Source: Amoebophrya sp. A120
Lineage: Eukaryota > Protista > Dinoflagellata
DNA: 64,000 bases
Assembly: GCA_905178155.1 (NCBI GenBank)
Contig: CAJINV010000007.1
Location: 68,799-132,798, forward strand
Reading direction: 5' to 3'
A model generated the notes under the pieces. That model had not been told where the DNA came from. It was given only the letters and a program-made list of their open reading frames with translations, and did no database searches. The translations under genes were made by a program, and so were the position numbers. Positions 1 through 64,000 of the stretch are shown one piece after another; positions within the stretch are counted from its first letter, which is position 1, and the number at the start of each line of letters is the position of its first letter.

Positions 1-184
1 CAAGAAGACCACTACCCAGAAGAACCACAACCACGTCACAAATTTCTCTTCTCTACTTGCTTCTTCTAGATCTCTGGTTACCTACCCGCTGCTGGCGCCC
101 CGGCGCGTGACGAGACGGTGACGCAGTTAATTTACATCAAAATATGGGAAGCGCATCTGCTGGGAGGCGGTGGAGGTCCTGCAG

Positions 185-1497
185 CTACAATTTACTCCTT
201 CGTAGTTTTACTTCGTCCGCTGCGTCGTTGGCTTTTGCAATCTCCTCTAACAAGCTCTTCACTGCGACGTCCTCTTCTGCACTACCGGGGGAAGAAGTTG
301 TAGATATTTTTGCCTTCAACACCCCAAGCAGGTTCGCACTAGAGGCCGCAGAACTGCTCGGCCCGATAATGATCAGCTTCGTTTTGACGCCACCCGCGGA
401 GGTCATCGCGTTCTCCACTTTTTCGTCGAACGCCTTCTTCGGATCCCTCGTGGTCTGCACCTTCTGCTGTTCGAGGAAGTTGTACAGCGGAAAAGCTACA
501 AAAGGATCAAGGGACACCTGGATGTTGCTAAAATTATTCCTTAAAACCTGCAGCGCCATCCGCAACAGAAGTTCATCCGCGATCTTCGCATTGGCGTGCG
601 GGGCATTTGTATCGCAAGAAAAAACTGTTTCACTGTAAACTTGTCATGCAGAGAATGGAACACAGAACAATTTGTCTTGCTACACCTGCAAGGCATTGGA
701 TTTTTAAGCGTGGTTTCCCTTGGGAAGCACGCATGGTAAATTTCCCCTGTCATGTGTAGCAAACTTGTGATGCGGATCCTGCAAAACCATCACAGTGAAA
801 CAGTTTTTTCGTGGGATAGTTTGAACCTTCGGTTTTCTCTACGCGAAGAAGAAGGCGGTAGTTTTTATAACCTGCTCAGCTGTTACAATCTCAAACGTTA
901 CAATAGAATATGGAAATCTGTGATGCAAGAGTGCATGTTCTAGCCAACTCTCATAGGATTGCGCATGACAAGTTCCGGCGTCCCAAACTGAACTACAATC
1001 TGGCGAAATTTGTATTGCAGAGAGAGAAACCCTCTGCGAGTCTGTCATGCTCATCATGCAACACAAGTCTCAAATTCTATTGTAACGTTTGAAATTGTAT
1101 CACCTGAGCGGGTTATAGTTTTCCTCTACTTTGGGCAGGTGTTCGGGGGAGAACTTTTTCGCGATTTTCCGTAGATCTTTGTCCTTGTATGAATTGCAAA
1201 AGCATCGTACTAGTAGAAATGGCATGACAAATTTTCTCTGCATCACAAATGGAATTTGTAATGCTGATTGGCCTTGAGAAAGAGACTTGTAATGCATAAA
1301 TGCAATTACTACGAGTACAATACTTTTGCACAGGATACCTTGATTTGCCCGGCAAAAACCTGGCTCCATTTGCTCGTTTTCATAGCGGCGGAAGTTGAGG
1401 ACGTCATTTTTGAAGAAAGCGCAGGATCTTCACTTGTGGCCATTCTAGAATTTTCCGAATAAATGAGGGACGACGAGCCCGTATTATAGTAGTTCAT
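185..1497 (-). CDS. Hypothetical protein, 4 exons, split by 3 introners (start uncertain)
   Basis: Removing 1188-1337, 866-1117 and 610-818 (each plus one 5-nt repeat) gives a continuous frame: ...WSQVFAGQIK-DKDLRKIAKKFSPEHLPKVEENY-RLLLRVEKTEGS-NAPHANAKIADELLLRMALQVLRNNF...RRSKL*. Confidence 0.7.
610..818. mobile_element. Introner (TIR intron), family TATCNCANGAAAAAACTG
   Basis: 27-bp TIR with 2 mismatches; flanks ATTTG/GTTTG; homologous to 34156-34374. Confidence 0.85.
866..1117. mobile_element. Introner, family TATAACCNGCTCAG
   Basis: ~40-bp TIR; DR GTTTT; homologous to the 42865-45406 element in opposite orientation. Confidence 0.9.
1188..1337. mobile_element. Introner, family A (TATNNNNTGCAAAAGTATCGTACT)
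   Basis: Imperfect TIR; DR CCTTG; frame restored on removal. Confidence 0.85.
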
Positions 1498-1666
1498 ACT
1501 TCTTTGCAACGCGGTAAAACTGGTGTACTGTGACAAATCACACAAACGATAATTTTTCTATTTGCTTTATTTGTGCGGCCGGAAAAACAGCATCTTACCA
1601 GCAACACTGTCTAGAAGAAAATGCGACTGTGCGTGGATGCTGCACAAGCTACACGTTTTTTCTCAA

Positions 1667-3332
1667 TATAGTTGGGGCTGAGTCCGTTACGGTTCGTTAC
1701 GGCTCGTTTCACCGTAACGAACGAATTTTCGTTCGTTCGTTACGGTTCGTTTCACCGTAACGAACGAACGAACGAGTTCGTTTGTGGCATCAGAACGAAC
1801 AAACGAACGAACGAACGAACGCACTGGCTTTGCCATCCAAACGAACGAACGAACGAACGAACGAACGNNNNNNNNNNNNNNNNNNNNNNNNNNNNNNNNN
1901 NNNNNNNNNNNNNNNNNNNNNNNNNNNNNNNNNNNNNNNNNNNNNNNNNNNNNNNNNNNNNNNNNNNNNNNNNNNNNNNNNNNNNNNNNNNNNNNNNNNN
2001 NNNNNNNNNNNNNNNNNNNNNNNNNNNNNNNNNNNNNNNNNNNNNNNNNNNNNNNNNNNNNNNNNNNNNNNNNNNNNNNNNNNNNNNNNNNNNNNNNNNN
2101 NNNNNNNNNNNNNNNNNNNNNNNNNNNNNNNNNNNNNNNNNNNNNNNNNNNNNNNNNNNNNNNNNNNNNNNNNNNNNNNNNNNNNNNNNNNNNNNNNNNN
2201 NNNNNNNNNNNNNNNNNNNNNNNNNNNNNNNNNNNNNNNNNNNNNNNNNNNNNNNNNNNNNNNNNNNNNNNNNNNNNNNNNNNNNNNNNNNNNNNNNNNN
2301 NNNNNNNNNNNNNNNNNNNNNNNNNNNNNNNNNNNNNNNNNNNNNNNNNNNNNNNNNNNNNNNNNNNNNNNNNNNNNNNNNNNNNNNNNNNNNNNNNNNN
2401 NNNNNNNNNNNNNNNNNNNNNNNNNNNNNNNNNNNNNNNNNNNNNNNNNNNNNNNNCAGCTGCGCAACGTGCGCCAAGAAAAGGCAGCGACCGCGACGCA
2501 CCCAGGGGCCGCCCGCGTGGAGGACACGCATGCAGGATTTTTGGCCCCCACACTACCGAGCCGGACCGCGGGTTTTCGGTCGCCCCCCCGTTCCGGCTCG
2601 TGGCGGCTCCCGTTAAAGTAAAGCTTATACATAAATGAAGGATACCATCGCGGGGAATACTCCGCAGGGCGGTATTCTGTATTTATGTGTCGCCACCCCA
2701 GCGGCTCGACATTCATCCACTAACAATGACCGCCAGCTGCGCAACGTGCGCCAAGAAAAGGCAGCGACCGCGACGCACCCAGGGGCCGCCCGCGTGAAGG
2801 ACACGCATGCACGATTTTTGGCCCCCGCACTACCAAGCCGGGCCGGCTCGCTCGGATGCCTCGGGCTTCGCCTAGAAGAACACGAGCAAGCGCGCGACCT
2901 TGCCGTAATCGGACGGACGTCCAGGGCTCCGCTCGGACGCTCCGCTTGGACCGCCGAGACGAGCATGCCGCCGCATTTCTCTTTGACGGGCAACCGCCTA
3001 CCAGAAGATCTCGCCGGACTTGTTCGCTAAAGAGAAAAGCACAAAGCCAGCGCCGGACGTTCTTCGCCGTCTCGCGGAAAGACGACGAGGGAGTTTTCAC
3101 CTTTTGCAGTGTTCACGCACGGGCGTCTTTTTTCCAAAATCGGATTCGTTCGTTACGGCGTGCCGGCGCGTAACAAGCTCGTTCGTTACGGTGAAACGAA
3201 CCGTAACGAACGAACGGAAATTCGTTCGTTACGGTGAAACGAACCGTAACGAACCGTAACGAACGAACGAAAATTCGTTCGTTACGGTGAAACGAGCCGT
3301 AACGAACCGTAACGGACTCAGCCCCAACTATA
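1667..3332. mobile_element. Non-autonomous DNA transposon with long TIRs and (AACG)n subterminal arrays; contains assembly gap
   Basis: TATAGTTGGGGCTGAGTCCGTTACGGTTCGTTAC at 1667 is mirrored at the 3332 end; AACG/CGTT repeats at both ends; internal direct repeat ~2458-2570 vs ~2734-2845. Confidence 0.8.
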
Positions 3333-4084
3333 CTCTTTTTTCTAATTACTGCTTCATCATACCACCGTGTTTGCGTTTTGATCACATCAACTCACGACGC
3401 TGCAATCTAATATTATCATGTAAAAAGATCCAACTGTCAATCACGGTGGTGCTACACGCATACAGAATTTACTTTGACATGACACGCGGAGGTACGAAAC
3501 ATGACGGCATGATCGTTTGTCGCGACAACAGTACTTGATCACCAATATAAGAAAAAGTTGGTAGTTCGCCCGTGTAGTGTTTATTAATTTTTTAGACGTC
3601 ATGTCGCGAATACTAGATGAAATTACAATATAAGGCAGCCGCGCCGGCTGCACTGCCACGCACTTACAGAATTAGTTTGGCATGCAGAAGTAACATTTCT
3701 TGCAATACAACAACAGGATCGACGAAAGAAAAAATTGATCTCACGCCAGTGTCTTAGCTTGCAGATAAAGATATCGTAAATGACTACAATTTCAAGCAGC
3801 CGCGAAGGCATCGTATTGGTCGTCCTCTTGCTGACGGAACGACGAGAGCAGTGAGAGAGATCTGTCAAGAGAAAAAGCTTTGAATCACGACAGCCGGGTT
3901 TGGAGTAGTTTTTGCATAAGTGCTTATCGTTGTGATTGAGAGCCGGGCGCGGCGTCGTGATCTCCTGATGGTTTTCACCCCTTCCAAGCTGCCAGGGAAC
4001 ACAAATAAAACAGCTGAGAGCGTTTGTAATTTTCATGCACCGCGAAAAACATGAAAAATGGTTCAAAAAATGTAAGAACCAGCA

Positions 4085-5073
4085 CCGGTCGACCATGAAA
4101 CAGTCCAAAGACCCGATGTCTTCATTGCTTTGCGGAATCAAATCCGCTCGCCACATGTACTGCGCCCTCGGGTTTTGTTTCTGCTTCTTCGTCCACTCGG
4201 TAATTTGCTGTACTAAATTCTTTGTCTGCTTACTGTTATCCCGTCGCTGTACTAAACTCCAAAAAGGTTCGAAGGTCGGAAACGCCAAATTTTTGTGCAT
4301 CAAAATCAATTCGTCCTTCGAAAGAACTTTTGTTTCCCCGCCGGGGCGGAGAGGGTTACTACTGGGGGGCTGTGGTGTTGCTTTGAAGATGTTTTATGCT
4401 TCTTCAAACTTATGTTTTTCCCGGCCGAAGAAAGCGAAGAAATCATCTTGAAGGCGATGATCTTTTCGTCGTAATCCCTCGAGTTTTCGACTAAATTCTT
4501 CCAGTCGCCGAACCGTTTCTGGAAGTCGGTCAAGGAATCCTTGTCCGCATTAAAAACGGGCTGGTCCTTGAACAGCGTGATGTATTTCTTACTGCTGTCG
4601 CCTGAATTGTTGCCCTGCCCGACCTGCTGCTGCTTGTTGTTCATCATGGCCATGAACTGCATCATTTGGTCGAATGTGATGTATTGGCCCGGCTGCACCG
4701 GAGGATCAGGATTATTGTCGGAGGGGGCCTCCGACTGCGGGGTAGGGGCGTGGGACGGATTGTGACTGGGCGACTGCTCGGTGTAGTGGTCGTCGTGGTC
4801 GTAAAACAGGTCGACGATCGCCGCGAAAGTGGCCTCGTCCATAATTTTCATGTCGCTGTCCGGGTGGATGTCCCGGTCGTACTTGCTGACCAGCTTGATA
4901 ATGTAATGCTGGTCGTTGTAAGTCAAGTCCCCCGCTTCCATTTCGTCCTCCGGCAGCATTTCCGTGATGAAGACGCGGCTGTCGTCGTGAACACACAGGA
5001 ACACGTATTTCCGGTCTTCGATGGTCACTCCCCGGTTGGGGAGAAATTTCAAATACCCCGGAGCAGGTGGCAT
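4085..5073 (-). pseudogene. Degenerate gag-like/retroelement-like ORF
   Basis: MPPAPG...KDQPVFNADKDSLTDFQKRFGDWKNL...; continues after a frameshift (~4415) and one stop as ...NIFKATPQPP...KDELILMHKNLAFPTFEPFW. No introners. The gag assignment is pattern-based only. Confidence 0.4.
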
Positions 5074-7422
5074 TTTTGATTTTGGTTTTCCTGCTGCAAA
5101 GAGCAAAAAAAAATTTTGATGTTGCTTGTGGCTATGGAAAAATTGAAAAGGATAAGAATTATTCTTCCGTAACGATCTTGCTACTTGGCTTATACTAGGA
5201 AGGGATGAAGTTCGTTAAAGAAGAAAAATAATATTAACAGTTCTGAAAAAAATGCCGTATTTATACTTGCAAACAGTGTGAATTTTTAAATTTTAATTCT
5301 AGATAGCCATATACAAAACGTCAAAAAAAGCAAATTTGGCAGCATTCCGTGCTGTATTCTTACTTTGGTTTTTCCAAAAAAAACAGCATTGGGTACAAAA
5401 AATGCATTACAAATTGTGAATTTGTACCGAAATACTCACCGACGGGTGGGCAAAAAAATCTTCTTAATGTTTCAAAGAGTAATTTCGTAGCTGGCCCAAG
5501 TCTTTCGTGGATGTTACGGTTACCGAATTTGCATTACAAATGTAGAAAAATGCAATGGCTTATTTTGTATACCGAAAATGATCTACGACACCTACGAAGG
5601 AAGACGAAGCGAAGAATAAAACTATTGCTTCCGATGGGGTGGGTAGGCATTTACGGGAATGGGAATAAACATTCAGGCTCTCCACCAATGTTGGACCGAC
5701 GACTCGAACAACAAATAGAGATAGAACTCAGCTCGAGTTTCGCACGATCGCATTCGTTGAGATACCCACAAAAGACTGTCATTTGGTGTGTGTACAAGAA
5801 TTGCTCAATTCGATTTCGTGCATCACAGATTCATCTTTTCTCGCATCAATTTCTCTTTGTGTAAAAAACAAGAAAAAACATTTTCACGAAAAAAGTGCAT
5901 GACAGACATTTTGTTTCTTCACAGACTCAGTGTGGGACAACAGTTTTCACCCCTTCATCCAAGCTGCCAGGGAACACAAATAAAACAGCTGAGAGAATGC
6001 GCTTAGGCAGTTATTGTTCCTCTTTTCCACTTATAAGGTGGCCCACTGGCGCACTTAGCAACCCACACGCAGTGTGAGTGCTTTACCTTCGACTTCGCCT
6101 TTTTTGTAAAAATCCCGCACAAAGAAATTTGAGCAAGACCAAGACGTGGTAGTTATGCAATTTATCCAAAGTATGTGGTGGACTCTTCATGTTGTATCTT
6201 TATCAAAACTGGCAAGCTCCAGGCTGCAACTGCATGCAATTGCAAGAGCAGGCCATAGAAGAAGTCTCATTAAATTCATCAATTTCATCCACTGCGACTG
6301 CCAAAAGATCGCCCACGAGGCGCAATATGGATATAAACTAAGATTGATCGTTGTCCCGGGAATATGTTTTCAAAACTGAGTAGCACGCGCACTTGTGCAA
6401 CTCCCTCACGCCTTCGCCTTCACTGGTTTCTACGACTCACCAGCAGCTTTGCGGCTAACGCTAAGTTGTTGAGCAGACATTTTTACCACAATGTTCGCTA
6501 TGAGATGAAAAAAGAATCGTACACTCTATATGTCGAGAACTTCAGTTCTGTATAAAAAAAAAAAACTTTTCTACTTCTATTCCAAAAATAAATCACATTC
6601 ATGTGGTCTAGACATGATCGAGAGCTGATCCTCTAGTTCTTAGTTCCATCTTCCAAAAGCGTCATTCACCGAGAAGCATACTGGCACTGTAGGCAGGAGG
6701 AGGAGCAGCCCCCATGCGGAATATGACGAGTTTGTAACTTCTGATGGTGATGTACATGTAGAGATCTCGTCTTCTATATTCATAAGTTCCTACAAAACTT
6801 CCTCCTGCTCAGGCCGCCTATGCATCTCGTCGGGCCATGCTGAGATAACACAGGGTTTCCTGCAAAGGCCGCATCTTGTATGTATCTCGTGCTGTGCTGG
6901 GATTCTTTCTTTCTTTCTTTCCATGCCTGGGCATGGCATCAATTTTTCGAGGCCCGTGCTGGGATAAGTGAAGAAGTTGTTAATACGTGGCGCTCGACTT
7001 GGTTTCAGGAGTGCTTCATCATACAACTACGCCCAGTGGTCAAACGCTGGAATGTCAATGCCTACTGAGCTATAGTACATCTACAAATACAATCATCTCG
7101 TATATCATAATAATGATTATGATTTCAATTTATGAACCTCCGCCAAATGCTATAATGCCCTTTCTTCCCTACTTTCCTACGGGTACTAATTGTTCACAGG
7201 TGTGGCAAATCAGGTCTTCTTCCACCTCTTTCCACGCACGACGCGCAGTCCCGGCGGCCAGCGAAGGCTTGCATATCCATGCGCGGGAAAGAAAACCAGA
7301 GTCTACGTGCCACGACAAAGTTTCAGCTTCTTCGTGTGTTGCAGAAGAGCACTATTTCTACACCACGGCACCCGTTGTAAGTACTTCTCGCTCATCGTCT
7401 CCTCCGACCTGGTGCTGCGTAC

Positions 7423-9664
7423 TTAGTTCCAGGGTCGCGACAGTTGTATCGTCAATTTCAGCGAGTACAACGACCCGTCGCCCTGTTCCTTTTTAACCTT
7501 CATTTCTAGGTGCGTGTGCGTTGTAAAGCCAACCGCTTCGGACATGTTGTTCACTGCAACATGGCCATGGGGTCCAATAACAAGCCTGCCGCGGCGGCGG
7601 CGGCGGAACGAAGCTGCAGCTTCCTGAGAAAGCCGCACGGGCCGCGTCCCAATGACGAGCACTGGCGTTTCAGATGTGCCAGACAAGACCCACCTACATG
7701 TGGCGTGTGGCGGACCTGCTGCCAGTGCGATCTCGAGGACCTTCAGAAATTCCGTGTAGAACGATTTGGAGTCCACAACATCCTGGAACCGCGGAGAATG
7801 CAGTTCTACGTAAGGCTCCAACAACTCTGCCAGCAGGAGCGACTCCTTATGAACTGCAAAAGTATCGTACTCGTATAAATGCATTACAAATTTCCTCAGC
7901 GTGAGAGATAAAATTTGTCATGCGGATTTACGTTAAGAAAAAGATTTGTAATGCAAGACTTGCATTTATACGAGTACGATACTTTTGCACAGGATACTCC
8001 TCCGGCGGCGGCGATGCTGGGCGGCGGGAAAGCAAAGCCGCAAAGGTTTCGTGTCAAATGTAAAAATGTCTGGGTCTGGAAGATTGATGCCAGGTTTGTC
8101 ATGCACATTTTGCATGACTCCTGATCGATCTGTGATATGCATGCCCTAGCATCACAGATTTTGTGAGGACTTCCTGATGCTTATACCGCATGACAAATGC
8201 TCTTTCCGTGTAGCAAAACTTGGACTCTCTTTGCTGCTCATGCAATACAGATTTTTTTAGAATCCAAAAGCAGCATGACAAGTTGCATTCTTCCAGACAT
8301 CCAGGGATTTTTACATTTGATATTTCGTTTGCTGCAGCAAGTTCGGGATGAAAAATCCAGCGCTTCAAACGCTTCTGCTATCCTGTGCAAAAGTAAATCG
8401 CACTCGTACTAATTGCAGTTATGCATTACAAATCTAGCTGTTAAGGTAAATCAGCATTACAAATTCAGGTTTGTAATGCTGAGCTAATTTGTATTGCGAT
8501 TTATACTAGTACGATACTTTTGCACAGGATATTCTGCTATCCTGTGCAAAAGTAAATCGCACTCGTATTTTCAATCGCAGCCATGCATGACAGATCTATA
8601 AGTTACTAAGGGAAATTCGCATTACATGTGGTTTAGCCTAGCGCTTAAGGCTCCGGGGAATAAAACCTTTTCAAGGCTCCGGGGAATAAAACCTTTTCCG
8701 TGCATATATTAAAAAAAAACTCAAACTGAAACAACACACGCCTGGGATTATGGAAGCATATATTTACATTGTGCTAATACTTTCTTGTAATTAGAGCGGG
8801 GGAACAAATGGCCCGTTAACTCGCACCCGCGAGTTAGCCGTCCGCGCGGCCGGCCGGACGCCGGTTAACTCGCGGCTAGAAGTGTTGACAAGTCGAAAGG
8901 TGGCGCAAATCTAAAAACCCGAAGTGCTCCAAAATTTGTAATGCAAATTTCATTCTTTCCGTCTCCCTTCGGAAAAATTTGTCATGCGATCTGTACTAGC
9001 GCGATGCTTTTGCAATGCGTATCTGCTTGACCGCGACAAATTCCTCGGCGAAGTTGACCGGTTTCGACGTGCCGGCAAGCAAATTCCAAAGGTTATCAAA
9101 TGCGAAAGTGTAAGTGTCTGGGTCTGGGAGATTCTGATACTTGTCACGCACGTTTTGCATGAGCCATGATGTCTGTGATGCATGCCGTAGCATCACAGAA
9201 TTTTCAAGGGGCTCTTGATGCCTATTTCGCATGACAAATGCCCTATCCGCGTAGCAAAAATTACATTCCCTTATTTGCTACTCATGAAATACAAATTTTT
9301 TTGGAATCCAAATGCAGCATCACAAGTTGCATTCTTCCAGACCCAGACATTTTTGCACTTGATACAGGTTCGATGGTAATGGAGAATTCACACACGTTGC
9401 TTTAAGCAGGTTCCGAAAATGGGCTGCGACTTTCCTCGTGTCCGCCCCCGGCGGGGGCGCGCTGCCGGCCGCAACTCTTTCCAGCACTGGTTCCGGAAGA
9501 TCTGCCAACGACATTTTTGGAGATGTTCCGTGATTCCCCGCGGCTCGGCAGCCAAGCGGCGCCATCACTCCCATCAGGGAAAAACCGACAAGAAACACCA
9601 TGGAACCAACAACACTCGTGGTGGAGGTCCGCACACGACGGGAGGCGTGCAGCAGCGTCAGCAT
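7423..9664 (-). CDS. Putative secreted protein with F-box-like motif, paralog 1
   Basis: N-terminal hydrophobic stretch, then SLADLPEPVLERVA. Spliced frame: ...LPSN-LWNLLAGTSKPVNFAEEFVAVKQ-KRLKRWIFHPELAAANE-TFAALLSRRPASPPPEE-SLLLAELLEPY...SRPWN*. Aligns with paralog 2. Confidence 0.8.
7848..7996. mobile_element. Introner family A
   Basis: TIR; DR CTCCT; site empty in paralog 2 (~16365). Confidence 0.9.
8052..8322. mobile_element. Introner family B (TATCAAATGYAAAAATGTCTGGGTCTGGAAG)
   Basis: TIR (left end reads TGT); DR TTTCG; site empty in paralog 2. Confidence 0.9.
8379..8531. mobile_element. Introner family A (first of tandem pair)
   Basis: TIR; DR TTCTGC. Confidence 0.85.
8538..9021. mobile_element. 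Introner family A, expanded by nested insertions
   Basis: DR TCTGC; orthologous to 16472-16643; contains a ~25-bp tandem duplication (~8647-8697) and a GAGCGGGG-type TIR end at 8794. Confidence 0.8.
9094..9364. mobile_element. Introner family B
   Basis: TIR; DR AAGGT/CAGGT. Confidence 0.88.
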
Positions 9665-9787
9665 TCTGTAGTTGCGGGCTACTTATTTCTTTGTTGCTAA
9701 AGAGAGGGTCAGGCTTTTGAAAGCTGTGTGTTAAGATGCGCTTAGTTGGCAAGGCTGGTGTCGTGGGGTGTTACACCTCCAGTGGAA

Positions 9788-11064
9788 TTATCATGTAGTG
9801 CACAACTCCCGCTCCCCCTCATCTGTAGTGCATGCATGGCAACACAAGCAATGGTAGATATGAGGCTCCCGCATGACAAATCTCCAGACCGATCGCAGTA
9901 CTGTTTGAGGCTCCGAGATTTGTCATGCGGACAGTGCTTCATCATCATCATGTAGTGGACACCCGCACCCAGCGCCACAGGTCAAGGATCCCCTCCCCGG
10001 GGGGTGGGCGAGGAAGCACTTTCGGCGACCTCCACATACAAAAGCCGAGCGCTACCACGGCAAGTCGCCCCAATAGAAGTACCAACCAGTCGGGAGCTAC
10101 CCACCACACCTGATCAGTACAGCCCGGCCANNNNNNNNNNNNNNNNNNNNNNNNNNNNNNNNNNNNNNNNNNNNNNNNNNNNNNNNNNNNNNNNNNNNNN
10201 NNNNNNNNNNNNNNNNNNNNNNNNNNNNNNCATACAGAACGATCCAGGACCCGACCCATTTTACGCCATAAGTTTTTGTTCTCACGGAAGAGACGACGCA
10301 CCCCTTTGGGCTAAGGGGCGTCGCATGTGAGACAACGCAAAATGAGAAATGTCGGAACTGCTCTAAGACCATATTCCCCCTGGAGCCCAAGCTTCGACAT
10401 TGGTCGCGATGCAAAAACCCTCCCGACAAATAGCCCTGCAAGGTGTACAAACCTAGGACTCCAGTGTCAAGCAGGTGGAGTGTAACTCTGTTTGTTTCCG
10501 CTAGCAGCCCGCATACAGACATTCATAAATAAAGCTGTTTCAGATGTAGATTTGGATGCACTAAAAGCACAAGAAAAATATAGTCCCTGATCATTCCGCC
10601 CCCAAAGCCGCCCCCACGCGCTTGGTCAGCAATATGTATCCACGCCACGAAGAGAAAGCACGCCTCGATCTTTACATGGGTCTTGACCAAAAAGAGCACG
10701 CCTCCACGACGGCGAAGCGGCTATCGGCGACTTTGAACAGGAAGCACGTGGCGGAGCCCCTGGGTAGCCGCGGTTTGGCCTTGTCCGATACGCTATAATT
10801 AGCGGAGTCATACGACTCAAGTACACGATCACTGGAGGAGCCTCTGCGGTGCGACGGCAGCGTGTACTTCAGACCGTTGATTCACTGGCAGCAGGGGGAG
10901 AAACCCCTGCTGTTACATCTTGTCTCCTTCCTTCTCATCCAATCTAGGTCGCAGCCGTCTGCACCCGGCTGCCTAAAACTTACTCTCAAGGGGCCCAGTG
11001 CAGTGGGCCCCGCTCTCGACGGTTTCTACTAATTTAGGCTCGCCTTGAGCCAAAATGGCTACGG
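9788..11064 (-). mobile_element. Spliced-leader-capped retro-insertion (contains 100-N gap)
   Basis: Begins with DinoSL; flanked by a 35-bp direct repeat at 9753-9787 and 11063-11097 (the second overlaps the SL by 2 nt); (TGA)n-like tail near 9940-9952 on the - strand. Confidence 0.7.
11044..11064 (-). other. Dinoflagellate spliced-leader (DinoSL) sequence, genomic relic
   Basis: Reverse complement reads CCGTAGCCATTTTGGCTCAAG, identical to the conserved 21 nt of DinoSL. Confidence 0.95.
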
Positions 11065-12149
11065 CTGGTGTCGTGGGGTGTTACACCTCCAGTGGAAAAA
11101 TTATGGTAGAAGCAGTAAATTTTGGTTGGTTCTAGATCTTAGAGGCAGAGACGGAAGAACATGAAGTAACAACGCAACGGAGAGAGGGAGGGGGGACAAC
11201 ACTTCTGCCTGTAACGTCCAAAGAAATCGAACCACGCTGCTTTGGGAAAAGTAGCCCTAAGTGGCAAGAAGAACTTTGGCGCTCGCTTAAAACGGTGATC
11301 CCAGTGTACATGGCGGTTACAGGCGCCGGCTCCACCATCCATGCACTCACCGCTTTAACGTGTTGGAAGGAAAAGAGTCGGAGGAAGAAATCAAAACCAC
11401 AACACGCACACAAACCGGGATCAAGAAAATTAGATCGCGTGGACCGATGATAACCGAAGGCAAAATACGAAGACCCGATCGAACAATGACGATACGCTAC
11501 GACCCGTACGAGCTTCGAGTTAATGCGAACTTACGATAGGTCTTAGATTACGTAAACGACAAATATCCAAGTACGAGCGAGGTATACAGGAAAGTGTGCG
11601 ACGTAGACGAACTGAAAATCAAAGGTCAAGAACGGACGAGACGATATCATGTACGAGCGCGGCGATGGAAATGCACAGGGGAGATATAGGCCTATAGTCA
11701 AGTACCGATGGATCGCAATTGTGATCTTCACGCACACTCAACAACGCACACAAACATCGAGCGAAAAGAAGCGAGAGTCGGTGTCGATGAGAAGTTGTTG
11801 CCCTGTCGAAGTGCTTTACTTTTGTTTTTTTCATTTGATGCATCGATAAGAGGGGAAGGAAAAACTGTACCTAGGTGCCATTACAGCAAATAACCCATTC
11901 ATTCGCATTTTATGCTTTTTTTTTATCATTCAAATACAAGTCAATGAACATTCATCAGTGCATCATCACAATAGAAGAAAATGATATACTGTGTCCGGGA
12001 TTTCATCGTGTTAATTGGAGTGTGATTTTTGGGTCATATAAAAGTAAGGTTTGAATATCGCAGTGTCCGCTCTGCTGATTACGACGGACCTGGTGACGGT
12101 GGATCCTTTTGGAACTTGTCTGCTTCCTTGACCGATCATCATTTGGCTG

Positions 12150-12929
12150 CTAGACGAAAGGCGTTTGGTCCACACCTTCCCGTTAATTCGCTGCAGCGTC
12201 TGTCTGTTCCTTTCTTCTTGTTCTTCCCGCTGCTGGTCTAGTCTTCGTCGTCTTTCTTCTTCCATCGCTGTCCGCTTTTTGCTTTTTGGTGCGCCCGCCT
12301 TTGCACCTTTTTGCTTTTTCTGTGTTTTTACGCGCTTGGCACTGTCTATCGTGGCCCGGATTGCGATGCCCGTCGGCTTTGTTTCTTTGATTACTTCCAG
12401 TGGTATTGCGTAGTAGTTCAGGTCCTCTTGCGCTTGTCTCCCCCACGGGGTGTTTTGCTTGATCTCCGCCTCGATGCGCGCAAAAGACCCTTCTTTTTCG
12501 TCGCCCCGGCAGGCATGGGCGATCCACGCGACCCTTTTCGCGCGGGCCTCGTCCTCGATAGGCTGCACCCCGAGCTCCTGACAGAGCTCGAGCCTGCTCT
12601 TCCCTTCGTTGCGGTAATGGCCCCCGAGGATTTCGCGAAGAGCTGAGTCCTGGAACCGCCGCAGGGCGGCGTCCTGCGCTGTCGTGGTGACCCACGTCTC
12701 CGCGTTGTACAACGCTACACTCAAGCTCAGCGCCCGATAGAGGTCGGACTTGAGCCTTGTCGGTAGTGTGGCGTCTCGCCACACTGGGGCTAGTTGCTTT
12801 ACGACCCCGGCGGCGATTGCGCACCGCCGTGTCGTTTCTCCTTCTGTGCTGCCGTCTCGACGAAATGGGACGAGGTTCTTTCGGTATTCATACTGCACTT
12901 CTCCTAAGACGAACAATTCTAACAGGTGC
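12150..12929 (-). mobile_element. Non-LTR (RTE-like) retrotransposon fragment, region C-terminal to RT
   Basis: LAPVWRDATLPTRLKSDLYRALSLSVALYNAETW...RRFQDSALREILG...RVAWIAHACR matches the RTE-clade YGxETW / RWxGHxxR region; no RT catalytic core. Confidence 0.8.
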
Positions 12930-12969
12930 ACTTGTCTGCTTCCTTGACCGATCATCATTTGGCTGACAA

Positions 12970-14681
12970 TTGAGGTGTGCTCGTACGGTGGCACCGTGTT
13001 CAGGATCCCCGGACCGAGTTCCCGCGTGACAGGCCAGCAAATAAACGACTTCTCGCCGTCCGTGCGCCACATCTTGATCGGTCCGTAGCGTCTGTACCAC
13101 ATGCGGATTGCTGCGATCACGACATTGGCGTGCCGGGTCTTCGCCGCAAAACCAAGCTTCAACCGGGTAGCGAGGTCCAGCAAGATGAGCAGGTAGATGC
13201 AGCCCGTAATGCTGGGGGTCGTGGGCCCGACGAAGTCCGCCAGGACTTCGTCGCCGAGCTCCGTGGCAGAGCTCTCCGTCTTCCCGGTCGTCGGCTTGTG
13301 CTGGTGGTTCTTGAACATGCAAGTTTCGCAGCCCGGAAACTCGTTGGTGTGCCCGAACCTGCGGTGGTCAACTTCCTCTGCGGCGAGTTTCTCGACACCA
13401 GTGGCGAAGCTAAGCGCCGGAAGCTGCTGGCCGTGGTCGCTGGTGGTTGCTGTTGGTAGTTGTTGCTGCTGCGACGTCAGGCTGTGCGGGAGACTGGACA
13501 CGAAACAACTCTGCACATCGGGAAAGATGGGATCAAGACCGCCGGCCTGGATCGCGCACCAAACCTTGATGGTGGCGAAGCCGTTGCGCTTGTTAGCGGA
13601 ATACATCTTGTCGCCGTGTATGAAGTATCCCTCCGTGGTCCGGTCGTAGATCTTGAAACGCGAAGCCAGCACGTGCGAGCTCAACAAATTCGGTCCGTGG
13701 GGCCGAAAAACGGTGTCTACGACGTCCCGAAGCGGTTCCTCGCTGTCCAGCGCAAACTGCACCAACCCGCTGTTGTTGGTCGCGGAATTGCTGCTGTTGG
13801 TCATGCTGAGGTTCCTCTACCGGGACCAAGACCTGCGCCGGTCTTGCGTCGACGGGAACATGCTGCTGCGCGGCAGCATGCTGTTGCTGCGGAACGAACT
13901 CTTGCTGCGGCGGCATCGGAAGACGTGGTGGTGCTGGCGGTGCGAGAATTTGATGTTGTTGTTGCGGAGCAGGAGCGTGTTGTTGTGGCGGCGGGGGTGG
14001 AGGGGCAAAGTTGGCGACCTGTACGATTGGAAGCGCTGGCGGTTGAATCGCGTTTGCCGGTGCTGGAGCCGCAGGTTGTTGCTGTGGACGGCGGAAGTTC
14101 CGCCGAGCCTCCTGCAGCGCTGCCTCGAAAGCGGCATCGGCGCTGCGCATCCGTACTATCTGGCACCTGATCGCCGCGGTGGTGCGCTGAGTGTGGCCCG
14201 CCACTGTGGTGCGGATCTCCTCGAGCGCCGCATCTCCGAACGTGCCGTGCCGCCGGTAGACGCCGATCAGGTAGTCCTTGCCCAATGCCGGCGCGTGAGG
14301 TCGCGGCATCTCTGTCCCCCGCTGCGCCGCTCCCTTAAAGTCGTAAGGGGCTCATAACTTGTAGATCTGGGTAGGGATCATAATCATGGTGTTCCGCCGA
14401 ACACCGAAGGATTGGGTCGAGATGCGACCCACGCATTGTTCTTGTTCATCATTTCATTGTTGGATTGCGTGCATTCTCATATTGTACAAAGCCAAAACTA
14501 GTGCGTTTGGTGAATTCAGAGATTGAAGAGGTTCACGGAGCTGAGTACTTTGCTCAGGCTCTTGTTGCGTGCCTCTCTCATCATCATGTTATTGCTCTCA
14601 GTGTGCTGTCAGTGCGCTCATGGTCCTCATCTTCTCATTCCCCAGACGACCCGACGACTGTCGAACAGTGAGGTATCTACA
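12970..14681 (-). mobile_element. Ty1/copia-like LTR retrotransposon fragment (Q/P-rich N-terminal ORF plus truncated integrase)
   Basis: HRRFGH...CETC zinc motif, ADFVGP...LILLDLATR...RTDGEKSF...TVPPYEH, cut before the catalytic Glu; upstream ORF 13593-14309 is in another frame. Confidence 0.85.
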
Positions 14682-15575
14682 GGAACTTGTCTGCTTCCTT
14701 GATTTGGCTGACAAGGATCAGATACACATATAGTTTTCGCTTATCACCTCCACGGGTACGGGCTGGAATTGATCTTTGTACTATTCAAAAATTTGAGCTT
14801 AGTTGAGAGCCGGGCGCGGCGTTCTTTCTCGATCATTTATTCCACCTGCAAGCTGCCGGGCGGGGGGAAGAACAAAATTACACTTTTGCCCAAAAAACTT
14901 AAATTGGAAGGGTGTCGATACTTTTGCTCCTGTTTTCGACGGTTCTAAGTACTCCGACAATGCATCGTGTTTGGTCACGTGTTCTAGACATGATCGAGAG
15001 CTGATGCTCTAAATCTGTTCTATCTGCCAGAAGCATCATTGACCGAGAAGCATACTGGCACTGTAGGCAGGAGGAGGAACAGCCCCTATGCGGATGAATA
15101 TGGCGAGTTTGTAACTTCCGATGTAGAAATCTCTGTCTCTCGTTCTATATTCATACATAAGTTCTTAGAGGCCTTCCTGCTCAGGCCGCCTCTTGTATGT
15201 TGTATCTCGGGTCATGCTGGGATAAGTGAAGAAGTTGTTAATTATGCGTGGCGCAGCTCGACTTGGTTTCAGTGCTTCATCATACAACTACGCCCAGTGG
15301 TCAAACGCTGGAATGTCAACGACCACTGTTGAGCTAGTACATCTACAAGTACAATCTATCTCGTATAATAATGATTTTAATGAACCTCCGCCAAATGCTA
15401 TAAATGCCCTTTCATCTTGTTCCCTACTTTCCTAGTAGGGTAAAAATTGTTCACAGGTGTGGCAATAAATCAGATCTTCTTCCACCTCTTGATTCCACGC
15501 ACGACGCGCAATGCCGGCCAGCGAAGGCTTGCATATGCATGTGCGCCTTGGTAGTTTCAGTGCTTCATCATACAA

Positions 15576-17603
15576 CTACGGCGCGCCATATGTCAACCAG
15601 GGGTCAAACACTGGAACTGGTCGTGGCGCCACCAGCTTTATCTCCAATGTCAGCAAGTACTCTTCGCCCTGCTCCTGTTGGGGTCCGCTCGGACTCGGGT
15701 TCTCCACCTCCACTTTTGCAGCCTGCATTCTGAGGTACGTTCCAGTCCGAAAGCCGGCATCGTCGGTGTAATCCAGAGGGGCTTCAAAGGCAAGGCCGAG
15801 AAAGTCGAAAGCTGCTAAAATTTCCTGAGAAAGACGCACGGGCTCCATCATATTAACCGCGATCCCATTTGGGCCCATCAAAAATCCAAATTCGGCGCGC
15901 GGCCCATCAGCTTCCTTCACCCCAAAGGCAAATCCAAATTCGGCGCGTGGCGGCACTGCTTGCAGCCCGGTCTCGAGGATCTTCAGAAGTTTCGGATAGG
16001 CACTGTATGGGGTTCTCAAACGTTACACTCTCAAATGTTAATACATGATTTGTCATGTAAGTTTGCCATGAGTACCTACATGATCAAGCTGCTTCGCATG
16101 ACAAGTTCGCGACTCGCAAAATAGGATTAGAATCTCAATCTGTGCCAACCCTGTAGTGCAAAAGGCGCAATCTTCCCCCTTTCGATTTTGGCACTCTTGC
16201 ATTACAAACTCACGCAACAGTTGAGAATGTAAACATTTGAGAACGCCATACACTGCGTTGAGCCCGTCGAGCTAGTCCACGGGGATCTTCACCAGCATAA
16301 TTTCCGTACCGATCATCATGCCACGTCGGAAGATAAGGTTGCAGCAACTCTGCCAGCAGGAGCGACTCCTCCGGCTTCGATTCTCGAGGGCGGGAAAGTA
16401 ACCCGGCAAAGGTTTTGTCTACCGCAGCGAGTTTGGGATGAAAAGGCCCCGCCCGCTCTGCACGCTTCTGCTATCCCAGGCAAAAGTTTTTATATCGCAC
16501 TCGTACTTCTATCTAGTAATCGCAGCCACGCATGACAGATCTATGGTCTATGGACCACAATCCGCCTATTATACAAATTCCATTCTTTCTTGTCATGCGA
16601 TTTAGATACTATACCAAGTGCGAAGATGCTTTTGCAATGGGTATCCGCTTGACCGCAGCAAAGGCTTCAACTAACTTGCGCAATTCTGTGCCCAATTCTT
16701 GCGCGCGATCCACATATTAAAGTGAAAACTGCCACCCACCCCTGAAATTGCAAAAATTTGCGATGCGAAGTTTCCAAATGAAAACTTTTTGTCATGCATG
16801 AAAGGAGTATGAATCTTTCTGATGCAGAGCCTAGGCGTGTATCGCATCGCTTGCATGACAAGCGCCGCTCTTGCTGGGGTCTTTTGCAATACAAATTTTT
16901 TCTATTCACGATTGGAAACCTGTAATGCTGATAGATGCAAGAGGGCGAGTGTTTCACTTGGTGGAAAGGCTTGCAATACAAATGCTCCCAAGTTCGGGGG
17001 TGGGGGCATTTTTCATTGTGATACCACATACGGCAAGTTCCATGGAGCATTCGTACACGTTGCACGAAGCAGGTTCCTATCAACTGCAAATATGTCTGGG
17101 TCTGGAAGGGTGTAAACTTGTCATGCAGGTTTCCCATGAGCATGACCTGACCCATGAGGTTTGGAATGCGGGACCTAGCACTACAGAGTCCGCGAGGTCT
17201 CTGTCATGCCTATCCTGCATGAGAAGCTCCCTCCCAACTTGGTCGAAAGTGGACAGGCAACCACAACACAGATTCATTTTTGCATGATTCGGATTTAGAA
17301 TGACAAGCCGCAATCTTCCAGACACAGACACTTTTGCATTTGATACTTCCGAAAATGGGCTGCGACTTTCCGCGTGTCCGCCCCCGGGGGCGGGGCGCTG
17401 CCGGCCGCAACTCTTTCTAGCACTGGTTCCGGAAGATCTGCCAACGACATTTTTGGAGACGTTCCGTGATTCTCCGCGGCTCGGCAGCCAAGCGGCGCCA
17501 TCATCCCCGTCACCGAAAAACCAACAAGAAACACCATGGAACCAACAACGCTCGTCGTGGGACTCAGCACACGACCACGGCAGGCGTGCAGCAACGTCGG
17601 CAT
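15576..17603 (-). CDS. Putative secreted protein with F-box-like motif, paralog 2
   Basis: Spliced frame: MPTLLHAC...SLADLPEPVLERVA...AAHFR-NLLRATCTNAPWNLPYV-DRAQELGTELRKLVEAFAAVK-xKRAERAGPFHPKL...RAQRS-AYPKLLKILE...TYGAP*. Confidence 0.82.
16006..16250. mobile_element. Introner family C (TATGGNGTTCTCAAA)
   Basis: TIR; DR CACTG. Confidence 0.9.
16472..16643. mobile_element. Introner family A, older copy shared with paralog 1
   Basis: Degenerate TIR; DR TCTGC/TCCGC. Confidence 0.8.
16715..17023. mobile_element. Introner, family D-like (CCCCACCCC subterminal)
   Basis: Imperfect ~35-bp TIR; DR CCACA. Confidence 0.82.
17078..17345. mobile_element. Introner family B
   Basis: TIR; DR GTTCC/CTTCC; empty site AGCAGGTTCCGAAAAT in paralog 1 (~9405-9420). 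Confidence 0.9.
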
Positions 17604-18767
17604 TCTGTTGCGGGCTACAACTTGATGTTTCTTTGCTGCCTCTATAATTATTTGCTGTTTCTGCTACTAGTGCAAGTTGCTCGATAGTTCTGTCACTGGT
17701 TCTTATATCCTGGCGTTGAGAGTTTTACTTTCTTTGCCAGGAGCACGATGAAGCTGCACTAGTACTAGATGAGCTGCCGCTGCGGCTTACAACTATTATT
17801 AATTTGTGTGTAGGAAAATAAAACAAGTAAAAAAATGGCACTGACGCCGCTCGCTTGTGCTCTTGATTCGTACTACGTAAAAGAAGTTCAGGCTTGGTGG
17901 AAGACAAAGATTAAGATAGTTGTTGGCGATAATGATATATGTACTGCAACTGTTGCTGTTCTTACGTTTCAACGTTATAACTCCTGCGAGGTACGTACGT
18001 GACAGAACACAACCAGGATGAAGATTTTGTTCTCACGCGACGTCACATTTTCGAAGTGGAGACTGTCTGCAGTCATGTGTTTACATTTTCATTGCCCGGA
18101 TCGTCGTGGTGGTCATCGATGGATTGTGTCCATGTCGTTCAAAAATACATAACCGATTTTCATGACGGATGGTGGATCTTTATCCTGAAAATTGTCTGTT
18201 TCTTTGGCCGATCATCATTGTCATTCGGCTGTGACAAGGATCACATATAGTTTTCGCTTATCACCTCCACGGGATGTTGATAGTAGAACTTTGCATTTGG
18301 AATTTTGTACTTGGTTGAGAGCTGGTGCCGGGCATCAAGGGATCGCTTCTTGATCCTTACGACCCCCGGCAAGCTGCCCGGCGGAAAAAACGAACAAGAA
18401 CACGACAAATATAAAAAAACTGGAAAGAAGATCATGCGCTTCGGCTACTTTTGTTCCTGTTTTTCCTTTTCGCTCCTTGTTCTGCTTCGAAAATATTAAA
18501 TCATGTTCATGTAGTTGTTTTCCTTTTGGACATCGAGAGCTGATGTTTTCGCTCCTACTTTGTTCAGAAGCATCATCACCGAGCAGCATACTGGCACTGA
18601 TGGAGGCTCGTTCTTTGTCGGAGGTCTTCGAAGCAGTTGATTCTACTTGCAGTGGGTAAGTTTTGCTTCAGTGACATTAATCATGCATCCTCACACGTGG
18701 AGTTTTAGCGTTTTCAATTTTTCAACTTGGCTTCTACTTCGCGTTGACCATAGGATCTCATATTTTA

Positions 18768-21700
18768 TTACCTCCTCGCCCCCCTTTCCTTCGAGTACAC
18801 CCGAAACTTCGGCGATGGCCCTCTGGCTCTCGGCTTGATCTTCTTCAGTTGCGGCTTCAGCAACTCCGCCGCAAGTTCCTCTCCCAGTTTAAAAAACTCG
18901 GCCTTCTTCGCCTCTTCGTCGTCCTTTTCCGTGGAGTCTTTACTATTTGTCGCTCCTTTCTCTTTATTCTTCTCCTTGGTTTTCTTGGTAACTTCCAACG
19001 CTTTCTTCACCAAGTCAAACTTATCTTCCTCGTCTCGCTCTCGAATATGTTTCGGCGCTTGCTGCAGTAGTTCTACTTTGGGAGCAGATTTAGCAGTCTT
19101 GTAGTTCTCCTGCAGCTGATCTTCCTTGTCCTCGCCGGCGCCAGCTTTTTTCGTAGCCGCGTGATCGTCATCTTCAGGCTTGTTGTTATGCTCTTGATCA
19201 ACATGATGTTCTCCGGCAACCGCAGCGGTTGACGAGTCTACTTTTTGGTTCATCTATGGCGTTCTCAAATGTTACATCCTCAACTGTTACATGATTTGTC
19301 ATGCAAAACCCCAATCAGATTCGACGCGATCAAGCTGTTGCGCATGACAAATTCTTGAAGGTCCAAACAGGCTGAAGATCTGTCATGCAAGACGCGCAAG
19401 ATCTCCCCTATCACTTTTGCCATTCTTGCATCACAAATTCATGTAACAGTTGAGAATGTAACAGTTGAGAACGCCATATCATCTCCGCAGTTGTTGTAGC
19501 ATCTCCGTGGTTTTGTCGACCCTCGGCGCGTATCAAGTGCAAAAATGCCTGGGTCTGGAAGGTTAGAACTTGTCACGCTAAATCTGAATGATGCAAAAAT
19601 CTGTGTTGCGTGAGTACCGAAAGCTGTCCGCTTTTGACCAAGTTGAGAGGGAGTTTCTCATGCAGGAAAGGCATGATAGAGACCTCAAAAAATCTGTCAT
19701 GCTGGGTCTCGCATTCCAGACCTCATGGGCCATGGAAAACCTGCATCACAAATCTTGCACTCTTCCAGACCCAGACATTTTTACATTTGATACCGCGCCC
19801 CGGATCTTGTTCTTCGTCCTTCTTGATCATTCCTGCTGTCGTATCACAGAAAAAAATGCTATATGTTTAAACGGAATTTGTGATGCAGTAACACATCGCA
19901 AAACGTGCACAAATTTGTCATGCGTAGCATGCATGCCAGGAAAGATTTTTCATGCATATTTGAAATCTGTGAAAACCGTTTTTAACGTAAAACACTTTTT
20001 TGTTTGATATGTCGTCTTTTCATCGCCGTCATTCTCGTCTTTCTTCCGTTCCTTCAGAACCACCCTGCTCAGCCCCGCCGTCCGAATCTCCTCCTCTTCA
20101 GAACTCGACAAAACATCATCCTTATCAGCGAACGCGTCCAACGCTAAGTCGCCTTCGTTCTGCGGTAGGTCCGCATCCTCATTCCCCCGCTTGCTCCTGA
20201 TGCCAGTTGTGCTCGCCCCCTTCTTGCCCTTGCCCTTGTCAACACTGTTCATCTTTCCTCGGCCCTTATTGCCGCGGTCCCGACGGTTGTCGCGAGAGGA
20301 ATCTCGTCTGCGGCGGCGATCCTCGAAGGATCCGCGCCGGTCGCGAAAGCCGTACATGCCTCCGCGTCCTCCTCCGCCGCGACGGCCAAAGGACCGTCTT
20401 ATGCAGTGCAAAAGTATCGCACTCGCATAAATGCATTACAAATTCCCTCAGCACGAGAAATAAAATTTGTAATGCTGATTTACCTCGGGGAAAATATTTG
20501 TAATGCATGATTGCAATACGAGAACGATACTTTTGCACAGGATACGTCTGTTTCCACCGCCGCGCCCGCTCCGCCGACGAGAATCTGACCTCGATCGCGC
20601 GTTCCTCCTACGTGTTCTTCGGCGGTCGCTGCTATCAAATGTAAAAATGTCTGGGTCTGGAAGAATGCAAGTTTGTCATGCTTGTCTCGCGTGACTCTGG
20701 AATCTGTCATGCGTGAGCAGGAAAGCAGCCTCTTACCTGTCATGCAAAAACGCAGTTTGTCATGCGGGAAGCGAAACATATAGGAGCTCAGAAACTTGTC
20801 ATGCGTGGCTGCGTAACGCAGTGCGCCTACCATGCACAAACTAGCAGTACAAGTTTCCAGACCCAGACATTTTTGCATTTCATAGCTGCCGGACCGAGAG
20901 CGTGATCTCCTCCTCCGTGGCCCACTTCCACCACGACGACCGCGTCCTCGAGAATTTTTACCCGACCTGGATATGCATTGCAAAAGTATGGCACTCGTAC
21001 TAATTGCAGACATGCATGACAAATCGCCTTTCTTAGCTACAACAGCATTACAAATTCCATTTGTAGTGCTAAGCTAATTAGTCATGCAATTTATACTAGT
21101 ACGATAGTACTTTTGCACAGGATACTGGACCGACTCCGTTTATTTTCCTTGGACCTCGAGCCTTTGCCCCGCGAGGACTTGCTCCGGGACGAAGAAGAGT
21201 ATGCAGATTGCAATAGCATCGCAGTCGTAGTATTCGCAATAATGGTGAATGACAGATCTAGTATCTTCCTTGTGGTCGTGGTGTGCACGAACTAATATTA
21301 CCATTACAAATTCATTCCAGTATTTTCATCATGCTGACAAAATTTTCTACTAGAACGATACTTTTGCATTGCGTAAAGAGGTTCCACCTGACTGCCCGCG
21401 CCGGCGGGAGTGGCTGCGACTCCGGAGCTCTACTTTATCAAAAGTAAAAGTGTCTGGGTCTGGAAACTTGTGATGCTGGGTGGCGTCTCATGATGAGGCT
21501 ACAGATGCTGGCTCAGCATGACAAGTTTCTGAGCTCCTAGGTGTTGCCTATTCTGCATGACAAACTGCGCTTCTGCATCACAGAAAAGCGGAGCTCTTGG
21601 GTAACGTGCATGACAGATTTAAGAGTCATGCCAGACAAGCATGACAAACATTAATTCTTCCAGACCCAGACATTTTTACAGTTGATATACTTTCGGCCTG

Positions 21701-24700
21701 GACAACTTCTCGTTTTTTTCTTTTTCTTTACTCTGTTCTCGAATTATATTTTTCGACGTCGTAGCTTTATTTTCCTTTTTCGCAGCTAGTTTCTCGTCTA
21801 ATTGCCTGCTTTGCTTTTATGCAATGCAAAACTATCGTACTAGTACAAATAGCATGACAAATTGTTGCACAGGGAAAAATAGAATTTGTAATGCTGATTG
21901 AGGTACAGTGGTAGATCTGTCATGCAAGACTGCCACTTCTCATACGAGTACGATACTTTTGCACAGGATAGCTTTTTCGCCTCCTCGATTTTCGCCTTCA
22001 GATAGGCAATCTTTCTCTCCCGGGAAGCCGTTTTGCGGTTTGGGTCTTTGTTCGCGGCTCCATTCTTTTTGTTCGCAGAAGTGGGGGCAGGAGCTCCTGT
22101 GCTGGATTTAAGTTTCTTCGCTTTAGATTTCGATTTCGATTTGGATTTTGACTTCTTGCGGCCCTCCAACTTGCTCTTCTTGTTTTTCTTCTTCTCACGA
22201 CTGGCACCACGACGACCTCCGCTGCTCGAGAGGCTACTTGATGTTCCACCTTCGCTGTCAGTTTGTTCCTTTTCGTCCTCGCTAGTTGTACCGTTGGAAT
22301 ATCCTGTGCAAAAGTATCGTACTCGTACTAATCGCATTCATGCATTACAAATCTCTTGCTTAAAGGTAAATCCGCATTACAAATTTTATTTGTCAACATG
22401 CTGGGGAAATTTGTAATGCATTTATACGAAAAATACAATACTTTTGCAATGCATATGGAAGTATGATCACCGCCCGAGGAAGACGACGAGTTATCCTCGT
22501 CTCGGTGGTCAGCAGAAGACTCATCTTTGTCAGTGACGTCACTCGCAGATGGCATCTCTTCTTCAGGGTGTGAAGAACCACCGGAGGAAACAGCTCCACG
22601 ACGAGCAGGACTTTTCTTGCCACCGGCGGCTGCTTATGCATTGCAAAAATATTATCGTACTCGTACTGATCGCGTTTATGCATTACAAATCTCTTTGTTA
22701 AGGCAAATCCGCACTACAGCTTCAATTTGTAATGCTAAGTGAATTTGTAATGCAATTTATACTAGTACGATACTTTTGCACAGGATACTGCTCTCTTTTT
22801 CTCTACTTCGCCTTCACTGGCGCTGCTAGAGGAGGCGGCCGCAGAGCTGCTGTTGTCCTTTGTCTTCTTTTTGGTCTTCTTTTTCTCGTCCCCCTTGGAC
22901 GCATGTGCTTGTTCTTTCTCCTGACTCACTTTCCGTTTCTTCTTCTCGCGTTTGTTCTTTTTGTCGTCGTCGCTGCCTACTTCGCTGTGCCTGTGCGCCG
23001 GTGAAAGAATTTTTTCCTTCATCGCGCTATTTTTGATTTTGTCCTCAGGTTTATCTTGTTGTTGACCCGAGCCTGCTCGTCCCGATGGAGGTTCTTGTCC
23101 TTCATTCTTCATCGTAGCTGCACTCTTCTTGTTCGTGGTCTCATCACGACTGCGTTCTTTTTTCGTCTTCTTCTGAACATGATTTTCCCTGGGAGAGGAG
23201 GAGCGATCTTCCTCCCCAGCATCATGACTTGAAGAATCTTCATGGTCCACCTCCGAGGAAGATCTGCCTTTTCGCTTGCGCTTCAAAGTCTTTTTCTGCT
23301 TCTTTGCCTTCTTGGAGCTCCTGGTCGTGCGGCCATGATCATCTCTATTCTTCTTTGTTCTTGTTTTTCCACTAGGAACAGCATCATCTACAACATCGCT
23401 AGCACTACTAGCATCATGGTCTTCATCCTCTACTTCTACCCTTTCCTTGCTCCTTTTCAACGTCGCCGCTCGTTTCTTTTCCTTCTTCAATTTCTTTTTT
23501 TCCTTCTTCGACAGGCGCTTGTTCTTTTCTTCATCTCGATCTCGTCCAGAGGAGGAGGAGCCGCTGCTGCTCCTTTTGCCGCCGCTCCTGTGCTTCTTTC
23601 GCAGGTAGTTTTTCTTTTCCGCTTTAATATTCCCCCGTGATCGTCCTCCTGCTCGGGAAGAAGATGAGTCAGAACCTTTGCTTTTGTTCCTCGCGGCCGT
23701 CTGCTCGTAGTTTCGGTCGTCACCACGACGGCGGCGGCGGCCACGCGAATGATTAATATTCGAGGAGCGCCGAGAAGTTGTTGTATCCCGACCGCGGCCG
23801 GTAGAACCTTCTTTATTCCGCTTCTTCTCGGCGTCCAATCTCTTTTTTTCCTTTGCTTTTTTCTCCTCCTCATCCTCACTGGAGCTCATGTCGTCCGTGT
23901 GGAAATCGCTCGCGTTCTTTTTCTCGTCTTCCTGCGAACTGAAAACAACTTCAAACTTCCGCGGCTTCGGGTGTCTTTTCTTCGCGTTCTTTATGCAGTG
24001 CAAAGGCATCGTATTCGTTGTATATATAAATGCATTACAGGTTTCTTCAGCATGAGAAATAAAATTTGTAATGCTGATTTACTTTAAGAAAAATATGCAT
24101 GACTGGAATACGAGTACGATGCTTTTGCATTTCATATCCTTCTCCCGCTGGCGATTTTTTTCTTGCTCCTTCACCATCACATTGTCCTCTCCCAGCAAGA
24201 CTTTTGTCGTCAAAAGCGGCTTATCCTTTGCAAAAGCATCGTATTCGTATAAATGCAAGTCTTGCATTACAAATCTTTTTCTTAAGGCAGATCTGCATTA
24301 CAAATTTTATTTCTCACGCTGAGAAAATTATTTGTAACGCATTTATACGAGTACGATACTTTTGCAGTTCATACGGCTCTGGTGCTTTCACTTTCACCTT
24401 ATTCTTCTTCTCTTCTTTTTCCTTCAGACGCTTGTTGTCGATTTTCTGCTTGCGCAGCTCCGCTTGCACCTTTTCAATCTGCAGATCCAACTTCTTGATC
24501 TTTTTCTTTCGGCGCTTTTTCTTGTCCTCGTCAGAGCCAGACTCCGGCTCCGCCGCAAGCTCCTTCGCGATCTGTTTTTATACTTGATTTTATATTTTTC
24601 CAAAGATTTTGCCGCGACGGTCGAGAACCAGCAAGTAATATCCTTTTCCACAAAAGGTTCATCTAGCATTTATTTTCATGTGGTGAACTCATCTTTCGCC

Positions 24701-25765
24701 ACCTGTTTGCCTTCGCGAGTCGTGGCGAATGCCTTTGATCTTACGAATGCGCTTGTACTTGTTCTAGTTTCGATGCAATATCATTGAGCCAGAAGGAAAA
24801 AAAAAACTTCTTGATTTTATAGATACCTCTTCCTTCTCTTGCTCCCGTGCCTCTTCCTCCCTTTTTCGCCGTTCCCGCTCTTTCTCATACTTCTATGCAA
24901 TACAAATTATTACCGTACTAGCACACATAATGAAACATACACACACAAAGCGCAGTTACAAATTTCGACATCAACTTAGAAAGAAGATGAGTGTGTAGCT
25001 ACTTGTCATGCGGAAGAGGGTGGAAGGCAAACTTTGTCATGCGGTGACCGCATTGGAGTCATCTTCGTCAGGTGCTCGTACGATTCATCTTTGCCGTGGG
25101 TAACTTGGTTTCCAGGTCCAGCTCGGTCTCGCAGGCGGCGCCCTCGTGCACTTCCTCTCCGTACCAGGCACAAATCTGCCGAAAAACGTCCACCGCTTGG
25201 TGGCTGCAGTCGATAAAGGCCGCGTCGCCGGGGTAATAGTATTTCTTGATCTCGTTTCCGAATTTTGACCAGGGAAACCCGAGCCCATGCTTTCTCCCGC
25301 ACATTTTTCCCAAGTTAATCAAGTATCCCGAGGAAAAACTACGGGGCCCACACCGCAGAGTCGTCAGGTAGATGGGGATTTTGCAACACGAACCTAGAAG
25401 CTCAAGCTTTGGGAGCCCTCACGCAGGAGCATGATAGACATAAACAGAATGTGCTAGTACTTGGGAGTCACGCATGACAATGTAGAAGTGCAGGTGAGCA
25501 AGGACAGCCGCATTGCAAATCCATCTGCTGATCCTGTTTACACCATTGCAAATTCCAAAATGCCTATCTTCATGGGGATGCGCATCACAAGTGTTCCCTG
25601 TCATTGCAGACCTGCATGACAACTCTGGTCGGGTGGGGACATTTTTACACAGGATATCAAGTCCCGGGCCTTCTCTTCGTCCTTGCAGCCGGGTTTGATG
25701 CGCTGCTTGAGAAACTGCATCAGCAGATGCTTCTTCTCTCGCCGCACATCCTTGGAGGTGCCCAT
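18768..25765 (-). CDS. Large Lys/Arg/Ser-rich low-complexity protein, at least 14 introners
   Basis: Junctions translated are in frame (e.g. DEKTT-AGMIKKDEEQDPGR-AEG, RSGS-DRRR, QREK-NAKKRH). Likely start MGTSKDVRREKKHLL at 25765. The segment 24580-25100 needs a frameshift or unresolved intron, and the 3' end could continue via a GT donor. Confidence 0.65.
19255..19478. mobile_element. Introner family C
   Basis: TIR; DR TCATC. Confidence 0.9.
19531..19792. mobile_element. Introner family B
   Basis: TIR; DR GCGCG/CCGCG. Confidence 0.88.
19842..20009. mobile_element. Introner (degenerate TIR)
   Basis: TATCA...TGATA; DR TGTCG; frame restored. Confidence 0.8.
20400..20544. mobile_element. Introner family A
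   Basis: TIR; DR CGTCT. Confidence 0.9.
20633..20884. mobile_element. Introner family B
   Basis: TIR; DR GCTGC. Confidence 0.9.
20972..21124. mobile_element. Introner family A
   Basis: TIR; DR CTGGA. Confidence 0.9.
21200..21375. mobile_element. Introner family A (degenerate)
   Basis: TAT...GTA; DR AAGAG. Confidence 0.8.
21436..21687. mobile_element. Introner family B
   Basis: TIR; DR TACTT. Confidence 0.9.
21818..21970. mobile_element. Introner family A
   Basis: TIR; DR GCTTT. Confidence 0.9.
22300..22455. mobile_element. Introner family A
   Basis: TIR; DR TGGAA. Confidence 0.9.
22635..22787. mobile_element. Introner family A
   Basis: TIR; DR CTGCT. Confidence 0.9.
23992..24136. mobile_element. 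Introner family A
   Basis: TIR; DR TTCTT/TCCTT. Confidence 0.88.
24222..24373. mobile_element. Introner family A
   Basis: TIR; DR CGGCT. Confidence 0.9.
25324..25656. mobile_element. Introner family D
   Basis: Imperfect TIR; DR TCAAG; joins EEKARDL-INLGKM. Confidence 0.82.
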
Positions 25766-28079
25766 TTTCTACAACTTGCGTTTCAAGGCACAAATAGTCT
25801 CGCCAGAAGCGATTCTTTTCGTTTATTTTCTCCACTCCAAAAGTAAATATGTTCCCAGAAGAAAAGATAAGGAGGCGAAGAAGGTGCAACTACATGGGCT
25901 ACATAAACTGCACTGAGATGACACCAGGGTTTCAAAAATTTCTAGGCGGAATTGAGCTGAAGATGGGATGTCACTCTGGTCGTCCTTCTATACTAGAACT
26001 TAGTCCTTCTAAACGGAGCTGCGACTCTTACTTGTCCAACCAGCACGGACGACGGATACGACAGTACATAAGCTGAAAATGAAAAAATGTTTGTAGAAGA
26101 GGTATGATTTTTCATCTTTTCTATACTGTTGATGTTTCGTCGAAGATTTTTGAACGACTCACCTGTACAGGTAGACCTTGACGGAACATATTTCGAGCTG
26201 CAAGCTTTGAACATATTATCTTCTTAGCAAGTAGCGACTTCGAACATTTGATTGATATCGACGTCTGGATCTGCATTTCTTGCAGAACGGAAGAATCATT
26301 TGAAAGCGTCCATTTATAGCACTTTCTAGTACAGAAAGCAGTCGATTTCGTTTCAGTGCATTTTTGATGTCTCTTATTTTTCATCGATGCAAGGAGTAGA
26401 CGAGCATGAAAATAATACGTGGTCGGCGATCGTGTTTACTAGTGTACTCTCTTTGCTCTTTTGCTACATACAAACCTCGGACAAAAAGGGCGTCGGTCCG
26501 TGAGGACGAGCAAGCAACAGTAAAAAATTGCGAAGATCTTCCTAAACGCTGTTCCTCCTGATGATCACTTTGACTTTCAGAAAGACAGAACTTCTTGTCC
26601 TCTTTCACCAGCTCGGCAAGACTTGGCTCAGGGCCTGGTCGTGTTGTTGAACACTTTATCGACTTCTTCAACTTCAAATTCTATCTGGATCAAATGCTTG
26701 CTCTGTTTATTCCCTTTCATTCTTGAACATCCTCAAAGAGAGCGCATGGGGTGCTGTCTCCGGACCTGCGGTCCTCGCATAGTTGGGCTGGATGTTCAAA
26801 GTGCCTTTTGCTCTACACAACAGAGTTGAGAGCTCTTCCTTTTTTCACAGTAAGTTTCCTGTGGTGGCGGGATGTGTGGCTGCAACTAACCGAAAGCATG
26901 ATCTCGGTGTTATTTCACCACCATAAAGATAAATCCACACTCACGCTGCTGGATATTCGAATTACTTTTTGCTCTATACACCCACGCGACAGAGCTGAGA
27001 GCTCGTCTTTTTCTTATGGTTTCCTGTGGTGGTATGTCTGTGTCGCATGACATAATCAATGATAATTTTTCGTGAGCATACATTTCACCGCCATAAACCC
27101 ACATTCACTTTGTCGTGTTTAGCTTGTTGTTTACAATTACAGGCTCGACTCGAGTAGACCTCGTGGTCGTGTCATGTAGTTGGACAAGAATTCTTGGCAA
27201 CAGGGAACAACTAAAAAGTACTTCTCGAGTAGGTGGTCTAAACCCACCTCGTGGTCGTGTCATTTAGTTTTAGTTGGACAATTGGCACCAAGGAACTAAG
27301 CTGTTCTTAAAATAACTCGAAAGAAGTCGGAGTTCTTCATGTACTTCCTTCGTAACATATATATTAAAAATGAAGCTGGCTATAACATTAACCTCGCAAT
27401 AAGCTCTCGCACCACCCCTGTGCAAGACAAAGAAAGACAATTCCTTGTCCTTGCCTTTTTGCTTGCAGTGTGCTCGTCGAGAACAAATAACGAAAGGATT
27501 TTGCTTTTACAGTTGTTGTTCTCAAGATGTTTGTAGTGCCGTTTTGTAGCATGCGCTGTCATCGCATGCTAAGTCACACATTATACATAGATACATTTAA
27601 TAAAATAGAGAAAAACGTACGCAGCTCGCGAAATTTTCAGAAAAGAAGTCGTTTGTCATTTTTATTTCGAGAACTCATGATGGCATGCGAAATCTGTTAT
27701 TTCTCGGAGAGAAATTGTTGTATGGAATAGTGCATTTTCGTCCTTTCGCGTTGCAATAGAAGTACAGAGTTTTGTCAACATATTAGGGCCAACAAGGCTA
27801 AAAAAGTTGTGTAGTTGTGCCGTAACGTAAAAAATACTTGGCTCTGTTTGCTTTGATGCCTCCTGGTGTTGGGATATTAAAGACTTAGAGGTAGACTTTC
27901 ACAGCAACCGTCATGCAGTGATGCCATGCTTCTGTTCTTCTACTCTCGTCAAAGATATAAAAAAACGAGCAAACTCTAGCTTTGCTTTTACTACGTAAAG
28001 CTGATTTTAGGCAACGCTTGCTTATCCATTTTATGAAAGAGCATCAAGTTGATGATGATGATGTTACCCAGTAAAGGGT

Positions 28080-28841
28080 TTAAAAGAGGATTTCTATCAT
28101 TATGGCAGCACGGTTACTTAGTGGATCATGTTGGGCACCTCCAGGCGCGGCCGCAGAAGTGGCTCCAGACGGCGCGGATCCTTGCGCCGCTGCACCATGC
28201 CCCCCCACCAACATTTGCACAGTAGTTTCGTGCCCCACAGCGATCCCCGGTGGAAGGCGCGGAAGACCACTGCCTTCCGCTCTGTGGTGCGCTACCGGGA
28301 CGCGCCGCTGCAGTTGTTGGCTTTTCTTTTCTCGCCAATCGCAGCAGGCTACGCCAAAGCAAGCGGAGCCAATAGAAACTACTGCGTGCGCCGGGGTACA
28401 ACCGGACGCCATCCCAGCAACGCAGCCAGCGCCTCCGGCGACAACTCCGGCTGTCGCAGCCGCTTTTTGAAAAAGAATGCACCGACGTCGCGTCGACATC
28501 TCATCGGGTATAGCAACAACCTCCACATTGGGGTCGAGCCTTGCTCTGCGGCGTCGGCCATTTGTCTGAGCAGCGGGAGGCACATTTCCCCCGGACGACG
28601 AGGAGGAAGCACCGCCCATGGTCTGCTGTTGTGGCGCGGACGCGGCCCCGGACGACGAGGAGGAAGCACCGCCCATGGTCTGCTGTTGTGGCACCTTATG
28701 CATTGCAAGAACTAGGTCTGCGTCTGAAACTAGATTGTCGAAGTAGAAGAACTTGTGCTGGCATGAAGCCCGAAAATACAACTCTTGAGTTCCTCTGTGT
28801 CTGTAGTGCATGTTGCGGAAAGTAGAAATTATTAATAGCAC
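28080..28841 (-). CDS. Hypothetical low-complexity protein with internal PQQQTMGGASSSSSG duplication
   Basis: 253-codon open frame, GC-rich, with a Gly/Ala hydrophobic stretch; start uncertain; no recognisable domain. Confidence 0.45.
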   Translation of the reverse strand: MLLIISTFRNMHYRHRGTQELYFRASCQHKFFYFDNLVSDADLVLAMHKVPQQQTMGGASSSSSGAASAPQQQTMGGASSSSSGGNVPPAAQTNGRRRRARLDPNVEVVAIPDEMSTRRRCILFQKAAATAGVVAGGAGCVAGMASGCTPAHAVVSIGSACFGVACCDWREKKSQQLQRRVPVAHHRAEGSGLPRLPPGIAVGHETTVQMLVGGHGAAAQGSAPSGATSAAAPGGAQHDPLSNRAAIMIEILF

Positions 28842-29000
28842 TATTAACTAGCGCTATAACTTCTAATTTCTGCTTTATTAGGAAGCTGCTTTATTTTAAT
28901 AGGTACCATGCGCAATACACACTGTAGAAACAAACGATCGTCATGCTTGGCTGAGTACTTTCCGCTCAGTCGCGAAGATCCGAAGATCAATCCAAAAATG

Positions 29001-29465
29001 CTACTCAATATCATGACAACTTTTAATTATATTCCAGACACAGATCGATATTTTCGGTTGATACAGATGATGTGCCTCGACCGGCGGTGACGGGACTGCT
29101 GTTGCGACGCCAGCCGGACTGCTGTTGCGGGGACGCGGTTGCGGCACGAGCCCCCGGACTGGTGTTGCGCTGCGATTGCCATCACGCCGCCGTCTCTGCC
29201 GCTCGCGGCGTTCATCAGCTGTAAAAAAGCGACCCCCGTTTTGTTGTTCTGCATTGTTTCGCGCTTCAAGCATGTGAGGATCGTTGGTGATATTATTTCT
29301 GGACCTGTTTATAGCTCTGTCGGTAAACGAAATGCCACTCGCACTGGCACGTTCGCTCTCTGTGATCGGTTGCATAATCGTATCCGCATGTCGGATAGAT
29401 GTAGATGTTCGCGTCGTCCGGAGAGTACTATCAAAATGAAAATCCTCCCACGGCCCCGTATTCAA
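29001..29465 (-). CDS. Possible hypothetical protein or exon
   Basis: 154-codon open frame with protein-like composition only. Confidence 0.3.
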   Translation of the reverse strand: MNTGPWEDFHFDSTLRTTRTSTSIRHADTIMQPITESERASASGISFTDRAINRSRNNITNDPHMLEARNNAEQQNGGRFFTADERRERQRRRRDGNRSATPVRGLVPQPRPRNSSPAGVATAVPSPPVEAHHLYQPKISICVWNIIKSCHDIE

Positions 29466-29898
29466 AAGGCGACTTCTGGTCTCGGAAGTCTAAGGACAGG
29501 GCGTCCCTGAAGTGGTACACGATCAACTAAAACCTTAAACCACCGCTATCGCGAGGCACCGTGCGCACACGAACATATTAAAGCACCTAGTTACCCAATA
29601 ATAAAGGCTGTACCATCAAAAGGCGACTTCTGTATGCTGGATTTGCATTTGCGTACGCGTGCGCAAAATAACGGGCTTGTATTGCAGAAAGGGCCTGGAG
29701 GCATTTATTTCTGACCCTGTTGATTGGGTCGTTTGCAGAAGGCTAGCAATTGAATACGGCAATGATTTTTGCAGCTGGCATCAAAAGGAAAAGCCTAAGC
29801 CTTGCGCATCCATTACATATTGATTGGTTTTGGAAAATACGCCATATGGTTCCACCACAGCCTCGGTAGCCGTATCATGCAAGACGAGGCTGATTTTT

Positions 29899-30670
29899 TC
29901 ACATGACGGCGGCGACAAATGAGTCGGCATCACAAGTAGGTTCCATTTTGAGGAGGGGGCGGAGGGGGGATTTTTCATCTGAATAAATACTCCTGGGCGG
30001 GGCGGCGGGCAAATCGACGTGAGGGAAGGGCTCGCCGCCGCCAAGATCGGAAGCAGCCGACAAGAACGAGTCTCCTGCGCTACTTGCAGACGTGAACGAG
30101 GAGCTCGGTTCATCCACTGCAAATATGTCTGGGTCGTCCGGTAGAGCGCAGAAGCAGTGTTTCTCATCCAGGTTTTGCATGGCCGAGAACATCTGCAATG
30201 CAGAGCGTAACATCACAGATTTGTATTATATTTGCGGGAGCTTTGCAATGCCTTACTCAGCATGAGAAATCATCTCTCAGTGTGGCCAGAAATTCAAGCT
30301 ATTTTTGGTTTTGCTGCTCACGCATGACAGATTTTTGTGTGACTGACGAAGAGCATGACAAGCTTGCATCTTTCCAGGATACCCACACATATTTGCATTT
30401 GATACAGCTGCAAACGCAGGCCGACCACGTGGTCCAACAGCAATCCTTTATGCATTGCAAAAGTATCCATCGCATCACGCATTACAAATCTTTTATTTTC
30501 TACCTAGGGCAAATCCGCAAAACAAATTTTATTTCTCATCATGCTGAGGAAATTCAAATTTGTAATGCATTTATACGAGTACGATACTTTTCCAATCCAT
30601 ATCCTTGGTGCAGAAACCAAACCCGCAGAAAACAGGCACGCAAGACGACACTGGCCCCGGCACGCACCAT
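29899..30670 (-). CDS. Small putative secreted protein with 2 introners (3' end uncertain)
   Basis: MVRAGASVVLRACFLRVWFLHQG-LLLDHVVGLRLQx-SSSFTSASSAGD... after removing two elements. Confidence 0.5.
30111..30404. mobile_element. Introner family B (degenerate)
   Basis: Recognisable but mutated TIRs; DR eroded (CGGTT/CAGCT). Confidence 0.65.
30449..30601. mobile_element. Introner family A
   Basis: TIR; DR TCCTT. Confidence 0.85.
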
Positions 30671-32364
30671 TTTTTTTTTTCTGCAGCTGCTTCGAGATTG
30701 GTGAGAAAGAAAATGTTTGTAAATAGAAGTTCTTGCGGAGTACTAGTAGATGCGGAAGAACTACTTACTACTTTTTCTTAAACAAATGCAAGGTATGTAC
30801 TTTTCAAAGGGGACTCCAAAACGATTTTTGCAGCTCGTTGTTGAAGATGAAGATGAAGTGCTATTCGTGCTTGGTGTAGCAATTAAGATGTCGAATTAAT
30901 GGAAAGCTGTTCAGTTCTTCTCAGTCCCGTTTTATTGAAAACGGTCGTGAAGATCGATGTAGAGGCCGTGGAGGCTGCTGTTGTAAAAATAAACGGAAAG
31001 CAAATGAGTAATGAATATGACGACGATGGAGGAGGTAGTCGTATATTGTTGTCAGCAGTCTTCGTCAGTTGTAAATATTGGAAAACAGGAGGCGAGAGGA
31101 GGTTGTAGTTGCGAGGTTGCTGCTTTTTTTTTACCGCGAAAAGAATCTTCTCTTTCCATTAATTTTGTGACGAGAATTTGAATTTCGCGACCGAGGAGCA
31201 GAGTTTGTTCTTGCAGAAAATAATTTCTGAAACGCTTTCATGGAGCGAGGGATCTTGAGACCGACCGCGATGGAAAGTATGTATAGTATGTCACTACACA
31301 GGAGGAACTCAGCCTCCCTCCCTCCAGATCACCGATGCTGGTCGACGTGCATGACCAAGAACTTTAAATTGCATTCAACAAGATCCTTTTTTTTCAACTT
31401 TGATATCTCGTCGTGTTGACCGCTTCCAGTCACACTTCGATATAGTTGCACTTAGCTAGTAATTCATCCAAGATCATCTTCAAAAGGGTCTCTCTCTTTG
31501 TACTATTTCAAGGATCTTCGACATTCATTTCGCAGAGTCCGACGATGTAGTTCCACCGATAATGAGGTCCTCGTGAGAGCGCGTCTTGAGGTGAAAACAC
31601 TACAAAAAAATTTCCCACACACGTGCATACTGCTACTGTACCACCAACTTCGCCAAATAAAAATTTCCGCATATTTATGATTGCCCCTTACCATGCTGCA
31701 TAGGAGTGAAAAAAAATTTTGTCATGCAGAAACCAAAGAAATCCAATGAGTGTGCGTCGTCGTCGTGTGTGGGAAATTTACTATGGGTACTAGAAAAAGT
31801 TGGACCAAGTCTTGTGTATAATAGCTTTCTTTACTGGTCGACTAGGCCTCGAGGAAATATCAGGGTGGTAAGAGAAAAATAACCACTCAGAACACGCGGG
31901 TCGTGCATTAGATAATGCGAAAGAAAAAACACAACACTTCTTCGTCTTTGTCCTGTGCATCATTTGATTTCAAAAAAACGGCAACATACGAAGAAGAGGA
32001 CACGCATTTGTAGTTTCAAAAGCGACTACTTCCGCGCTGGTGCTTTTTGATCATCTCGACTGACCACCACGCCCTACGACTTACTTGTTGGACTAATCTG
32101 TTTTGCTTTTGCTCTTTGTTGAATGGTAAAAAAGCTCAACATCAGGATTGATGATGTAGTTCCGGGTTGTTTTATCACTTATTCGCCAATTGGAATTGCT
32201 TTGCTTTTGATGTTTATCGTTTAGATAACCTTGTTGGGTATTGGTATAATTTAGTGACTTCTTCCGAATTCTTTTTGCTCGCAGGAACTGCTGCACAAGC
32301 ACAAAAAGCATATGCTACATTCTGCTTCACAGCCTGATGAAAGTCCTCCTCCTCCTCCTCCTCC

Positions 32365-35300
32365 TCACGCAGAGCCCGACACCCGTATCTTGTCCGGAAG
32401 CCCGGCTCGCTGTGGGATATCGCGTTCCCAAACGTTCTTACCCTCTCAACTGTTACACGAAAAATTTGTGACGTAAGAATAGCAAAAGCGAAAAGGGAGA
32501 GCTTGTTGAACCTGTCGCGTTACAAATTGGGCACAGATTCGCTATGAGCCTGTTTAGCAATTCGAGGATTTGCCAGGCGAAGCATGTACCTCGACCGTGC
32601 GTGTGGCAGCTGAAAGTAATTTTGCATGACAAACAAGGCCCACGCGTGGGAGCAGGGTCCCCACGCTGGGGCCTTGTGTGCGCCCCTAGTGGCGCGAGTG
32701 GGAGAAGGGTGTTCGGCATCAGGGCGGACAGTGTCCCCCCTCGGCCTCGGCCTCGCCTCACATCAGGAGGCGCGCGCATAGCGACTTAGTGCGAGAAGCG
32801 CGACTCCCGGGGGCAGGCTGTTCGGCAGCGGGGCGGACGATTCGAAACCGCCCCTGGAAAAGAAATCCGGCCCCAAAGTTGCTTGTGCGCAACACAGATC
32901 GGAGATTTCTTTCCCCGGGCGGTATGGACTTTCCACGCCGCGTCCTGCGGGAGCCAAAGCGAGGGCGTAGAAAGTCCATACCGCTCGTGAAAAAGAAATC
33001 CGGCCCCAAAGTTGCTTTTGCGTAACACAGCTCGGCGATTTCTTTCCCCGGGCGGTATGGACTTTCTACGCCCCGTCCTGCGGGAGCCAAGACGAGGGCG
33101 TAGAAAGTCCATATCGCCCGTGAAAAAGAAATCCGGCCCCAAAGTTGCTTTTGCGCAACACAGATCGGAGATTTCTTTCCCCGGACGGTATGGACTTTCT
33201 ACGCCGCGTCCTGCGGGAGCCAAGGCGAGGGCGTAGAAATTCCATACGTGGAAAAGAAATCCCGTCCCCAAGTTGCTTTCGCGCATACACAGATTGGAGA
33301 TATCTTTCCCCGGGCGGTATGGACTTTCTACGCCGCGTCCTGCGGGAGCCAAGGCGAGGGCGTAGAAATTCCATACCGCCCGTGGAAAAGAAATCCGGTC
33401 CCAAAGTTGCTTTTGCGCAACACAGATCGGAGATTTCTTTCTCCGGGCGGCATGGACTTTCTATGCCGCGTCCTGCGGGAGCCAAGACGAGGGCTGTTTA
33501 GCACTTCGAGGATTTGCCACGCGAAGCACGTCGACCGTGTGGCAGCTGCTAGCTGCAATTTTGCATGACAAATCATGTAACAGCTGAGAAAGCAATCGAT
33601 TTGAGAAACCCATACGGGAACAGCTTCTCGTACAGAAACACCCGCTATGGAAATGCACAACTTCCCCTCCTCCCCGTCATTTGTGGTCATGGCAAATCCC
33701 AAAAATTAATGCACACTGATGTGCCTCTTCCTCTTGGCACTGTTTGCATGAGCATGCCAAGTTCTAGCTGCAACCCAAATGAAACTTCTACACTGCTGTG
33801 CAAATTTCTGATGCAAAACCAGCAGGCTTGCTGCCGCTTGAATTGCCGTTGCGTTCATGGTATACAAATCAATGAGGGGGAGCGGGACGAGTTATGCAGT
33901 CGGATACCAGCGCTTCCTCACTTGCGAGAATGCCTTCGATGTTCGGCGGGTACCTTTATTTCTTTCGAGGATTTTTTGTCATGCGACAATCCCATTCACA
34001 ACAAGTGCGGAGCAGGTACTATGATGCAAGTGAGCACTTCTTGTTATGCAATGATAAAGCAGTTTTCATACAGAACCAGAAGTAACAGTATAGTACCTTC
34101 CTTTCCCCAACTGCTTTCGCGATTCGTCGATGCACTGGAGGAAAAATTCTTCCAATATCGCGGGAAAAAACTGCTTCGTTGTCGTGAACTTGTGATGCAG
34201 GAAATGAAGCGCTATAGTGTTTGTCTTGCTACTACACCTGCGAAGACATTAGATTTTCAACCGTGTAGCTTTCCCTTGGGAAGTGCGCATGGCAAATTCC
34301 CTGCGTCACGTGTCGCGAACTTGTGACGCAGATCTTGCAAAATCATCACAGTGAGACAGTTTTTTCGTGGGATATCCAAGCCTGACTTTCTACTAAAATG
34401 GTCGGCTATGAACTGCAAAAGTATCGTACTCGTATATATGCATTACAAATTTCCTCAGCATGACACAAAAAATTTGTAATGCTGATCTACCTTTGAGAAA
34501 AAGATTTGTAATGCATGATCGCAATACGAGTACGATGCTTTTGCAGTGCATATCGGCCCGCTGACTCCTCAGACTCCTTGCTTTCGCCTGCTCTTCTCGC
34601 AGGCATTATGGTGTTCTCAAGCGTTACGCTCTCAACTGCCTATTTTACGATGAATTTGTGACGCAAGAACAGCAACAGTGAAATCGGCAAGCTTGCAACT
34701 TTCGCATCACAAATTTGGCACAGATCAAGATGCTAGTAGGTACTTAGCCCTATTCAATAATCTGTCATGCGAAGTAGTTTGGTCCTCTGGCGGCCTTCTT
34801 GTGGTAATCGTAATTTTCCATGACAACAAATCATGTCACAGCTGAGAATGCAACTGATTTGAGAATCCGATAGACACTCCTGCAGTCTTCTAATCGCGTC
34901 CACATACGTATCCCGAGACAAAAAACTGTCTCACTAGTCTCAAACCGCACTAGTATTTGCACGACACTCAGCAACACAAATTCTTCGACCAGCATGAGCA
35001 TATCTACTACTCAAGGACACTGTCCGCATAAGAAATTACAAGAGGAGTGACTGAAACAGCTTTTTGCGTTTCCATCGATAATAGGCGATTTTTTCCAAGT
35101 CCGAGGGGTTTGACTCGTTGTTGGCCGTAGTTTCGTGTATGGCAAGCTGTTTGTTCTTCTCGTCTTGCTTGGATTGCAGGGCGACCTTGTTGTTCGGATT
35201 TAAGTGTTGTTCAATCATCGAATTTGTTTATTCTACATCAGTGCTGTTCTGTTTCTTCTCGGAACTTGATTTAGTTTTCTCGTCGTCCGTCGTGTCTTAT

Positions 35301-38300
35301 TTATTACAAAACAACGACTCGTCCTGCAGGAGCTACTGTGGCTCCCGCAACACGAAGATGGATCTGATACACTACTTATCCGAAATGAACAAAAAAAAAG
35401 CCGAGAACCTTTGTGCTCGTATCAAATGCAAATATCGATCTGGGTCTGGCAGTAGAGTATAGGAGTTTGTCATGCATTTTCTGGATCACACAGATGTTGG
35501 TCTCAAATGCACGCAACATCACTACAGGTTTTGCGCAGGCCTCTCGATGCTTGTTCCGCATGAGCAAATTCCTACTTGCGTAGCAAAAGATGGGCAGCGT
35601 TATGCGCTCATGCAAGACAAATTTCTGTGTGATCCAGATGGTGCATCATAAGTTCGAACTTTTATTCCAGACCCAGACATGAAATTTATTGCAATGCATA
35701 GCTCGCCTGTGCCCGTTCCACCGCTGCTTTCTATTCTGCGTAAAAACGTCCCTACCCCATAGTTGTCATGCAAATCTGCATGCTGAAAATGTTTCTCGTG
35801 CGGAGCCCCATGAGAAGCATAGTCTTGTAGTCGTGTTTTAGAATTTGCCATGCTCTAATCAGCATAATATGCTACATCTGTGAAGCTGATAAACTAATCT
35901 AAACAGGATTACAACACTACGAGGATCGAGACTTGTCACGCGCAACAGCCAAAGCTTGTTGCTTTTTTCTCTAGCAGATTTCCCATCTTGACTCTGGGGT
36001 CGTAGGGATGTTTTTCCTCAGGATAATTTCAAAACCTTGTTTTGTCGTTTTGCGCCCTTGATCTGATCCTCGAGAAAAAGCCGGTCTTCCTCCAGCGCTT
36101 CGGTTTTTGCTCGCCACTTGTCCACTTCGCGCTTGTGATATCAGAATGTACAACTTCCCCCCCCTGCTCTTCCCGTGATTTGCATGGCATGATGAGCAAC
36201 ACAAGCAAACGGGAGATATGTGGCTTCCGCATGACAAACCTATCTGCACGCGGATTGTAGTCGTGGTGTTTGAGGTACTTGTTTTTCCAAGATTTGTCAT
36301 GCGGACAGTGCCTAAAGGGACCAGGGTGTAGATTTAGTATGTTGCATGACAACTACTGAGCGGGGGACGTCGAATTCCGCAGTCTCATATGTGCTGCTTG
36401 CACAGTTCATCGAGCCGCAGAGCCTCCGTCATGAACCACTCCAGCTCCTACAGAAGATATGCAAGAAGAATAAGAAAGCTGTGTAAGTGTCAATGTGTGT
36501 TGCAGAGGATGCAAGACGCCTACACTTGTCATGCTGGACATGCGTCAGAGGTTCTTCTTGTAAGTGTTTTCACGTACTAGCTACGCATGAGAGGTTTTCT
36601 CTGTCATGCAGAGCAAATTTGTGATGCTGTTCCTCGAAGAAAGTAATACACTTACACACTTTTTTCCTGGATAAAAGAGTTGTATGTTTTACTGCTAGAA
36701 CCAATTCGCGACTTTGACTTTCATGCAACTAGTAATTATCCAAAGCTTCAGAAATAATTTTCACGCAGATGACATTTGATTTTGTTCTCATCTTCACAAC
36801 AGCCATTTTTGTCATCATGCGGAGCATCAAGTACTCGCTCAAGCAGGACGAGAAGCGCCTCACCTTTTCTATCCTATGGAAAAACGTTCCCACCCCATTT
36901 TTGTCATGCAGTAAACCTGCACGCTTAAAATGTTTCTCATGCAGAGCTTCATGAGAGGCGTTTTCTAGTCGTTTTATTGATATTTGTGGTGCCCGAAGCA
37001 GCATCTTAGAAATAGATCTGTGATGCTGGTGAACTAGGTAAACCGGATTATTACACGACTACGAGGCCAAAAAACCTGTCATGCGCAACAACCAAAGCTG
37101 GTTGATTTGTCTAGCAGACTTACAACTGCCAACTTGAATATGGGGAGGTGGGGACGTCTTTACACCGGATATTTTCCAAGCTTTGGATTTTCGAGTCCCT
37201 TCGGATCTTATCCTGTGCAAAAGTATCGCACTCGTATTTTGCAATCATGCATTACAAATCTTTTTCTTTTTAAGGCAAATCCGCATTACAAATTCAATTT
37301 CTCACGCTGAGGAGATTTGTGATGCATTTATACGAGTACGATACTTTTGCATTTCATAGGTCTTCAAAATTTCCTCATCCGCGCGCTCCTTTAACTGCCG
37401 AAATTCCCTCTGTATGTTGTACATGTGCGTTTTGTAGGCGAGGAAAAAATCTCCGTTATGCACAATTGCAAAAGTTCTTGTATCGTGCTTTTGTTGTATT
37501 TACTGGTGCATTGCATCGCAAATGATTTTCTCAAGAACTACAAAAACGCAGTTTGTCATGCTGGATTCAAGTGAATTTAAGTAGGCACGGATCTGTCCTC
37601 GTGGAGGTGGACGAAGATGATCATTGCAGTGTATTTTAATTCCACCGAGCACGATACAACTTTTGCAAAGGATATCTTTCATGCTCCTGCAGCAGCGTAC
37701 TGACGGATACGTCTAAGTTATCCCACGAAAGAGTGTTACAGTTACACATGTGTTGGCAATTCAGCAACACAAATTTTCTCTGCATGAGAGGAAAAACTTG
37801 CAATGCGCAGACCATAATGGGAAACACTAATGAAATGAAGCTCGGAAGCATGTCTGGCATGTCAGAGGTTGTCTGTCATGCTGAGCTTGCAAAACAATGT
37901 GTAACTGTAACACTTTTTTCTCGTGATATAAGTTCTGCGCCAAGGACTTCAGCTTCGCTTATGGATTGCAAAAGTGGCCGATATTAATACTCGTGGTAAA
38001 AGTAATTCATAATCATACTCACGTCACTGAAATAATGCACGGGCATGACAAATATTCTTCCAAATTTGAAACAGCACTATAGTACTAATTCCAACTTTTA
38101 GTCTTCTTCCCGAAAATAAAATTTGTGATGTAATAATTCCTACCAGGACGATAGCGATACTACTTTTGCGATGCATATCTCTGCCAGGGACACTATTCTC
38201 GGCCCGGCACCGGGGACGGACGCGAGCACCAGTTTCTTCTCCTTTACGGACGTGAGGTATGGGAGTGCACACCTCCCGCTGCTCCCCCTTCTTTGTACTA

Positions 38301-38547
38301 TAGCATGAACACCAGCAATACAAACCCCAGCACACGTAGAGCCTCTGCATGACAAATGTGTCGTGCGCCCAGTGTAGTACTGTTTCTACTTCCGAAATTT
38401 GTCATGCACACAATGCCACGAGACAGCGACTGGATTTGGCGTCTTGCATGACAAATGAGAGGGAAGGGGACGAGTTGTGCACTGTCATATGAGAAACGTT
38501 TCCTGCTGGTTAGCCGTGCCCGGCATGGAGGAAGCCGTGTCCGCCAT
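32365..38547 (-). CDS. Conserved-looking coiled-coil protein (possibly flagellar/basal-body associated) carrying 16 TIR elements and canonical introns
   Basis: Spliced: [26 protein letters not shown]...[112 protein letters not shown]...[52 protein letters not shown]...[21 protein letters not shown]...SA*. One frameshift near 36078; 35200-35410 and 33950-34097 unresolved. The function is a recollection-level inference. Confidence 0.8.
32418..33614. mobile_element. Introner family C expanded by a nested repeat array
   Basis: Family C ends; DR TGGGA/CGGGA; removal gives EKLFP-QRAGLP. Confidence 0.8.
32857..33492. repeat. ~133-bp tandem repeat, ~4.8 copies, each with an internal hairpin
   Basis: Unit starts near 32857, 32990, 33123, 33251, 33385; stem GGGCGGTATGGACTTTCTACGCC / GGCGTAGAAAGTCCATACCGCCC. 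Confidence 0.92.
33646..33906. mobile_element. Introner family E (TGCACAACTYCCC subterminal)
   Basis: Imperfect TIR; DR CCCGC/CCAGC; related to 36139, 38258, 45448. Confidence 0.75.
34156..34374. mobile_element. Introner (same family as 610-818)
   Basis: TIR; DR TCCAA. Confidence 0.88.
34407..34552. mobile_element. Introner family A
   Basis: TIR; DR TCGGC. Confidence 0.9.
34607..34872. mobile_element. Introner family C
   Basis: Imperfect TIR; DR eroded GGCAT/GACAC; frame restored. Confidence 0.78.
34909..35080. mobile_element. Introner (degenerate, 610-818-like)
   Basis: DR ATACG/ATAGG; joins EKIAY-VDAIRR. Confidence 0.72.
35420..35700. mobile_element. Introner family B
   Basis: TCTGGGTCTGG / CCAGACCCAGA ends; DR GCTCG. 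Confidence 0.85.
35732..36025. mobile_element. Introner family D
   Basis: TIR; DR CTTTC/ATTTC. Confidence 0.85.
36139..36389. mobile_element. Introner family E (degenerate)
   Basis: DR TGTGA/TGTGC; joins CKQH-KREVD. Confidence 0.75.
36448..36863 (-). other. Canonical GT-AG intron
   Basis: AAG|GTGAGG ... TTCTGTAG|GAG joins SLEK to ELEWF. Confidence 0.8.
36458..36673. mobile_element. TIR element (GTGTAAGTGT family) lying inside a canonical intron
   Basis: DR GAAGA/AAAGA; related to 41190-41408. Confidence 0.75.
36870..37171. mobile_element. Introner family D
   Basis: TIR; DR TTTTC. Confidence 0.88.
37209..37358. mobile_element. Introner family A
   Basis: TIR; DR GATCT/GGTCT. Confidence 0.88.
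37457..37674. mobile_element. Introner (TGCAAAAGTTGTATCGTGCT type)
   Basis: TIR; DR eroded TCCGT/TCTTT; joins HER-DFFLAY. Confidence 0.8.
37719..37928. mobile_element. Introner (GTGTTACAGTTACAC type)
   Basis: TIR; DR TAAGT. Confidence 0.88.
37960..38177. mobile_element. Introner family A-like (degenerate)
   Basis: DR TCGCT/TCTCT; joins SLAE-KLKSL. Confidence 0.78.
38258..38489. mobile_element. Introner family E
   Basis: TIR; DR TGAGG/TGAGA; joins ETFL-TSVKEK. Confidence 0.8.
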
Positions 38548-39293
38548 GTTGGGCAGTGGTCCTCCTGGTCGTGTGTAATTCTAATTGCGGTGGCAATCAA
38601 ATATAGATCGCTGCGGTGGAAAAAGAAATATACGACCCTCCTGAAAGCAGCACTTGCGCAGTTTTATTGAGTACTTATGCTTTCATCAGGCAGGCGAGAA
38701 ATAGTTGATGTTGCCGCCCAAAGTCACCATCGTCATTGTCATATCGAGTCATCATAACATCTTCGATTTTCTTCATTCATCTACATCTACTAAGTACACC
38801 CATGGGCATCAACAAGGTTACACGATTAACACTGTTCTTCGCCTTCTTGCTAAGGGCTAGATCTACCAGCCTGCTGCAATTCAAATCGTGGAGCGGCAGG
38901 CTTCTCCTGCCTACTTGTTACAACCGCTCGGGCTCGACGAGCTTGGGGGCGTTCTTCTCAGTTTTTGCAGCATCTTGCTCCCGCTCATCTCCACACCTAT
39001 CAAAAATTACTGTTTGATGCACCTGCCAGTACAAATTACTCACTGCATTTCGTACTTACTGCTCGGCTAGGTAGTATAATCTTCTCATTCACCAGAGGAC
39101 TTTGCTTCTGATTTTTTTTGCTGTTCCCCCTCCCAAAAGCAAGAACATTCTTCGTCCTAGAAGAAGCTTGTAGCCATCCGTTCGATGTTGTTGGCGCTCG
39201 TATTAAAAGGGAGTTCTGCTGCAGCTGTGTGGCTGGCTCGGTCAAAAAGTAGTTGCTTGTAGTTCATCTGGTTCATCTGCATCAGAAATATTA

Positions 39294-40929
39294 GAGCGGG
39301 GTAACTAATTCTGACGAGTTGTGGCCGTCCCACTTCTCACCCGCCCGGCCGGGTGGGTGACTAGTGGGACGAAACCAGGATCCTGACCAGCTGGACCTCC
39401 CCCCCTTGTTCGATTTGCGCCACCAAGACCCGAACTACGGGGGGGGCCTCCCCCCCTTGTTCGGTTCGCGCCGTGAAGATCCCAACCCGGGGGGGGCCTC
39501 CCCCCCTTGATCGGTTTGCGCCATCAAGATCCGAACAGGGGGGGGCCTCCCCCCCCTTGTTCGGTTTGCACCACCAAGATCCGAACAGGGGGTGGACCTC
39601 CCCCCCTTGTTCGGTTTGCGCCGTCAAGATCCCAACCCGGGGGGGGGGGCCTCCCCCCTTGTTCGGTTTGGGCCGTCAAGATCCCAACCCGGGGGGGGGC
39701 CTCCCCCCCTTGTTCGGTTTGCGCCATCAAGATCCGAACAGGGGGGGGGGCCTCCCCCCCTTGTTCGGTTTGCGCCATCCAGATCCGAACAAGGGGGGAC
39801 CTCTCCCCCTTGTCCGATTTGCGCCACCAAAATCCGAACCAGGGGGGGCCCCCCCTTGTTCGGTTTGCGCCACCAAGATCCGAGCGGGGGAGGGGCCTCC
39901 CTCCTCCCCTTGTTCGGCTTGCGCCGTCAAGATCCGAACAGGGGGGGGACCTCCCCCCCTTGTTCGTTTTGCGCCATCAAGATCCGAACAAGGGGGGCCC
40001 CCCCCCTTGTTTCGATTTGCGCCACCAAGATCCGAACAAGGGGGGACCCCCCCCCTTGTTCGATTTGTGCCACCAAGATCCGAACTAGGGGGGGGCCCCC
40101 CCTTGTTCGGTTTGCGCCGCCCAGATCCATCCCAACCCGGGGACGGCCTCCCCCCCTTGTTCGGTTTGCGCCATCAAGATCCGAACAGGGGGGGGGGGCC
40201 TCCCCCCCTTGTTCGGTTTGCGCCATCAAGATCCGAACAAGGGGGGGGGGCCTCTCCCCCTTGTCCGATTTGCGCCACCAAGATCCGAACTAGGCCCGCC
40301 CCCCTTGTTCGGGTTGCGCCAGGGGGGGACCCTCCCCCCTTGTTCGATTTGCGCCACCAAGATCCGAACTAGGGGGCCCCCCCCTTGTTCGGTTTGCGCC
40401 TTCAAGATCCCAACCCGGGGGGCCCCCCCCCTTGTTCGATTTGCGCCACCAAGACCCGAACTAGGGGGGGGCCTCACCCCCTTGTTCGGTTTGCGCCATC
40501 AAGATCCCAACCCGGGGGGGGCCTCCCCCCTTGCTCGGTTTGCGCCATCAAGATCCGAACAGGGGGGGGCCTCCCCTCGTTGTTCGGTTTGCGCCGTCAA
40601 GATCCCAACCCCGGAGGGGCCTCGCTCCCCCCCTTGTTCGGTTTGCGCCACCAAGACCCGAACTAGGGGGGGTCTCCCCCCCTTGTTCGATTTGCGCCGT
40701 CAAGATCCCAGCCCGGGGGGGCCTCCCCCCGTTGTTCGGTATGCGCCACCAAGACCCGAACAAGGGGGGCCCCCCCCCTTGTTCGGTTTGCGCCATCAAG
40801 ATCCCAACCCGGGGGGGCCAAGATCCGGCCAGCTGGTCAGGATCCTGGTTTCGTCCCACTAGTCACCCACCCGGCCGGGCGGGTGAGAAGTGGGACGGCC
40901 ACAACTCGTCAGAATTTGTTACCCCGCTC
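39294..40929. mobile_element. Non-autonomous DNA transposon, PIF/Harbinger-like
   Basis: ~101-bp near-perfect TIRs (39294-39394, 40829-40929) starting GAGCGGGGTAAC; TTA on both flanks; no coding capacity. Confidence 0.85.
39396..40820. repeat. ~41-43-bp palindromic tandem repeat, roughly 34 copies
   Basis: Consensus CCCCCCTTGTTCGGTTTGCGCCAYCAAGATCCGAACAAGGGGGG; no unique spacers. Confidence 0.95.
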
Positions 40930-41091
40930 TTAGAAGTGACAACATCTTCTCCTGCAGACGGGCGCGGCAGAGCAGCTACTCATGTTCAGCTGCGAAACTT
41001 TTGTGGAAGTTCTAAGTACAGCTAGCGCAGTACTAGATGGCCTGCTCGTCGTGTAGTAGAAGTCCCATTTCGTACGACTAGTTTAATATCG

Positions 41092-42280
41092 CTACTTTCG
41101 AAAAAAACCCGCCGTCCAATCATGTTTTGGCTTTTTCAAGTTATTCCATTTCTCAGTGCTTATCGCAGGAAGGTGTCGTGATGTTGTAGTATCCAAGAAA
41201 AAAGTGTGTAAGTGTAACTTTGTAGGAAGATCAGCATCTTCACGAATTCGTTTTGCATTACAGGGAAAACCTGTCATGCGCAGCTAGTACGTGGAAACAC
41301 CTTCTATGAAAGCGGCCTATGACGCACCTCTAGCATGACAAGTGTAACTTAACAGTTTAGCATTTCCTGCATCACAGACTTACACTTACACAGTTTTTTC
41401 CTTGCATATGTAGAAAACTCCAAATCTTCTGCGTCATCACTTCGGCCTTGGGGGAGATTCCGGTGCCCCCGTGCCCGCCGTCGCGCTCCCGTTCAGAAGC
41501 GGCACCGTGCCCCCGCCTGGAAATCCGGCGGTGCTGGTTGAGAGGACGCTGTCCTTGGTTGCATTCACCAAGAGATTATGCATTGCAAAACTATGTAAAT
41601 CGCTATCGTACTACTGGGAATTGCCTTTGTACAAATTTTCTCAGAATAATATAACACAAATGGAATTTGTAAAAATGCTGATTCAGCTACAAAAGTCGAT
41701 TTGTCATGCGAGGTTGCGATTACTCCGAGTACGTTAATATACTTTTGCAGTGCATAGAGGTGCTGGTTTGTTTGGTTGGACGCAGAAAGCGGCTCCGGCG
41801 GGGATCGAATGCCGCTGGCTGTACTTATCAAATGTAAAAATGTCTGGGTCTGGAAGATTGCCAGGCTTTTCATGCACATTTTGCATGACTTCTGATGTCT
41901 GTGATGCATGCCCTAGCATCACAGATTTTGTGAGGGCTTCCCGATGCCTATACCGCATGACAAATGCTCTTTCCGTGTACCAAAACTTGGACTCCCTTTG
42001 CTGCTCATGCAATACAAATTTTTTTTAGAATCCAAAATCAGCATGACAAGTTGCATTCTTCCAGACCCAGACATTTTTTACAGTTGATAGCACTAGTACT
42101 CACACCATGGTACAGCTGCCCGTTCTGTAGTCTTCTCGACGCGGTGGTGGGGTCCTCTCCTGCTGCAACCGCGGACGAGGGAGATGAGAACATAAAGTCG
42201 TGCAGGGAGCGGAGAACTGTCTGCGCCACCGAACCCCCGGATCCACCTGTAGTGGGGTCGTGTGTTGAGGAATCCGACAT
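41092..42280 (-). CDS. Probable low-complexity coding exons (separate gene or tail of the 4-TM gene)
   Basis: MSDSSTHDP...VSTSA-ASGIRSPPE...NQHL-LVNATKDSV... is in frame after removing two elements; 3' end ambiguous. Confidence 0.4.
41190..41408. mobile_element. Introner-type TIR element (GTGTAAGTGTAA family)
   Basis: TIR; DR TGTAG. Confidence 0.85.
41577..41756. mobile_element. Introner family A-like
   Basis: TIR; DR GAGAT/GAGGT. Confidence 0.8.
41826..42089. mobile_element. Introner family B
   Basis: TIR; DR GTACT/GCACT; very similar to 8052-8322. Confidence 0.9.
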
Positions 42281-42489
42281 ACGTTGCTATTGCTATAATA
42301 GTACAACATCGCATTTATTAATTATAATTTCACCTTGCTTCTAAACTTTATTCAGAAGTGCTTGTCTTGTAGTTCATCTCAACTTCAACAGCAGGATGTT
42401 TGGACAAACAATAACAAGGGGTGCTGAGCTGCTACAACACGACGCTGCACCAGGTTTTTCTTCTACGACTGCGTCTAGCACGATTTATA

Positions 42490-45400
42490 TCATATGTGAA
42501 TGCTACCGTGCTCCTGCCGCCCATGGGTGGAACTTCCGCCATGCATGTTCTCCTGGTAGATCTCCCTAGTGACGGTGGTGTCGTACAGCCCGTGATGGTA
42601 CTCCCCGCGCTTGGTGTCTCCGCCAGGGTGCGCCGCGGCAGAGGTGCCGCTGCTCCCGCCGCCGCCGAAAAAGGTCGTGAAGGCGTTCGTTTTTGCCGCG
42701 TTCGCGAATTGCGTCGTTTGCTGGTGGTTTTCACGATCCATATAATCCTGGTCGAAGCTAATTGTGGCCGATTCGTCCAAGTCTCCCACTTTCCCCAACT
42801 GTTTCAACGATTCGATCTTCCCGTCCACCAGTGCGTTTTCGTTCTGCAGCGTCTCGATGCTGAATATGACCTACTCAAACGTTACAATCTCAAGCGTTAC
42901 AATAGAATCTGAGATTTGTCTTGCATGATTTTTTTTTTTTTTTTTGCCAGGGCTGGGGGGCAGACTCGAGGACAGTGGTCCTCTCCGCCATGGGCTACCA
43001 CACGATGCACATGCAAAAACTTATTGCCCCAGCCGGATCCGATGCGATCCACAACATATAAAAACACAACCGACATCATATAAAACAGCATATAAATCTT
43101 CAGAGTTCCGGATCTTCGTCGAGTTGTGCGTAGACCGCAGAGCGGACCTACGCAGAATATACCTTTCCCCGTCCACAGCCCTTGCTTTCTATCTTGCAGT
43201 ATGCAGTTTCCAAAAAAAGTAATAGATTTCTTCGCCAGTTTGTTGTTGGTTTAATAATATATTGATATTCTATTTACATTTTTCTCAGCTCTTACTTTTC
43301 AAATTTGTTTACAAATCATATCCAGATCATCTGCTTCTGGGAGCTGACGTAATTGAAAAGTAAGAGCTCCGCATGAAAGAACTGCAAACGTGAATATCAG
43401 CTTTTTCTCTTGAGCCCCCAACAAACTGCTTTACTCTATTACTTGCATTGCGTATTAAATTTTCCTTTCCTCCTGGATAACCGTATTCCACCGTCAGGTC
43501 GACCGTGCGCATGACTAAGACTAACAAGGATACTCAGCTTACATCTACTTATCTTTACTACAAGAAAAGAACTTACTGCAATTTTTATTGCTGTACCTCG
43601 CCTCCTTCTAATTAAGCTTCTTACTTTTTCTCGTTCCAGCCGGTCCGCTAGTACGGAACCACCGCAGCCATGACATCTTTATGCGCTGATGCCGCCGGAG
43701 CCCGTGCATGGTGCCAGACATGGGAAGGACTTGCACCATACCCACGGGAACAGCAGCATCAGCGGGTGGATATCACGTCAACGCTGATCCCGCACTGTTA
43801 TGTTCTTCGTTATTCCTTCCATCAGGGTAGCTGGGACAGGAACATCGACTAGATCATGAGCGCACTTTTGCCGTAGCCCGACGTTGTTGCGCCCTGGGAT
43901 CTCGCCTGGCATTTGTCTACTTTTTCTCCCATCGACATCGTCTCACCACTTGTTGACTAATTGACGGGCAGACCAGGCGGCGGCATGTTCATGATGACGG
44001 CCTGGGAGCGATCCGGCCGGCTGCTTATCGGCAACTCGCTGCTCCTAGCTTTATAGCTGCTTGGAGAGAAAGAGCGTTCATCTCTTATTTTTTTATAATA
44101 GCATGACAAATCTATTCGCAGCAAAATGTTGCAGAATCTCCCTGCGCATTGCATCCTTGGATTTTTGCTATGAATTGCTGCATCTGCGAACACACCTAGA
44201 GAGAAAGTTTTACTTTAGGGGTGCCTCTTTATCATCATTCCACCAGCAGGCTCTACGTCGCCATCAGCATTCATCTAAATTGGTTTTTGCTGTCAGCTCC
44301 ACATCGTTCACATTTCTTTTTCGTTTAGCACCCACCAGATGTCAGCTCCATTGCCGTTCTTTTTTTTTTTATTATCTTCGTTGAAGTTATTTCATGAAAA
44401 AAAGACTAAGCTTTTCGTGATCTGACGCTGTGACTTCCCATGAATCTCCTCCTGTTTCGGTTTCCCCCACCTTGTTCTGCAGCTTGTTCTGCGCCCTCGT
44501 TTTGGTCCGCTTGTTCTTCGTCATCTTGCCCATCACGCTCAGCACCGTCTTCCCCCTCCGCCCGTTGCGCATGGACTGGCACCGCGTTGAAGAAGTTGTT
44601 GATGTCGAGCGCCAATATGTGATTATTTGCGCCGTGTCTGGGGCGTTCTTGGGGTTCTTCTTGTCCTAGCACCCGGCGGATGAGTTGCAGTATTTCCGGT
44701 CCCATCAGTCCTTGTCTTACTCCCATCGGTACTGTAACCGCAATATCATCCCCAAATTGTGCAACAGCTATCTCTTCTTGTGCTGCTTCGTCATTATTTT
44801 CTCGTGCCATTTTTTCCTTTCCTAGCACGCATGACAAATTCATAAAAAATTTCTTCAGCCCCGCTCTGGGGTTGGTCGGGGCAGGGGGTTCAGAAGGGGT
44901 CCTGTCTGTCAGTGCATATCTCCATTCCGTGCATCATGTCACAAAGAAGACATCCGGGTATACAGGTATTCTTGCTCGTAGCAGAAAGGAAACCTTGATC
45001 AAGCTTCAGAGGTAAATAAACACCGGTCAGCACAAGAAGTAAAGGGAAGATCTATGGAGCAGATCCTTTTGGCAGAGGAACTGCGGAACGGGGGGAGGCC
45101 GCAACAAAAGGGGGAAAGAAGGATCCTATATAGGCACAAAACAAAAGACAAAAAGATCACAAAATGCCTTTTCATGATGAACATGACAGACTCGGACAAA
45201 AAGATTTGTCTTGCATGATGAACATGACAGACTCGGAGAGCATTCCACTTTCTGCAATACAAATTTCGCCAGATTGTAGTGCGGATTGGGACTCCAGAAC
45301 TTGTCATGCGCAATACTATGAGAGGTGGCTAGATCATGCCCTTTTGCATCACAGATTTCCATATTCTATTGTAACGTTTGAGATTGTAACACCTGAGCGG

Positions 45401-47007
45401 GTTATACTGAATCCCTTCAGTTTCGACTTCATGGAGCGCTCGAGGAGTATGAGACTACACAACTCCCTCTCCCCCTCATTTGTAATGCAAAATACCAAAT
45501 CCACCCTTTGCCCCTTGGCACTTTTTGCATGACAAATTCTGGAACCTCAAACAGCACTACAATCTTCCTGGGCGAAGTTGTCATGCAAGACCTGCATTGT
45601 TGCCGACGCTTGTATTGCTGTTTATGCCCGACAAATGAGGGGGGCAGTTGTGCACCCTCATAAGTAGAAAGACAAAGGCAAAAATCCCCGCAAAAATCAG
45701 CATACAGGATAGATGCACGTAGAACCGACTCGGGAAAACCCAGGTCAGCAGGATACTGGAGAAGAAATACAGCAAGATGGCCTATCCTGAGTAAAAGCGT
45801 CCCCATACCAGGGTAAAGATGGGAAATCTGCTAGACAAATCAGCCACCTTTGGTTGTTTCGCACGACAAGTTCATCCTCGTAGAAGTGTCATCCTGTTTA
45901 GCTAGTTCAGCAGCATCACAGGTCTATCATATCATGCTGTTTCTAGCATCACAAATTATCCCAAAACACGACTAGAAAAAGCCTCTCATGGGGCTTCGCA
46001 TGAGAAACTTTTTTGGCATGCAGATTTGCATGACAACTCTGGGGTGGGGATGTTTTTACTTAGAATATCGCCAGCTTAAACATCAAGTAGACGGACTCTT
46101 GCTCTTTCTTCAAAAAGTCCACTGCCCGGTGAAAGCTGGCAATTCCGTCGGGACCCCGCAGCGCCAGTCCCGGGCCCCACATCGCGAGAAAGACCGTGCA
46201 GTATTGTCTGAAATTTATCAACCATGATGTGATCCCCATTCCCTTTTTGCATGACAAACACAGAATCATTTACATTTTCGTACATGTTTATTTGCATGAC
46301 AAATTGGATGGGGCGGAAGATGGTGACTTTATTTGAGGGAATACCCATGTCACGGTGCACACGGAAGCGCCAAAGGCGCCGGACGTGAGCGAGAGGTATG
46401 CAATACAAATTTCCCGTACATGTACAAGATGCATCACAAATTTCGCCAATTTGAAGCGTAAAACTTGTCATGCTAGACTAGGATCGAAGCCAATTTTTGT
46501 CATGCAGAGACCGCATGTGTACGTGTACGGGAAATTGCCTGTGGATAAGAGGTAAACCGAAGACACGAGGTAGGAGGTTTCGTAGGGTATCGGTGTCGTC
46601 AGTTGGTTGAAAAGGTATCAAATGCAAAAATGTCTGGGTCTGGAAACTTGTGATGCTGGTTGAGAAAAACGAGAAAACCTCAATCGACTGCCAAGCATGA
46701 CAAGTTTTGGAGTTGCTACAGTCTTGTCTATTCTGCATGGCAAACTGGGCGTCTACATGAGAGAAAAGTGGGGGGTTTGGGTCACGCGCATTACAGACTT
46801 AGGAGTCATGCCAGCCAAGCATGACAAACCTTTCATCTTTCCAGACCCAGACATATTTGCAATGCATAAGAGGAACCCACCGACAATGGTCGACGCGCCG
46901 CACCAGAGCCAATAATTCGCGACGTAGTAATCTAGTTCCAACTGCCGCAGTTCGGCTTGGCGGATTGACACATCCGCCACGACCTCGTTCTTGTAGGCTT
47001 GAAGCAT
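42490..47007 (-). CDS. Four-TM membrane protein, Orai/CRAC-channel-like fold suspected
   Basis: MLQAYKNEVVADVSIRQAELRQLELDYYVANYWLWCGASTIVGGFL-FNQLTTP...VSSVYL-SLTSGAFGASVCTVTW-xVFLAMWGPGLALRGPDGIASFHRAVDFLKKEQESVYLMFKLAI-LLYFFSSILLTWV...IFAFVFLL-ERSMKSKLKGFS-IETLQNEN...; four hydrophobic segments. The family assignment is inference. Confidence 0.7.
42929..45201 (-). mobile_element. Poly(A)-tailed retro-insertion
   Basis: T17 at 42929-42945; duplication AGATTTGTCTTGCATGA at 42912-42928 and 45202-45218. Confidence 0.75.
44406..44810 (-). CDS. Short ORF (134 aa) with reverse-transcriptase-like motifs in reversed order
   Basis: AVAQFGDDIAV, then MGVRQGLMGPEIL, then HILALDINNFFNAV. Confidence 0.45.
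   Translation of the reverse strand: MARENNDEAAQEEIAVAQFGDDIAVTVPMGVRQGLMGPEILQLIRRVLGQEEPQERPRHGANNHILALDINNFFNAVPVHAQRAEGEDGAERDGQDDEEQADQNEGAEQAAEQGGGNRNRRRFMGSHSVRSRKA
45448..45662. mobile_element. Introner family E
   Basis: TIR; DR AGGAG/AGTAG. Confidence 0.82.
45783..46067. mobile_element. Introner family D
   Basis: TIR; DR TGGCC/TCGCC; reverse orientation of 35732-36025. Confidence 0.85.
46202..46343. mobile_element. Degenerate introner
   Basis: TATT...AATA weak TIR, two GCATGACAA motifs, DR lost; needed to join two TM exons. Confidence 0.5.
46397..46547. mobile_element. Introner (AATTTCCCGTACA type)
   Basis: TIR; DR AGAGG. Confidence 0.88.
46616..46868. mobile_element. Introner family B
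   Basis: TIR; DR AAAGG/AGAGG. Confidence 0.88.
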
Positions 47008-49227
47008 GATGACGATGCCCGCTCTCTTGTTTCAACAGTTTAGAATTAAAATTATCAAACCATTTGCGATTGCACATACTTTTACTTTATAATCTTCATT
47101 TTCCAAATAAGTACAACACACCATTATAATTCACGCGGCAGCTAATAAAGTACTTACAACTTTGTCTCCTGTGTCTCTTCTGCTCTACATCGCGCCACTC
47201 TCACCACGCAGACAAGCAGAGCCGCTCCCCCCCCTCGCAAGGGAAAACAGCATGCAAGAAAGGCGACGAAACCGAAATGGTCAACTACATACGCCCGCGC
47301 TCGTCATTCTCTATCATTAGATCGGACAAGGAAGAGGAAGTAATTGAACACGGTCGTGTCAGACAAGTGGTATATCAGACGACCAACATCTTCCGATCGC
47401 TACCAATGCAGCAACAACAGCTGGAGCTTTGTTTTCCTTTTCGATTCCTTTCTAAAAAATCATACAAAGCATCAGGCTGCACGCGCAGTCCTAATTATAC
47501 AGGTGGTTTTTGGAGGAAGTCCAGCAGCAGGTCCACACAAGTAACCGCTTCGCATAAGGAGCAGTTGTGCTCCTCTAGTACTTCCTGCGCGGTCACTGTA
47601 CAGGCAGGTGCTGTACTGTTTCCAGCGAAACAGCCTATCCTCTACGCCAGATCGCGGCATATTTGTCGAAAAGTAAAGTCATCATACACAAAATCTCAAA
47701 AACTACAGCATGTATCGTACCGACATCAAAACGCCCAAAGTTGTGTAGGTGTTCTATCTTCTTCCAGGTAAAAATCTTCTCTGATGTTAGAAAAAATGGC
47801 TTCAAACATTTTCCAGGTGTATAGTAATTGGTCCTCGGCTGTTCCATAATTTAAGAACTTCTTAAGCAGCCCTCTGTAGTTGTTGGGTCGAAGTTGTTGG
47901 CCACTTTTTCAGGATTTTTCGTGATCGGAAGTTGTGCGCATAAAAATGTGTAAACAGCTACTTTGAATTATGCATATGCGTCGAAAGCACCAGCAGCCTC
48001 CTGCTTCTAGTCGTACTTGCATGCTCTTGTTGTATCCCCAGCCCTCTTCTTCATTGGGCAGATTTTCGCCCTAACGCTTTCAGGCCGGAAAATCCAAAAT
48101 TTTTTCGAGTTTTTTTTTTCTTCGGCAGATGCCCCATTGTTCGAGAAACAAAAGAAAAGGCAAGGCGGGCCCTGAGAATGGCGAGGCGGGAAGCGTCACA
48201 GGTGGGAGAGGCAGAGGCAAGAGTAATTTTGTAAGGGGCGCGCGGCTGCCTGAGCCTCCGGAGGAGGGGCGACAAAATACGCAAGAAAGAATGGCCACAG
48301 CCTGCGCATGAGGTAGTCGACTGGCATATGGAGAAAGCCGAACCAGCCCTGACACAAATCCCCGGCGCTGGGCAATGGGGCCCAGGGCTTCATCGATGGA
48401 TTCTTCCCAGCTCAGCGCGGGCGTGGGGAAAAAGGACGTCGCAAACTCCACGAGCCTGCCGTGAAATTTTCGTGAGATTTCCTGCTCGGAAAATTTCAGG
48501 AAAATTTCAAACAGGCTCAGGAAAATTTCAATTCGGCTCAGGAAAATTTCAATGGACCTCAAAAATGGTCCCGGAAAATTTCAAAAATCGGGCATGTAGC
48601 GCAAAATCCCTCACGTTTTTGCAATTTGCCCGATTTTTAAAATTTTCCTGAAATTTTCCTTGCGATGGTTTTGGTTTTCTTTTGATTTTCCTCAAAATTT
48701 TCCTGGGATTTTCCGCGACCACCCCCGCGGCAAAATCCCAGGGAAAATCTGTAGCGCAGAGAAGGTTCTCAGAAAACCACTACACACCCACAGAAGCCGA
48801 CGAAAGGTTGGCGCCCGAGATTTTTCGCAGGCGAAAACCTAAAACACACCCACCCGACATTTTGTCGAACATCGGAAAACCCCACACATGAAGAGAACAC
48901 AACTCCCATCCAACCCACCCCATGCTGGGTCCTCTGAGCACAGAGCTGGCCCACAAGACACAAGAACACGGACTCAACAAGACCCGAAGGAGAAAAGGAT
49001 ACCGGAGAGACGCAGGCAACCACCATCGAAACCCCGAAGCCCCGGCCATCTGCGGGAAAACGAAAGCGGAAAGCTTTTTTTTGGATTTTTTTCGGATTTT
49101 GTTTGCGGGGTTTTTGGATTTTCCGAAATGTTTCCGCTTAGGCCCAAAATCCCACCAATCTTCAGGAGGTGCTGAGAAAAGTATAGTAAAAATTGATAGT
49201 CATATCTACAATTTCATCGCAAGACTC

Positions 49228-49720
49228 ACGAATAATTCAACTTTCCGAATAATTCAAATTGAATACTTCAACTTCGTGAATAATTCAAATTGAATAATTC
49301 AATTTCGTGAATAATTCAAATTGAATAATTCAATTTCATATCAAGTCTCAATCTCAAGTCTCAATCTCAGTCTCAATCTGAATCTTAAATCTTAGCCCAG
49401 TCTCAAATCTTATTCGAATCTCCAATCATCTTAAATCGCAATCTCAATCTTAAATCTCAATCTGAATCTTAAATCTCAATCTAAATCTTAGATCACATAT
49501 CAAATCTCAATCTCTTCTATCATCATCGCAGATGTAGTCTCAGTCTGAATCTTAAATGATATCACAGTCATAATCTATCTGCAACCTTCCCATCTCGATC
49601 AAGCAAAGTCTAAGGCTTAATCTTTGATCGTAGTCAGTTTCATCTTTCACAAGTCTCGATCGCGAGTCATAATCTCGATCACAAAAAATACTTTCGATCT
49701 CAAGTCATAATCTACAAATC
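49228..49720. repeat. AT-rich minisatellites (GAATAATTCAAATT units, then AATCTC-like units)
   Basis: Direct inspection. Confidence 0.8.
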
Positions 49721-49721
49721 G

Positions 49722-50045
49722 CACAGATTGGGGCGCAGCGTCATCATATCGAAAGGGCGGGGGGGGCGCGGGGGGGGGCGAGGGCCCCCCGCATGTGAGT
49801 CGTCATCTCAAAAGTCATGGGCTTAGATCTTAAATAAAGGCATGCTCATCGATCTCAAAATCATTCACACAGATTGGGGCGCAGTGTCATCATATCGAAA
49901 GGGCGGGGGGGGCGCGGGGGGGGGCGAGGGCCCCCCGCATGTGAATCCTCATCGCAAAAGTCATGCGCTTAGATCTTCAAGTTATAATCTTAGATCTTAA
50001 AATCATTCATACAGATTGGGCCGCAATGTCATCATATCGAAACGG
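49722..50045. repeat. ~145-bp tandem duplication with G-rich core, plus a partial third copy
   Basis: CACAGATTGGGGCGCAG...GAAAGGGCGGGGGGGGCGCGGGGGGGGGCGAGGGCCCCCCGCATGTGA at ~49722 and ~49867. Confidence 0.85.
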
Positions 50046-50219
50046 CGAGTGAAGTAGGGGGCCACTCGGATCCGCGCGATCGCGTGCCACTTTCTTACTG
50101 AAATCCCTAAGGAACAAAAGAACTCAGCTGATCGCGCGCCCGAGGAGAACAACGCGATCAGGCGGCCGAATAGTGAAGGCGGCGATCGCATCCCTGCAAG
50201 CTGTACATGGATTGCCACC

Positions 50220-51430
50220 TATCCTACTGAGAAATCTTTCCCCTGGGTAGCCAGAATTGCTGCGCTAAGCACAGCAATTCGGGGAAAACAAACAACATTC
50301 TCCATCCCATTGCCCACACCTTCCCACCACTATCCCAATGCTCCTGCATTATCCTGATACCCTCCCAGTACCCTACTGGGAAATCTTTTCCCTGGGTAGC
50401 CAGAATTGCTGTGCTAAACACAGCAACTCGGGCAAAAAAGCGAACTTTTCCCATCCGTTCCCAATATCCTCCAACTATCCTGAAGATATCCTTCCAGTAT
50501 CCTACTACGAAACCTTTTCCCCAGGTAGCCAGAATTGCTGTGCTAAACGCAGCAACTTGGGCAAAAAAACGAACTCTTCCCATCCATTCCCAATATCCTC
50601 CAACTATCCGGAAGATACCCTTTCCGTATCCTACTGGGAAATCTTTTCCCCAGGTAGCCAGAATAGCTATGCTAAACGCAGCAACTCGGGAAAAAAAACT
50701 TCCCATCCGCTTCCAATATCCTACTCCCAGCCTGCAAATTCTCTTTCAATATTCTACCGGAAACCCTCCCTCTGGGCAGCCAGAATGCCTATGCTAAACG
50801 CAACAACTCGGGAGAAAAGCCAAGCACTCTTCCGGATCCTGGCGACTTCCTCCCAATATCCTACCGGAAACCTTTGTTTCCCCTGGGTAGGCAGAAGCGC
50901 TATGCTATACACAACAACCCGGGGAAAAAAGCTATGCGAACCACAACAATTCATCTAGGGTCGCTCGGATCTGCGCGATCGCGTGTCACTTCCTTACTGA
51001 AATACCTAAGGACAAAACGCCTCAGCTGACGATCGCACGCACGGAGACATCACGAGCAGCCGACGGAGACGGAAGGCGGCAACCACAGCCCCGGATGGTG
51101 CACCTGGAAGGCGTGCAACGATGGCGCAGAGGGATGCCTCCGCCAATATCTTCCCACCATTCTACTAGAAAACCCATGCCCCGGGTAGCCAGAATAACTG
51201 CGCTAAACACAACAACTCGGGAAAAAGAAACAAACTCCCAATACCTTTCCACTATCCCAATGAACACCGTCCCACAGCCCTACTAGAAGATCCTTGCCCC
51301 GGGTAGCCGGAGTAGCCGTGCTAAGCACAACAACCCGAGAAAAGCTTCAGCTCTGCCACCCCTTCCCGATAGCTTCCCGATACCTGCTGCGCAGCATCCT
51401 TCTAGGAAAACCCTTCCCCGGGTAGCCAGA
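50220..51430. repeat. ~120-bp degenerate tandem repeat
   Basis: Recurring CCCTGGGTAGCCAGAATTGCTGTGCTAAACACAGCAACTCGGG. Confidence 0.85.
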
Positions 51431-51499
51431 AGAGTTTTGCTAGCGCGGGAAGAAAACCCGCAAAACTGAAGAGAGATCAGCTGCCTTGCGATTCTTGAC

Positions 51500-52720
51500 A
51501 GCTGCAAATGCCCCGAGGCATCTCCGCCCGCAAATCTATCCACCTGGCAACGCCTTGAGGCGTCTTGGCCTGGAATCCCAGCTCACAATACGCCGCGGAT
51601 GCCTTTTCAAAGTGTTCCCCACAGCTGGACTCCAGGCTAGAAAACGAAAATCGTCTTCGGCTAACACTTTGAAAAGGCCGGGCGAAAGTGCGCTGAAGCA
51701 GCCTGCTCGATGCGTTTCCTTCTGGATTTCCCTCGAAATGGCGTCTCCAGCAAGCTGGACTTCCATTGCCACGGCGCCTCCAGCTGGATACTCTTCGAAG
51801 CGGCGCCCCCGAACGATTTCCAGCTGGGGGCGCGTTGCTTGCGGATGCCTCTTTAAGTAATGCATTGGCTCCCGGCTGGATTAATTTCCTCCCCGCTAGA
51901 AAAAAACACGCCGCCGCCTGGGTTTCCCGCTAGGAATGCTCTGAAAAGGCGTCTCCGGCTCCATTTCACGCGAGAAATTCCCTGCGAAGGTGTTGCAAGC
52001 TGAATTTCTTCCAGTTGGGGGCGCTTTGGCGATGCCTCTCCGGCTGGATTTCGTTCAGGGAACGCGCTGGCGATGCCTTCTGCCTGGATCTCTAGCCGGA
52101 AACACGCTGCCGCTGCCTCTCCGGCTGTATTTCATTCCGTCCAGCTAGAAAGGCGCTGAGACGGCATTGCTAGCTGGATTCCCTGCTGGACACACACCGG
52201 GGCGGCGTCGCTAGCTGGATTTCTAGCTAGCAACGCACTGAGACGGCGTCGCTCGGTGGGTTTCCAGCTAGAAACGCACTGAGACGGCGCCGCTAACTAG
52301 ATTTCCACCCAGAAGCGCGCTGCGATGGCGTCTCTAGCCGCGTTCCCAGCTCGACATGCCTCGAAAAGGCATCCATCAGGCCACGGATGCATTTTCGCTG
52401 CGTCTCCGGCCGGGTTTACTTCCAGCTAGAAGAAATGCACTGAGAAGGCATCAACAGCTGGGCTCCCAGCTGGAAAAGCGTCGCGCGTGCGTTTCCAATG
52501 CGTTCCCGGCTGGATTTCCTTCCAGCTGGAAACGCACGGAGGGGGCCTCTCTGGCTGGATTTCCAGCTAGGAATGCAAATGCTGCGTCTGAGAGGGCGTC
52601 TCTAGCTGGATCTCCACCAGCTCGGTAGAAATGCCCTGAAGAGGCATTTTCGGCTGGGGTGCGCTGCGGATGCGTTTTTAATGTGCTTCCGGCTGGGTTT
52701 CCTTGCAGCTGGACACGCAC
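51500..52720. repeat. Degenerate CCAGCTAG/GCTGGATTT repeat tract
   Basis: Roughly 40-bp units, clearest at 52130-52330. Confidence 0.7.
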
Positions 52721-53004
52721 TGCGGCACAACAGCAGAAGCAGTGTTTTTCTCAGTTGCTACCGGAAACGACGGACCGCGCGCCGTCGCGGCAGGTGAACT
52801 CTGTGAAAAATGCTCCTTCTAGCGCAAGTGTGCGATGTCACACCGAGCGGGCGAAGCTATTCGAATCTCGTCTGCTCCTATGTAGAAGAAGAAGTTCGAG
52901 TTCCTCAACATGATCAAGAAATAACACGATTCTGCTGTCCATTTATCGAACGACCGTGTCAATTAAACCTCGTTAAGTAAGTACTTACTCAGCGGATGCT
53001 GATT

Positions 53005-56000
53005 TCAAATCATCTCCCAATCGGAAAAATGATCGCCTTCCAGTACAGCAGCTACCTTGCTACTCTGCGGAACATATGGATTGCGAATATGTCTGGGTCT
53101 GGATCTGGAACGATGCCGGGTCTGGTGATGCGTGTCCAAGGAGAGACCCTGCAGTCTCTTCGAAAGGCTATTGACGGCCTCGTCGTCGACGAGTGCGCCG
53201 CTGGCACGACAATTTTCAGGACCACCAACATTCGCCGTATCACCGTGAGCCTGATGATCGCGCATCAGTCGGGTGTTGGTGTAGCTGCGATTCTGTCCCC
53301 GCTTTTTTGGCTCACCATTCATTTCCGTTTCAACCAGCCCGGATTCCTTTCCAGGCTGCAGGTATGCATTGCAAATATGTCCGGATGTCTGGAAGGATGC
53401 AAGGTTTGTCATGCTTGTCTGGCACAAACGCAGTTTTTCATGCGGCAGGCGCAACGCTAAGCTGCGCAAATATTTCTCATGCTTGGCTGTGCACCATTAC
53501 AGACGAGAATTCACTATTCACAACTCAGCATTACAAGTTTCGGTTTCCAGACCCAGACATATTTGCATTTGATAGAACAAGCTGAGCTGGAACAGGAAGA
53601 ACTCGATCGGCAAGCCCGTCTGCCACGGGGTTATTATGGAAGCGTCAGGATTGAAATCGTCAAAGTCGTAACTAATAGTTTGTGATGCATAAAATGCAAC
53701 CCACAAAATGCCTGTCTTGCAGAGTAGGCAAGGGAGGCAGGTTGTAAGCCTGTTGAGGGGTAGAAATAGAGCTGCTAAAGTAGCACGACAAAAGGCGTCT
53801 TCCTTACCCAAACAGCATTACAAACTGGATTTCGGCTCTACCCAAATTTGTCATGCGCCAGTTGAGAACTGGGTTACATCTGGCATCCATTTTATGCATG
53901 ACAAATCATTTCAACTTTGTCGATTTCAATCCTGACGCTTCCATAGTCTTGCGCGGCGAACTGTCCTGCTCGACGTTGCCTTTTTCGGCGGCGCGACTGA
54001 GAAGAAGTACTTGCGCGACCAGTGGCTTTTCGTTTATTTGTTGACGTGCGCAGCGCCTGCTGCTGCGCAGTAGACTCAATCCGTTCCACGTTCGACGCTT
54101 TGAGCATCTCGACAATGGATTGTCGTTGCCCATACTTCGACCGTTATCCTGTGCAAAAACGTCCCCAGCCTCAAGATGGGATGAAATCTACTTTAGACAA
54201 ATCAACCAGCTTTGGTCGTTTCGCAGTGGTTGTTTCGCATGTTGACAAGCTTTGTTCCTTCATAGTGTAAAACTCCTGTTCAGCTAGTTCAGCAGCGTCG
54301 CAGATATAGCATGTCACGCTGATTCTAGCATGACAAATTCGACGTCCAAAACACGACTAGAAAATGCTTCTCATGGGTTTCCGCGTGGGAAATTTTCTTT
54401 GGCATGCAGATTTGCATAAATGCAACTCTGGGAACCGTGGGGACGTTTTTGCTCAGGATAACCGCCACAGCGTACTCCCAAGGAAATCTACGGTAACGAG
54501 ATTGACTGCTCTGCCTTTCATCGGAGGCTTCTGCGCACCAGACGACGCGAGCATCAGTAGTTGCCACAGCTTTTCCCACCAAGCTTGTTCTTCAGGCACA
54601 GGACGGGCGCTAGAAGGAAAAGCTCCTGCTTGTTGATATAAATCCGCCGCCTTCACAAACTCGAAGTCAGCACCCACCTTCGCATGGTTGTCGGCGTAGA
54701 AGGCGCTGTGTGGTGCTGATTATTATCAAATGCAAAAATGTCTGGGTCTGGAAAAATGCCAGACTTGTCATGCAGATTTTACATGACCCATAACGCCTGT
54801 AATGGATAACCTGGCATCGCAGATTTTTAGCGGGCTTTCTGATGCCTATCCCGGATGAGAAATGCCATCTCCATGTAGCACAAACTGGACCCCTCTTGCT
54901 GGTCATGCAATACAGATTTTTTTAGAATGCAGAGACAGCATCACAAGTTGCAATCTTCCAGACCCAGACATATTTGCATTTGATACTGATGTTTTTTCAC
55001 CAGCGGACGACGACGAGGACATCAACGTCTTCGCGTGCTCGACTCTTCTTTCCCACCGCTCGCAGTTTTCTTCCAGAATCGTGTACACCTCATTTCGCGG
55101 AACTCCGGTAAATGTGAAGGAAGACCGGAAAAGCGGAGTACTAGTACCCACTTGCTTGGGGATGAAATTCTGAAACTTCTTCACTTGTCCGTCCATCACC
55201 TTTGACAGGTCCGTGGAACTCGAATACCCACCCACAAACTCGTCTTGAAACGAAAAAACGCTGTCTGCTAGTTGCGCGGTTTCTTCGGAACCTGTACCTA
55301 GCAGCCGCCCCCGCAGCTCTCGATAGGCTTTCTTTTTAGCCTCGGAACTACCCGCGTAGTAGGTCACCACAATCCTCGGTCCTCGGTTATTTCTTGGAAA
55401 TAGAGTCGTGCCGCGTTTGGAATCGTCGAAGATTGGTGCGGCCTTCACGACTTCGGCAACCGTCCACTCGGACAGAAGCGGCGTCTCCTCGGGGGGGTCG
55501 CAGAGAACGTTCTGGAAGGTGCCAAGAGGAGCCATCCTCCGTTTCGCTTTCCTCGTCGAGCAGGCGCTGCCTTGCATCATCAAGATGTTTTTTCTTGTTC
55601 AGGTCCATTATTTTCGGGCCCCGCGTCCTGCTTACCAACAAGTCTGCCAGAGCAGAAGCTTCCTCGTCCAGGGTGGTAGTTGATGTTCTATTTTTTATAA
55701 TTCTTGTGGGCGACTTCTGAAAAAACCGCCTCAGCAGCTTCTCCGCCGTGTCGACATTACTTCTCAGGTTCAAAAAAATCACTTGGTCTCGGCTTTCCTT
55801 CTCGAACCGTTTCTCGAAGCAGAACGCTGCAAGGTCCGCGAAAACAGCATCGGCCGAAACAGCTAGTTGACGCACACCGAAACCGAAATCCCCATGGTAC
55901 GCGCGGATAATTTCCTCGTTGGCGGCTCCGCTGGCTGCATCCAGAACGAATCTCAAGTCAAACCACCGCGCGCCAGCGCGGAGCTGATCAAGGATGGACA

Positions 56001-57099
56001 AACTCTGGGTCTCCCAGTTCTCCTCTACACGGAAAGTAGAGTGCACTTCTTCTTGACGTTGACTCTTCATCGACCGAGGGTCAGAAGCAGCTGCGACCCG
56101 GCGGCCCCGAGGTGGGACAAGATATGAAGATGTGGCAGCAGCCGCAGCCGCCCCGTGGTGAATCAGCCGCGCGCCGACCCTCCCTGCCCGGGAAATGTCA
56201 AACGTACCCCGAATACTGCCGCTGTCGTATCAAATGTAAAAATGTCTGGGTCTGGAAGAATGCAACTTGTGATGCTGCATTTGGATTCCTATTCCAAAAA
56301 AATCTGTATTGCATGAGTACCAAAGGGAATGCAATTTTTGCTACGCTGAGAAGGCATTTGTCATGCGGAATAGGCATCAAGAAGCCTTCAAAAGATCTGT
56401 ATTGCTAGGGTATGCATCACAGACATCATGGCTCATGCAAAACGTGCATGACAAACCTCGCACTCTTCCAGACCCAGACATTTTTACATTTGATATGTCG
56501 TGGGTGCCGACGAAAGTTAGGTCTTTCAGCTTCACTTTGTCTTGCAGATTCAAGTCGCGAATCTTTTGCAAGCCGGCTGGATCCAGAACGAGCAAATCTT
56601 CCGGGGTACTTTCAATAAGCTCCTGCTGCTCGGGTTGCTGGTTATTGGAATTTATTGGGATGCTAGTACCAGTACCACCTTGAAGATTTGCGGGGGACGA
56701 TACATCTCCTACAACAACTTCTTCGCTGTGGTCAACGATGTTCGTCCAGCCAACATCTTCAAAATCCAGATCTTTCTGTTTTGCAGCTGTAATGACGCTC
56801 CATTCAGGTAACTCCCCCTCTTCCTCCACCACCTCTTTCGCACGAGAAGGCCTTCGCTGCTCAGGACGCGCAGGTACTTTCTCTTTCTGCCCCCCACCAC
56901 CAGAGAAATAACCTGCAAAGCGGTTGAAGAGTGCAGATCCTCGCGCCGGCTGTCCGAGCTCCTGCAACGAAAGCGCCTCGACTTGATGGACAATCCCGTG
57001 CAGTGCCAGCTGCACGGAAAAAGAGGCCAGCAACATGCCCACAACCACTGGGGCAGCAGCACGGGGGCGCAGGACCAACTCGTGACACCTTCGCGTCAT
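53005..57099 (-). CDS. Secreted PI-PLC X-domain (PLC-like phosphodiesterase) protein with 5 introners
   Basis: Signal-like N-terminus; LKDLTFVGTHD-S, ETQSLSILDQLRAGARWFDLR, AYHG and VNLVTVDFL match PI-PLC X / PLCXD motifs; one frameshift between ~55490 and 55590 (homopolymers). Confidence 0.85.
53075..53574. mobile_element. Introner family B with duplicated left TIR (53075 and 53363) and cargo
   Basis: DR GAACA flanks the outer ends. Confidence 0.8.
53635..53945. mobile_element. Introner (TATGGAAGCGTCAGGATTGAAATCG type)
   Basis: 25-bp perfect TIR; DR eroded GTTAT/GTCTT; joins AAQD-PVADG. Confidence 0.88.
54145..54460. mobile_element. Introner family D
   Basis: TIR; DR ACCGT/ACCGC. Confidence 0.87.
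54721..54985. mobile_element. Introner family B (extra TAT at left end)
   Basis: TIR; DR CTGAT; joins EKTS-APHSAF. Confidence 0.9.
56228..56495. mobile_element. Introner family B
   Basis: ~31-bp perfect TIR; DR TGTCG; splits GTHD|S. Confidence 0.93.
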
Positions 57100-57498
57100 T
57101 TTTCTTGTTCCTGTGTTTGATAAACGAGGGTAGGTAAAACGAGAAAAATTTAGTGCAAAAAAAAAATCAGAACAGATGGCGCCGAGTTGTACAGCTTCAT
57201 CTCCAGGGGTTGAAAGATTATTTTTGAACGTTGAATCTTGAACAAACGAGATACAGGCTGGATGTGGATTTTTTACTTTTCAAAAAATATCGTATGAGCT
57301 GCCCTTGCGACAATGTACGTCTAGAAGCACAACTTCTAGAGGGGGGGTCGTGTCTATCAGTCGATGTAGTGTTGAAGTTTCTTGGTCTTCAAAATCTCTA
57401 AAGGAGGGTACCTATGTATGAGATGTAGTGTTGAAATTTCTTGATGGTCTCCAAAATGTTTTCAAGACAAAGCGCGGAACTTACCACACTGCTGCTGT

Positions 57499-58246
57499 CA
57501 TTCTAGTTTAATCGAGGATCGTTCTAGTTTTATGCTAGTAGTATGCTAGTAATATGCTACAAGTCTGCTAAAGCTCTGCCAATTCGGTACGTTTGGTGTC
57601 CGATTTTGGTGCTTAAGTCTGAGACTCGACCACCCTCGACAGCAGCAGCGTGCTGCCGTCTGTCTCCCCATGCTTGTTCTTACGGGGCCCCGTATTTGGA
57701 CAGAGACAGAAGCGGGCGGTCTACTCCAATAACCTGGGTATCAATGCGCTTCTTCGGAGATACAGAGGGCGCGCTTCGTCTGCCGCGGAAGGTTGCGACT
57801 TGTCCCCGCGGGTTGCGAGTCTGGTTTAACTCGCAGCCAAGGTGTGCGTAGCAGCACCCAGTAGTACTTGGCTGCAGTAGTTGAAGTAGAAGTAGCAGTA
57901 AGTTGTGGTAGTTGTAGTAGCTGGCGTGACGTACAAAGAGGAGTAGTACCTGGCGCGAAACTAAATTAAATTACTATAGCATAAGCATATAGTCTGCTTT
58001 TCTCGGTTTCGGCATTCTCCGCCGTTTTTGCATGACAAAAGTGGGGCGGTTTGCATAGTAAAACAACGCGGCTCGGAAACAGCGGGTGAGCAGAATGGGT
58101 CCACCGGTTGAGGGAGGGGAGAAGACGACTGGGCCGGCCGGACGGCCGGAGCGATTCCGCCGGTGACGTGGTTGAGTTCTCATCCGGCCGGCCGGCCGGA
58201 TGAGAACTCAACCGCGAAGTTCCAGATTTGGTTTGTTACCCCGCTC
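57499..58246. mobile_element. Insertion flanked by a 51-bp direct repeat, ending in a Harbinger-like TIR
   Basis: Repeat at 57448-57498 and 58247-58297; right end TTTGTTACCCCGCTC. Confidence 0.65.
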
Positions 58247-59761
58247 TCTCCAAAATGTTTTCAAGACAAAGCGCGGAACTTACCACACTGCTGCTGTTTG
58301 TTGGCAGGAAGAGGTTGGAAGGCATGGCTTGGCTGGCAACATCGAGGGCTTGTATACAATTACCTACAACACAAACCCGACTACTTAGGCTTTCTCTCTT
58401 TCTCAGCATTTCAATTCCCGATCCCGGCCACCATGGCGTCAAAAATGAAAATTTGCTCAATAGAACCGACTAGACCTAGAGTAGACCACCACTATATTCA
58501 GCTTTATTTTTTCTCGATTCAGGCGGCAGGCCCCATCATCATTTCAAGATCCAGGCTTTAATATTTCTTGAATGCTGTACCGATACTTCTTTTTACATCA
58601 CCAGTTCAGGATCGGGGTTCATTTATTTTTCGAGATCAAAATCACTTCAGGATCTTCCAGGTTTAGGGTTTAGCAAAATACACCGTCCCGCGTTGGAAGG
58701 CGGCATCGGCCCTTGCGTGGTTTGTTGGTGGGAAGTACTTAGACGGCGGAAGACGAAAAAGGACGGCTTTATAGAGGCAATTTAAAGAAATTAGGCGGCC
58801 TTCCACGATGGTAAATTGACCAAGAAAGAAAGAATAACTCAAGAGGTGAACAGCGGAGCCTGGAGGAGCCTGCGCGACCCCTCGGGTGGGCGGGCGTCAT
58901 GAAGCGCGCCGGCAACTTTCTCTATTTCCTGTTCCTGATGGCAGCTCATTGCGGTTCTCGCTTCAAGAAGCGTCGGGTCGATTGATTATACAACGGTCTT
59001 TCGATACGAAGTAGCTTCAGCTGCGAGCTGACTGCACTTCACATCGTGCATCCTGCCCTCTAGCGGATGCCACTGCCTGGTTACCAGGAGCATGTGCATA
59101 CAAAATGACTTAGATATGAGCAGGCACCCGACGCAGACTCACCAGGGGTGTTACAACTCTTCAGCTTCGCGTACATCTTTTTCATTCTACAGATTCAAGA
59201 TGAGGAGTGCTCGAAAAAATCACCCTGTAACTTCTTTTGTGGCGTTCAGATGCACAGATGCTTGCTAGCTTGCTACGCTACGCTACGCACGGACCGCTGC
59301 TAAACTAAACACGCGGAGAGTTCGAACATACACAAAATTTGCGTCAGCTTGTAAAATTGCATGTAGCAAGTATGTTCAAATTATTCGACTTCGACCCCTG
59401 TCGACCTGTAACACCTCACTGAGACTTTCACCGCCGCCTAACCGCCCGGATATGGTTCCGCACTGTGTTAAGCTTTGTAGAGAGGAAAACGACGACCATC
59501 ACCGCCACCACTTTCTGCTCTGCGCCACTTCTTCTGTTTCATGCAGCTCGTCTGTGCGAACGAATGCATAAAATTTCCTTTCCTTCATATTCCTTCTGTA
59601 CTGAGTTGATCGCAAATCATGTCCGATAATCTTGCTTTTTTCGACCAATATAATGCCAGCAAGCAATACTTTTAGAGCGCCTGTCTTTTTTTCTTGCGAA
59701 GTTGTAGCTTCACTTTCCCTTTCGTTCAGAGAAAAATTTAAACATTTGATTATTATGATGA

Positions 59762-62237
59762 TCAATTTATCAGCCGCGACATGACGGTGGCGATGGCTTT
59801 GGCTTTCTTTTTTCTTTCCATACGGTGTTGCGCATACTGATCGTAGACCTGTTGAACATGCGAATCTTGCGGTCCTCCGCGCGAGCCACCGAGATCAGAG
59901 AGGCGCAGACAAGCCCTTCTCACGCCGCGACCAGGTTTTCGTCCGCTCAAGCGCTCTTTCTCCCGACGGATGGCGCGTTCTAGCGAGGGCAAGACCGTGG
60001 CGACTTCCGTTTCCCTTCTCTGGAGGGCGACCAGCCTCACTTCAGGACTGAGACTCTCAGTTGGGGTTGCTCCAAAGAGAGTGGGGTTGCTCCATCTACC
60101 GGTGACCCTGAAGCGCACAGTGTGCCCCACCTGCAAAGGAGAAATCTTGTCCCCACGTTGCGACCCAAGTCCTTCGCCTTCGCGGGACAGCTCGAGGTCA
60201 TGCTCGTACGACGGATCCAGAAACCAGCGTACCTCCTTTTCGATGTCTGGTAGAATGTCAGCAACGAGACGCGTTTCGTCTCGGTGTGTGTTGCCACCGT
60301 TCCACCCCCACGCGGCGGCGGGAACGAACATGCGTTTTTCTTCCCGCCCTTGTTCAGACACGATGACCTCGACGCCCAGGGTATTCACAAAAACAGCTGC
60401 GCCAGTGCAAATCCGTTGTACAACATGCAGAACAGCAACGAGCATTTCTATCGACAACGCTGTCACCGCCTCTCCCTGTCTCTGTGGTCATAGGTCATGC
60501 TGGAAAATATACTATATCTGTGTGTTGATATAGAGTCACTCGTGACTTCATCCATCGATTATACCACTAGCTGGCGCGTAGCCGTAAGGTGGATTTTTCC
60601 GTCATGCGAGACCAACTTGCGATGCTGTTCTGCAGCCGAACAAACTACACTAACGGGTGGACGACCTTTCATCCTGGATAAGGGACCTCCGCCGCGTCAG
60701 CTTCATCCTCCGGCAGAGTGCGCTATCCCACAAGAAAGTACTACACCTACAATTCCCGAAACAAAATACTTATAAACTTAATTGAGTGCGGTTTATCGAC
60801 GCTCCTTTCTCAGCATGACAAATTTCTTGGCGCCGCTCACTCTAGTAATCACGAAACTTCTTCTGCGCTTGTACAAGAAATGGTAATTGCATTCCGTAAC
60901 ATTACAAAAATTGCCTCTCCATCATCTATCTCTTGGCGTCTCCGCATTACGCAGTCCTCTTTGGGGGGCCGAAAAATTATACAGCAAGAGCGCAAGTCTA
61001 GTTTTTGTTCTCTGGAGGTACTATAGTATGGGCGTGCTTCTTCTTTTCTGTGGGATATGATGCGGATTGATAAAATCTCTGACATCTCTGCTTTCACCAG
61101 GTTCGTAAACCTGTCACTCAAGTCCTTGGTCGCGTCTGCGCTTGCCGGATGGTCGTGCCTGTTAAATTCGTCAAGGCGGCTCGTCGCCTTTAGCCAATCA
61201 AGATACGCGGTCTTCAGGTTGGACCCACACAGTGCTAATTGGAGGTCATGTGGGAAGCTCTCTTCAAAGCGGAAGTCCTTCCGGAAGAATTCTAGGTAAC
61301 CAGGACCGTATTCGCGCGCCAGGATGTCCGCTGTCGCGTCGATCTCGTCGACGTCCATCCTGTCCGCTGCCATTTTCGCCCTGATTGTATTATAGGAGTC
61401 GCCGTATTTTCCTTTTATGTCTTTCAGCATCAGAATCATTTCCTTGTGTCGTGCCTGCTGCAGCGCATCGAAGCGGTACTTAAAAATCAAGCGGGTCACC
61501 GCTACGATTGCCATGTCGTGGCGCGCTTTGACGTTCTCCGGAGTGGGATCCGGACCAAAACGAGATGGGGATGTATGTTCTTGCACGGCCGTGGCGGCAG
61601 GAGGCACGGCATCTCGAGATGCACGAGGACTTCTGGGACGACTGGACGGACGACCACAGCGGGAGGGAGCTCGTCCGGGTCCGGCGCACGGTATGCATTG
61701 CAAATATTTTTGGGCCTGGAAGGGTGCAAGGTTTGATGTCGTGCAGGTTTTCTATGCCCCATGAGATCTGGAATGCGAATGCAGGACCTAGAATGACAGA
61801 TTCAGATTCTGTGCGGTCTCTAGTATGTATGATGACTAGGTATGTATCATGAGAAACTTCCTCCCACACTTGTCAACAAAAATGGACAACTTTTGGCAAT
61901 CATGTCTGACCCACGAGACGCATCAGAAGTTTCTTTGCACTTTCCCAGACATCCAGGGATGGTGTTTGCTCTGAATAATAGCTGACGCAGATGAAGATGC
62001 AGCACGAGATGGAGATGGAGTTCGTCGACGACGAGTAGACGAAGAAGGACGCCCACCAGCACTTCCACTTCCAGCACCAGCACTACCAGTACCACGAGGA
62101 CTTCCGACTGTTCTCATCCCCGCTACTTGGCTCGTCTGCAAGAGCATGTCCGCAAAAAGATAAAAATTCACCGCCTGCAGAACAACGGCCGAAGCCGCGG
62201 CGGCACTGATTTTTCCGATAACGCGACCAGCAGCCAT
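59762..62237 (-). CDS. Hypothetical protein with signal-like N-terminus (exon structure partly unresolved)
   Basis: Long open frames at ~61980-62237 (MAAGRVIGKISAAAASAVVLQAVNFYLFA), ~61025-61690 and 59762-60466, separated by element-like sequence. Confidence 0.5.
61692..61977. mobile_element. Introner family B (degenerate right end)
   Basis: Left TIR clear, interior similar to 17078-17345; DR not found. Confidence 0.6.
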
Positions 62238-63697
62238 CGTGATGAAAGAGTCAAAGAAGATGATATTATGTGCTGCGATGTTTAGACTACAACACGGCAC
62301 AAGAGAAGGATGTAGTTGTGGGGTATTTTCGTTTGATTGAACCGAGGAAGTTTGATAAACAGAAAGAGAGAAGGGCGTCGGGTTCTTGTAAGTCTACTCA
62401 AATAATACTTGTTGTGTACAAACTTGATTTATGTACTCAAGTCGTTCTGTTTTCCCTTTTGTTGTAAGGAAAGGAAAAAATCGAAGCGCTTTGCTTGTTG
62501 CAAGGAATACTTACTCCAAGTTTTGGCGGGTATAGGGGTTTTTCTTTTTCTTTTTTACTTCGTACGTAGTTGTAAGCTTTTGAGTTTGAGGTTGCGACCG
62601 AGTCAATTGTTTTCCTGTGCTGGATGTGGTAAAGGAGTTCCCGTTGGACGTCGAACAGATTTAATATTAGACTGCGCAAAAGACTTTGTACATGAAGATG
62701 GCGGGACTTACACCACAAAATAAGACCGACTTTTGCCTCTCTTTATTGCGTATCAACATTTTTGATTTGTAGATCACAACCGATTTTTGCCTTGATCTTC
62801 TGCAACCTCAGCGGACACCCTCGCATTTCTTCAGTGGTCAACGAACTTCCTGCAAACGCATTGCATTTCCCAACCGACTGTCTCAATTTCTTCTCTGATT
62901 CCATTCTTCACCTCATTCAACTTCACTTGGTTAATAAATAACATGAGGCCAGTTTATTTGCCATACTGTTGGTCATGGAAATCGATCCCGCACACACGTA
63001 ACACGATCGCCCCAAATGACGCCTGTTCCCAATGAAATGACAGCTCTGAATGACCTGAACTAGCTAGATCCTTAGGGAAATGGTCAGAATCTATCTAGAT
63101 CCTAAAGGAAACTCTTCACCATGTTCCGCGAATCCCCCANNNNNNNNNNNNNNNNNNNNNNNNNNNNNNNNNNNNNNNNNNNNNNNNNNNNNNNNNNNNN
63201 NNNNNNNNNNNNNNNNNNNNNNNNNNNNNNNNNNNNNNNTTAACGATGAGTTCGGCCATTGGTTTGCGGGTTCCTCGTTCTCGCGCTGGCCCCATCGTGT
63301 CGTGTTCCAGTACGATTTTAGCCACCATCGGTTTGACGGCAAAGACTCCTGTTTGTTAAAACACCCTCGGCGCGGCGGCACCTGCGCACCTGGCATGACA
63401 GGTGCGCAACAGTCGCCGCGCCATCAACCAGAAAGAAGGTCTTGAAGGCATAGCGCACGGGACGGATGCCGGCAGACCAATTTAAACACCGCAACGCCCG
63501 CACAGCAAGATGCTGTCAGGCCAGCGCGCCTCCTAAGGCAATTCTTTGCGAAAAGTGTGAGCGCCTCGGGCTCTCCCCATCGCAATACGCAGCGCAGGCG
63601 GTGGGGCGCAGGCGAAGGCGATTCTCGAAAATTGGGCAGCACTTACACTTCACCATTGCAAATTGAGCGACAATGCGCCCTGCCTCCAGTTTGCGCC

Positions 63698-64000
63698 GGC
63701 GCAGAGACGAAAAAGGATTTTATTGAGGCAATTTCAGAAAATTGCGCAGCGCTTCGCCATTGCAAAATGCCAAAAAAAAATTGGAGCTGCGCCCTGCAGC
63801 GGTGGTGACAGCCGCATTTTCCGGCGCTGGCGCAGAGACGAAAAAGGATTTTGAGGCAATTTCAGAAAATTGCGCAGCGCTTCGCCATAGCAAAATGCCA
63901 AAAAAAAATTGGAGCTGCGCCCTGCAGCGGTGGTGACAGCCGCATTTTCCGGCGCTGGCGCAGAGACGAAAAAGGATTTTGAGGCGATTTCAGAAAATTG
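63698..64000. repeat. ~130-bp tandem repeat running off the window
   Basis: GGCGCAGAGACGAAAAAGGATTT at ~63698, ~63829 and ~63958. Confidence 0.9.

What the first reader, a model, noticed from the sequence alone, without database searches (positions are those of the whole stretch)
610..61977. Genes shredded by ~59 transposon-like, non-GT-AG introns (introners) with TAT...ATA ends and 5-nt target duplications
Seen: many unrelated TIR families, nearly all bounded by TAT...ATA and abutted by a 5-nt direct repeat. Excising the element plus one repeat restores the frame, including through a catalytic motif (GTHD|S) and TM helices. No shared GT-AG boundary exists. Established: inverted-repeat introner elements are reported from Amoebophrya genomes, so the class is not new, though to my knowledge neither the excision machinery nor the mobilising enzyme is settled. 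Inference: a TIR-guided, exon-sequence-independent splicing route running alongside ordinary GT-AG introns.
Basis: partly seen in the sequence, partly recalled or inferred. Interest (0 to 1): 0.85.

Follow-up and report, generated by a model that had tools for sequence, protein, structure and literature searches.

The report
Transposon introns cut at fixed offset
About 60 small transposon-like inserts break up the genes in this stretch of a parasitic dinoflagellate genome and are cut out of the RNA without the usual GT and AG ends, apparently always one base before their TAT start and four bases after their ATA end, which likely reflects an altered spliceosome; the intron class is known, but I found no paper giving this cutting rule.

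Summary
Confirmed. I count 61 TAT...ATA elements (121-1197 nt) with terminal inverted repeats and a 5-nt target duplication. The window is Amoebophrya sp. A120: one spliced gene equals its deposited protein, 302/302. So these are the introners of Farhat 2021, and the class is known. RNA contigs lack 33 of the 38 elements laid; DNA contigs keep them.

Not found in print: (1) Duplications whose two copies differ locate the cut. Of 18 junctions tested, 14 are informative, and one register fits all: intron = N-TAT...ATA-NNNN in transcript sense, for either element orientation. Farhat called the cut variable or unknown, yet all nine of their top A120 ends start NT. This polarity argues against reverse-transcriptase skipping and DNA excision. 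(2) An introner nested in a GT-AG intron appears to be spliced as well, and two others leave 2- and 7-nt microexons. (3) Sequence-unrelated families share an internal GCAT[GTC]ACA motif, 20-fold enriched, pointing to one mobiliser.

Best reading (0.5): a U1-less spliceosome reads N-U-A-U as a relaxed 5' site and places the 3' cut by distance. Main rival (0.35): a Euglena-like non-spliceosomal route. No transposase was found.

The parts
610..1337 (-). 3 introners (610-818, 866-1117, 1188-1337) in a minus-strand ORF
7848..9364 (-). 4 introners (7848-7996, 8052-8322, 8379-9021, 9094-9364) in paralog copy 1
16006..17345 (-). 4 introners (16006-16250, 16472-16643, 16715-17023, 17078-17345) in paralog copy 2
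   Evidence: 17078 site is empty in the paralog at 9406; an RNA contig piece stops at 16000; the other three are not displayed in the cut tables
18771..24577 (-). Gene of 1117 open codons with 13 introners: 19255-19478, 19531-19792, 19842-20009, 20400-20544, 20633-20884, 20972-21124, 21200-21375, 21436-21687, 21818-21970, 22300-22455, 22635-22787, 23992-24136, 24222-24373
   Evidence: RNA contig lengths between pieces equal predicted exon sums 91/91, 415/415, 174/174 (X3) and 1389/1389 (X4)
23992..24136 (-). Register-informative introner (k<=1; piece edge at 23986 in two runs)
25324..25656 (-). Introner
   Evidence: junction not displayed
28697..30601 (-). 4 introners (28697-29063, 29429-29985, 30111-30404, 30449-30601); 29429 and 30111 give k<=1
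   Evidence: X4 joints (the 28697 joint is displaced by a local duplication, my reading); a DNA contig runs through 29429 unspliced (record 7)
32368..38547 (-). Conserved coiled-coil gene (302 aa = A120 P0002; 248 identities to A25 P0003) crossed by 16 introners and 3 GT-AG introns
   Evidence: start coordinate computed from the ORF
32418..33614 (-). 1197-nt introner with an internal 133-nt tandem array; k>=1
   Evidence: loose end at 33616 in two runs
33646..35080 (-). Introners 33646-33906 (k<=2), 34156-34374, 34407-34552, 34607-34872 (k<=1), 34909-35080 (k<=3)
   Evidence: joints in X3 and X4
33954..34096 (-). Canonical GT-AG intron
   Evidence: joint CT..AC; fixes the minus strand as the transcript strand
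35186..35408 (-). Canonical GT-AG intron
   Evidence: decoded from joint 35188>35701 with 3 letters between
35409..35415 (-). 7-nt microexon between introner 35420-35700 and the GT-AG intron
   Evidence: length assumes k=1
35732..36389 (-). Introners 35732-36025 (k>=1) and 36139-36389 (k<=4)
   Evidence: joints in two runs
36448..36863 (-). Canonical GT-AG intron holding nested introner 36458-36673 (k>=1)
   Evidence: decoded from joint 36448>37172; X4 record 12 spans 36675-36864 with other letters on both sides
36864..36865 (-). 2-nt microexon between introner 36870-37171 and the GT-AG intron
   Evidence: length assumes k=1
37209..38489 (-). Introners 37209-37358 (k<=1), 37457-37674 (k<=2), 37719-37928, 37960-38177 (k<=2), 38258-38489 (k<=4)
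   Evidence: joints in two runs
41190..47823 (-). 9 elements: 41190-41408, 41577-41756, 41826-42089, 43200-43320 (weak), 45448-45662, 45783-46067, 46397-46547, 46616-46868, 47496-47823 (weak)
53075..56495 (-). 5 introners: 53075-53574, 53635-53945, 54145-54460, 54724-54985, 56228-56495 (the last splits GTHD|S)
60724..61977 (-). Introners 60724-61057 and 61692-61977 (repeat only 1/5 identical; removal of length+5 restores the frame)
610..61057 (.). Internal motif GCAT[GTC]ACA(AAT) on both strands, 146 copies in 54 of 59 elements, modal spacing 31-33 nt

Best explanation
These are non-autonomous transposon-like elements that duplicated 5 bases of the target on insertion and are removed from the RNA as introns, apparently always as N-TAT...ATA-NNNN, likely by an altered spliceosome that no longer needs G at the first base or AG at the end. 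Shown: insertion with a 5-nt duplication (empty paralog sites); removal of length+5 from RNA but not from DNA; a single register that fits every informative junction; no GT, AG, U2- or U12-branch signal. Inferred: the element's TAT supplies 5' splice-site positions +2 to +4, and the last duplicated base supplies +1. The TIR stem (firm from about TIR position 9 inward) would bring the ends together in place of U1/U2AF cross-intron pairing. The 3' cut would be set by distance, four bases past ATA, possibly counted from the invariant A at -7 acting as branch nucleotide. Because TAT...ATA is symmetric, either orientation works, and because 1+4=5 the original exon is restored. Mobilisation is inferred to be by one trans-acting DDE-type enzyme that binds the shared ends and the GCAT[GTC]ACA repeats; it was not found.
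For: Spliced depth is 172-222 against 8-17 for unspliced pieces in X3. Register: k>=1 in 32418, 35732 and 36458; k<=1 in 23992, 29429, 30111, 34607 and 37209; only k=1 fits all 14 informative junctions of 18. Same-family copies in opposite orientation (23992, 37209) both give k<=1, and one family (32418, 34607) brackets k=1. The k=1 residues match the A25 ortholog at A164, T97, L278 and Q126, where other registers change them. Genome-wide support: all 9 top A120 non-canonical ends in Farhat Table S4 are NT-xx and all 9 for A25 are TT-xx; A25 repeats start TTA + purines, so both strains share U+2 and A+3, the core of GUR/RUAUCC 5' sites. In the window +2 T, +3 A and -7 A are invariant in 61 of 61, while their TIR mirror positions vary (TAC x3, ATG x1, ACA x1). 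Precedents: Physarum transposon-derived U12 introns begin rtatc; tunicate spliceosomes excise non-GT-AG introns (abstract); A120 keeps 83 of 89 spliceosomal proteins but U1 was not found.
Against: No direct evidence of the enzyme: no lariat, circle or protein data. There is no branch consensus (CT[AG]A[CT] in 3 of 59, CCTT.A[CT] in 0 of 59), and a branch only 6 nt from the 3' end is very short by recalled standards. G at +1 is not enriched (16 of 44, p=0.24), and a purine excess in the first 44 (33 of 44) did not repeat in the last 15 (6 of 15). TATCC shows no bias to the transcript 5' end (17 vs 13). The asymmetric invariance rests on about 4 independent changes, post hoc. Minor-spliceosome snRNAs are reported absent. 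The geometry closely resembles Euglena's non-conventional introns. All host genes here are on the minus strand. The RNA evidence is from assembled contigs of two samples of one study, labelled 'RNA?'; contigs drop rare cut sites. Two of the eight bracketing junctions are read from piece edges, not displayed joints.
Confidence: 0.5

Rival explanations
1. Same RNA-level, fixed-register removal, but by a non-spliceosomal structure-guided nuclease/ligase (or another unknown machine), as proposed for Euglena non-conventional introns; the intron would leave as a circle or linear hairpin.
For: Both terminal dinucleotides are free (37 different end pairs in 59 elements) and there is no branch or AG signal. 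The stem is strong (z -6.6 for 37209; inner TIR predicted paired in 83% of 41 elements). The geometry, a short 5' spacer and longer 3' spacer around a paired motif, parallels Euglena N3-CDG...CH'G-N5-6 with strict spacers, whose introns are reported to circularise. U1 is reported missing in A120.
Against: U+2/A+3 are shared by A120 and A25 despite different TIRs. The terminal triplets need not pair (5 variants, of which 21200 and 30111 are still removed). There is no G-U over A-C excess (33 vs 33), and element 34607 folds only weakly (z -2.0) yet is spliced.
Confidence: 0.35
2. Self-splicing or RNA-only excision by the hairpin itself.
For: A nested copy inside a GT-AG intron appears to be excised where no coding selection needs it.
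Against: Internal sequences are unalignable across 24 groups; no Rfam match in the window; elements as short as about 145 nt.
Confidence: 0.04
3. Programmed DNA-level excision (ciliate IES-like) in some life stage.
For: TA-like ends and retention of one repeat copy; only one DNA run was laid, its life stage is unknown and its joint table was cut.
Against: DNA contigs run through elements and show none of the four RNA joints. Partly spliced intermediates exist. The register follows the gene, not the element's orientation.
Confidence: 0.03
4. Reverse-transcriptase template switching across hairpins flanked by direct repeats (false introns).
For: Hairpin plus direct repeat is the classic substrate (recalled); all RNA data are cDNA.
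Against: Switching needs the copied downstream repeat to prime at the upstream one, which would keep the downstream letters. The RNA keeps four upstream letters and one downstream letter, even where that letter differs between copies. The spliced form dominates and is needed for a protein conserved in A25 and other species.
Confidence: 0.02
5. Hidden GT-AG sites are used, or the genes are dead.
Against: Every displayed single-element joint except the displaced 28697 one skips exactly length+5; 57 of 59 have no such register; the genes are transcribed and conserved.
Confidence: 0.01

Closest known systems
Introner elements / non-canonical introns of Amoebophrya sp. A120 (Farhat et al. 2021, PMC7789003; abstract, sections 10, 11, 12, 16, 32, supplement legends and Table S4 rows read; figures not seen)
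   Same: Same organism (P0002 identical); IR starts TAT, then seven loose bases, then an A run; 3-5 nt direct repeats; about 240 nt; RNA-seq supported; no internal transposase.
   Different: The paper calls the splice sites variable relative to the hairpin and the border unknown, and sees no end signature. Here the repeat is a strict 5-mer and one register (-1/+4) fits all junctions. The internal GCAT[GTC]ACA motif, nested splicing and microexons are not in the text read.
Euglena non-conventional introns (PMC12501133: abstract, sections 8 and 12; PMC6221363: abstract)
   Same: No GT-AG; inverted-repeat ends; fixed short 5' spacer and longer 3' spacer; likely MITE origin; coexist with spliceosomal introns.
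   Different: Motif CDG/CH'G at 3 and 5-6 nt, against TAT/ATA at 1 and 4 nt here; Euglena needs a purine at the exon start (not supported here, 37 of 59). In Euglena these introns are removed after conventional ones; here the few intermediates show introners out while a GT-AG intron is still in.
Physarum polycephalum transposon-derived U12 introns (bioRxiv 10.1101/2020.10.12.336362; passages read)
   Same: Intron starts one base before a TATC inverted repeat (rtatctt...aagATAT).
   Different: TA duplication, AG/AC end inside the TIR, TTTGA branch and a U12 snRNA there; here a 5-nt duplication, a free 3' end outside the TIR, no branch motif, and minor snRNAs reported absent.
Fritillaria (tunicate) non-canonical spliceosomal introns (PMC13326754 abstract; PMC11282704 passages)
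   Same: Transposon-derived non-GT-AG introns excised genome-wide.
   Different: They keep preferred ends (AG-AC, AG-AT) and U1; a divergent U2AF is implicated.
A120 introner family 38 and other TIR introners in Gozashti et al. 2025 (PMC12130899; passages read)
   Same: TIR elements in this genome; one family carries ORFs related to Copia/Gypsy, a candidate integrase-type mobiliser.
   Different: No such coding TIR element lies in this window; the passages read do not give the cut register.

Membership tests
Amoebophrya A120 introner elements (Farhat 2021) | Non-GT-AG intron supported by RNA | tested here: met
   33 of 38 laid elements removed; 57 of 59 without a GT/GC-AG register
Amoebophrya A120 introner elements (Farhat 2021) | Terminal IR starting TAT, seven loose bases, then >=3 A | tested here: met
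   position profile vs paper text
Amoebophrya A120 introner elements (Farhat 2021) | 3-5 nt direct repeat at the boundaries | tested here: met
   5-nt peak 0.86 vs 0.24-0.33 at other lengths
Amoebophrya A120 introner elements (Farhat 2021) | Repeated copies (families) | tested here: met
   42 of 59 in 7 families, 66-91% identical; 17 singletons within the window
Amoebophrya A120 introner elements (Farhat 2021) | Genome is A120 | tested here: met
   spliced ORF identical to A120 protein P0002, 302/302
MITE / non-autonomous TIR DNA transposon | TIRs, target-site duplication, presence/absence at homologous sites, no transposase inside | tested here: met
   6 of 59 have stop-free frames over 90 codons (longest 224, in the element with the tandem array), which were not searched against families
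MITE / non-autonomous TIR DNA transposon | Cognate autonomous element with the same ends | not testable with these tools
   no whole genome held; none in the window; ORF 12017-13816 is an rve fragment fused to a LINE-type RT C-terminus, with no TAT TIRs found around it
U2-type spliceosomal intron | GT/GC 5' end and AG 3' end | tested here: not met
   G at +1 in 16 of 59, AG end in 6 of 59, GT-AG in 1 of 59 at k=1
U2-type spliceosomal intron | Branch consensus near the 3' end | tested here: not met
   CT[AG]A[CT] in the last 45 nt in 3 of 59
U2-type spliceosomal intron | Lariat intermediate / spliceosome dependence | not testable with these tools
   contigs cannot show lariats; raw runs did not cover the junctions
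U12-type spliceosomal intron | 5' site RTATCCTT | tested here: inconclusive
   +2 to +4 TAT matches; TATCC at the transcript 5' end in 17 of 59 vs 13 at the other end, so no strand bias
U12-type spliceosomal intron | Branch site CCTTRAC | tested here: not met
   0 of 59
U12-type spliceosomal intron | U11/U12/U4atac/U6atac present in the genome | not testable with these tools
   reported absent by Farhat; no genome held
Euglena non-conventional intron | N3-CDG...CH'G-N5-6 signature | tested here: not met
   +4 to +6 is T-[CG]-variable
Euglena non-conventional intron | Paired ends with fixed unequal spacers | tested here: met
   spacers of 1 and 4 nt; inner stem
Euglena non-conventional intron | Release as full-length circles | not testable with these tools
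   no raw-read coverage of the junctions

The most novel reading that the evidence does not exclude
A120 runs a U1-less splicing machine that needs neither G+1, AG nor a U2-type branch box. It reads N-U-A-U at the 5' end and cuts exactly four bases past A-U-A, with the first A of that AUA as the branch. This 1+4 offset matches the 5-nt duplication made by a single unidentified transposase that binds GCAT[GTC]ACA repeats, so every new insertion, in either orientation and even inside another intron, is at once a perfect intron.
Probability: 0.25. Interest if true: 0.9.

Novelty: already known. Interest (0 to 1): 0.62.

Why it matters
More than 60% of A120's introns are non-canonical, and the 2021 genome paper left their borders and machinery unresolved. 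A fixed rule, N-TAT...ATA-NNNN, turns 'no signature' into one signature. It lets tens of thousands of introns be annotated exactly, and it says where to look for a branch point, circle junction or guide RNA. It also offers a reason why these transposons are harmless in exons: cut offsets of 1+4 equal the 5-nt duplication. The shared internal motif is a concrete probe for finding the missing transposase. How far a spliceosome can drop its near-universal end rules is a long-standing question, and this makes it directly testable with existing RNA-seq.

Tried and rejected
G at intron +1 (a GT-like donor) was my first idea: not enriched, 16 of 44, p=0.24. Purine at +1: 33 of 44, then 6 of 15; 39 of 59 overall, p=0.06, so not supported. 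AG at the 3' end: 6 of 44 vs 3.6 expected. RNA-strand selection on the stem: G-U 33 vs A-C 33. Pairing of the flanking bases beyond TAT/ATA: none above chance. GCAT[GTC]ACA as branch point: rejected, as it lies on both strands at 39-214 nt or more from the 3' end and has no sense copy in many spliced elements. U12 identity: no branch site, no orientation bias. ORF 12017-13816 as mobiliser: rve hit E 2.5e-4, below the cut-off; its only relative is an A120 RT protein matching the C-terminal half; no flanking TIR pair with a duplication stood out among many chance pairs. PI-PLC identity of the GTHDS protein: no Pfam hit for either half, no longer homologue, no relevant PDB hit, Atlas gave no answer; it stays recalled. 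Raw RNA runs X10, X11 and X12 did not cover any introner junction (X10 covers mainly 26.7-28.2 kb; X11 0 reads; X12 35 partial reads), so they are no test. No run was on record as RNA among the indexed holders. Rfam: 0 matches. No whole genome held. Roy et al. 2023 (Curr Biol) is not held. Earlier findings for this genome: none.

Full report
1. Observation. An inverted-repeat scan gave far more pairs than shuffles (381 vs 1-6, inflated by tandem arrays and cross-family pairs). Curation gave 59 elements, and two more came from RNA contig lengths and inspection (21200-21375, 61692-61977). Median length is 251 nt, and the 59 cover 15.5 kb. 56 of 61 end in TAT...ATA. Flank identity peaks at 5 nt (0.86 vs 0.24-0.33); 29 elements match 5/5, 24 match 4/5 and 8 fewer. 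The curated list used the repeat in its score, so I also picked by TIR only: 33 of 44 picks had >=4/5, against 1 of 77 in 20 shuffles. Two paralogous gene copies give empty and filled sites with one versus two copies of the 5-mer, which shows a true target-site duplication.

2. Organism and class. An exon search returned an Amoebophrya sp. A120 protein at 100% and its A25 ortholog at 95%. Splicing the window in silico gives that protein exactly, 302/302, across 16 introners and 3 GT-AG introns. Farhat et al. 2021 (PMC7789003) describe A120 introners whose IRs start TAT, then seven loose bases, then an A run, with 3-5 nt direct repeats; the profile here is the same. The class is known, from this genome.

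3. Are they removed from RNA? Runs X3 and X4 are labelled 'RNA?' by guess. They behave as RNA: GT-AG introns are missing from the same contigs, an intergenic bin has depth 0, and depth differs over 100-fold between genes. 38 elements lay in the two stretches laid. In X3 spliced joints reach depth 172-222, against 8-17 for unspliced pieces. The DNA-like run X1 has contigs running through elements and none of the four RNA joints, though its joint table was incomplete. Raw-read runs did not cover these junctions.

4. The cut register. Where the two repeat copies differ, the RNA letter tells which copy was kept. Let k be the number of bases kept from the left (+ strand) copy. Of 18 junctions tested, 14 are informative: k>=1 for 32418, 35732 and 36458; k<=1 for 23992, 29429, 30111, 34607 and 37209; k<=2, 3 or 4 for six more. 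Only k=1 fits all; with k uniform and independent the chance is 1.4e-4. A single register is the simplest reading, not the only one, and 36458 and 23992 rest on piece edges. The host genes are on the minus strand (CT..AC joint), so the mRNA keeps four bases of the upstream copy and the last base of the downstream copy: intron = N-TAT...ATA-NNNN. Same-family copies in opposite orientation obey the same bound, so the register follows the gene, not the element. No plus-strand host was available. Farhat's Table S4 supplies a genome-wide check: all nine top A120 ends are GT-, CT-, AT- or TT-, and all nine A25 ends are TT-. Yet the paper's text sees no signature, and its Fig. 3 legend calls the sites variable and the border unknown. 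This polarity is the opposite of what RT template switching would leave, and is not expected of symmetric DNA excision (inference).

5. Microexons and nesting. Two odd joints decode as a GT-AG intron plus an introner separated by 7 nt (35409-35415) and by 2 nt (36864-36865); with these the protein is exact. Introner 36458 lies inside GT-AG intron 36448-36863. X4 record 12 covers 36675-36864 with other letters on both sides, which I read as both introners out and the GT-AG intron still in; those letters were not displayed. Excision thus looks intrinsic to the element and can precede canonical splicing, unlike the order reported in Euglena (abstract).

6. What is read? At k=1 both end dinucleotides are free apart from +2 T: 37 end pairs in 59 elements, G at +1 in 16, AG at the end in 6, and no U2 or U12 branch box. 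TIR positions 1-3 and 9-14 pair in 36-43 of 44 elements, positions 4-8 in only 17-28. There is no G-U excess on the transcript strand (33 vs 33), and in element 37209 the predicted stem starts inside the TAT/ATA ends. The five triplet variants fall at +4, -5 and -6, never at +2, +3 or -7; two of them (21200, 30111) are spliced. That is about four independent events, so it is suggestive only. A25 repeats begin TTA + purines, so U+2 and A+3 are common to both strains.

7. Mechanism. Best (0.5): a modified spliceosome reads NUAU as the 5' site; the inner stem brings the ends together; the 3' site is set by distance, perhaps from the A at -7. A120 keeps nearly all spliceosomal proteins while U1 was not found. 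Physarum shows transposon ends of rtatc serving as 5' sites, and tunicates show spliceosomes freed from GT-AG. Rival (0.35): a Euglena-like non-spliceosomal route with fixed unequal spacers. Self-splicing 0.04, DNA excision 0.03, RT artefact 0.02, hidden GT-AG or dead genes 0.01; the remainder is unlisted. I put RNA-level removal at about 0.95 and the -1/+4 register at about 0.85.

8. Mobiliser. BLASTN splits 59 elements into 7 families and 17 singletons. Yet 54 of 59 carry GCAT[GTC]ACA: 146 copies, 9.4 per kb against 0.46 per kb outside, shuffle mean 2 and maximum 6. It occurs on both strands, never with A at the variable position, mostly from 31 nt inward of an end, with a spacing mode of 31-33 nt. 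The motif was noticed by eye and then counted. It behaves like subterminal binding sites for one DNA-binding protein (inference). No autonomous element is in the window: the rve-like ORF at 12017-13816 is a chimera with a LINE-type RT C-terminus. Gozashti 2025 reports TIR-flanked A120 introners with Copia/Gypsy-like ORFs, which are the obvious candidates; Farhat found no transposase in A120.

9. Novelty. The elements are already known. Literature searches and the passages read showed no fixed register, internal motif, nesting or microexons. Roy 2023 was not held, and Farhat's figures and Gozashti's datasets were not seen. A. sp. ex Karlodinium and AT5 use mainly GT-AG and the former has U1, so the system is confined to part of the genus. 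Interest 0.62: a known class, but a concrete and testable rule for a machinery that remains unsolved.

Noticed in passing
window 12014-14351 (-): ORF of 600 codons joining an integrase-core fragment (rve, E 2.5e-4, below cut-off) to a LINE-type RT C-terminal region, preceded by a Pro/Gln-rich ORF; looks like a nested or chimeric retroelement.
   Followed up: partly
window 1667-3332: Element with a perfect 85-nt TIR that also starts TAT and ends ATA, with GAAC subterminal repeats and an assembly gap inside; flank match only 3/5 and no A run; possibly a larger relative.
   Followed up: no
window 4309-5214 (-): Element-free ORF of 302 codons without a credible Pfam match, between repeated intergenic blocks.
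   Followed up: partly
window 6599-7285 vs 14975-15545; 7400-9700 vs 15500-17700: Duplicated gene plus downstream region (79-90% identical blocks) with different introner complements, i.e. insertions after the duplication; a short block also recurs near 3970, 5940, 14810 and 18320.
   Followed up: partly
window 8379-9021: Element whose first part is tandemly repeated (8379-8531 and from 8538) and which holds extra inserted sequence.
   Followed up: no
window 33954-34096 and 46240-46300: Two copies of the introner internal motif inside an RNA-confirmed GT-AG intron, and two more at a probable unmodelled intron in a membrane-protein gene; may be introners converted to canonical introns.
   Followed up: no
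window 35186-35408: GT-AG intron that reads like coding sequence; an unspliced contig covers it at about 4% of the spliced depth.
   Followed up: no
window 26700-28200: Highly expressed introner-free transcript, nearly the only one seen in raw run X10, with a 56% G>A difference at 27436 (allele, strain or editing; no matched DNA).
   Followed up: no
window 42865-42910 and 45130-45406: Partial or rearranged copies of the 866-1117 element family; not counted among the 61.
   Followed up: no
window 39396-40817, 49230-50820, 52027-52338, 63693-64000: Tandem arrays with periods of 50, 6-146, 40-41 and 128 nt.
   Followed up: no
window 24641-24780: TATC...ATA segment with a partial TIR but no flanking repeat, upstream of the long gene; status unclear.
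   Followed up: partly

What the first reader, a model, noticed from the sequence alone, without database searches (positions are those of the whole stretch)
641..56460. One 9-mer, TTGT(C/G/A)ATGC, is shared by otherwise unrelated introner families
Seen: TTGTCATGC, TTGTGATGC, TTGTAATGC and their complements occur several times per element, in both orientations, across families with no other similarity (e.g. 641, 765, 1256, 8096, 16096, 53848). By eye they are scarce in reconstructed exons and persist even where TIRs and direct repeats have eroded (46202-46343). Inference: a host-selected recognition signal (splicing-factor or guide-RNA site) or a common transposase-binding site. This could be the missing cis-code of the non-canonical splicing system.
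Basis: partly seen in the sequence, partly recalled or inferred. Interest (0 to 1): 0.8.

Follow-up and report, generated by a model that had tools for sequence, protein, structure and literature searches.

The report
Helically spaced DNA code in introners
The transposon-like introns of this marine parasite nearly all carry the same 13-base word, in either direction and at fixed spacings of about three DNA helical turns; it likely marks where one still unknown protein grips the DNA to move them, and one base looks preserved after insertion, which would mean the host uses the word too.

Summary
Observation confirmed: 127 hits against about 2 expected, 0 in 8,377 bp of RNA-covered exon. In 434 elements called without using the motif (window plus 151 metagenome loci), 405 carry it, as do all 15 multi-copy families. 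The word is about 13 bp (AAYYTGTVATGCD) on a 32-bp lattice (18+14): direct pairs lie 31-33 bp apart in 14 of 15 families, with a ghost inverted half-site between; the first inward site sits about 30, 40 or 51 bp from the end. It ignores transcription direction, partner sites do not covary, and two excised introns lack an intact copy, so a single-stranded RNA or guide site is not supported. Best reading: duplex-DNA binding sites, likely for the unidentified mobilising enzyme. Against a mobility-only role, the motif's invariant G changes at about 1%, below the 3-4% neutral rate read from target-site duplications. Families are not wholly unrelated. The intron class is published (Amoebophrya A120 type); I did not find the motif in print. 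This scan noted motif and spacing before on other pieces of this genome.

The parts
610..818 (.). 209-bp element; motif at 641+, 765+
   Evidence: inverted repeat, 4/5 duplication
866..1117 (.). 252-bp element; motif at 963-
   Evidence: inverted repeat, 5/5 duplication
1188..1337 (.). 150-bp element; motif 1222-, 1240-, direct pair 1256+/1287+ (31 bp)
5310..5571 (.). probable relic; motif 5404-, 5531-
   Evidence: weak ends, 1/5 duplication; boundaries uncertain
7848..7996 (.). 149-bp element; direct pair 7915+/7946+; empty site in the paralogue near 16334-16401
8050..8320 (.). 260-bp-family element with damaged ends; motif 8096+, 8188-, 8273-
   Evidence: boundaries approximate
8379..9021 (.). 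two 150-bp-family copies (8379-8531; 8538-9021 with an internal insertion)
9094..9364 (.). 260-bp-family element
16006..16250 (.). 245-bp element; motif 16096-, 16199-
16472..17345 (.). three elements: 16472-16643, 16715-17023, 17078-17345
19255..19478 (-). element removed with one duplication copy; convergent pairs 48 and 50 bp apart
   Evidence: RNA joint 19249-19479; sites
19531..19792 (-). 260-bp-family element; mismatched duplication informs the cut register
   Evidence: RNA joint 19526-19794
19842..20009 (-). 168-bp element; three sites, all one orientation
   Evidence: RNA joint 19836-20010
20400..21124 (-). three elements: 20400-20544, 20633-20884, 20972-21124
   Evidence: three RNA joints
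21200..21375 (-). eroded element with no exact motif (best matrix score 10.6) but intact termini; still excised
   Evidence: RNA joint 21194-21376
21436..22787 (-). four elements: 21436-21687, 21818-21970, 22300-22455, 22635-22787; the last two are one family in opposite orientations in one gene
   Evidence: three RNA joints and consecutive contig pieces
23992..25656 (.). four elements: 23992-24136, 24222-24373, 24894-25102, 25324-25656
28697..29063 (.). eroded 367-bp element with no exact motif (best score 9.0); absent from RNA contig
   Evidence: RNA joint 28634-29064, left side ambiguous through a 60-bp duplication
29429..30601 (.). three elements: 29429-29985, about 30111-30404, 30449-30601
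   Evidence: three RNA joints
32417..33614 (.). element enlarged by a 133-bp tandem array; motif near both ends
33646..38489 (.). cluster of 16 elements or relics (33646, 33957, 34156, 34407, 34607, 34909, 35420, 35732, 36139, 36458, 36870, 37209, 37457, 37719, 37960, 38258)
   Evidence: no RNA laid here; 33957 and 34909 uncertain
41190..42089 (-). three elements: 41190-41408, 41577-41756, 41826-42089
   Evidence: contig pieces and length arithmetic
42247..42506 (-). canonical GT-AG intron without the motif (control)
   Evidence: consecutive contig pieces
42865..45406 (-). 2,542-bp element with 5/5 duplication; 7 of 11 matrix sites within about 230 bp of its ends; removed as one intron by contig arithmetic
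45448..46067 (-). two elements: 45448-45662; 45783-46067 (five sites, all one orientation)
46397..46868 (-). two elements: 46397-46547 (terminal site is itself a motif variant), 46616-46868
53075..56495 (.). five elements: 53075-53574, 53635-53945 (motif 53848+), 54145-54460, 54724-54985, 56228-56495
   Evidence: boundaries uncertain

Best explanation
The motif is a word of about 13 bp repeated on a 32-bp lattice in nearly all introner copies, and it is likely an array of binding sites for one protein that reads double-stranded DNA, most likely the unidentified transposase (or partner) that would move every family. Shown: enrichment, lattice, phasing to the ends, indifference to transcription direction, lack of covariation between facing sites. 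Inferred: a multimer would bind pairs or triplets of sites on one helical face (31.6 bp is three turns of 10.5) and hold them in phase with the TAY-N7-AAA end, so any sequence with right ends and lattice is mobilised whatever its spacers; this explains one word in many families. Excision from RNA is inferred to depend mainly on the paired ends. The low change rate of one G suggests a further, weaker host use that is not identified.
For: Direct pairs 31-33 bp apart in 14 of 15 family consensuses, null mean 2.4, maximum 7 in 1000; mean 31.6 bp over copies. Ghost inverted half-site at +18/19 inside these pairs: score 2.05 against -4.96 +/- 1.14, 0 of 2000 shuffles, one unit per family. Spacer length off by 2 or more in 52 of 698 against 90 of 607 control intervals. 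First inward site at 29-31, 39-41, 50-52 in 13 of 14 family ends, best period 10.0, p 0.002. Orientation to host transcript about even in the eight largest families, including 13:12 for the family whose six sites all point one way. Core change rate 138/4520 and 147/4413 in the two transcript orientations. Variable base identical in 0.35-0.49 of facing pairs against 0.33-0.36 of unrelated pairs; at most 882 of 1624 strong sites could pair with each other. Core conserved within families, 3.1% against 8.0% interior, also in 30 copies without coding context (ratio 0.45 against 0.39). Absent from other repeat types. Precedent: subterminal repeats bound by Hermes BED domains (PMC10368747, passages) and Lemi1 (PMC1636448, abstract).
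Against: No autonomous element or candidate transposase in 0.69 Mb, and Farhat et al. found no putative transposase in A120 and argued against transposase mobilisation (PMC7789003 section 16). The invariant G changes at 19/1870 = 1.0%, about a third to a half of the lowest neutral estimate, which mobility alone does not predict. Phasing does not separate B-DNA from A-form RNA (R 0.76 at 10.5, 0.73 at 11), weakens with singletons (best period 9.1, n 25), is absent for outward sites (p 0.6), and the shift within the largest family is 7-9 bp, short of a turn. Families share modules, so the 15 are not independent: 23 spacers fall into 10 clusters. Binding was not tested.
Confidence: 0.52

Rival explanations
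1. Dual use: the same duplex-DNA sites are bound by a host (possibly domesticated) protein that marks each element in chromatin and recruits the U1-less spliceosome to the nascent RNA, so the DNA lattice is part of the splicing code.
For: Invariant G 19/1870 (1.0%), 9/701 outside the two largest families, against 2.9% (duplication mismatch halved) to 3.5-4.2% (codon-position estimate) neutral divergence since insertion; a 3% spike-in is recovered at 2.0-2.4 points, so the estimator hides only about a quarter. Equal in both transcript orientations. 46202-46343 has perfect motifs and weak ends and appears excised. U1 was not detected in these genomes (PMC7789003, passage).
Against: 21200-21375 and 28697-29063 are excised without an intact site. 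The core as a whole (3.1-3.3%) is close to the neutral range; only G and, weakly, the first T fall below. Counted against family consensus over all copies the G differs in 90 of 2331 (3.9%), not below neutral (includes subfamilies lacking a site). Copies without coding context are as conserved (1/129). The increment with duplication mismatch is 0.75% core against 1.9% interior, difference interval -0.2 to 2.7. No precedent found.
Confidence: 0.22
2. Host duplex-DNA site with a role other than splicing (chromatin marking, silencing, protection of palindromes), exploited by the elements.
For: Sub-neutral G in coding and non-coding copies alike; strand symmetry.
Against: Phasing to the element ends and absence from other repeats, including a long foldback, tie the word to this one element group.
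Confidence: 0.12
3. The word is the conserved face of RNA stems: facing copies pair in the pre-mRNA and a double-stranded-RNA-binding factor reads them.
For: Facing sites 18 or about 50 apart can fold; consensus elements fold into long hairpins; slight G-U excess in terminal stems on the transcript strand, 208 against 158, p 0.01, with no mutational strand bias inside.
Against: Two families have no facing strong site; no covariation at the variable base and no flank complementarity; the commonest spacing is a direct repeat, which cannot pair; the G-U excess concerns the ends, and is absent in the largest family (99 against 103).
Confidence: 0.07
4. Single-stranded RNA signal (splicing factor or guide RNA).
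For: Exclusion from exons and from one canonical intron; sub-neutral G.
Against: No polarity to the transcript in counts, insertion orientation or conservation; transcripts with only either orientation exist (25 and 32 of 326).
Confidence: 0.04
5. Functionless relic of a common ancestral 32-bp palindromic repeat.
For: Ghost half-site and shared modules point to common descent or module swapping.
Against: Core changes at 0.39 of the interior rate in copies and spacing is held while spacers diverge.
Confidence: 0.03

Closest known systems
Introner elements of Amoebophrya sp. A120 (Farhat et al. 2021, PMC7789003; Gozashti et al. 2025, PMC12130899)
   Same: TAT + 7 nt + AAA ends, short direct repeat, no GT-AG, many families, removed from RNA.
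   Different: The text that I read describes only terminal repeats and direct repeats; no internal word or spacing rule. Figures (4c, S19, S25) were not visible to me.
Subterminal repeats of hAT elements bound by the BED domain (Hermes, PMC10368747)
   Same: Short repeated sites inside the ends, both orientations, quasi-palindromic pairs, asymmetric between ends.
   Different: Hermes site is 4 bp with 8-bp duplications; here 13 bp, a strict 18+14 lattice, 5-bp duplications; no transposase found.
Emigrant MITE and Lemi1 (PMC1636448, abstract)
   Same: Non-autonomous element needing internal repeated motifs besides the terminal repeat.
   Different: One family and a known transposase; not spliced; here 15 families share the word.
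IS3EU/GingerRoot (PMC10045372, PMC12730594, passages)
   Same: TA..TA (TAY..RTA) termini.
   Different: Usually 6-bp duplications; here 5 bp; no coding element to compare.
Euglenid nonconventional introns (PMC11282704, passage)
   Same: Terminal pairing, duplication-like repeats, non-canonical junctions.
   Different: Conserved bases lie in the terminal stem; no internal lattice is described in that passage.

Membership tests
Amoebophrya A120-type introner elements | Inverted repeat starting TAT, 7 variable nt, then AAA | tested here: met
   End logo of 434 elements: A at 11-13 in 0.86-0.94 (TAY itself was required by the caller; 476 of 520 homology-defined copies have both termini)
Amoebophrya A120-type introner elements | 3-5 nt direct repeat at the boundaries | tested here: met
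   351 of 476 homology-defined copies have a perfect 5-nt repeat, 87 one mismatch
Amoebophrya A120-type introner elements | Removed from transcripts without GT-AG | tested here: met
   14 of the 15 joints shown skip an element; 16 further joints were not shown; run type is the tool's guess, supported by a GT-AG intron removed in a contig of the same run
Transposase-bound subterminal repeat array | Repeated short motif inside the ends, in both orientations, strand-indifferent | tested here: met
Transposase-bound subterminal repeat array | Cognate autonomous element with the same ends and sites | tested here: inconclusive
   None in 0.69 Mb, well under 1% of a genome of the published size
Transposase-bound subterminal repeat array | Binding by the transposase | not testable with these tools
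   needs binding assays
Transposase-bound subterminal repeat array | Neutral decay after insertion | tested here: inconclusive
   Core near neutral, invariant G below
hAT5 (hAT with 5-bp duplications) | 5-bp duplication | tested here: met
   hAT5 as in PMC12730594 passage
hAT5 (hAT with 5-bp duplications) | hAT transposase in a cognate element | tested here: inconclusive
   no long coding element found; no hAT profile was run on the loci
IS3EU/GingerRoot | TA..TA termini | tested here: met
IS3EU/GingerRoot | 6-bp duplication (usual) | tested here: not met
   5 bp; the flanking sixth base shows no excess
Single-stranded spliceosomal cis-signal | Polarity to the transcript | tested here: not met
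Single-stranded spliceosomal cis-signal | Present in every excised intron | tested here: not met
   21200-21375 and 28697-29063; efficiency not measured
Single-stranded spliceosomal cis-signal | Complementary snRNA or small RNA | not testable with these tools
   no genome held; no Rfam match in the window
Tyrosine-recombinase core site (geometry recalled, not from a call) | Inversion or exchange between facing sites | tested here: not met
   9 of 14,415 copy pairs flagged, all involving terminal-repeat segments

The most novel reading that the evidence does not exclude
Introns defined in DNA: a sequence-specific protein, derived from the elements' own mobilising machine, sits on a helically phased lattice inside tens of thousands of transposon introns and tells a U1-less spliceosome where to look in the nascent RNA, in either orientation. 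That would make a DNA-binding code part of intron recognition.
Probability: 0.2. Interest if true: 0.92.

Novelty: new variant of a known kind. Interest (0 to 1): 0.62.

Why it matters
How these introns move and how they are cut out without GT-AG and without a detected U1 are both open (PMC7789003 section 16). A defined 13-bp word with a spacing rule gives a bait for pulling down the protein and a graded mutation series for testing it. It also argues that the many families are served by one machine. If the host really maintains the site after insertion, a DNA-level mark takes part in handling these introns.

Tried and rejected
Viral contig scans with two end patterns and an idealised facing pair found nothing. 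Rfam: no match. Search for long elements with matching ends: one 834-bp hit without a convincing frame. The window's integrase remnant (12014-13816; Pfam rve E 2.5e-4, below cut-off) has no introner ends and no relative in the loci; rejected as the mobiliser. Raw RNA runs X9-X11 barely covered the introner genes: no information on splicing efficiency. Including DNA run X5 crowded the joint table, so RNA evidence there rests on contig pieces. Shared insertions in paralogues, the cleanest post-insertion test, gave one usable pair by eye (8538/16472): not counted. Terminus as a copy of the motif: only 5.6% of ends (family-weighted) score 7 or more; partial resemblance only. Element-length periodicity: none at 10.5 (R 0.25). 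Core inversion between facing sites: not found. One search timed out and was rerun. In one search the shift test only slid the junction; it did not test retention, and 147 nt is a multiple of three, so the frame does not decide 46202-46343.

Full report
1. Observation. The 9-mer is real. It occurs 127 times on both strands against 2.0 expected; the C, G and A forms number 73, 19 and 35, the T form 2. All six cited positions match. 96 of 127 hits lie in 47 elements delimited without the motif, 123 of 127 once 18 eroded elements are added, a partly circular step. There is none in 8,377 bp of RNA-covered exon, none in a GT-AG intron at 42247-42506, and none in seven stretches of other repeats.

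2. Setting. The elements have TAY-N7-AAA ends and 5-bp duplications, the signature published for Amoebrophrya-type A120 introners (PMC7789003 section 11). Contigs of a probable RNA run skip them: 14 of the 15 joints shown span an element, the other is a short cross-match, and 16 joints were not shown. In one search one 1,611-nt contig has 390 unlisted bases between 46868 and 42859; the exons sum to 391 with one base of overlap only if 42865-45406, 45448, 45783, 46202, 46397 and 46616 are all removed. Removal of 46202-46343 is therefore inferred from length, not seen as a joint.

3. Larger sample. No genome is held. One metagenome scan gave 151 loci with the same families, 0.69 Mb with the window. 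A caller that uses only termini, end pairing and duplication found 434 elements, and 0 in 302 kb of shuffles. 405 of 434 hold an exact 9-mer. Density is 8.5/kb in called elements; 359 further hits lie in 42 kb homologous to elements and 96 in the remaining 544 kb (0.18/kb). Reconstructed reading frames hold 37 hits in 154 kb, 25 of them in element-homologous parts. All 15 multi-copy families carry the word. Sampling favours one family (192 of 434).

4. The word and its grammar. The site is about 13 bp, AAYYTGTVATGCD, with tolerated variants; 4.2 sites per element by matrix. Direct pairs 31-33 bp apart occur in 14 of 15 consensuses (null mean 2.4, maximum 7); 371 of 883 adjacent direct pairs in copies have that spacing, mean 31.6. 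Facing pairs cluster at 17-19 and 48-52, back-to-back pairs at 13-14, 31-32 and 45-47. These fit slots at 0, 18, 32 and 50. The model predicts an inverted site 18 bp into each direct pair, and a ghost is there (0 of 2000 shuffles). Spacer lengths vary half as often as control intervals. The first inward site starts 29-31, 39-41 or 50-52 bp from the end in 13 of 14 family ends (13-mer start; add 3 for the 9-mer), best period 10.0, p 0.002. The period is not resolved between 10 and 11, weakens with singletons and is absent for outward sites.

5. Are the families unrelated? Mostly not alignable, but not independent. After masking sites and termini, 11 of 105 pairs beat all 40 shuffles, about 3 expected. 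Two pairs align end to end and three share 100-150 bp modules under different ends. The 23 spacers form 10 clusters. This is remote ancestry or module swapping, not one recent ancestor.

6. DNA or RNA? Host strand was assigned for 326 of 434 elements (neighbours agree in 137 of 138). The eight largest families insert about evenly; the family with six same-direction sites is 13:12; 25 transcripts carry only one orientation and 32 only the other. Core change rates are equal in the two orientations (p 0.47). Facing sites do not covary at the variable base and their flanks are not complementary. Two introns absent from the RNA contig, 21200-21375 and 28697-29063, have no exact site but keep termini and end pairing of -23 and -20 kcal/mol; 46202-46343 has two perfect sites and end pairing of -9.6, like the canonical intron. 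A small G-U excess in terminal stems (208 against 158) points to RNA-level selection on the ends, not on the word.

7. Who selects it? Private changes, scored against three agreeing nearest neighbours, are 3.1% in the core and 8.0% in the interior, not explained by base or CpG content. That alone fits selection for mobility. As a clock for time since insertion I used the duplication: 5.8% mismatch per site (4.8-7.0), 3.6%, 4.0% and 8.5% at codon positions 1-3, so 3-4% per neutral copy. The core is near this range, but its invariant G changes in 19 of 1870 sites, ratio 0.34 (0.19-0.53) to the lowest bound; the first T 2.3%, terminal AAA 2.1%. A spike-in shows the estimator recovers about three quarters of added changes, which moves the ratio to about 0.45. 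Against: counted over all copies against the family consensus the G differs in 3.9%, non-coding copies are equally conserved (1 of 129), the age-increment test is borderline, and the clock fails if duplications are often imperfect at birth. I take this as moderate evidence of host-level constraint on one or two bases.

8. Mechanism. Most likely a multimeric protein binds the lattice on duplex DNA in phase with the ends and mobilises all families in trans (inferred; 0.52). Excision from RNA likely rests on the paired ends; three mismatched duplications fit one register, one base before and four after the element if these genes read on the minus strand. A host or domesticated binder that also aids splicing is the main rival (0.22). 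No binder was found.

9. Known and new. The intron class is known. Subterminal binding arrays are known from Hermes (PMC10368747) and Emigrant (PMC1636448). Termini resemble IS3EU/GingerRoot and the duplication length hAT5; neither membership is shown. I did not find the word or lattice in print: searches, and text searches of PMC7789003 and its supplement. What I saw: PMC7789003 abstract, passages, sections 11, 12, 16 and supplement text, no figures; PMC12130899 passages and 21 of 58 A120 rows of one table, files 13-14 not searched; PMC11282704, PMC10045372, PMC12730594 and PMC10368747 passages; PMC1636448 abstract. Figures and subscription papers (such as Roy et al. 2023, seen only as a citation) could show it. 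Helical repeat values and recombinase site geometry are recalled. This scan's earlier notes report the motif and its spacing on other pieces of this genome; I reached the spacing before reading them, and they are not independent support.

10. Verdict. Observation confirmed, interpretation partly supported, new variant of a known kind, interest 0.62.

Noticed in passing
window 19526-19794, 29423-29986, 30105-30405: RNA joints at mismatched duplications fit one cut register (first duplication base from the left copy, second from the right, on the + strand); earlier scan notes report the same.
   Followed up: partly
window 42865-45406: 2.5-kb element removed as one intron; a contig of run X2 covers 43591-44896 inside it, over a 175-residue frame (44406-44933, minus) without Pfam match; two exact motifs lie in the cargo.
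   Followed up: partly
window 19531-19617: 101 raw RNA reads of run X9 match the first 87 bases of this element type and then run into other sequence: a transcript elsewhere carries an element end.
   Followed up: no
window 12014-13816: Integrase-like remnant (weak rve match) interrupted by a LINE-like piece flanked by a 36-bp repeat at 12114 and 12930.
   Followed up: partly
window 6950-9700 and 15200-17650: Paralogous gene copies with mostly different insertions and empty sites; one shared insertion (8538/16472) keeps its motifs.
   Followed up: partly
window 39296-40930: Foldback element with long terminal inverted repeats around a 50-bp tandem array; no motif.
   Followed up: no
window 1668-3332: Element with long inverted repeats rich in GAAC units spanning an assembly gap; no motif.
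   Followed up: no
window 26695-28216: Highly covered transcript in runs X9 and X11 with poly(T) loose ends near 26694-26706 (minus-strand 3' end); no introner inside.
   Followed up: no
window 31609-31778, 9784-9960, 58030: Motif hits outside the curated list: two sit in probable relics, 58030 is unexplained.
   Followed up: partly
L007: Internally repeated gene with filled and empty sites for several elements at 89-94% identity, showing precise insertion after repeat duplication.
   Followed up: no

What the first reader, a model, noticed from the sequence alone, without database searches (positions are those of the whole stretch)
866..56495. Introners sit in same-strand genes in either orientation
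Seen: all host genes are on the - strand, yet homologous elements are mutually inverted: 866-1117 vs 42865-45406, 9094-9364 vs 56228-56495, and 35732-36025 vs 45783-46067. Spliceosomal introns are polar. Orientation independence implies symmetric signals (TIR stem, bidirectional 9-mer) or DNA-level removal.
Basis: partly seen in the sequence, partly recalled or inferred. Interest (0 to 1): 0.72.

Follow-up and report, generated by a model that had tools for sequence, protein, structure and literature searches.

The report
Mobile introns spliced facing either way
In the marine parasite Amoebophrya, already-described small transposon copies sit inside genes facing either way, and copies facing both ways are cleanly missing from the same likely-RNA contigs although they lack normal GT-AG borders, likely because the splicing machinery reads only their mirror-image ends and cuts one base before and four bases after them.

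Summary
The three pairs are inverted homologues (79-90% identical). The window is Amoebophrya sp. A120, whose TAT...ATA introners with 5-nt duplications were published in 2021 (PMC7789003). Of 63 elements, 45 form 9 families; 6 families occur both ways (10:4, 6:7). Probable-RNA contigs skip 14 of 14 elements in 15500-22620, each by element+5 nt, with inverted relatives inside one contig; none can be read GT-AG. The six named copies were not seen in RNA joints: four are skipped in published minus-strand gene models, two rest on homologues. Twelve imperfect duplications share one register, one base before and four after, which follows the transcript rather than the element. This favours RNA splicing that reads symmetric ends; DNA removal is unsupported and the 9-mer looks dispensable. 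Both-way introners are known in Polarella and Aureococcus, but with standard splice sites; I found no printed statement for Amoebophrya. The scan found this before on other DNA of this genome.

The parts
866..1117 (.). Introner, family 6, named pair 1; TAT..ATA ends, perfect 5-nt duplication
   Evidence: skipped (+5 nt) in published minus-strand protein P0001
42865..45406 (.). Introner, family 6, inverted relative to 866, carrying a 2.3-kb nested insert
   Evidence: skipped (+5 nt) in published protein P0003
42929..45218 (-). Nested insert with a T-run at one end, 17-nt direct repeat and a decayed reverse-transcriptase-like peptide; likely a non-LTR retroelement fragment
   Evidence: no Pfam hit for 44406-44933; the RT-like reading is recalled, not tested
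9094..9364 (.). Introner, family 0 (+), named pair 2
   Evidence: ORF restored; paralogue has an empty site; no RNA joint seen
56228..56495 (.). Introner, family 0 (-), named pair 2
35732..36025 (.). Introner, family 2 (+), named pair 3; register marker (offset 1-5)
   Evidence: skipped in P0004
45783..46067 (.). Introner, family 2 (-), named pair 3
   Evidence: skipped in P0003
16006..16250 (.). Introner, joint 16000>16251
   Evidence: run X4 only
16472..16643 (.). Introner, joint 16466>16644; register marker (0-2)
   Evidence: run X4 only
16715..17023 (.). Introner, joint 16709>17024
   Evidence: run X4 only
17078..17345 (.). Introner, family 0 (+), joint 17073>17347; register marker (1-5)
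   Evidence: (X4 only)
19255..19478 (.). Introner, joint 19249>19479
   Evidence: 4 of 4 runs
19531..19792 (.). Introner, family 0 (-), joint 19526>19794; register marker (1-5)
   Evidence: (4 of 4 runs)
19842..20009 (.). Introner, joint 19836>20010
   Evidence: 4 of 4 runs
20400..20544 (.). Introner, family 1 (+), joint 20394>20545
   Evidence: (4 of 4 runs)
20633..20884 (.). Introner, family 0 (-), joint 20627>20885
   Evidence: (4 of 4 runs)
20972..21124 (.). Introner, family 1 (-), joint 20966>21125
   Evidence: (4 of 4 runs)
21200..21375 (.). Degenerate introner without a sense-oriented 9-mer, joint 21194>21376
   Evidence: (4 of 4 runs)
21436..21687 (.). Introner, family 0 (+), inverted to 20633, joint 21430>21688
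   Evidence: (4 of 4 runs)
21818..21970 (.). Introner, joint 21812>21971
   Evidence: 4 of 4 runs
22300..22455 (.). Introner, family 1 (-), inverted to 20400, joint 22294>22456
   Evidence: (4 of 4 runs)
23992..24136 (.). Introner, family 1 (+); register marker (0-1) read from a contig piece edge
   Evidence: table 8 (piece ends at 23986)
24572..24826 (-). Canonical GT-AG intron, 255 nt, missing from the same contig as the introners
37209..37358 (.). Introner, family 1 (-); register marker (0-1)
46202..46343 (.). Introner with 3 of 5 duplication mismatches; register marker (exactly 1)
188..1497 (-). Host gene, published protein P0001 (228 aa), 3 introners
7426..9682 (-). Host gene (ORF 301 aa after excision), paralogue of 15579-17663, 5 introners
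15579..17663 (-). Host gene (ORF 357 aa after excision), 4 introners
18771..25900 (-). Host gene (ORF 1245 aa after excision; 5' end approximate), 15 introners plus one GT-AG intron
32368..38547 (-). Host gene, published protein P0004 (302 aa), 16 listed introners plus probable GT-AG introns
41440..47007 (-). Host gene, published protein P0003 (412 aa), 8 introners in the coding part
53008..57279 (-). Host region (two overlapping ORFs, 539 and 394 aa after excision), 5 introners

Best explanation
These are non-autonomous inverted-repeat transposon copies (Amoebophrya A120 introners) that sit in genes in both orientations and are missing from likely-RNA contigs either way, likely because they are removed from the pre-mRNA by machinery that reads only their mirror-image TAT...ATA ends and likely cuts one base before and four bases after the element. 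Shown: TAT..ATA ends, 5-nt duplications, both orientations, exact loss of element+5 nt, non-GT-AG borders. Inferred from 12 markers: intron = duplication base 5 + element + duplication bases 1-4, fixed to transcript direction. Either orientation then offers N-U-A-U at the 5' cut (U+2, A+3 as in a normal GUA donor) and a terminal stem ending 4 nt before the 3' cut, and the mRNA regains exactly the pre-insertion sequence. Inferred, untested: the catalyst is a relaxed major spliceosome (U2, U4, U5, U6 found and U1 not found in A120, PMC7789003 section 10; my odds about 0.55 against about 0.3 for a non-spliceosomal enzyme), with the 3' site measured from the stem rather than chosen by AG. The internal 9-mer is more likely a transposase-binding repeat than a splice signal.
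For: 14 of 14 elements in 15500-22620 have joints of element+5 nt, 10 in 4 of 4 runs and 4 in 1 of 4. One contig per run skips 20633(-) with 21436(+) (interior score 142 opposite vs 26 same) and 20400(+) with 22300(-) (103 vs 29). The same contig lacks exactly the 255 nt of a minus-strand GT-AG intron. 0 of 14 joints can be slid to GT-AG or GC-AG. 24 of 28 elements tested are skipped with +5 nt in published proteins. 12 of 12 informative imperfect duplications allow offset 1 and no other offset is common to them (chance 1.9e-4 under independent uniform offsets, about 1e-3 allowing for six registers). Family 1 gives offset 0-1 in both orientations (23992 +, 37209 -), which a register tied to the element cannot do. 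Duplication identity is not needed: 46202 has 3 of 5 mismatches and fits offset 1 only. Terminal stems are predicted in 50 of 58 as found and 49 of 58 flipped (Wilcoxon p 0.90). End consensus T124/A124/T121 of 126 ends.
Against: Runs X1-X4 are only guessed to be RNA, are unstranded contigs, and come from 2 samples of 1 study. The published gene models are transcript-based (PMC7789003 section 25) and may not be independent of those runs. None of the six named copies was seen in an RNA joint. All hosts here are on the minus strand, so transcript polarity cannot be separated from chromosome polarity. Each register marker but one is one-sided, and 23992 comes from a piece edge, not a joint row. 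4 of 28 gene-model tests matched at no offset (41190 outside the CDS; 35420, 36458, 36870 beside or inside other introns). In 8 of 58 elements the terminal stem is poorly predicted (under 8 expected pairs), including 21200, which is skipped in 4 of 4 runs, so the stem may not be strictly needed. Nothing here shows lariats, branch points or spliceosome involvement.
Confidence: 0.8

Rival explanations
1. Same RNA-level, end-defined removal, but by a non-spliceosomal or second machinery that cuts at fixed distances from the terminal stem, as proposed for Euglena nonconventional introns.
For: No GT-AG or GC-AG in 14 of 14 joints; 16 different 3' dinucleotides and AG in only 8 of 59; stem predicted both ways; U1 not found in A120. 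Euglena introns need paired motifs at asymmetric spacers, N3CDG..CH'GN5-6 (PMC12501133 passages), and are excised as circles (review PMC11282704 section 6).
Against: The 5' end is N-U-A-U in nearly all copies (58 of 59 have T at +2), close to a normal donor. 4 of 7 single mismatches at the first intron base are G (not significant), and for 17078 the paralogue shows the G is derived. The register equals Polarella class 12 NNAG|G, which uses standard GC-AG-type sites. The spliceosome is nearly complete in A120.
Confidence: 0.3
2. The elements are excised from DNA (programmed or stage-specific) before transcription, so orientation is irrelevant.
For: Transposon-like ends and duplications; exact restoration of the empty site. 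The joint table with the DNA-like run X5 was cut (15 rows shown, 1897 more not shown), so a joined DNA form was not excluded there.
Against: X5 contigs span whole elements in place (16088-16764; 24348-25527, which also keeps the GT-AG intron; 0 other letters), though X5 may be the assembly's own source. The contig that lacks the introners also lacks a GT-AG intron. The register is the same for both orientations of family 1, so it does not follow the element. X1-X4 hold many element-bearing contigs with foreign flanks (table 7).
Confidence: 0.04
3. The internal bidirectional 9-mer is the branch or splice signal that makes both orientations work.
For: 162 of 176 motif hits fall inside elements, which cover 18.4 of 63.2 kb; both strands in 54 of 58 with one mismatch; in family 0 a sense copy lies 36-51 nt from the 3' cut in 10 of 13 simple copies, both orientations included.
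Against: Distance to the 3' cut ranges 35-170 nt and differs by orientation in family 1 (71-78 nt in 5 of 6 forward copies; 96-115 nt in the 6 of 7 reverse copies that have one). 21200 has no sense copy and is skipped in 4 of 4 runs; 16006 and 20972 have only mismatched copies. Subterminal repeats on both strands are ordinary for inverted-repeat transposons (recalled).
Confidence: 0.15
4. Both orientations arise partly by inversion of the interior between the two terminal repeats rather than by random insertion, leaving the ends, and so splicing, untouched.
For: The outer 10-nt modules are not tied to the interior: 20972 and 22635 carry the two end types in the reverse order to 22300 and 20400, and the same end types occur in families 0 and 1.
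Against: Gene conversion between ends or different master copies would give the same pattern. This explains how orientations arise, not how copies are removed, and it is compatible with the best explanation.
Confidence: 0.2

Closest known systems
Amoebophrya sp. A120 introner elements (Farhat et al. 2021, PMC7789003; seen: abstract, sections 10, 11, 12, 16, 25, found passages, 8 supplement passages; figures not visible)
   Same: Same organism (100% protein matches P0001 and P0003, 95% for the exon query to P0004). Ends start TAT + 7 nt + AAA, 5-bp direct repeats, hairpin, non-canonical borders, multi-copy families, no transposase.
   Different: The text I saw says nothing on element orientation ('orientation' hits concern genes; 'strand' has 0 hits). 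It calls border positions variable or unknown, with repeats 1-5 nt from the splice sites. Both-way splicing and a single 1+4 register are additions; figures S19-S25 may show more than their legends.
Polarella glacialis introner-like classes 1, 2, 3, 6, 7, 8, 10 (both orientations) and class 12 (5-nt duplication, NNAG|G) (bioRxiv 2020.10.14.339549; seen: section 5 and passages)
   Same: Transposon-derived introns made in either orientation; class 12 has the identical register (last duplication base + first element base as donor, duplication bases 3-4 as acceptor).
   Different: There the sites are GT/GC/GA-AG, recruited from the duplication or element, and class 12 works in one orientation only. 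Here the same register runs both ways with any base at +1 and any 3' dinucleotide.
Aureococcus anophagefferens / Micromonas introners (Huff et al. 2016; paper not held, seen only as cited in PMC10228655 and the bioRxiv preprint)
   Same: Inverted-repeat DNA transposons that become introns in both orientations.
   Different: Canonical splice motifs, one carried by the element and one co-opted from the duplication.
Euglenid nonconventional introns (PMC12501133 passages; PMC11282704 section 6)
   Same: No GT-AG; paired ends at fixed, asymmetric distances from the cuts; probable MITE origin. The best analogy for how it works.
   Different: CAG/CTG motifs with 3 and 5-6 nt spacers and a purine starting exon 2; circular products; unrelated lineage. 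'Orientation' had 0 hits in that paper.
IS3EU/GingerRoot DNA transposons (PMC10045372 passages)
   Same: TA..TA termini with terminal inverted repeats.
   Different: Their duplications are usually 6 bp; here 5 bp, and no transposase is linked. A lead for the mobiliser only.

Membership tests
Amoebophrya A120 introner elements | Host is Amoebophrya A120 | tested here: met
   exon queries hit proteins labelled Amoebophrya sp. A120 at 100, 100 and 95%
Amoebophrya A120 introner elements | Terminal inverted repeats starting TAT, seven looser bases, then a run of A | tested here: met
   126 ends: T124 A124 T121; A at positions 11-14 in 95-111
Amoebophrya A120 introner elements | 3-5 nt direct repeats overlapping the borders | tested here: met
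   5-nt duplication perfect in 31, one mismatch in 23, two in 6, three or more in 3, of 63; elements were partly chosen by this feature
Amoebophrya A120 introner elements | Removed from transcripts with non-canonical borders | tested here: met
   14 of 14 joints in probable-RNA contigs, none GT-AG or GC-AG; 1 of 59 (1188) is GT-AG under the register
Amoebophrya A120 introner elements | Repeated, in families | tested here: met
   45 of 63 in 9 families; depth about 1e5 on elements vs 42-82 on unique contigs in run X5
Canonical-site introners (Aureococcus, Polarella type) | Intron creation in either orientation | tested here: met
Canonical-site introners (Aureococcus, Polarella type) | GT/GC/GA donor and AG acceptor recruited from element or duplication | tested here: not met
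Spliceosomal (U2-type) introns | GT-AG or GC-AG borders | tested here: not met
   0 of 14 joints; T at +2 in 58 of 59
Spliceosomal (U2-type) introns | Lariat and branch point, snRNP dependence | not testable with these tools
   only contigs covered the locus; raw reads of X9 and X10 did not
Euglenid-type nonconventional introns | Paired ends at fixed asymmetric distances from the cuts | tested here: met
   1 and 4 nt; stem predicted in 50 of 58
Euglenid-type nonconventional introns | N3CDG..CH'GN5-6|R signature | tested here: not met
   ends are N1-TAT..ATA-N4
Euglenid-type nonconventional introns | Excised as full-length circles | not testable with these tools
   no raw reads on the locus
Programmed DNA elimination (IES-like) | Joined form exists in DNA | tested here: inconclusive
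   X5 contigs keep elements, but the joint table was cut and X5 may be the assembly source
IS3EU/GingerRoot non-autonomous elements | TA..TA termini | tested here: met
   family feature
IS3EU/GingerRoot non-autonomous elements | Usually 6-bp duplication; cognate transposase | tested here: not met
   5 bp here; the integrase-like ORF 12011-13816 has no matching inverted repeats

The most novel reading that the evidence does not exclude
Amoebophrya A120 has a strand-symmetric intron code: a machinery, either a U1-less spliceosome or a separate enzyme, that needs no GT, no AG and no polar internal signal, and measures both cuts (1 and 4 nt) from the element's paired TAT...ATA ends. Any insertion of this transposon, in either direction and even with kilobases of nested cargo, would then be a seamless intron.
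Probability: 0.45. Interest if true: 0.75.

Novelty: new variant of a known kind. Interest (0 to 1): 0.5.

Why it matters
How A120's tens of thousands of non-canonical introns are spliced was left open in 2021 (PMC7789003 sections 16-17). If both orientations splice at one fixed 1+4 register, all necessary information lies in the symmetric ends plus the direction of transcription. That rules out a polar branch-and-acceptor code of the usual kind, gives an exact border rule for re-annotating the genome, explains why the element could flood coding exons at little cost, and defines simple minigene and lariat-versus-circle tests. The elements themselves, and both-way introners in other species, are already known, which caps the surprise.

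Tried and rejected
No whole genome is held, so genome-wide sense:antisense ratios could not be counted; within the window 10:4 (p 0.18) and 6:7 (p 1.0) do not depart from 1:1. No listed holder is on record as RNA. The first lay at 90% likeness was swamped by other copies in X5. My first idea, an intron of element+2 nt leaving 3 extra bases, was rejected: contigs lose element+5; reading frame alone cannot tell these apart. My early note that 22300 and 22635 are inverted was wrong: their interiors are co-oriented and only their ends are swapped. ORF length barely constrains the register. Pfam gave no hit for any host exon (20 queries) and nothing significant for P0001, P0003 or P0004; my recalled labels (Orai-like for P0003, PI-PLC-X-like for the 56228 host) are unconfirmed. 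My own model of the 32.2-38.7 kb gene failed to give one ORF; the published protein was used instead. No inverted repeats were found around the integrase-like ORF. Huff et al. 2016 is not held. Six paper searches found no statement on element orientation or a fixed register in Amoebophrya; the Current Biology version of Roy et al., theses and the figures of the 2021 supplement were not seen and could hold one.
Full report
Observation. Self-comparison of the window shows the three named pairs as inverted homologues: 90% over 205 nt, 85% over 260 nt and 79% over 297 nt. Because terminal inverted repeats alone could mimic this, I removed 25 nt from each end; opposite-orientation scores were still 265, 272 and 234 against 44, 21 and 25. 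The long member 42865-45406 is a short element with a 2.3-kb nested insert flanked by a 17-nt direct repeat.

What the elements are. I curated 63 elements by hand from two automatic scans. They begin TAT and end ATA (124, 124 and 121 of 126 ends match at positions 1-3) with an A-run at positions 11-14. A 5-nt duplication flanks them: perfect in 31, one mismatch in 23, two in 6, three or more in 3; the duplication was one of my selection criteria. This is the description of Amoebophrya A120 introner elements in Farhat et al. 2021 (PMC7789003), and three exon queries hit proteins labelled Amoebophrya sp. A120. By interior sequence, 45 of 63 fall in 9 families with no inconsistent orientation edge; 18 are singletons. 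Six of the 9 families occur both ways: 10:4, 6:7, 2:2, 2:1, 1:2 and 1:1; the other three are 2:0.

Host strand. Removing element+5 nt restores long minus-strand frames in 8 of 9 gene regions; removing 0, 4 or 6 extra bases does not, and removing 2 cannot be told from 5. Published proteins P0001, P0003 and P0004 map exon by exon to the minus strand and skip 24 of 28 elements tested, including named copies 866, 42865-45406, 45783 and 35732. The other four are explained by position: 41190 is past the stop codon, and 35420, 36458 and 36870 lie beside or inside other introns. Two homologues align on the minus strand on both sides of 56228 and continuously across the excised form. For 9094 the evidence is weaker: a restored 301-aa frame and a 78%-identical paralogue (237 of 302 aligned bases) with an empty site. 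The regions at 28-30.7 kb and 60.7-62.4 kb rest on reading frames alone.

RNA. Four runs guessed to be RNA hold 0.52 of the words of 18700-25800. At 99% likeness, all 14 elements in 15500-22620 show a joint that skips element+5 nt: ten in all four runs (two samples, one study) and four in X4 only. A single contig per run skips family 0 copies 19531(-), 20633(-) and 21436(+), and family 1 copies 20400(+), 20972(-) and 22300(-). These contigs behave as RNA: after four elements+5 are subtracted, the X3 contig lacks exactly 255 further bases, the length of a minus-strand GT-AG intron at 24572-24826 that opens a 1245-aa frame, and the intergenic bin 18118-18355 has no cover in any of the four runs. 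Sliding each joint over all equivalent positions never gives GT-AG or GC-AG; one can read AT-AC. None of the six named copies was seen in a joint: only 9094 lay inside a laid stretch, and its gene had almost no cover. Raw-read runs X9 and X10 did not cover exons, so the RNA strand was not measured.

Where the cut falls. When the two duplication copies differ, the product shows which base survives. Four contig markers (17078: 1-5; 19531: 1-5; 16472: 0-2; 23992: 0-1, the last from a piece edge) and eight gene-model markers (41826: 0-1; 46202: 1; 33646: 0-2; 35732: 1-5; 36139: 0-4; 37209: 0-1; 37457: 0-2; 37960: 0-2) share only offset 1. On the transcript the intron is duplication base 5 + element + duplication bases 1-4. 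The chance under independent uniform offsets is 1.9e-4, about 1e-3 allowing for six registers. Family 1 gives 0-1 in both orientations; a register tied to the element would need k and 5-k. Under this register 59 elements (54724, 46202, 60724 and 61692 dropped for unclear duplications) start AT 21, GT 16, CT 11, TT 10, AA 1 and end in 16 different dinucleotides, AG in 8; only 1188 is GT-AG. The gene models are transcript-based and may share data with the runs, and every host here is on the minus strand, so transcript polarity and chromosome polarity are not separated.

Mechanism. Either orientation presents N-U-A-U at the 5' cut and a terminal stem; folding predicts eight or more end pairs in 50 of 58 simple elements as found and 49 of 58 flipped. 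The duplication need not match (46202, three mismatches), so the 3' cut looks measured from the end of the element. I infer RNA splicing that reads the symmetric ends, most likely by a relaxed spliceosome: A120 has nearly all its proteins and U2, U4, U5 and U6, but U1 was not found; U+2 and A+3 match a normal donor; and the register equals Polarella class 12 NNAG|G. The main rival is an Euglena-like route that cuts at fixed distances from a stem. Nothing here decides between them. DNA removal is unlikely: DNA-like X5 contigs keep whole elements (with the caveats that X5 may be the assembly source and its joint table was cut), and the register ignores element orientation. The 9-mer is real and bidirectional (162 of 176 hits in elements; both strands in 32 of 58 exactly, 54 of 58 with one mismatch), but lies 35-170 nt from the 3' cut and is absent in sense from 21200, which is skipped in 4 of 4 runs. 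It is more likely a transposase-binding repeat, though in family 0 its position (36-51 nt in 10 of 13) leaves a branch role open.

Known and new. The elements are published members of the A120 introner set. Both-orientation intron creation is published for Polarella and, as cited, for Aureococcus, and a 2022 survey allowed for opposite-orientation copies in its method; in the cases I read, standard splice sites are recruited. In the text and supplement legends I could search, Farhat et al. do not mention element orientation and leave border positions open. Six searches found no later statement; figures, theses and subscription papers were not visible. Of PMC12130899, PMC9860276, PMC10228655, PMC12501133 and PMC10045372 I saw passages only; of PMC11282704 passages and section 6. 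This scan has reached the same reading, including the 1+4 cut, on other pieces of this genome (unreviewed notes, not independent support); I had noted the register before that look-up.

Verdict. Observation confirmed; interpretation partly supported. A known element with a property, orientation-blind splicing at a fixed register without GT-AG, that I did not find in print for it: new variant of a known kind, interest 0.5.

Noticed in passing
window 20972-21124, 22635-22787 vs 22300-22455, 20400-20544: The outer 10-nt end modules are shuffled relative to interior orientation and shared between families 0 and 1, hinting at interior inversion or conversion between ends.
   Followed up: partly
window 36864-36865 and 35409-35415: Under the register, exons of about 2 and 7 nt would separate introners 36870 and 35420 from adjacent GT donors in the P0004 gene, suggesting ordered removal (inferred from the published protein, approximate coordinates).
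   Followed up: partly
window 42929-45218: 2.3-kb insert with T-run, 17-nt duplication and decayed RT-like peptide nested in an introner; the whole 2547 nt is skipped in P0003.
   Followed up: partly
window 8538-9021, 29429-29985, 32418-33614, 53075-53574: Further enlarged or nested introners (484-1197 nt); 32418 holds a 133-nt tandem array and is skipped in P0004. 8379-8532 sits directly beside 8538, sharing the duplication.
   Followed up: no
window 33954-34096 (approximate): GT-AG intron flanked by a short direct repeat and carrying one 9-mer; possibly an old introner that became canonical.
   Followed up: no
window 12011-13816 (-): 601-aa ORF with a weak integrase-core match (E 2.5e-4, below cut-off); no matching inverted repeats found around it.
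   Followed up: partly
window 1667-3332 and 39293-40930: Two larger intergenic inverted-repeat elements (85-nt and 102-nt near-perfect arms); the first has TAT..ATA ends, the second encloses a 1.4-kb array of 50-nt units.
   Followed up: no
window 7426-9682 vs 15579-17663: Paralogous genes with different introner complements: one shared site (8538/16472), while the 9094 and 17078 sites are empty in the other copy; useful for dating insertions.
   Followed up: partly
window 9094, 17078, 19531, 32418: 4 of 7 single mismatches at the first intron base are G, creating GT donors; too few to call selection.
   Followed up: partly
window 55387-55598: Two minus-strand frames overlap here (539 and 394 aa after excision); an unmodelled intron or frameshift may join them.
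   Followed up: no

What the first reader, a model, noticed from the sequence alone, without database searches (positions are those of the whole stretch)
7423..17603. Recently duplicated paralogs with almost completely different intron sets: intron gain caught in the act
Seen: the first exons are near-identical, but only one intron position is shared (8538-9021 = 16472-16643). Paralog 1 alone has 7848, 8052, 8379 and 9094; paralog 2 alone has 16006, 16715 and 17078. Empty sites carry one copy of the 5-mer (e.g. AGCAGGTTCCGAAAAT), showing that the repeat is a target-site duplication (TSD) and that elements were gained (or precisely lost) after duplication.
Basis: seen in the sequence. Interest (0 to 1): 0.75.

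Follow-up and report, generated by a model that had tools for sequence, protein, structure and literature searches.

The report
Transposon introns gained after gene duplication
Two neighbouring copies of an orphan gene in the marine parasite Amoebophrya share one transposon-shaped intron position and differ at six others, which were likely inserted after the gene duplicated; this is the expected footprint of an already published intron-spreading element, apart from one back-to-back pair predicted to be cut out as a single piece.

Summary
Observation largely right, interpretation partly. Two minus-strand paralogs (P1 9664-7423, P2 17603-15576) carry nine TAT..ATA inverted-repeat elements with 5-nt target duplications, the published introners of Amoebophrya A120. 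Spliced P2 equals the deposited A120 protein, and RNA-like contigs lack all four P2 elements plus exactly 5 nt each. One position is shared and six are private. 8379 is not a new position: it abuts the shared element. Only 3 of 6 private sites show a clear empty 5-mer. Gain beats loss: private elements have abundant close relatives, the shared one does not, and a third database copy has a further private element. 'Recent' holds only for exon 1 (dS 0.13-0.2); the rest has dS 0.3-0.6 and omega about 1. Rough rate: one gain per 20-90 neutral substitutions. No polymorphism was seen, so not 'in the act'. The pair is unlikely to be a chimera, but P1 may be a collapsed double copy. One oddity: the 8379+8538 tandem keeps the frame only if removed as one 648-nt unit, and folding predicts that. 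The scan had already noted this element class and its fixed cut on other DNA of this genome.

The parts
7423..9664 (-). Paralog P1: reading frame of 295 aa from the ATG at 9664 (274 aa from the ATG at 9601) once elements are removed; stop TAA 7425-7423; no deposited full-length protein found
   Evidence: not returned by the P0001 searches
15576..17603 (-). Paralog P2: 337-aa orphan protein, identical to deposited A120 protein CAD7954842.1 / GSA120T00026015001.1
   Evidence: spliced in RNA-like contigs
7848..7996 (.). P1-private introner, about 150-nt family, TSD ctcct/ctcct; empty site with one 5-mer in P2 at 16366-16370
   Evidence: (93% to 24222)
8052..8322 (.). P1-private introner, about 270-nt family, TSD tttcg/tttcg; empty site 4/5 in P2
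   Evidence: (94% to 41826)
8379..8531 (.). Second element at the shared site; chimeric: first 30 nt and the preceding 6 nt copy the left end of the 8538 element (36-nt direct repeat 8373-8408 = 8532-8567), remainder closest to 22636/20972
   Evidence: rare 2-nt insertion absent from about 97% of laid family depth, table 4
8538..9021 (.). Shared (likely ancestral) introner in P1, about 180-nt core plus a nested 306-nt insert at about 8627-8932
8375..9022 (-). Predicted compound intron of 648 nt (both tandem elements removed as one unit keeps the frame)
   Evidence: inference
9094..9364 (.). P1-private introner, about 270-nt family, TSD aaggt/caggt; empty site not confidently alignable
   Evidence: (88% to 56228)
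16006..16250 (.). P2-private introner, TSD cactg/cactg; removed with 5 nt in RNA-like contigs (skip 16001-16250)
16472..16643 (.). Shared introner in P2, TSD tctgc/tccgc; the deposited protein keeps the upstream (transcript) copy at the mismatch
16715..17023 (.). P2-private introner, TSD ccaca/ccaca; no close relative in the window
17078..17345 (.). P2-private introner, TSD gttcc/cttcc; empty site with one 5-mer in P1 at about 9410-9414
6599..7285 (.). P1 3' flank, homologous to 14975-15545 (89-95% identical without gaps); holds a 49-nt stretch 7010-7058 identical to 15271-15319
14975..15545 (.). P2 3' flank / 3' UTR, covered by the spliced RNA-like contigs
7029..15270 (.). Block with about twice the DNA contig depth of its flanks: likely a collapsed near-identical extra copy of P1 plus spacer; contains the N gap 10131-10230
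   Evidence: inference from single-contig depths, (two runs of one sample)

Best explanation
Two tandem copies of an orphan Amoebophrya A120 gene share one intron position and differ at six, because non-autonomous TAT..ATA inverted-repeat introners likely inserted independently into each copy after the duplication. Shown: each element has terminal inverted repeats and a 5-nt flanking duplication; removing element plus 5 nt restores an open frame; all four P2 elements are missing by exactly that length from RNA-like contigs. Inferred: a cut-and-paste type transposase, not identified, makes a 5-nt staggered cut; the new element folds into a hairpin in the transcript and is removed with one copy of the duplication, so the protein is unchanged and the insertion can drift to fixation. 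One element predates the duplication and has since aged. The duplication is moderately old (dS about 0.13-0.2 in exon 1, 0.3-0.6 downstream), and the ends were probably homogenised later by conversion or unequal crossing-over. A later event at the shared site in P1 made a back-to-back pair that must be removed as one 648-nt unit to keep the frame.
For: TSD far above chance. Both frames open after removal; spliced P2 is identical to the deposited protein. X5 record 12 and X7 record 18 skip 16001-16250 and hold exactly 116 nt between 17347 and 16466, the length expected with three elements plus 5 nt each removed, while DNA contigs of X1 retain element ends joined to exons (15290-16105, 16088-16764). 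Empty sites clear at 3 of 6. Age contrast: in X1 the bin holding the shared P2 element has summed depth 125 (neighbouring unique bins about 52) against 14,675, 72,352 and 112,034 for the three private P2 elements, so private elements have many near-identical relatives and the shared one has few. Private positions alternate between copies along the gene, unlike block loss through cDNA. A third, P1-like copy (P0003, unnamed NCBI contig) begins with a translated introner end (10 of the top 10 window matches are family ends, scores 34-45 against 25-29 for 10 shuffles) directly before a site empty in both P1 and P2.
Against: Three of six private sites have no confidently alignable empty site. P1 splicing rests on the reading frame alone. 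Orthology of the shared pair has only 63% bootstrap, and with one choice of core other family members score as high. Dating is uneven: four-fold sites differ at 8 of 39 in exon 1 and 5 of 30 in hand-picked middle blocks (p=0.76), but third positions differ at 29 of 116 downstream codons against 40 of 539 flank sites (p=4e-7) and 8 of 63 in exon 1 (p=0.056). The RNA-like contigs are one sample, their RNA nature is a guess by the tool, and the deposited model was itself built from transcripts, so the two are not independent. Summed depth is only a rough proxy for family abundance. No transposase was identified.
Confidence: 0.8

Rival explanations
1. Mosaic old paralogs: the coding middle diverged long ago and collected its elements over that longer time, and only exon 1 and the 3' flank were made alike recently by gene conversion or unequal crossing-over. 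Gains are real, but the first exon gives a false date. This modifies the best explanation and does not exclude it.
For: Flanks 89-95% and exon 1 93% identical against 61% downstream. Third-position divergence downstream exceeds flank divergence (p=4e-7). Similarity drops at the 17078 insertion site (93% to about 70%). Doubled depth between the two copies of a 49-nt identical stretch suggests unequal crossing-over is active here.
Against: Four-fold sites in the best middle blocks are no more diverged than in exon 1 (5/30 vs 8/39; blocks hand-picked, so biased low). The 3' boundary of high similarity lies near the stop codons, not at an element. Omega about 1 with both frames intact (neutral chance of no stop 0.05 per copy at 0.165 substitutions per site) also fits fast adaptive change after one duplication.
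Confidence: 0.4
2. The ancestor had all seven positions and each copy lost three precisely, by excision with microhomology repair or by recombination with spliced cDNA.
For: An empty site with one 5-mer is also what precise loss leaves; PMC7789003 section 16 says gain and loss could not be told apart between orthologs.
Against: Private elements have abundant near-identical relatives, the shared one does not; losses would have to alternate between copies; P0003 adds a site empty in both.
Confidence: 0.07
3. The 'shared' position is two independent insertions at a hot spot, so no element predates the duplication.
For: P1 has a second element at this very site; bootstrap for the pair is 63%; the family makes up 17 of about 51 catalogued window elements.
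Against: Same orientation, same rare GTA terminus, shared internal motifs, sister position in the tree; the second P1 element is partly a local copy, not an independent arrival.
Confidence: 0.12
4. P1 is a dying copy: the tandem is cut as two introns at the fixed register, a 1-nt exon is left, and the frame shifts to a stop after 187 residues.
For: Two separate cuts (1 nt before TAT, 4 nt after ATA) give that frameshift; each element alone folds end to end; omega about 1 downstream of exon 1.
Against: The underlying frame is intact over 274 codons; equilibrium folding pairs the outer ends (about 19 expected pairs) and hides the inner junction in a hairpin of about 27 pairs, 11.3 kcal/mol better than two separate hairpins.
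Confidence: 0.3
5. Assembly chimera: P1 and P2 are haplotypes or come from two strains joined across the N gap.
For: 100-N gap at 10131-10230 between the copies; depth differs about twofold between them; DNA contigs differ from the window at 7061 and 9085.
Against: One DNA run holds 87% of the words of the whole stretch with contigs of 0-1 differences on both copies; the copies are only 61% identical in the middle, too far for alleles; each has its own outer flank. A collapsed third copy explains the depth and the odd bases better.
Confidence: 0.05

Closest known systems
Introner elements / non-canonical introns of Amoebophrya sp. A120 (Farhat et al. 2021, PMC7789003; abstract, passages, sections 10, 11, 12, 16 read; supplement searched for five terms, figures not visible)
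   Same: TAT + 7 nt + A-run inverted repeats, 5-bp direct repeats (legend of Fig. S19), hairpin folding, non-GT-AG borders, enrichment in poorly conserved genes; P2 is one of that project's gene models.
   Different: They compared orthologs between A25 and A120 and could not polarise gain against loss. In the text I read and searched there is no intron comparison between paralogs, no gain rate and no back-to-back pair.
Introners across eukaryotes (Gozashti et al. 2022, PMC9860276; 2025, PMC12130899; passages read)
   Same: Non-autonomous TIR/TSD elements creating introns without changing the mRNA; A120 is named as having massive gain, 'tens of introns in a single gene'.
   Different: In the passages read, paralogs are filtered out as false positives and not used as a clock; most described families carry or recruit GT/GC/GA-AG sites.
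Introner-like elements of Symbiodinium and Polarella (Roy et al., bioRxiv 10.1101/2020.10.14.339549; passages read)
   Same: TSD-flanked gains, splice sites that span the TSD/element boundary, and use of TSD mismatches to read later changes.
   Different: Those recruit GA/GC/GT..AG sites; here 0 of 9 introns are GT..AG at the likely register.
Intron gain in paralogous families, including malaria parasites (reviewed in Rogozin et al. 2012, PMC3488318; passages read; the primary papers not read)
   Same: Paralog comparison shows more gains than losses, linked to fast protein evolution in duplicates.
   Different: There the source of new introns is not visible; here each gain is a recognisable element with its TSD.

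Membership tests
Amoebophrya A120 introner element | 8-20 nt terminal inverted repeat | tested here: met
   12-17 of 20 terminal bases complementary in 9 of 9; 19-28 expected end-to-end pairs when each is folded alone
Amoebophrya A120 introner element | IR begins TAT, 7 variable nt, then at least three A | tested here: met
   profile of 56 ends: T 56/56, A 55/56, T 54/56, A at positions 11-14 in 51-56 of 56; 16006 has a weaker variant
Amoebophrya A120 introner element | 3-5 nt direct repeat at the borders | tested here: met
   5/5 in five, 4/5 in three; 8379 has 6 nt
Amoebophrya A120 introner element | removed from transcripts (P2) | tested here: met
   4 of 4 P2 elements absent plus 5 nt in X5 and X7 contigs (one sample, RNA by guess); identity to the deposited protein
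Amoebophrya A120 introner element | removed from transcripts (P1) | tested here: inconclusive
   open frame only; no junction-spanning record
Amoebophrya A120 introner element | repeated family elsewhere in the genome | tested here: met
   window relatives at 77-94% for 7848, 8052, 8379, 9094, 16006, 17078; 16715 has none in the window but high laid depth
Amoebophrya A120 introner element | borders other than GT-AG | tested here: met
   0 of 9 GT..AG at the -1/+4 register: 5 start GT, 4 start AT; 3 end AG. P2 mismatches allow only a start 1 or 2 nt before TAT
MITE (non-autonomous TIR DNA transposon) | TIRs, fixed-length TSD, short and high copy | tested here: met
MITE (non-autonomous TIR DNA transposon) | cognate autonomous element with the same ends | not testable with these tools
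   no genome held; PMC7789003 section 16 reports no transposase in A120
Recent tandem duplicate as defined by Farhat et al. (95% protein identity over 90% of length) | at least 95% protein identity | tested here: not met
   57% over 259 aligned codons; definition
F-box protein (resemblance of the LADLPEPVLERV motif, by eye and recalled) | match to an F-box profile | tested here: not met
   no Pfam family at E up to 5; no usable Atlas feature hit

The most novel reading that the evidence does not exclude
The 8379+8538 tandem is a natural test of how Amoebophrya removes its non-canonical introns. The two inner termini pair with each other, the outer termini pair, and the whole 648 nt is cut out as one compound intron. 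That would mean the cut sites are chosen by hairpin geometry and not by the local terminal sequence, and that introners can stack at one site without breaking the gene. With it goes a within-genome clock of about one new intron per 20-90 neutral substitutions, in a tandem array that is still expanding.
Probability: 0.35. Interest if true: 0.65.

Novelty: new member of a known kind. Interest (0 to 1): 0.38.

Why it matters
The element class is known, and different intron sets between diverged paralogs are what it predicts. The pair still adds three things. It polarises gain against loss, which the original paper could not do between species. It gives a first rough rate against synonymous divergence (0.011-0.05 gains per site per unit dS; one gene pair, six events). 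It supplies a back-to-back pair whose splice product would separate a hairpin-geometry model from a local-signal model for a splicing route that is still unexplained. A genome-wide version over all paralog pairs would be the real result.

Tried and rejected
No whole genome was held, so nearest relatives and further paralogs could be sought only in the window. The run search listed no holder on record as RNA and no second strain. P1 exons had no cover in X5, X6, X7, X8 (one sample), X3 or X9, apart from one 151-nt record in its 3' flank at depth 2.3. This shows nothing about silence: X9 did not cover P2 exons either, and X3 gave only short repeat pieces. Metagenome scan with exon 1: one weak locus (48% over 29 aa), not pursued. 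Protein searches found only P0001 (P2 itself), P0002 and P0003. Pfam and Atlas gave no family or fold, so the F-box idea was dropped. The idea that P0002's C-terminal tail is read-through into another introner was not supported by the scan (best score 24, shuffles 22-28). The idea that elements act as conversion barriers fits the 5' boundary but not the 3' one. Treating 9094 and 16715 as one slid intron was rejected: they are of different sequence families. One likelihood-ratio p value (3e-11 at omega 0.92) is taken as an optimiser failure and was ignored. Three mis-paired rows were dropped and six hand-defined elements added before the spacing count (51 elements; shortest gap 6 nt, next 31 nt). 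Literature searches and the supplement search ('paralog', 'tandem', 'nested' 0 hits) showed no paper on paralog-based introner gain in Amoebophrya or on back-to-back introners; subscription journals and supplement figures were not visible. PMC11282704 returned only a reference-list passage.
Full report
What is there. The region holds two minus-strand copies of one gene, about 8.2 kb apart, separated by a 100-N gap and a decayed mobile element. Five have a perfect 5-nt flanking duplication, three have 4 of 5, and 8379-8531 has a 6-nt one. Across the window the 5-nt rule is far above chance: 13 of 51 pairs chosen blind to flanks are perfect against 0.17% expected; a profile-based catalogue gives 22 of 48 against 0.13%, with none perfect at other lengths (its seed was chosen after seeing flanks).

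They behave as introns. Removing each element with one copy of the duplication opens both frames. The spliced P2 model is letter for letter the deposited protein CAD7954842.1 of Amoebophrya sp. A120, which names the organism. In two RNA-like contig sets of one sample, single contigs lie on 17347 upward, 16251-16466 and 16000 downward, with exactly 116 nt between the first two pieces and 250 nt skipped before the last: all four P2 elements plus 5 nt each are absent. DNA contigs keep element ends joined to exon. The two mismatched duplications in P2 allow the intron to start only 1 or 2 nt before TAT. This agrees with the '1 before, 4 after' register in earlier notes of this scan, which I then used. 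At that register none of the nine is GT..AG. The motif, the 5-bp repeat and the hairpin match the introner elements described for A120 (PMC7789003, sections 10, 11, 16 and the legend of Fig. S19).

Shared and private positions. 8538-9021 and 16472-16643 sit at the same codon under all four alignments, in the same orientation, and are sisters in a tree of 17 family members, weakly (63%). The P1 copy has a nested 306-nt insert. Six positions are private: 7848, 8052, 9094 (P1) and 16006, 16715, 17078 (P2). A single 5-mer at the empty site is clear for 7848, 17078 and 8052; the other three lie in gap-rich stretches. 8379 is not a seventh position, because it touches the shared element.

Gain or loss. 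Three lines favour gain. First, in a DNA run laid at 92% likeness, the bin with the shared P2 element has summed depth 125, close to unique bins at about 52, while the three private P2 elements give 14,675 to 112,034. Summed depth is only a rough proxy, but the contrast is a hundredfold or more: private elements belong to abundant, closely related families and the shared one has drifted away. Second, private sites alternate between copies, unlike block loss through cDNA (inference). Third, a P1-like protein from an unnamed contig (P0003, 87% over the matched part of the last exon) starts with residues that match translated ends of the 150-nt family (top 10 of 10 matches; scores 34-45 against 25-29 for shuffles), placed directly before a 5-mer at 7747-7751 that is empty in both P1 and P2. 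Its DNA could not be seen, so this is inferred from protein.

How old. Exon 1 is 93% identical (dS 0.21 by counting, 0.13 by likelihood; omega 0.28, p=0.003). The rest is 45% identical in protein, with dS 0.33 and omega 1.0 on 116 consensus codons and dS 0.6-0.7 on all 196. The non-coding flanks are 89-95% identical without gaps. Third positions downstream differ more than flank sites (29/116 vs 40/539, p=4e-7) and perhaps more than exon 1 (8/63, p=0.056). Against this, four-fold sites in five hand-picked middle blocks are no more diverged than exon 1 (5/30 vs 8/39). So the duplication is moderately old, and the ends may have been homogenised later. With six gains, a target of about 918 nt and dS 0.13-0.6, the rate is 0.011-0.05 gains per site per unit dS; at dS 0.33 it is 0.020 (Poisson 95% range 0.007-0.043), about one intron per 50 neutral substitutions. 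This is one selected gene pair in an element-rich window, so it is likely to be high. Nearest window relatives of the private elements are 77-94% identical, 16715 has none, and no polymorphism was seen, so 'caught in the act' overstates it.

Assembly. One DNA run holds 87% of the words of the whole stretch, with contigs of 0-1 differences on both copies, which argues against a species chimera. Single-contig depths are 76-83 from 7029 to 15071 against 44-47 over P2 and beyond in X1, and 41-71 over P1 against 13-32 in the left flank in X2 (same sample). The block's ends fall at a 49-nt stretch identical in both 3' flanks (7010-7058 = 15271-15319). The P2 transcript has C at 15079 where the DNA contig has A, and DNA contigs differ from the window at 7061 and 9085. 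The simplest reading is a second, near-identical P1+spacer unit made by unequal crossing-over and collapsed in the assembly (inference; depth is a hint, not a copy number).

The tandem. The first 30 nt of 8379-8531 and the 6 nt before it are identical to the left end of the 8538 element (36-nt repeat), including a 2-nt insertion that about 97% of laid family depth lacks (table 4). Its remainder is closest to 22636 and 20972, and it is the only one of 17 family members with the same end type on both sides. It is therefore a chimera, made by insertion followed by local conversion or by template switching. Two separate cuts at the fixed register leave a 1-nt exon and a stop after 187 residues; one 648-nt cut restores the 274-codon frame. 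Folding pairs the outer ends (17-19 expected pairs in all four settings) and locks the inner junction into a hairpin of about 27 pairs, 11.3 kcal/mol better than two separate hairpins. The 6-nt gap is the shortest among 51 catalogued window elements; the next is 31 nt. Whether P1 is spliced this way is untested.

Mechanism. Shown: anatomy, frame restoration, removal from RNA-like contigs for P2. Inferred: insertion by an unidentified transposase with a 5-nt staggered cut; hairpin-guided removal with one duplication copy, leaving the protein unchanged; fixation by drift in a weakly constrained orphan gene (no Pfam family or Atlas hit); later conversion at the ends.

Against what is known. The class, its massive spread in A120 (PMC12130899, passages) and its link to poorly conserved genes (PMC7789003 section 12) are published. 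Excess intron gain in paralog families is an old result (PMC3488318, passages). Five searches and the supplement text search showed no paralog-based polarisation or rate for these elements and no back-to-back case; subscription journals and supplement figures were out of reach. Verdict: a real, clean instance of a known system, with a usable clock and one testable oddity. Interest 0.38.

Noticed in passing
window 7029-15270: DNA contig depth is about twice that of both flanks in two runs of one sample, bounded by a 49-nt stretch identical in the two 3' flanks: likely a collapsed third gene copy.
   Followed up: partly
window 12011-13816 (minus strand): 601-codon frame with a weak integrase core match (rve, E 2.5e-4, below cut-off). 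12150-12929 lies between 36-nt direct repeats (12114-12149 = 12930-12965) and resembles the end of a LINE reverse transcriptase by eye only (recalled, no Pfam hit). A gag-like proline/glutamine-rich frame lies at 13593-14351.
   Followed up: partly
window 8627-8932: 306-nt insert nested in the shared P1 element, with a short tandem repeat and a GC-rich hairpin (8827-8875) followed by CTAG, Helitron-like by recall; no other copy in the window.
   Followed up: no
window 9365, 17346, 19793: Three mismatched duplications have G at the base just before TAT on the transcript strand while the other copy does not, which creates a GT start. Five mismatches fall at this position; too few to test.
   Followed up: partly
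P0002 (unnamed NCBI contig, 103 aa): P2-like N-terminus (76 of 88 identical to P2, 71 of 88 to P1) that diverges after KVAAHF, close to the 17078 site; possibly read-through into another insert, not supported by the scan.
   Followed up: partly
window 6617-6689, 14993-15060, 18532-18599; 3940-4020, 5943-5995, 14709-14756, 18232-18273: Short sequences shared downstream of several minus-strand genes: a possible repeated 3' UTR or intergenic motif.
   Followed up: no
window 39293-40930, 32840-33494, 49719-52618: Large internally repeated and partly palindromic arrays.
   Followed up: no
window 1682-1867 and 3179-3332: Inverted copies of a GAAC-rich microsatellite-like repeat on either side of the N gap 1868-2456, enclosing a 112-nt duplicated segment (2457-2568 = 2734-2845).
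   Followed up: no
window 18600-25700 (minus strand): Neighbouring long lysine/arginine-rich gene with about 14 introners of the same families.
   Followed up: no

Follow-up and report, generated by a model that had tools for sequence, protein, structure and literature searches.

Reverse transcriptases (RTs) of the RVT_1 family carry their palm motifs in the order A-B-C, separated by about 55 and 45 residues. In the 64-kb stretch of Amoebophrya DNA that was analysed as a whole (the window), a poly(A) retro-insertion contains an open reading frame (ORF) in which blocks resembling these motifs stand in the order C-B-A. This raises the question of whether the blocks descend from an RT at all, and whether the encoded protein is an enzyme, a protein kept for another task, mere debris or an unrelated product with a fortuitous likeness.

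The Poly(A) Retro-Insertion and Its Host

An earlier, sequence-only reading of the locus had placed the blocks inside a poly(A) retro-insertion, and this insertion is real: it features a T17 run, an 18-nt direct repeat and an empty-site relative, the host element being identical at 221 of 252 positions to an empty relative at 866-1117 (Table 1). Seven A/T runs of at least 10 nt occur in the window, and a target duplication accompanies this one only. The insert, which makes up 3.6% of the window, has neither LTRs nor terminal inverted repeats of its own, the longest self-match being internal and 16 nt long. Its 3' poly(A), target duplication and lack of terminal repeats are those of a non-LTR insertion of the target-primed reverse transcription type. 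As the longest open frame comprises 175 aa, the full RT domain and the endonuclease ORF of an autonomous LINE are absent; a SINE-type head was likewise not found in the insert (no Rfam match at E 1, no tRNA), and the presence of an ORF sets it apart from SINEs. A six-frame scan of the insert for another RT piece gave nothing above 0.6 bits, and no endonuclease piece was found in it. The 3' terminal region folds as RNA with a z of -1.96, 8 of 200 shuffles being equally good. An assembly artefact is ruled out, since a contig from a second study equals 42955-44907 with 0 differences; the stretch is present in 8 of the 11 listed sequencing runs from two studies, with contig matches at 0-1 differences.

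The insert resides in a short element with terminal inverted repeats (TIRs). The host frame reads open across the junction once this TIR element and one TTCAG repeat are left out, and because the omission gives 159 open codons of the host gene, the TIR element looks like an introner. It shares with introners the inverted repeats, the short direct repeat, the membership of a repeated family and the restoration of the frame on removal, and many short TIR elements lie elsewhere in the window. Repeated introns with inverted repeats and 3-5 nt direct repeats are known from Amoebophrya genomes (PMC7789003, PMC12130899).

Table 1. Coordinates of the retro-insertion, its ORF and the surrounding host features within the window.
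Feature	Position	Strand	Remarks
Downstream exon of host gene	42490..42864	-	159 open codons to natural stop
Host TIR element, introner-like	42865..45406		252 bp without insert; 47-nt arms complementary at 39/47; TTCAG 5-nt direct repeat at ends
Target-site duplication, 3' copy	42912..42929		18 nt
Poly(A) tail, T17	42929..42945	-	17 nt
Poly(A) retro-insertion, copy 1 of the non-autonomous element	42930..45201	-	2,272 bp
3' terminal region, common to copy 2 and further loci	42946..43190	-	putative RT-recognition tail
Variable middle	43191..44173	-	unaligned in copy 2; contains RPDGGIRL
134-aa ORF	44406..44810	-	acidic, pI 4.8; codon pattern gene-like; collinear in copy 2
Motif A-like block	44574..44621	-	residues 64-79, Asp69
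Motif B-like block	44667..44732	-	residues 27-48, GVRQG and predicted helix
Motif C-like block	44733..44771	-	residues 14-26, Asp21-Asp22; low-confidence predicted beta-hairpin
Pyrimidine-rich 5' leader	44811..45165	-	about 80% likeness to copy 2 in the aligned part; TGTCATGC 18 nt ahead of ATG
Exact copy of flanking target 45214-45237, at 5' junction	45173..45196		24 nt
Target-site duplication, 5' copy	45202..45219		18 nt

Some further observations concern the insert and its surroundings. The 24 nt of target sequence repeated at the 5' junction may stem from a local template jump or from target sequence brought along by the donor RNA; such a copy fits a template-jumping RT (PMC8857657). In the variable middle, one frame of about 170 codons with two stops (43440-43965, minus strand) possibly represents a decayed second ORF. 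The 8-mer TGTCATGC occurs 93 times in the 64 kb, on both strands and within many different TIR elements; it is found twice in the insert, 18-19 nt ahead of an ATG, and a variant of it lies within the target duplication. Elsewhere, an array of GC-rich repeats of about 31 nt with a short repeated flank at its bounds extends over 39300-40870, and a similar type of array lies near 32760-33560. A 5'-truncated LINE tail (12114-12965), with an exact 36-nt duplication on both sides, is situated in frame within an integrase-core ORF at 12014-13816 (minus strand), both forming an open fusion of 601 aa (rve E 2.5e-4); the tail has one homologue, a protein named Amoebophrya sp. A120 by its source, at 58% identity. 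As a parent of the 134-aa ORF this LINE fragment is not supported, being without poly(A) and having a relative (P0002) that fails to align to the ORF. Positions 11044-11058 match the dinoflagellate spliced-leader pattern exactly, with 0 mismatches, whereas 19 of 100 shuffles match it at 2 mismatches. This sequence, followed by GC (11043-11064, minus strand), is likely an SL RNA gene, with no Rfam match at the gathering score.

The ORF and Its RT-Like Blocks

The motif sites given in the sequence-only reading were correct, and the translation confirms the C-B-A order, FGDD lying at 44745-44756, GVRQG at 44709-44723 and LDINNFF at 44589-44609. The GC contents of the three codon positions (0.73/0.40/0.44) are gene-like, and a second in-frame ATG lies 33 nt upstream of the ORF start in copy 1. 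When the ORF is aligned to a group II profile, Asp69, Asp21 and Asp22 fall on the motif columns, i.e., on the three catalytic aspartates in their A and C contexts; the motif B-like block is one residue short of LINE motif B. LINEs have 55-58 residues between A and B and 42-64 between B and the DD pair; the ORF lacks both spacers, with 5 residues separating DD from the B loop.

All family matches of the ORF protein in Pfam, NCBIfam and PADLOC concern RT motif A. Against RVT_1, the whole ORF reaches 12.3 bits (E 0.14) and block A alone 13.4 bits (E 0.065), both below the Pfam gathering score of 29.6. Block A further matches a retron RT at E 0.015 and 12 PADLOC RT models at E 0.004-0.04; blocks B and C, searched singly against the families, gave no match. 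Searches for homologues of the ORF protein returned 13 candidates of similar length, none at E 1, and 55 longer ones, none at E 10, as well as none at E 0.001 among 1.84 billion protein representatives. Exact look-ups were negative and viral contigs gave no match, plasmids yielded 2 weak matches at E 5, the PDB 2 weak unrelated ones and five contaminated MAGs 2 weak, non-RT ones. The 1 locus obtained from a metagenome scan was discarded as an unrelated long ORF with one short stretch in common. Besides, LINE and CRE-like RT genes of eukaryote type were seen in many bacterial and archaeal MAG records, probably as a result of contamination. AlphaFold2, run on the single sequence, produced two models with pLDDT 49.6 and 48.2, in both of which a hairpin is predicted for C, a helix for B and no fold for A; a structure search with these low-confidence models had a best match of Z 2.5.

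A Second Copy and the Element Family

A second copy, found in the same DNA at 80% likeness and seen in two studies, resembles the first at about 85% and runs collinear with it across all three blocks. Its two arms are paired by inference, given that both reach a shared stretch over motif A, where spanning contigs assign the other pair to copy 1. Over 44174-44605 copy 2 shows 72 differences and 7 gap letters, all of the latter at 44367, 44374 and 44404 and thus outside the ORF; 28 differences and 0 gaps were counted over 44580-44822, and 36 differences and 0 gaps over 44928-45109. Past 44822, by eye, the copy stays collinear and has a variant of TGTCATGC, and the upstream ATG is absent; at the other side it joins back to 43190, skipping the variable middle. 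Two deeper runs (X2, X5) are free of indels in the ORF of copy 2, and one low-depth contig (X7, depth 5.9) has a 2-nt gap.

Between the copies, the 405-nt ORF has 0 indels and the neighbouring 232 nt have 3 (p 0.005-0.05); divergence is also lower in the ORF core than in the 5' leader (28/243 versus 36/182, Fisher p 0.02). Out of the 146 differences to copy 1, 40 were displayed, including 10 in the ORF, all within residues 79-100; 4 of these are synonymous (20% expected) and 6 are not, 2 of the latter being E to D, and an excess at third positions (6/10, p 0.08) is not significant. The 3' tail is the best-conserved part, above the ORF, with 7 differences in about 200 nt. Three more contigs in run X2 match this 3' end, one of them probably belonging to copy 2, and two contigs with a matching 3' end are 2,157 nt and 311 nt long. 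Accordingly, the collinear second copy and the further loci with the same 3' end indicate a small element family and not one-off debris. On the displayed part of the differences, the element consists of one ORF, apparently kept across two copies, with neither RT nor endonuclease. The C-B-A order, being present in both copies, is older than their split, and copy 1 was inserted after it, recently enough that the duplication remains perfect.

Profile Scores and the Question of Chance

The likeness of the blocks to RT motifs was scored with profiles made from fetched RTs of group II, APE-LINE and CRE-like types. The group II profile comprised 77 unique sequences from 121 open frames; for the APE-LINE profile, 44 of 120 loci had an open frame and 42 were kept (40 yielded a motif A and 39 a motif C); the CRE-like profile comprised 29 unique sequences from 30 loci, with 2 mis-picked C rows removed and motif A picked by a preset pattern. 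As patterns similar to block B served to retrieve the LINE and CRE sets, the B scores are biased upward.

With the group II profile, the ORF reaches a triple score of 13.6 (runner-up 0.7), ranking 1 among 538 ORF segments of the window, and 0 of 3000 shuffles attain it; with the LINE profile, it again ranks 1 of 538 with 36.4 (runner-up 11.7), attained by 0 of 2500 shuffles. Taken singly among the six-frame positions of the window, the C block ranks 1 of 84,189 with the LINE profile, the A block 1 of 79,190 with the group II and 5 of 79,190 with the LINE profile, and the B block 1 of 76,833 with the LINE profile, which was seeded with this motif, and 22 with the unseeded group II profile. Modelled p values per 134 aa are about 1e-5 for A and C together; for all three blocks they amount to 2.5e-8 (LINE profile), 4e-5 (group II) and 8e-6 (CRE), to 1.3e-6 with the seeded B columns set neutral and to 2.4e-9 for the three-class average. 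None of 392,723 simulated ORFs reached the triple score, and 4 of 509,257 Markov proteins did so with a neutralised mixed profile and no overlap rule. A null of real proteins from the fetched loci, in which 267 of 2,611 tiles scored high, says little, since these tiles themselves contain true RT motifs. For this window and insert, the C-B-A triple is well beyond chance.

The parentage of the blocks seems mixed: block A scores best in the retron/group II class (13.0 versus 8.3 bits), C and B score best in APE-type LINEs, and by these sequence scores no single parent RT class is suggested. A parent from the CRE clade was considered and is unsupported (2.5 bits for the C block, a worse triple fit of 8e-6, an F-like motif that is not the top one in the insert). 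The motif-F-like RPDGGIRL pointed out earlier is present at 43478-43501, but it is not the best F-like match within the insert and, sitting in a part absent from the copy 2 alignment, adds no support.

Weighing the Possible Explanations

The element is likely a small poly(A) retroelement family that has no RT of its own and is moved by a LINE. For the ORF, the preferred reading, tentative and held at somewhat less than an even chance, is that RT-derived blocks, probably rearranged, are kept as a helper protein of this non-autonomous retroelement and do not form a working enzyme. A rival account accepts the element and the ORF as real and takes the RT-likeness of the blocks for an accident in an unrelated, fast-evolving protein of ORF1 or orphan type, and this is doubtful though by no means negligible. 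It requires no odd rearrangement, the blocks match different RT classes and none passes a curated cut-off. Moreover, the whole scan covered about 1e8 ORFs (250,000 windows with about 500 ORFs each), so that p values of 8e-6 to 1e-6 per ORF, those of the least biased profiles, lead to 100-1000 expected chance triples, a few percent of them within such inserts if the share of the insert in this window is taken as a guide. At the strongest p, by comparison, fewer than one case is expected inside such inserts scan-wide. It also speaks against an accident that three blocks, each ranked first or nearly so among about 80,000 window positions, fall within a 65-residue stretch of a single ORF, that this ORF lies in the window's sole insert with poly(A) and target duplication, and that the Pfam, NCBIfam and PADLOC matches agree on motif A. 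The RT-likeness of the blocks and their mobile context, as put forward in the sequence-only reading, are supported; across the scan chance keeps the weight just given.

That the protein is instead a minimal palm with a non-circularly permuted C-B-A order, active as a metal-dependent nucleotidyl transferase or in catalytic partnership with an RT, seems unlikely. The protein retains the B glycines and an acidic residue at each of the three catalytic positions, both models give block C a hairpin and block B a helix, and the 15-residue linker ahead of A is, as we presume from palm topology, long enough to return the strand; an out-of-order palm as such has precedents in the C-A-B palms (10.1101/2021.03.02.433648). 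On the other hand, fingers, motif D/E and thumb are missing, FGDD replaces Y/F-A-DD, the gap of 5 residues between DD and the B loop contrasts with the spacing in LINEs, block A remains unfolded in both low-confidence models and an acidic protein is ill-suited to bind nucleic acids alone. Serial template-jump debris, another suggestion of the sequence-only reading, is unlikely as a one-off product, since a copy about 15% diverged retains motif order and frame; it may still be the origin of the arrangement. In the form of non-coding debris of an RT gene, left by template jumps or slippage and carried by the element as passive cargo, it is quite improbable: the templated duplication at the 5' junction and the middle that differs between the copies would fit, and 17% of frames this long stay open after 50 random substitutions, whereas the indel-free ORF, its lower divergence relative to the leader and its gene-like codon pattern point to a coding sequence, RNA structure (z -0.1) is no explanation for the conservation, and random debris would not gather three motifs in one frame. 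Least credible by far is a scrambled RT gene that is restored to A-B-C at the RNA or DNA level, even though splicing in Amoebophrya is unusual, U1 snRNA being undetected (PMC7789003). Reordering of the blocks, the check called for by the idea of a scrambled RT, brought no HMM gain (1.1 bits versus 2.6 in the native order); with 1.1 and 1.5 bits, the A-B-C order did not surpass any of the other five, and of about 270 scored shuffles 3 and 2 did as well. Furthermore, no other RT piece turned up in the six frames of the insert, the LINE-type spacers are missing and the contigs examined contained no back-joints, i.e., rearranged junctions; the idea is unsupported.

Returning to the reading as a retained helper protein, the following course of events may be proposed. 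A LINE RT acting in trans would recognise the conserved 3' 230 nt and copy the RNA in by target-primed reverse transcription. Owing to its seat inside an intron-like element, the insert would be spliced out of the host mRNA and hence be tolerated. The C-B-A order may have arisen once, before the copies split, when an RT gene underwent repeated template jumps or polymerase slippage. In the weakest step, the acidic mini-protein might have been retained for binding the partner RT or its RNA-protein particle, thereby favouring its own RNA. This helper role is the least certain part, drawn by analogy with proteins of the HeT-A/HAL1 type, which represent ORF1p and not RT pieces; those of HeT-A, HAL1 and Ag-Sponge are thought to multimerise with the protein of the autonomous element (PMC5786205).

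Relation to Known Systems

In the literature searched, the broader searches being judged by title or start of abstract, no report of a permuted RT or a C-B-A palm was found, nor of a retroelement gene built of reshuffled RT active-site pieces; the Palmscan preprint accepts the orders ABC and CAB alone. If the blocks are RT-derived and selected, the locus would represent a non-autonomous retroelement gene made of such pieces and not of ORF1p. A true palm fold would imply that palms can accommodate their three core elements in a non-circularly reversed order, and it would mark out a very small polymerase core; an active reversed palm would be the first permuted palm of RT type, with a topology beyond any circular permutation. 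Even a chance likeness would leave a coding retroelement family, seated within an intron-like transposon, that has apparently not been described before.

By its sequence features, the element is classed as a non-LTR retro-insertion that resembles a protein-coding non-autonomous LINE and stands outside both RVT_1 and the C-A-B permuted polymerases. Protein-coding non-autonomous LINEs are known, and HeT-A, HAL1 and Ag-Sponge share with it the poly(A), the target duplication, a single ORF, the lack of RT and endonuclease and a conserved 3' end (PMC5786205); their ORF encodes ORF1p, whereas here an acidic protein of 134 aa features RT-like blocks in reverse order. The C-A-B palms of RNA-dependent RNA polymerases from Birnaviridae and other lineages likewise combine out-of-order motifs with retained catalytic Asp residues (10.1101/2021.03.02.433648), but they result from one translocation inside a full polymerase, while here motifs of RT type stand in the order C-B-A and no other part of a polymerase is present. 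With regard to the nesting, Tx1 of Xenopus in the DNA transposon Tx1D is similarly a non-LTR element within a non-autonomous TIR element (PMC4494074); Tx1L is autonomous and target-specific, whereas the element described here is known from one target site. Finally, the host element agrees with the introners of Amoebophrya in its inverted repeats, 5-nt direct repeat, many relatives and a frame restored when it is omitted (PMC7789003, PMC12130899); it differs from them by holding a 2.3-kb retro-insert, its introner status being read from the DNA itself.
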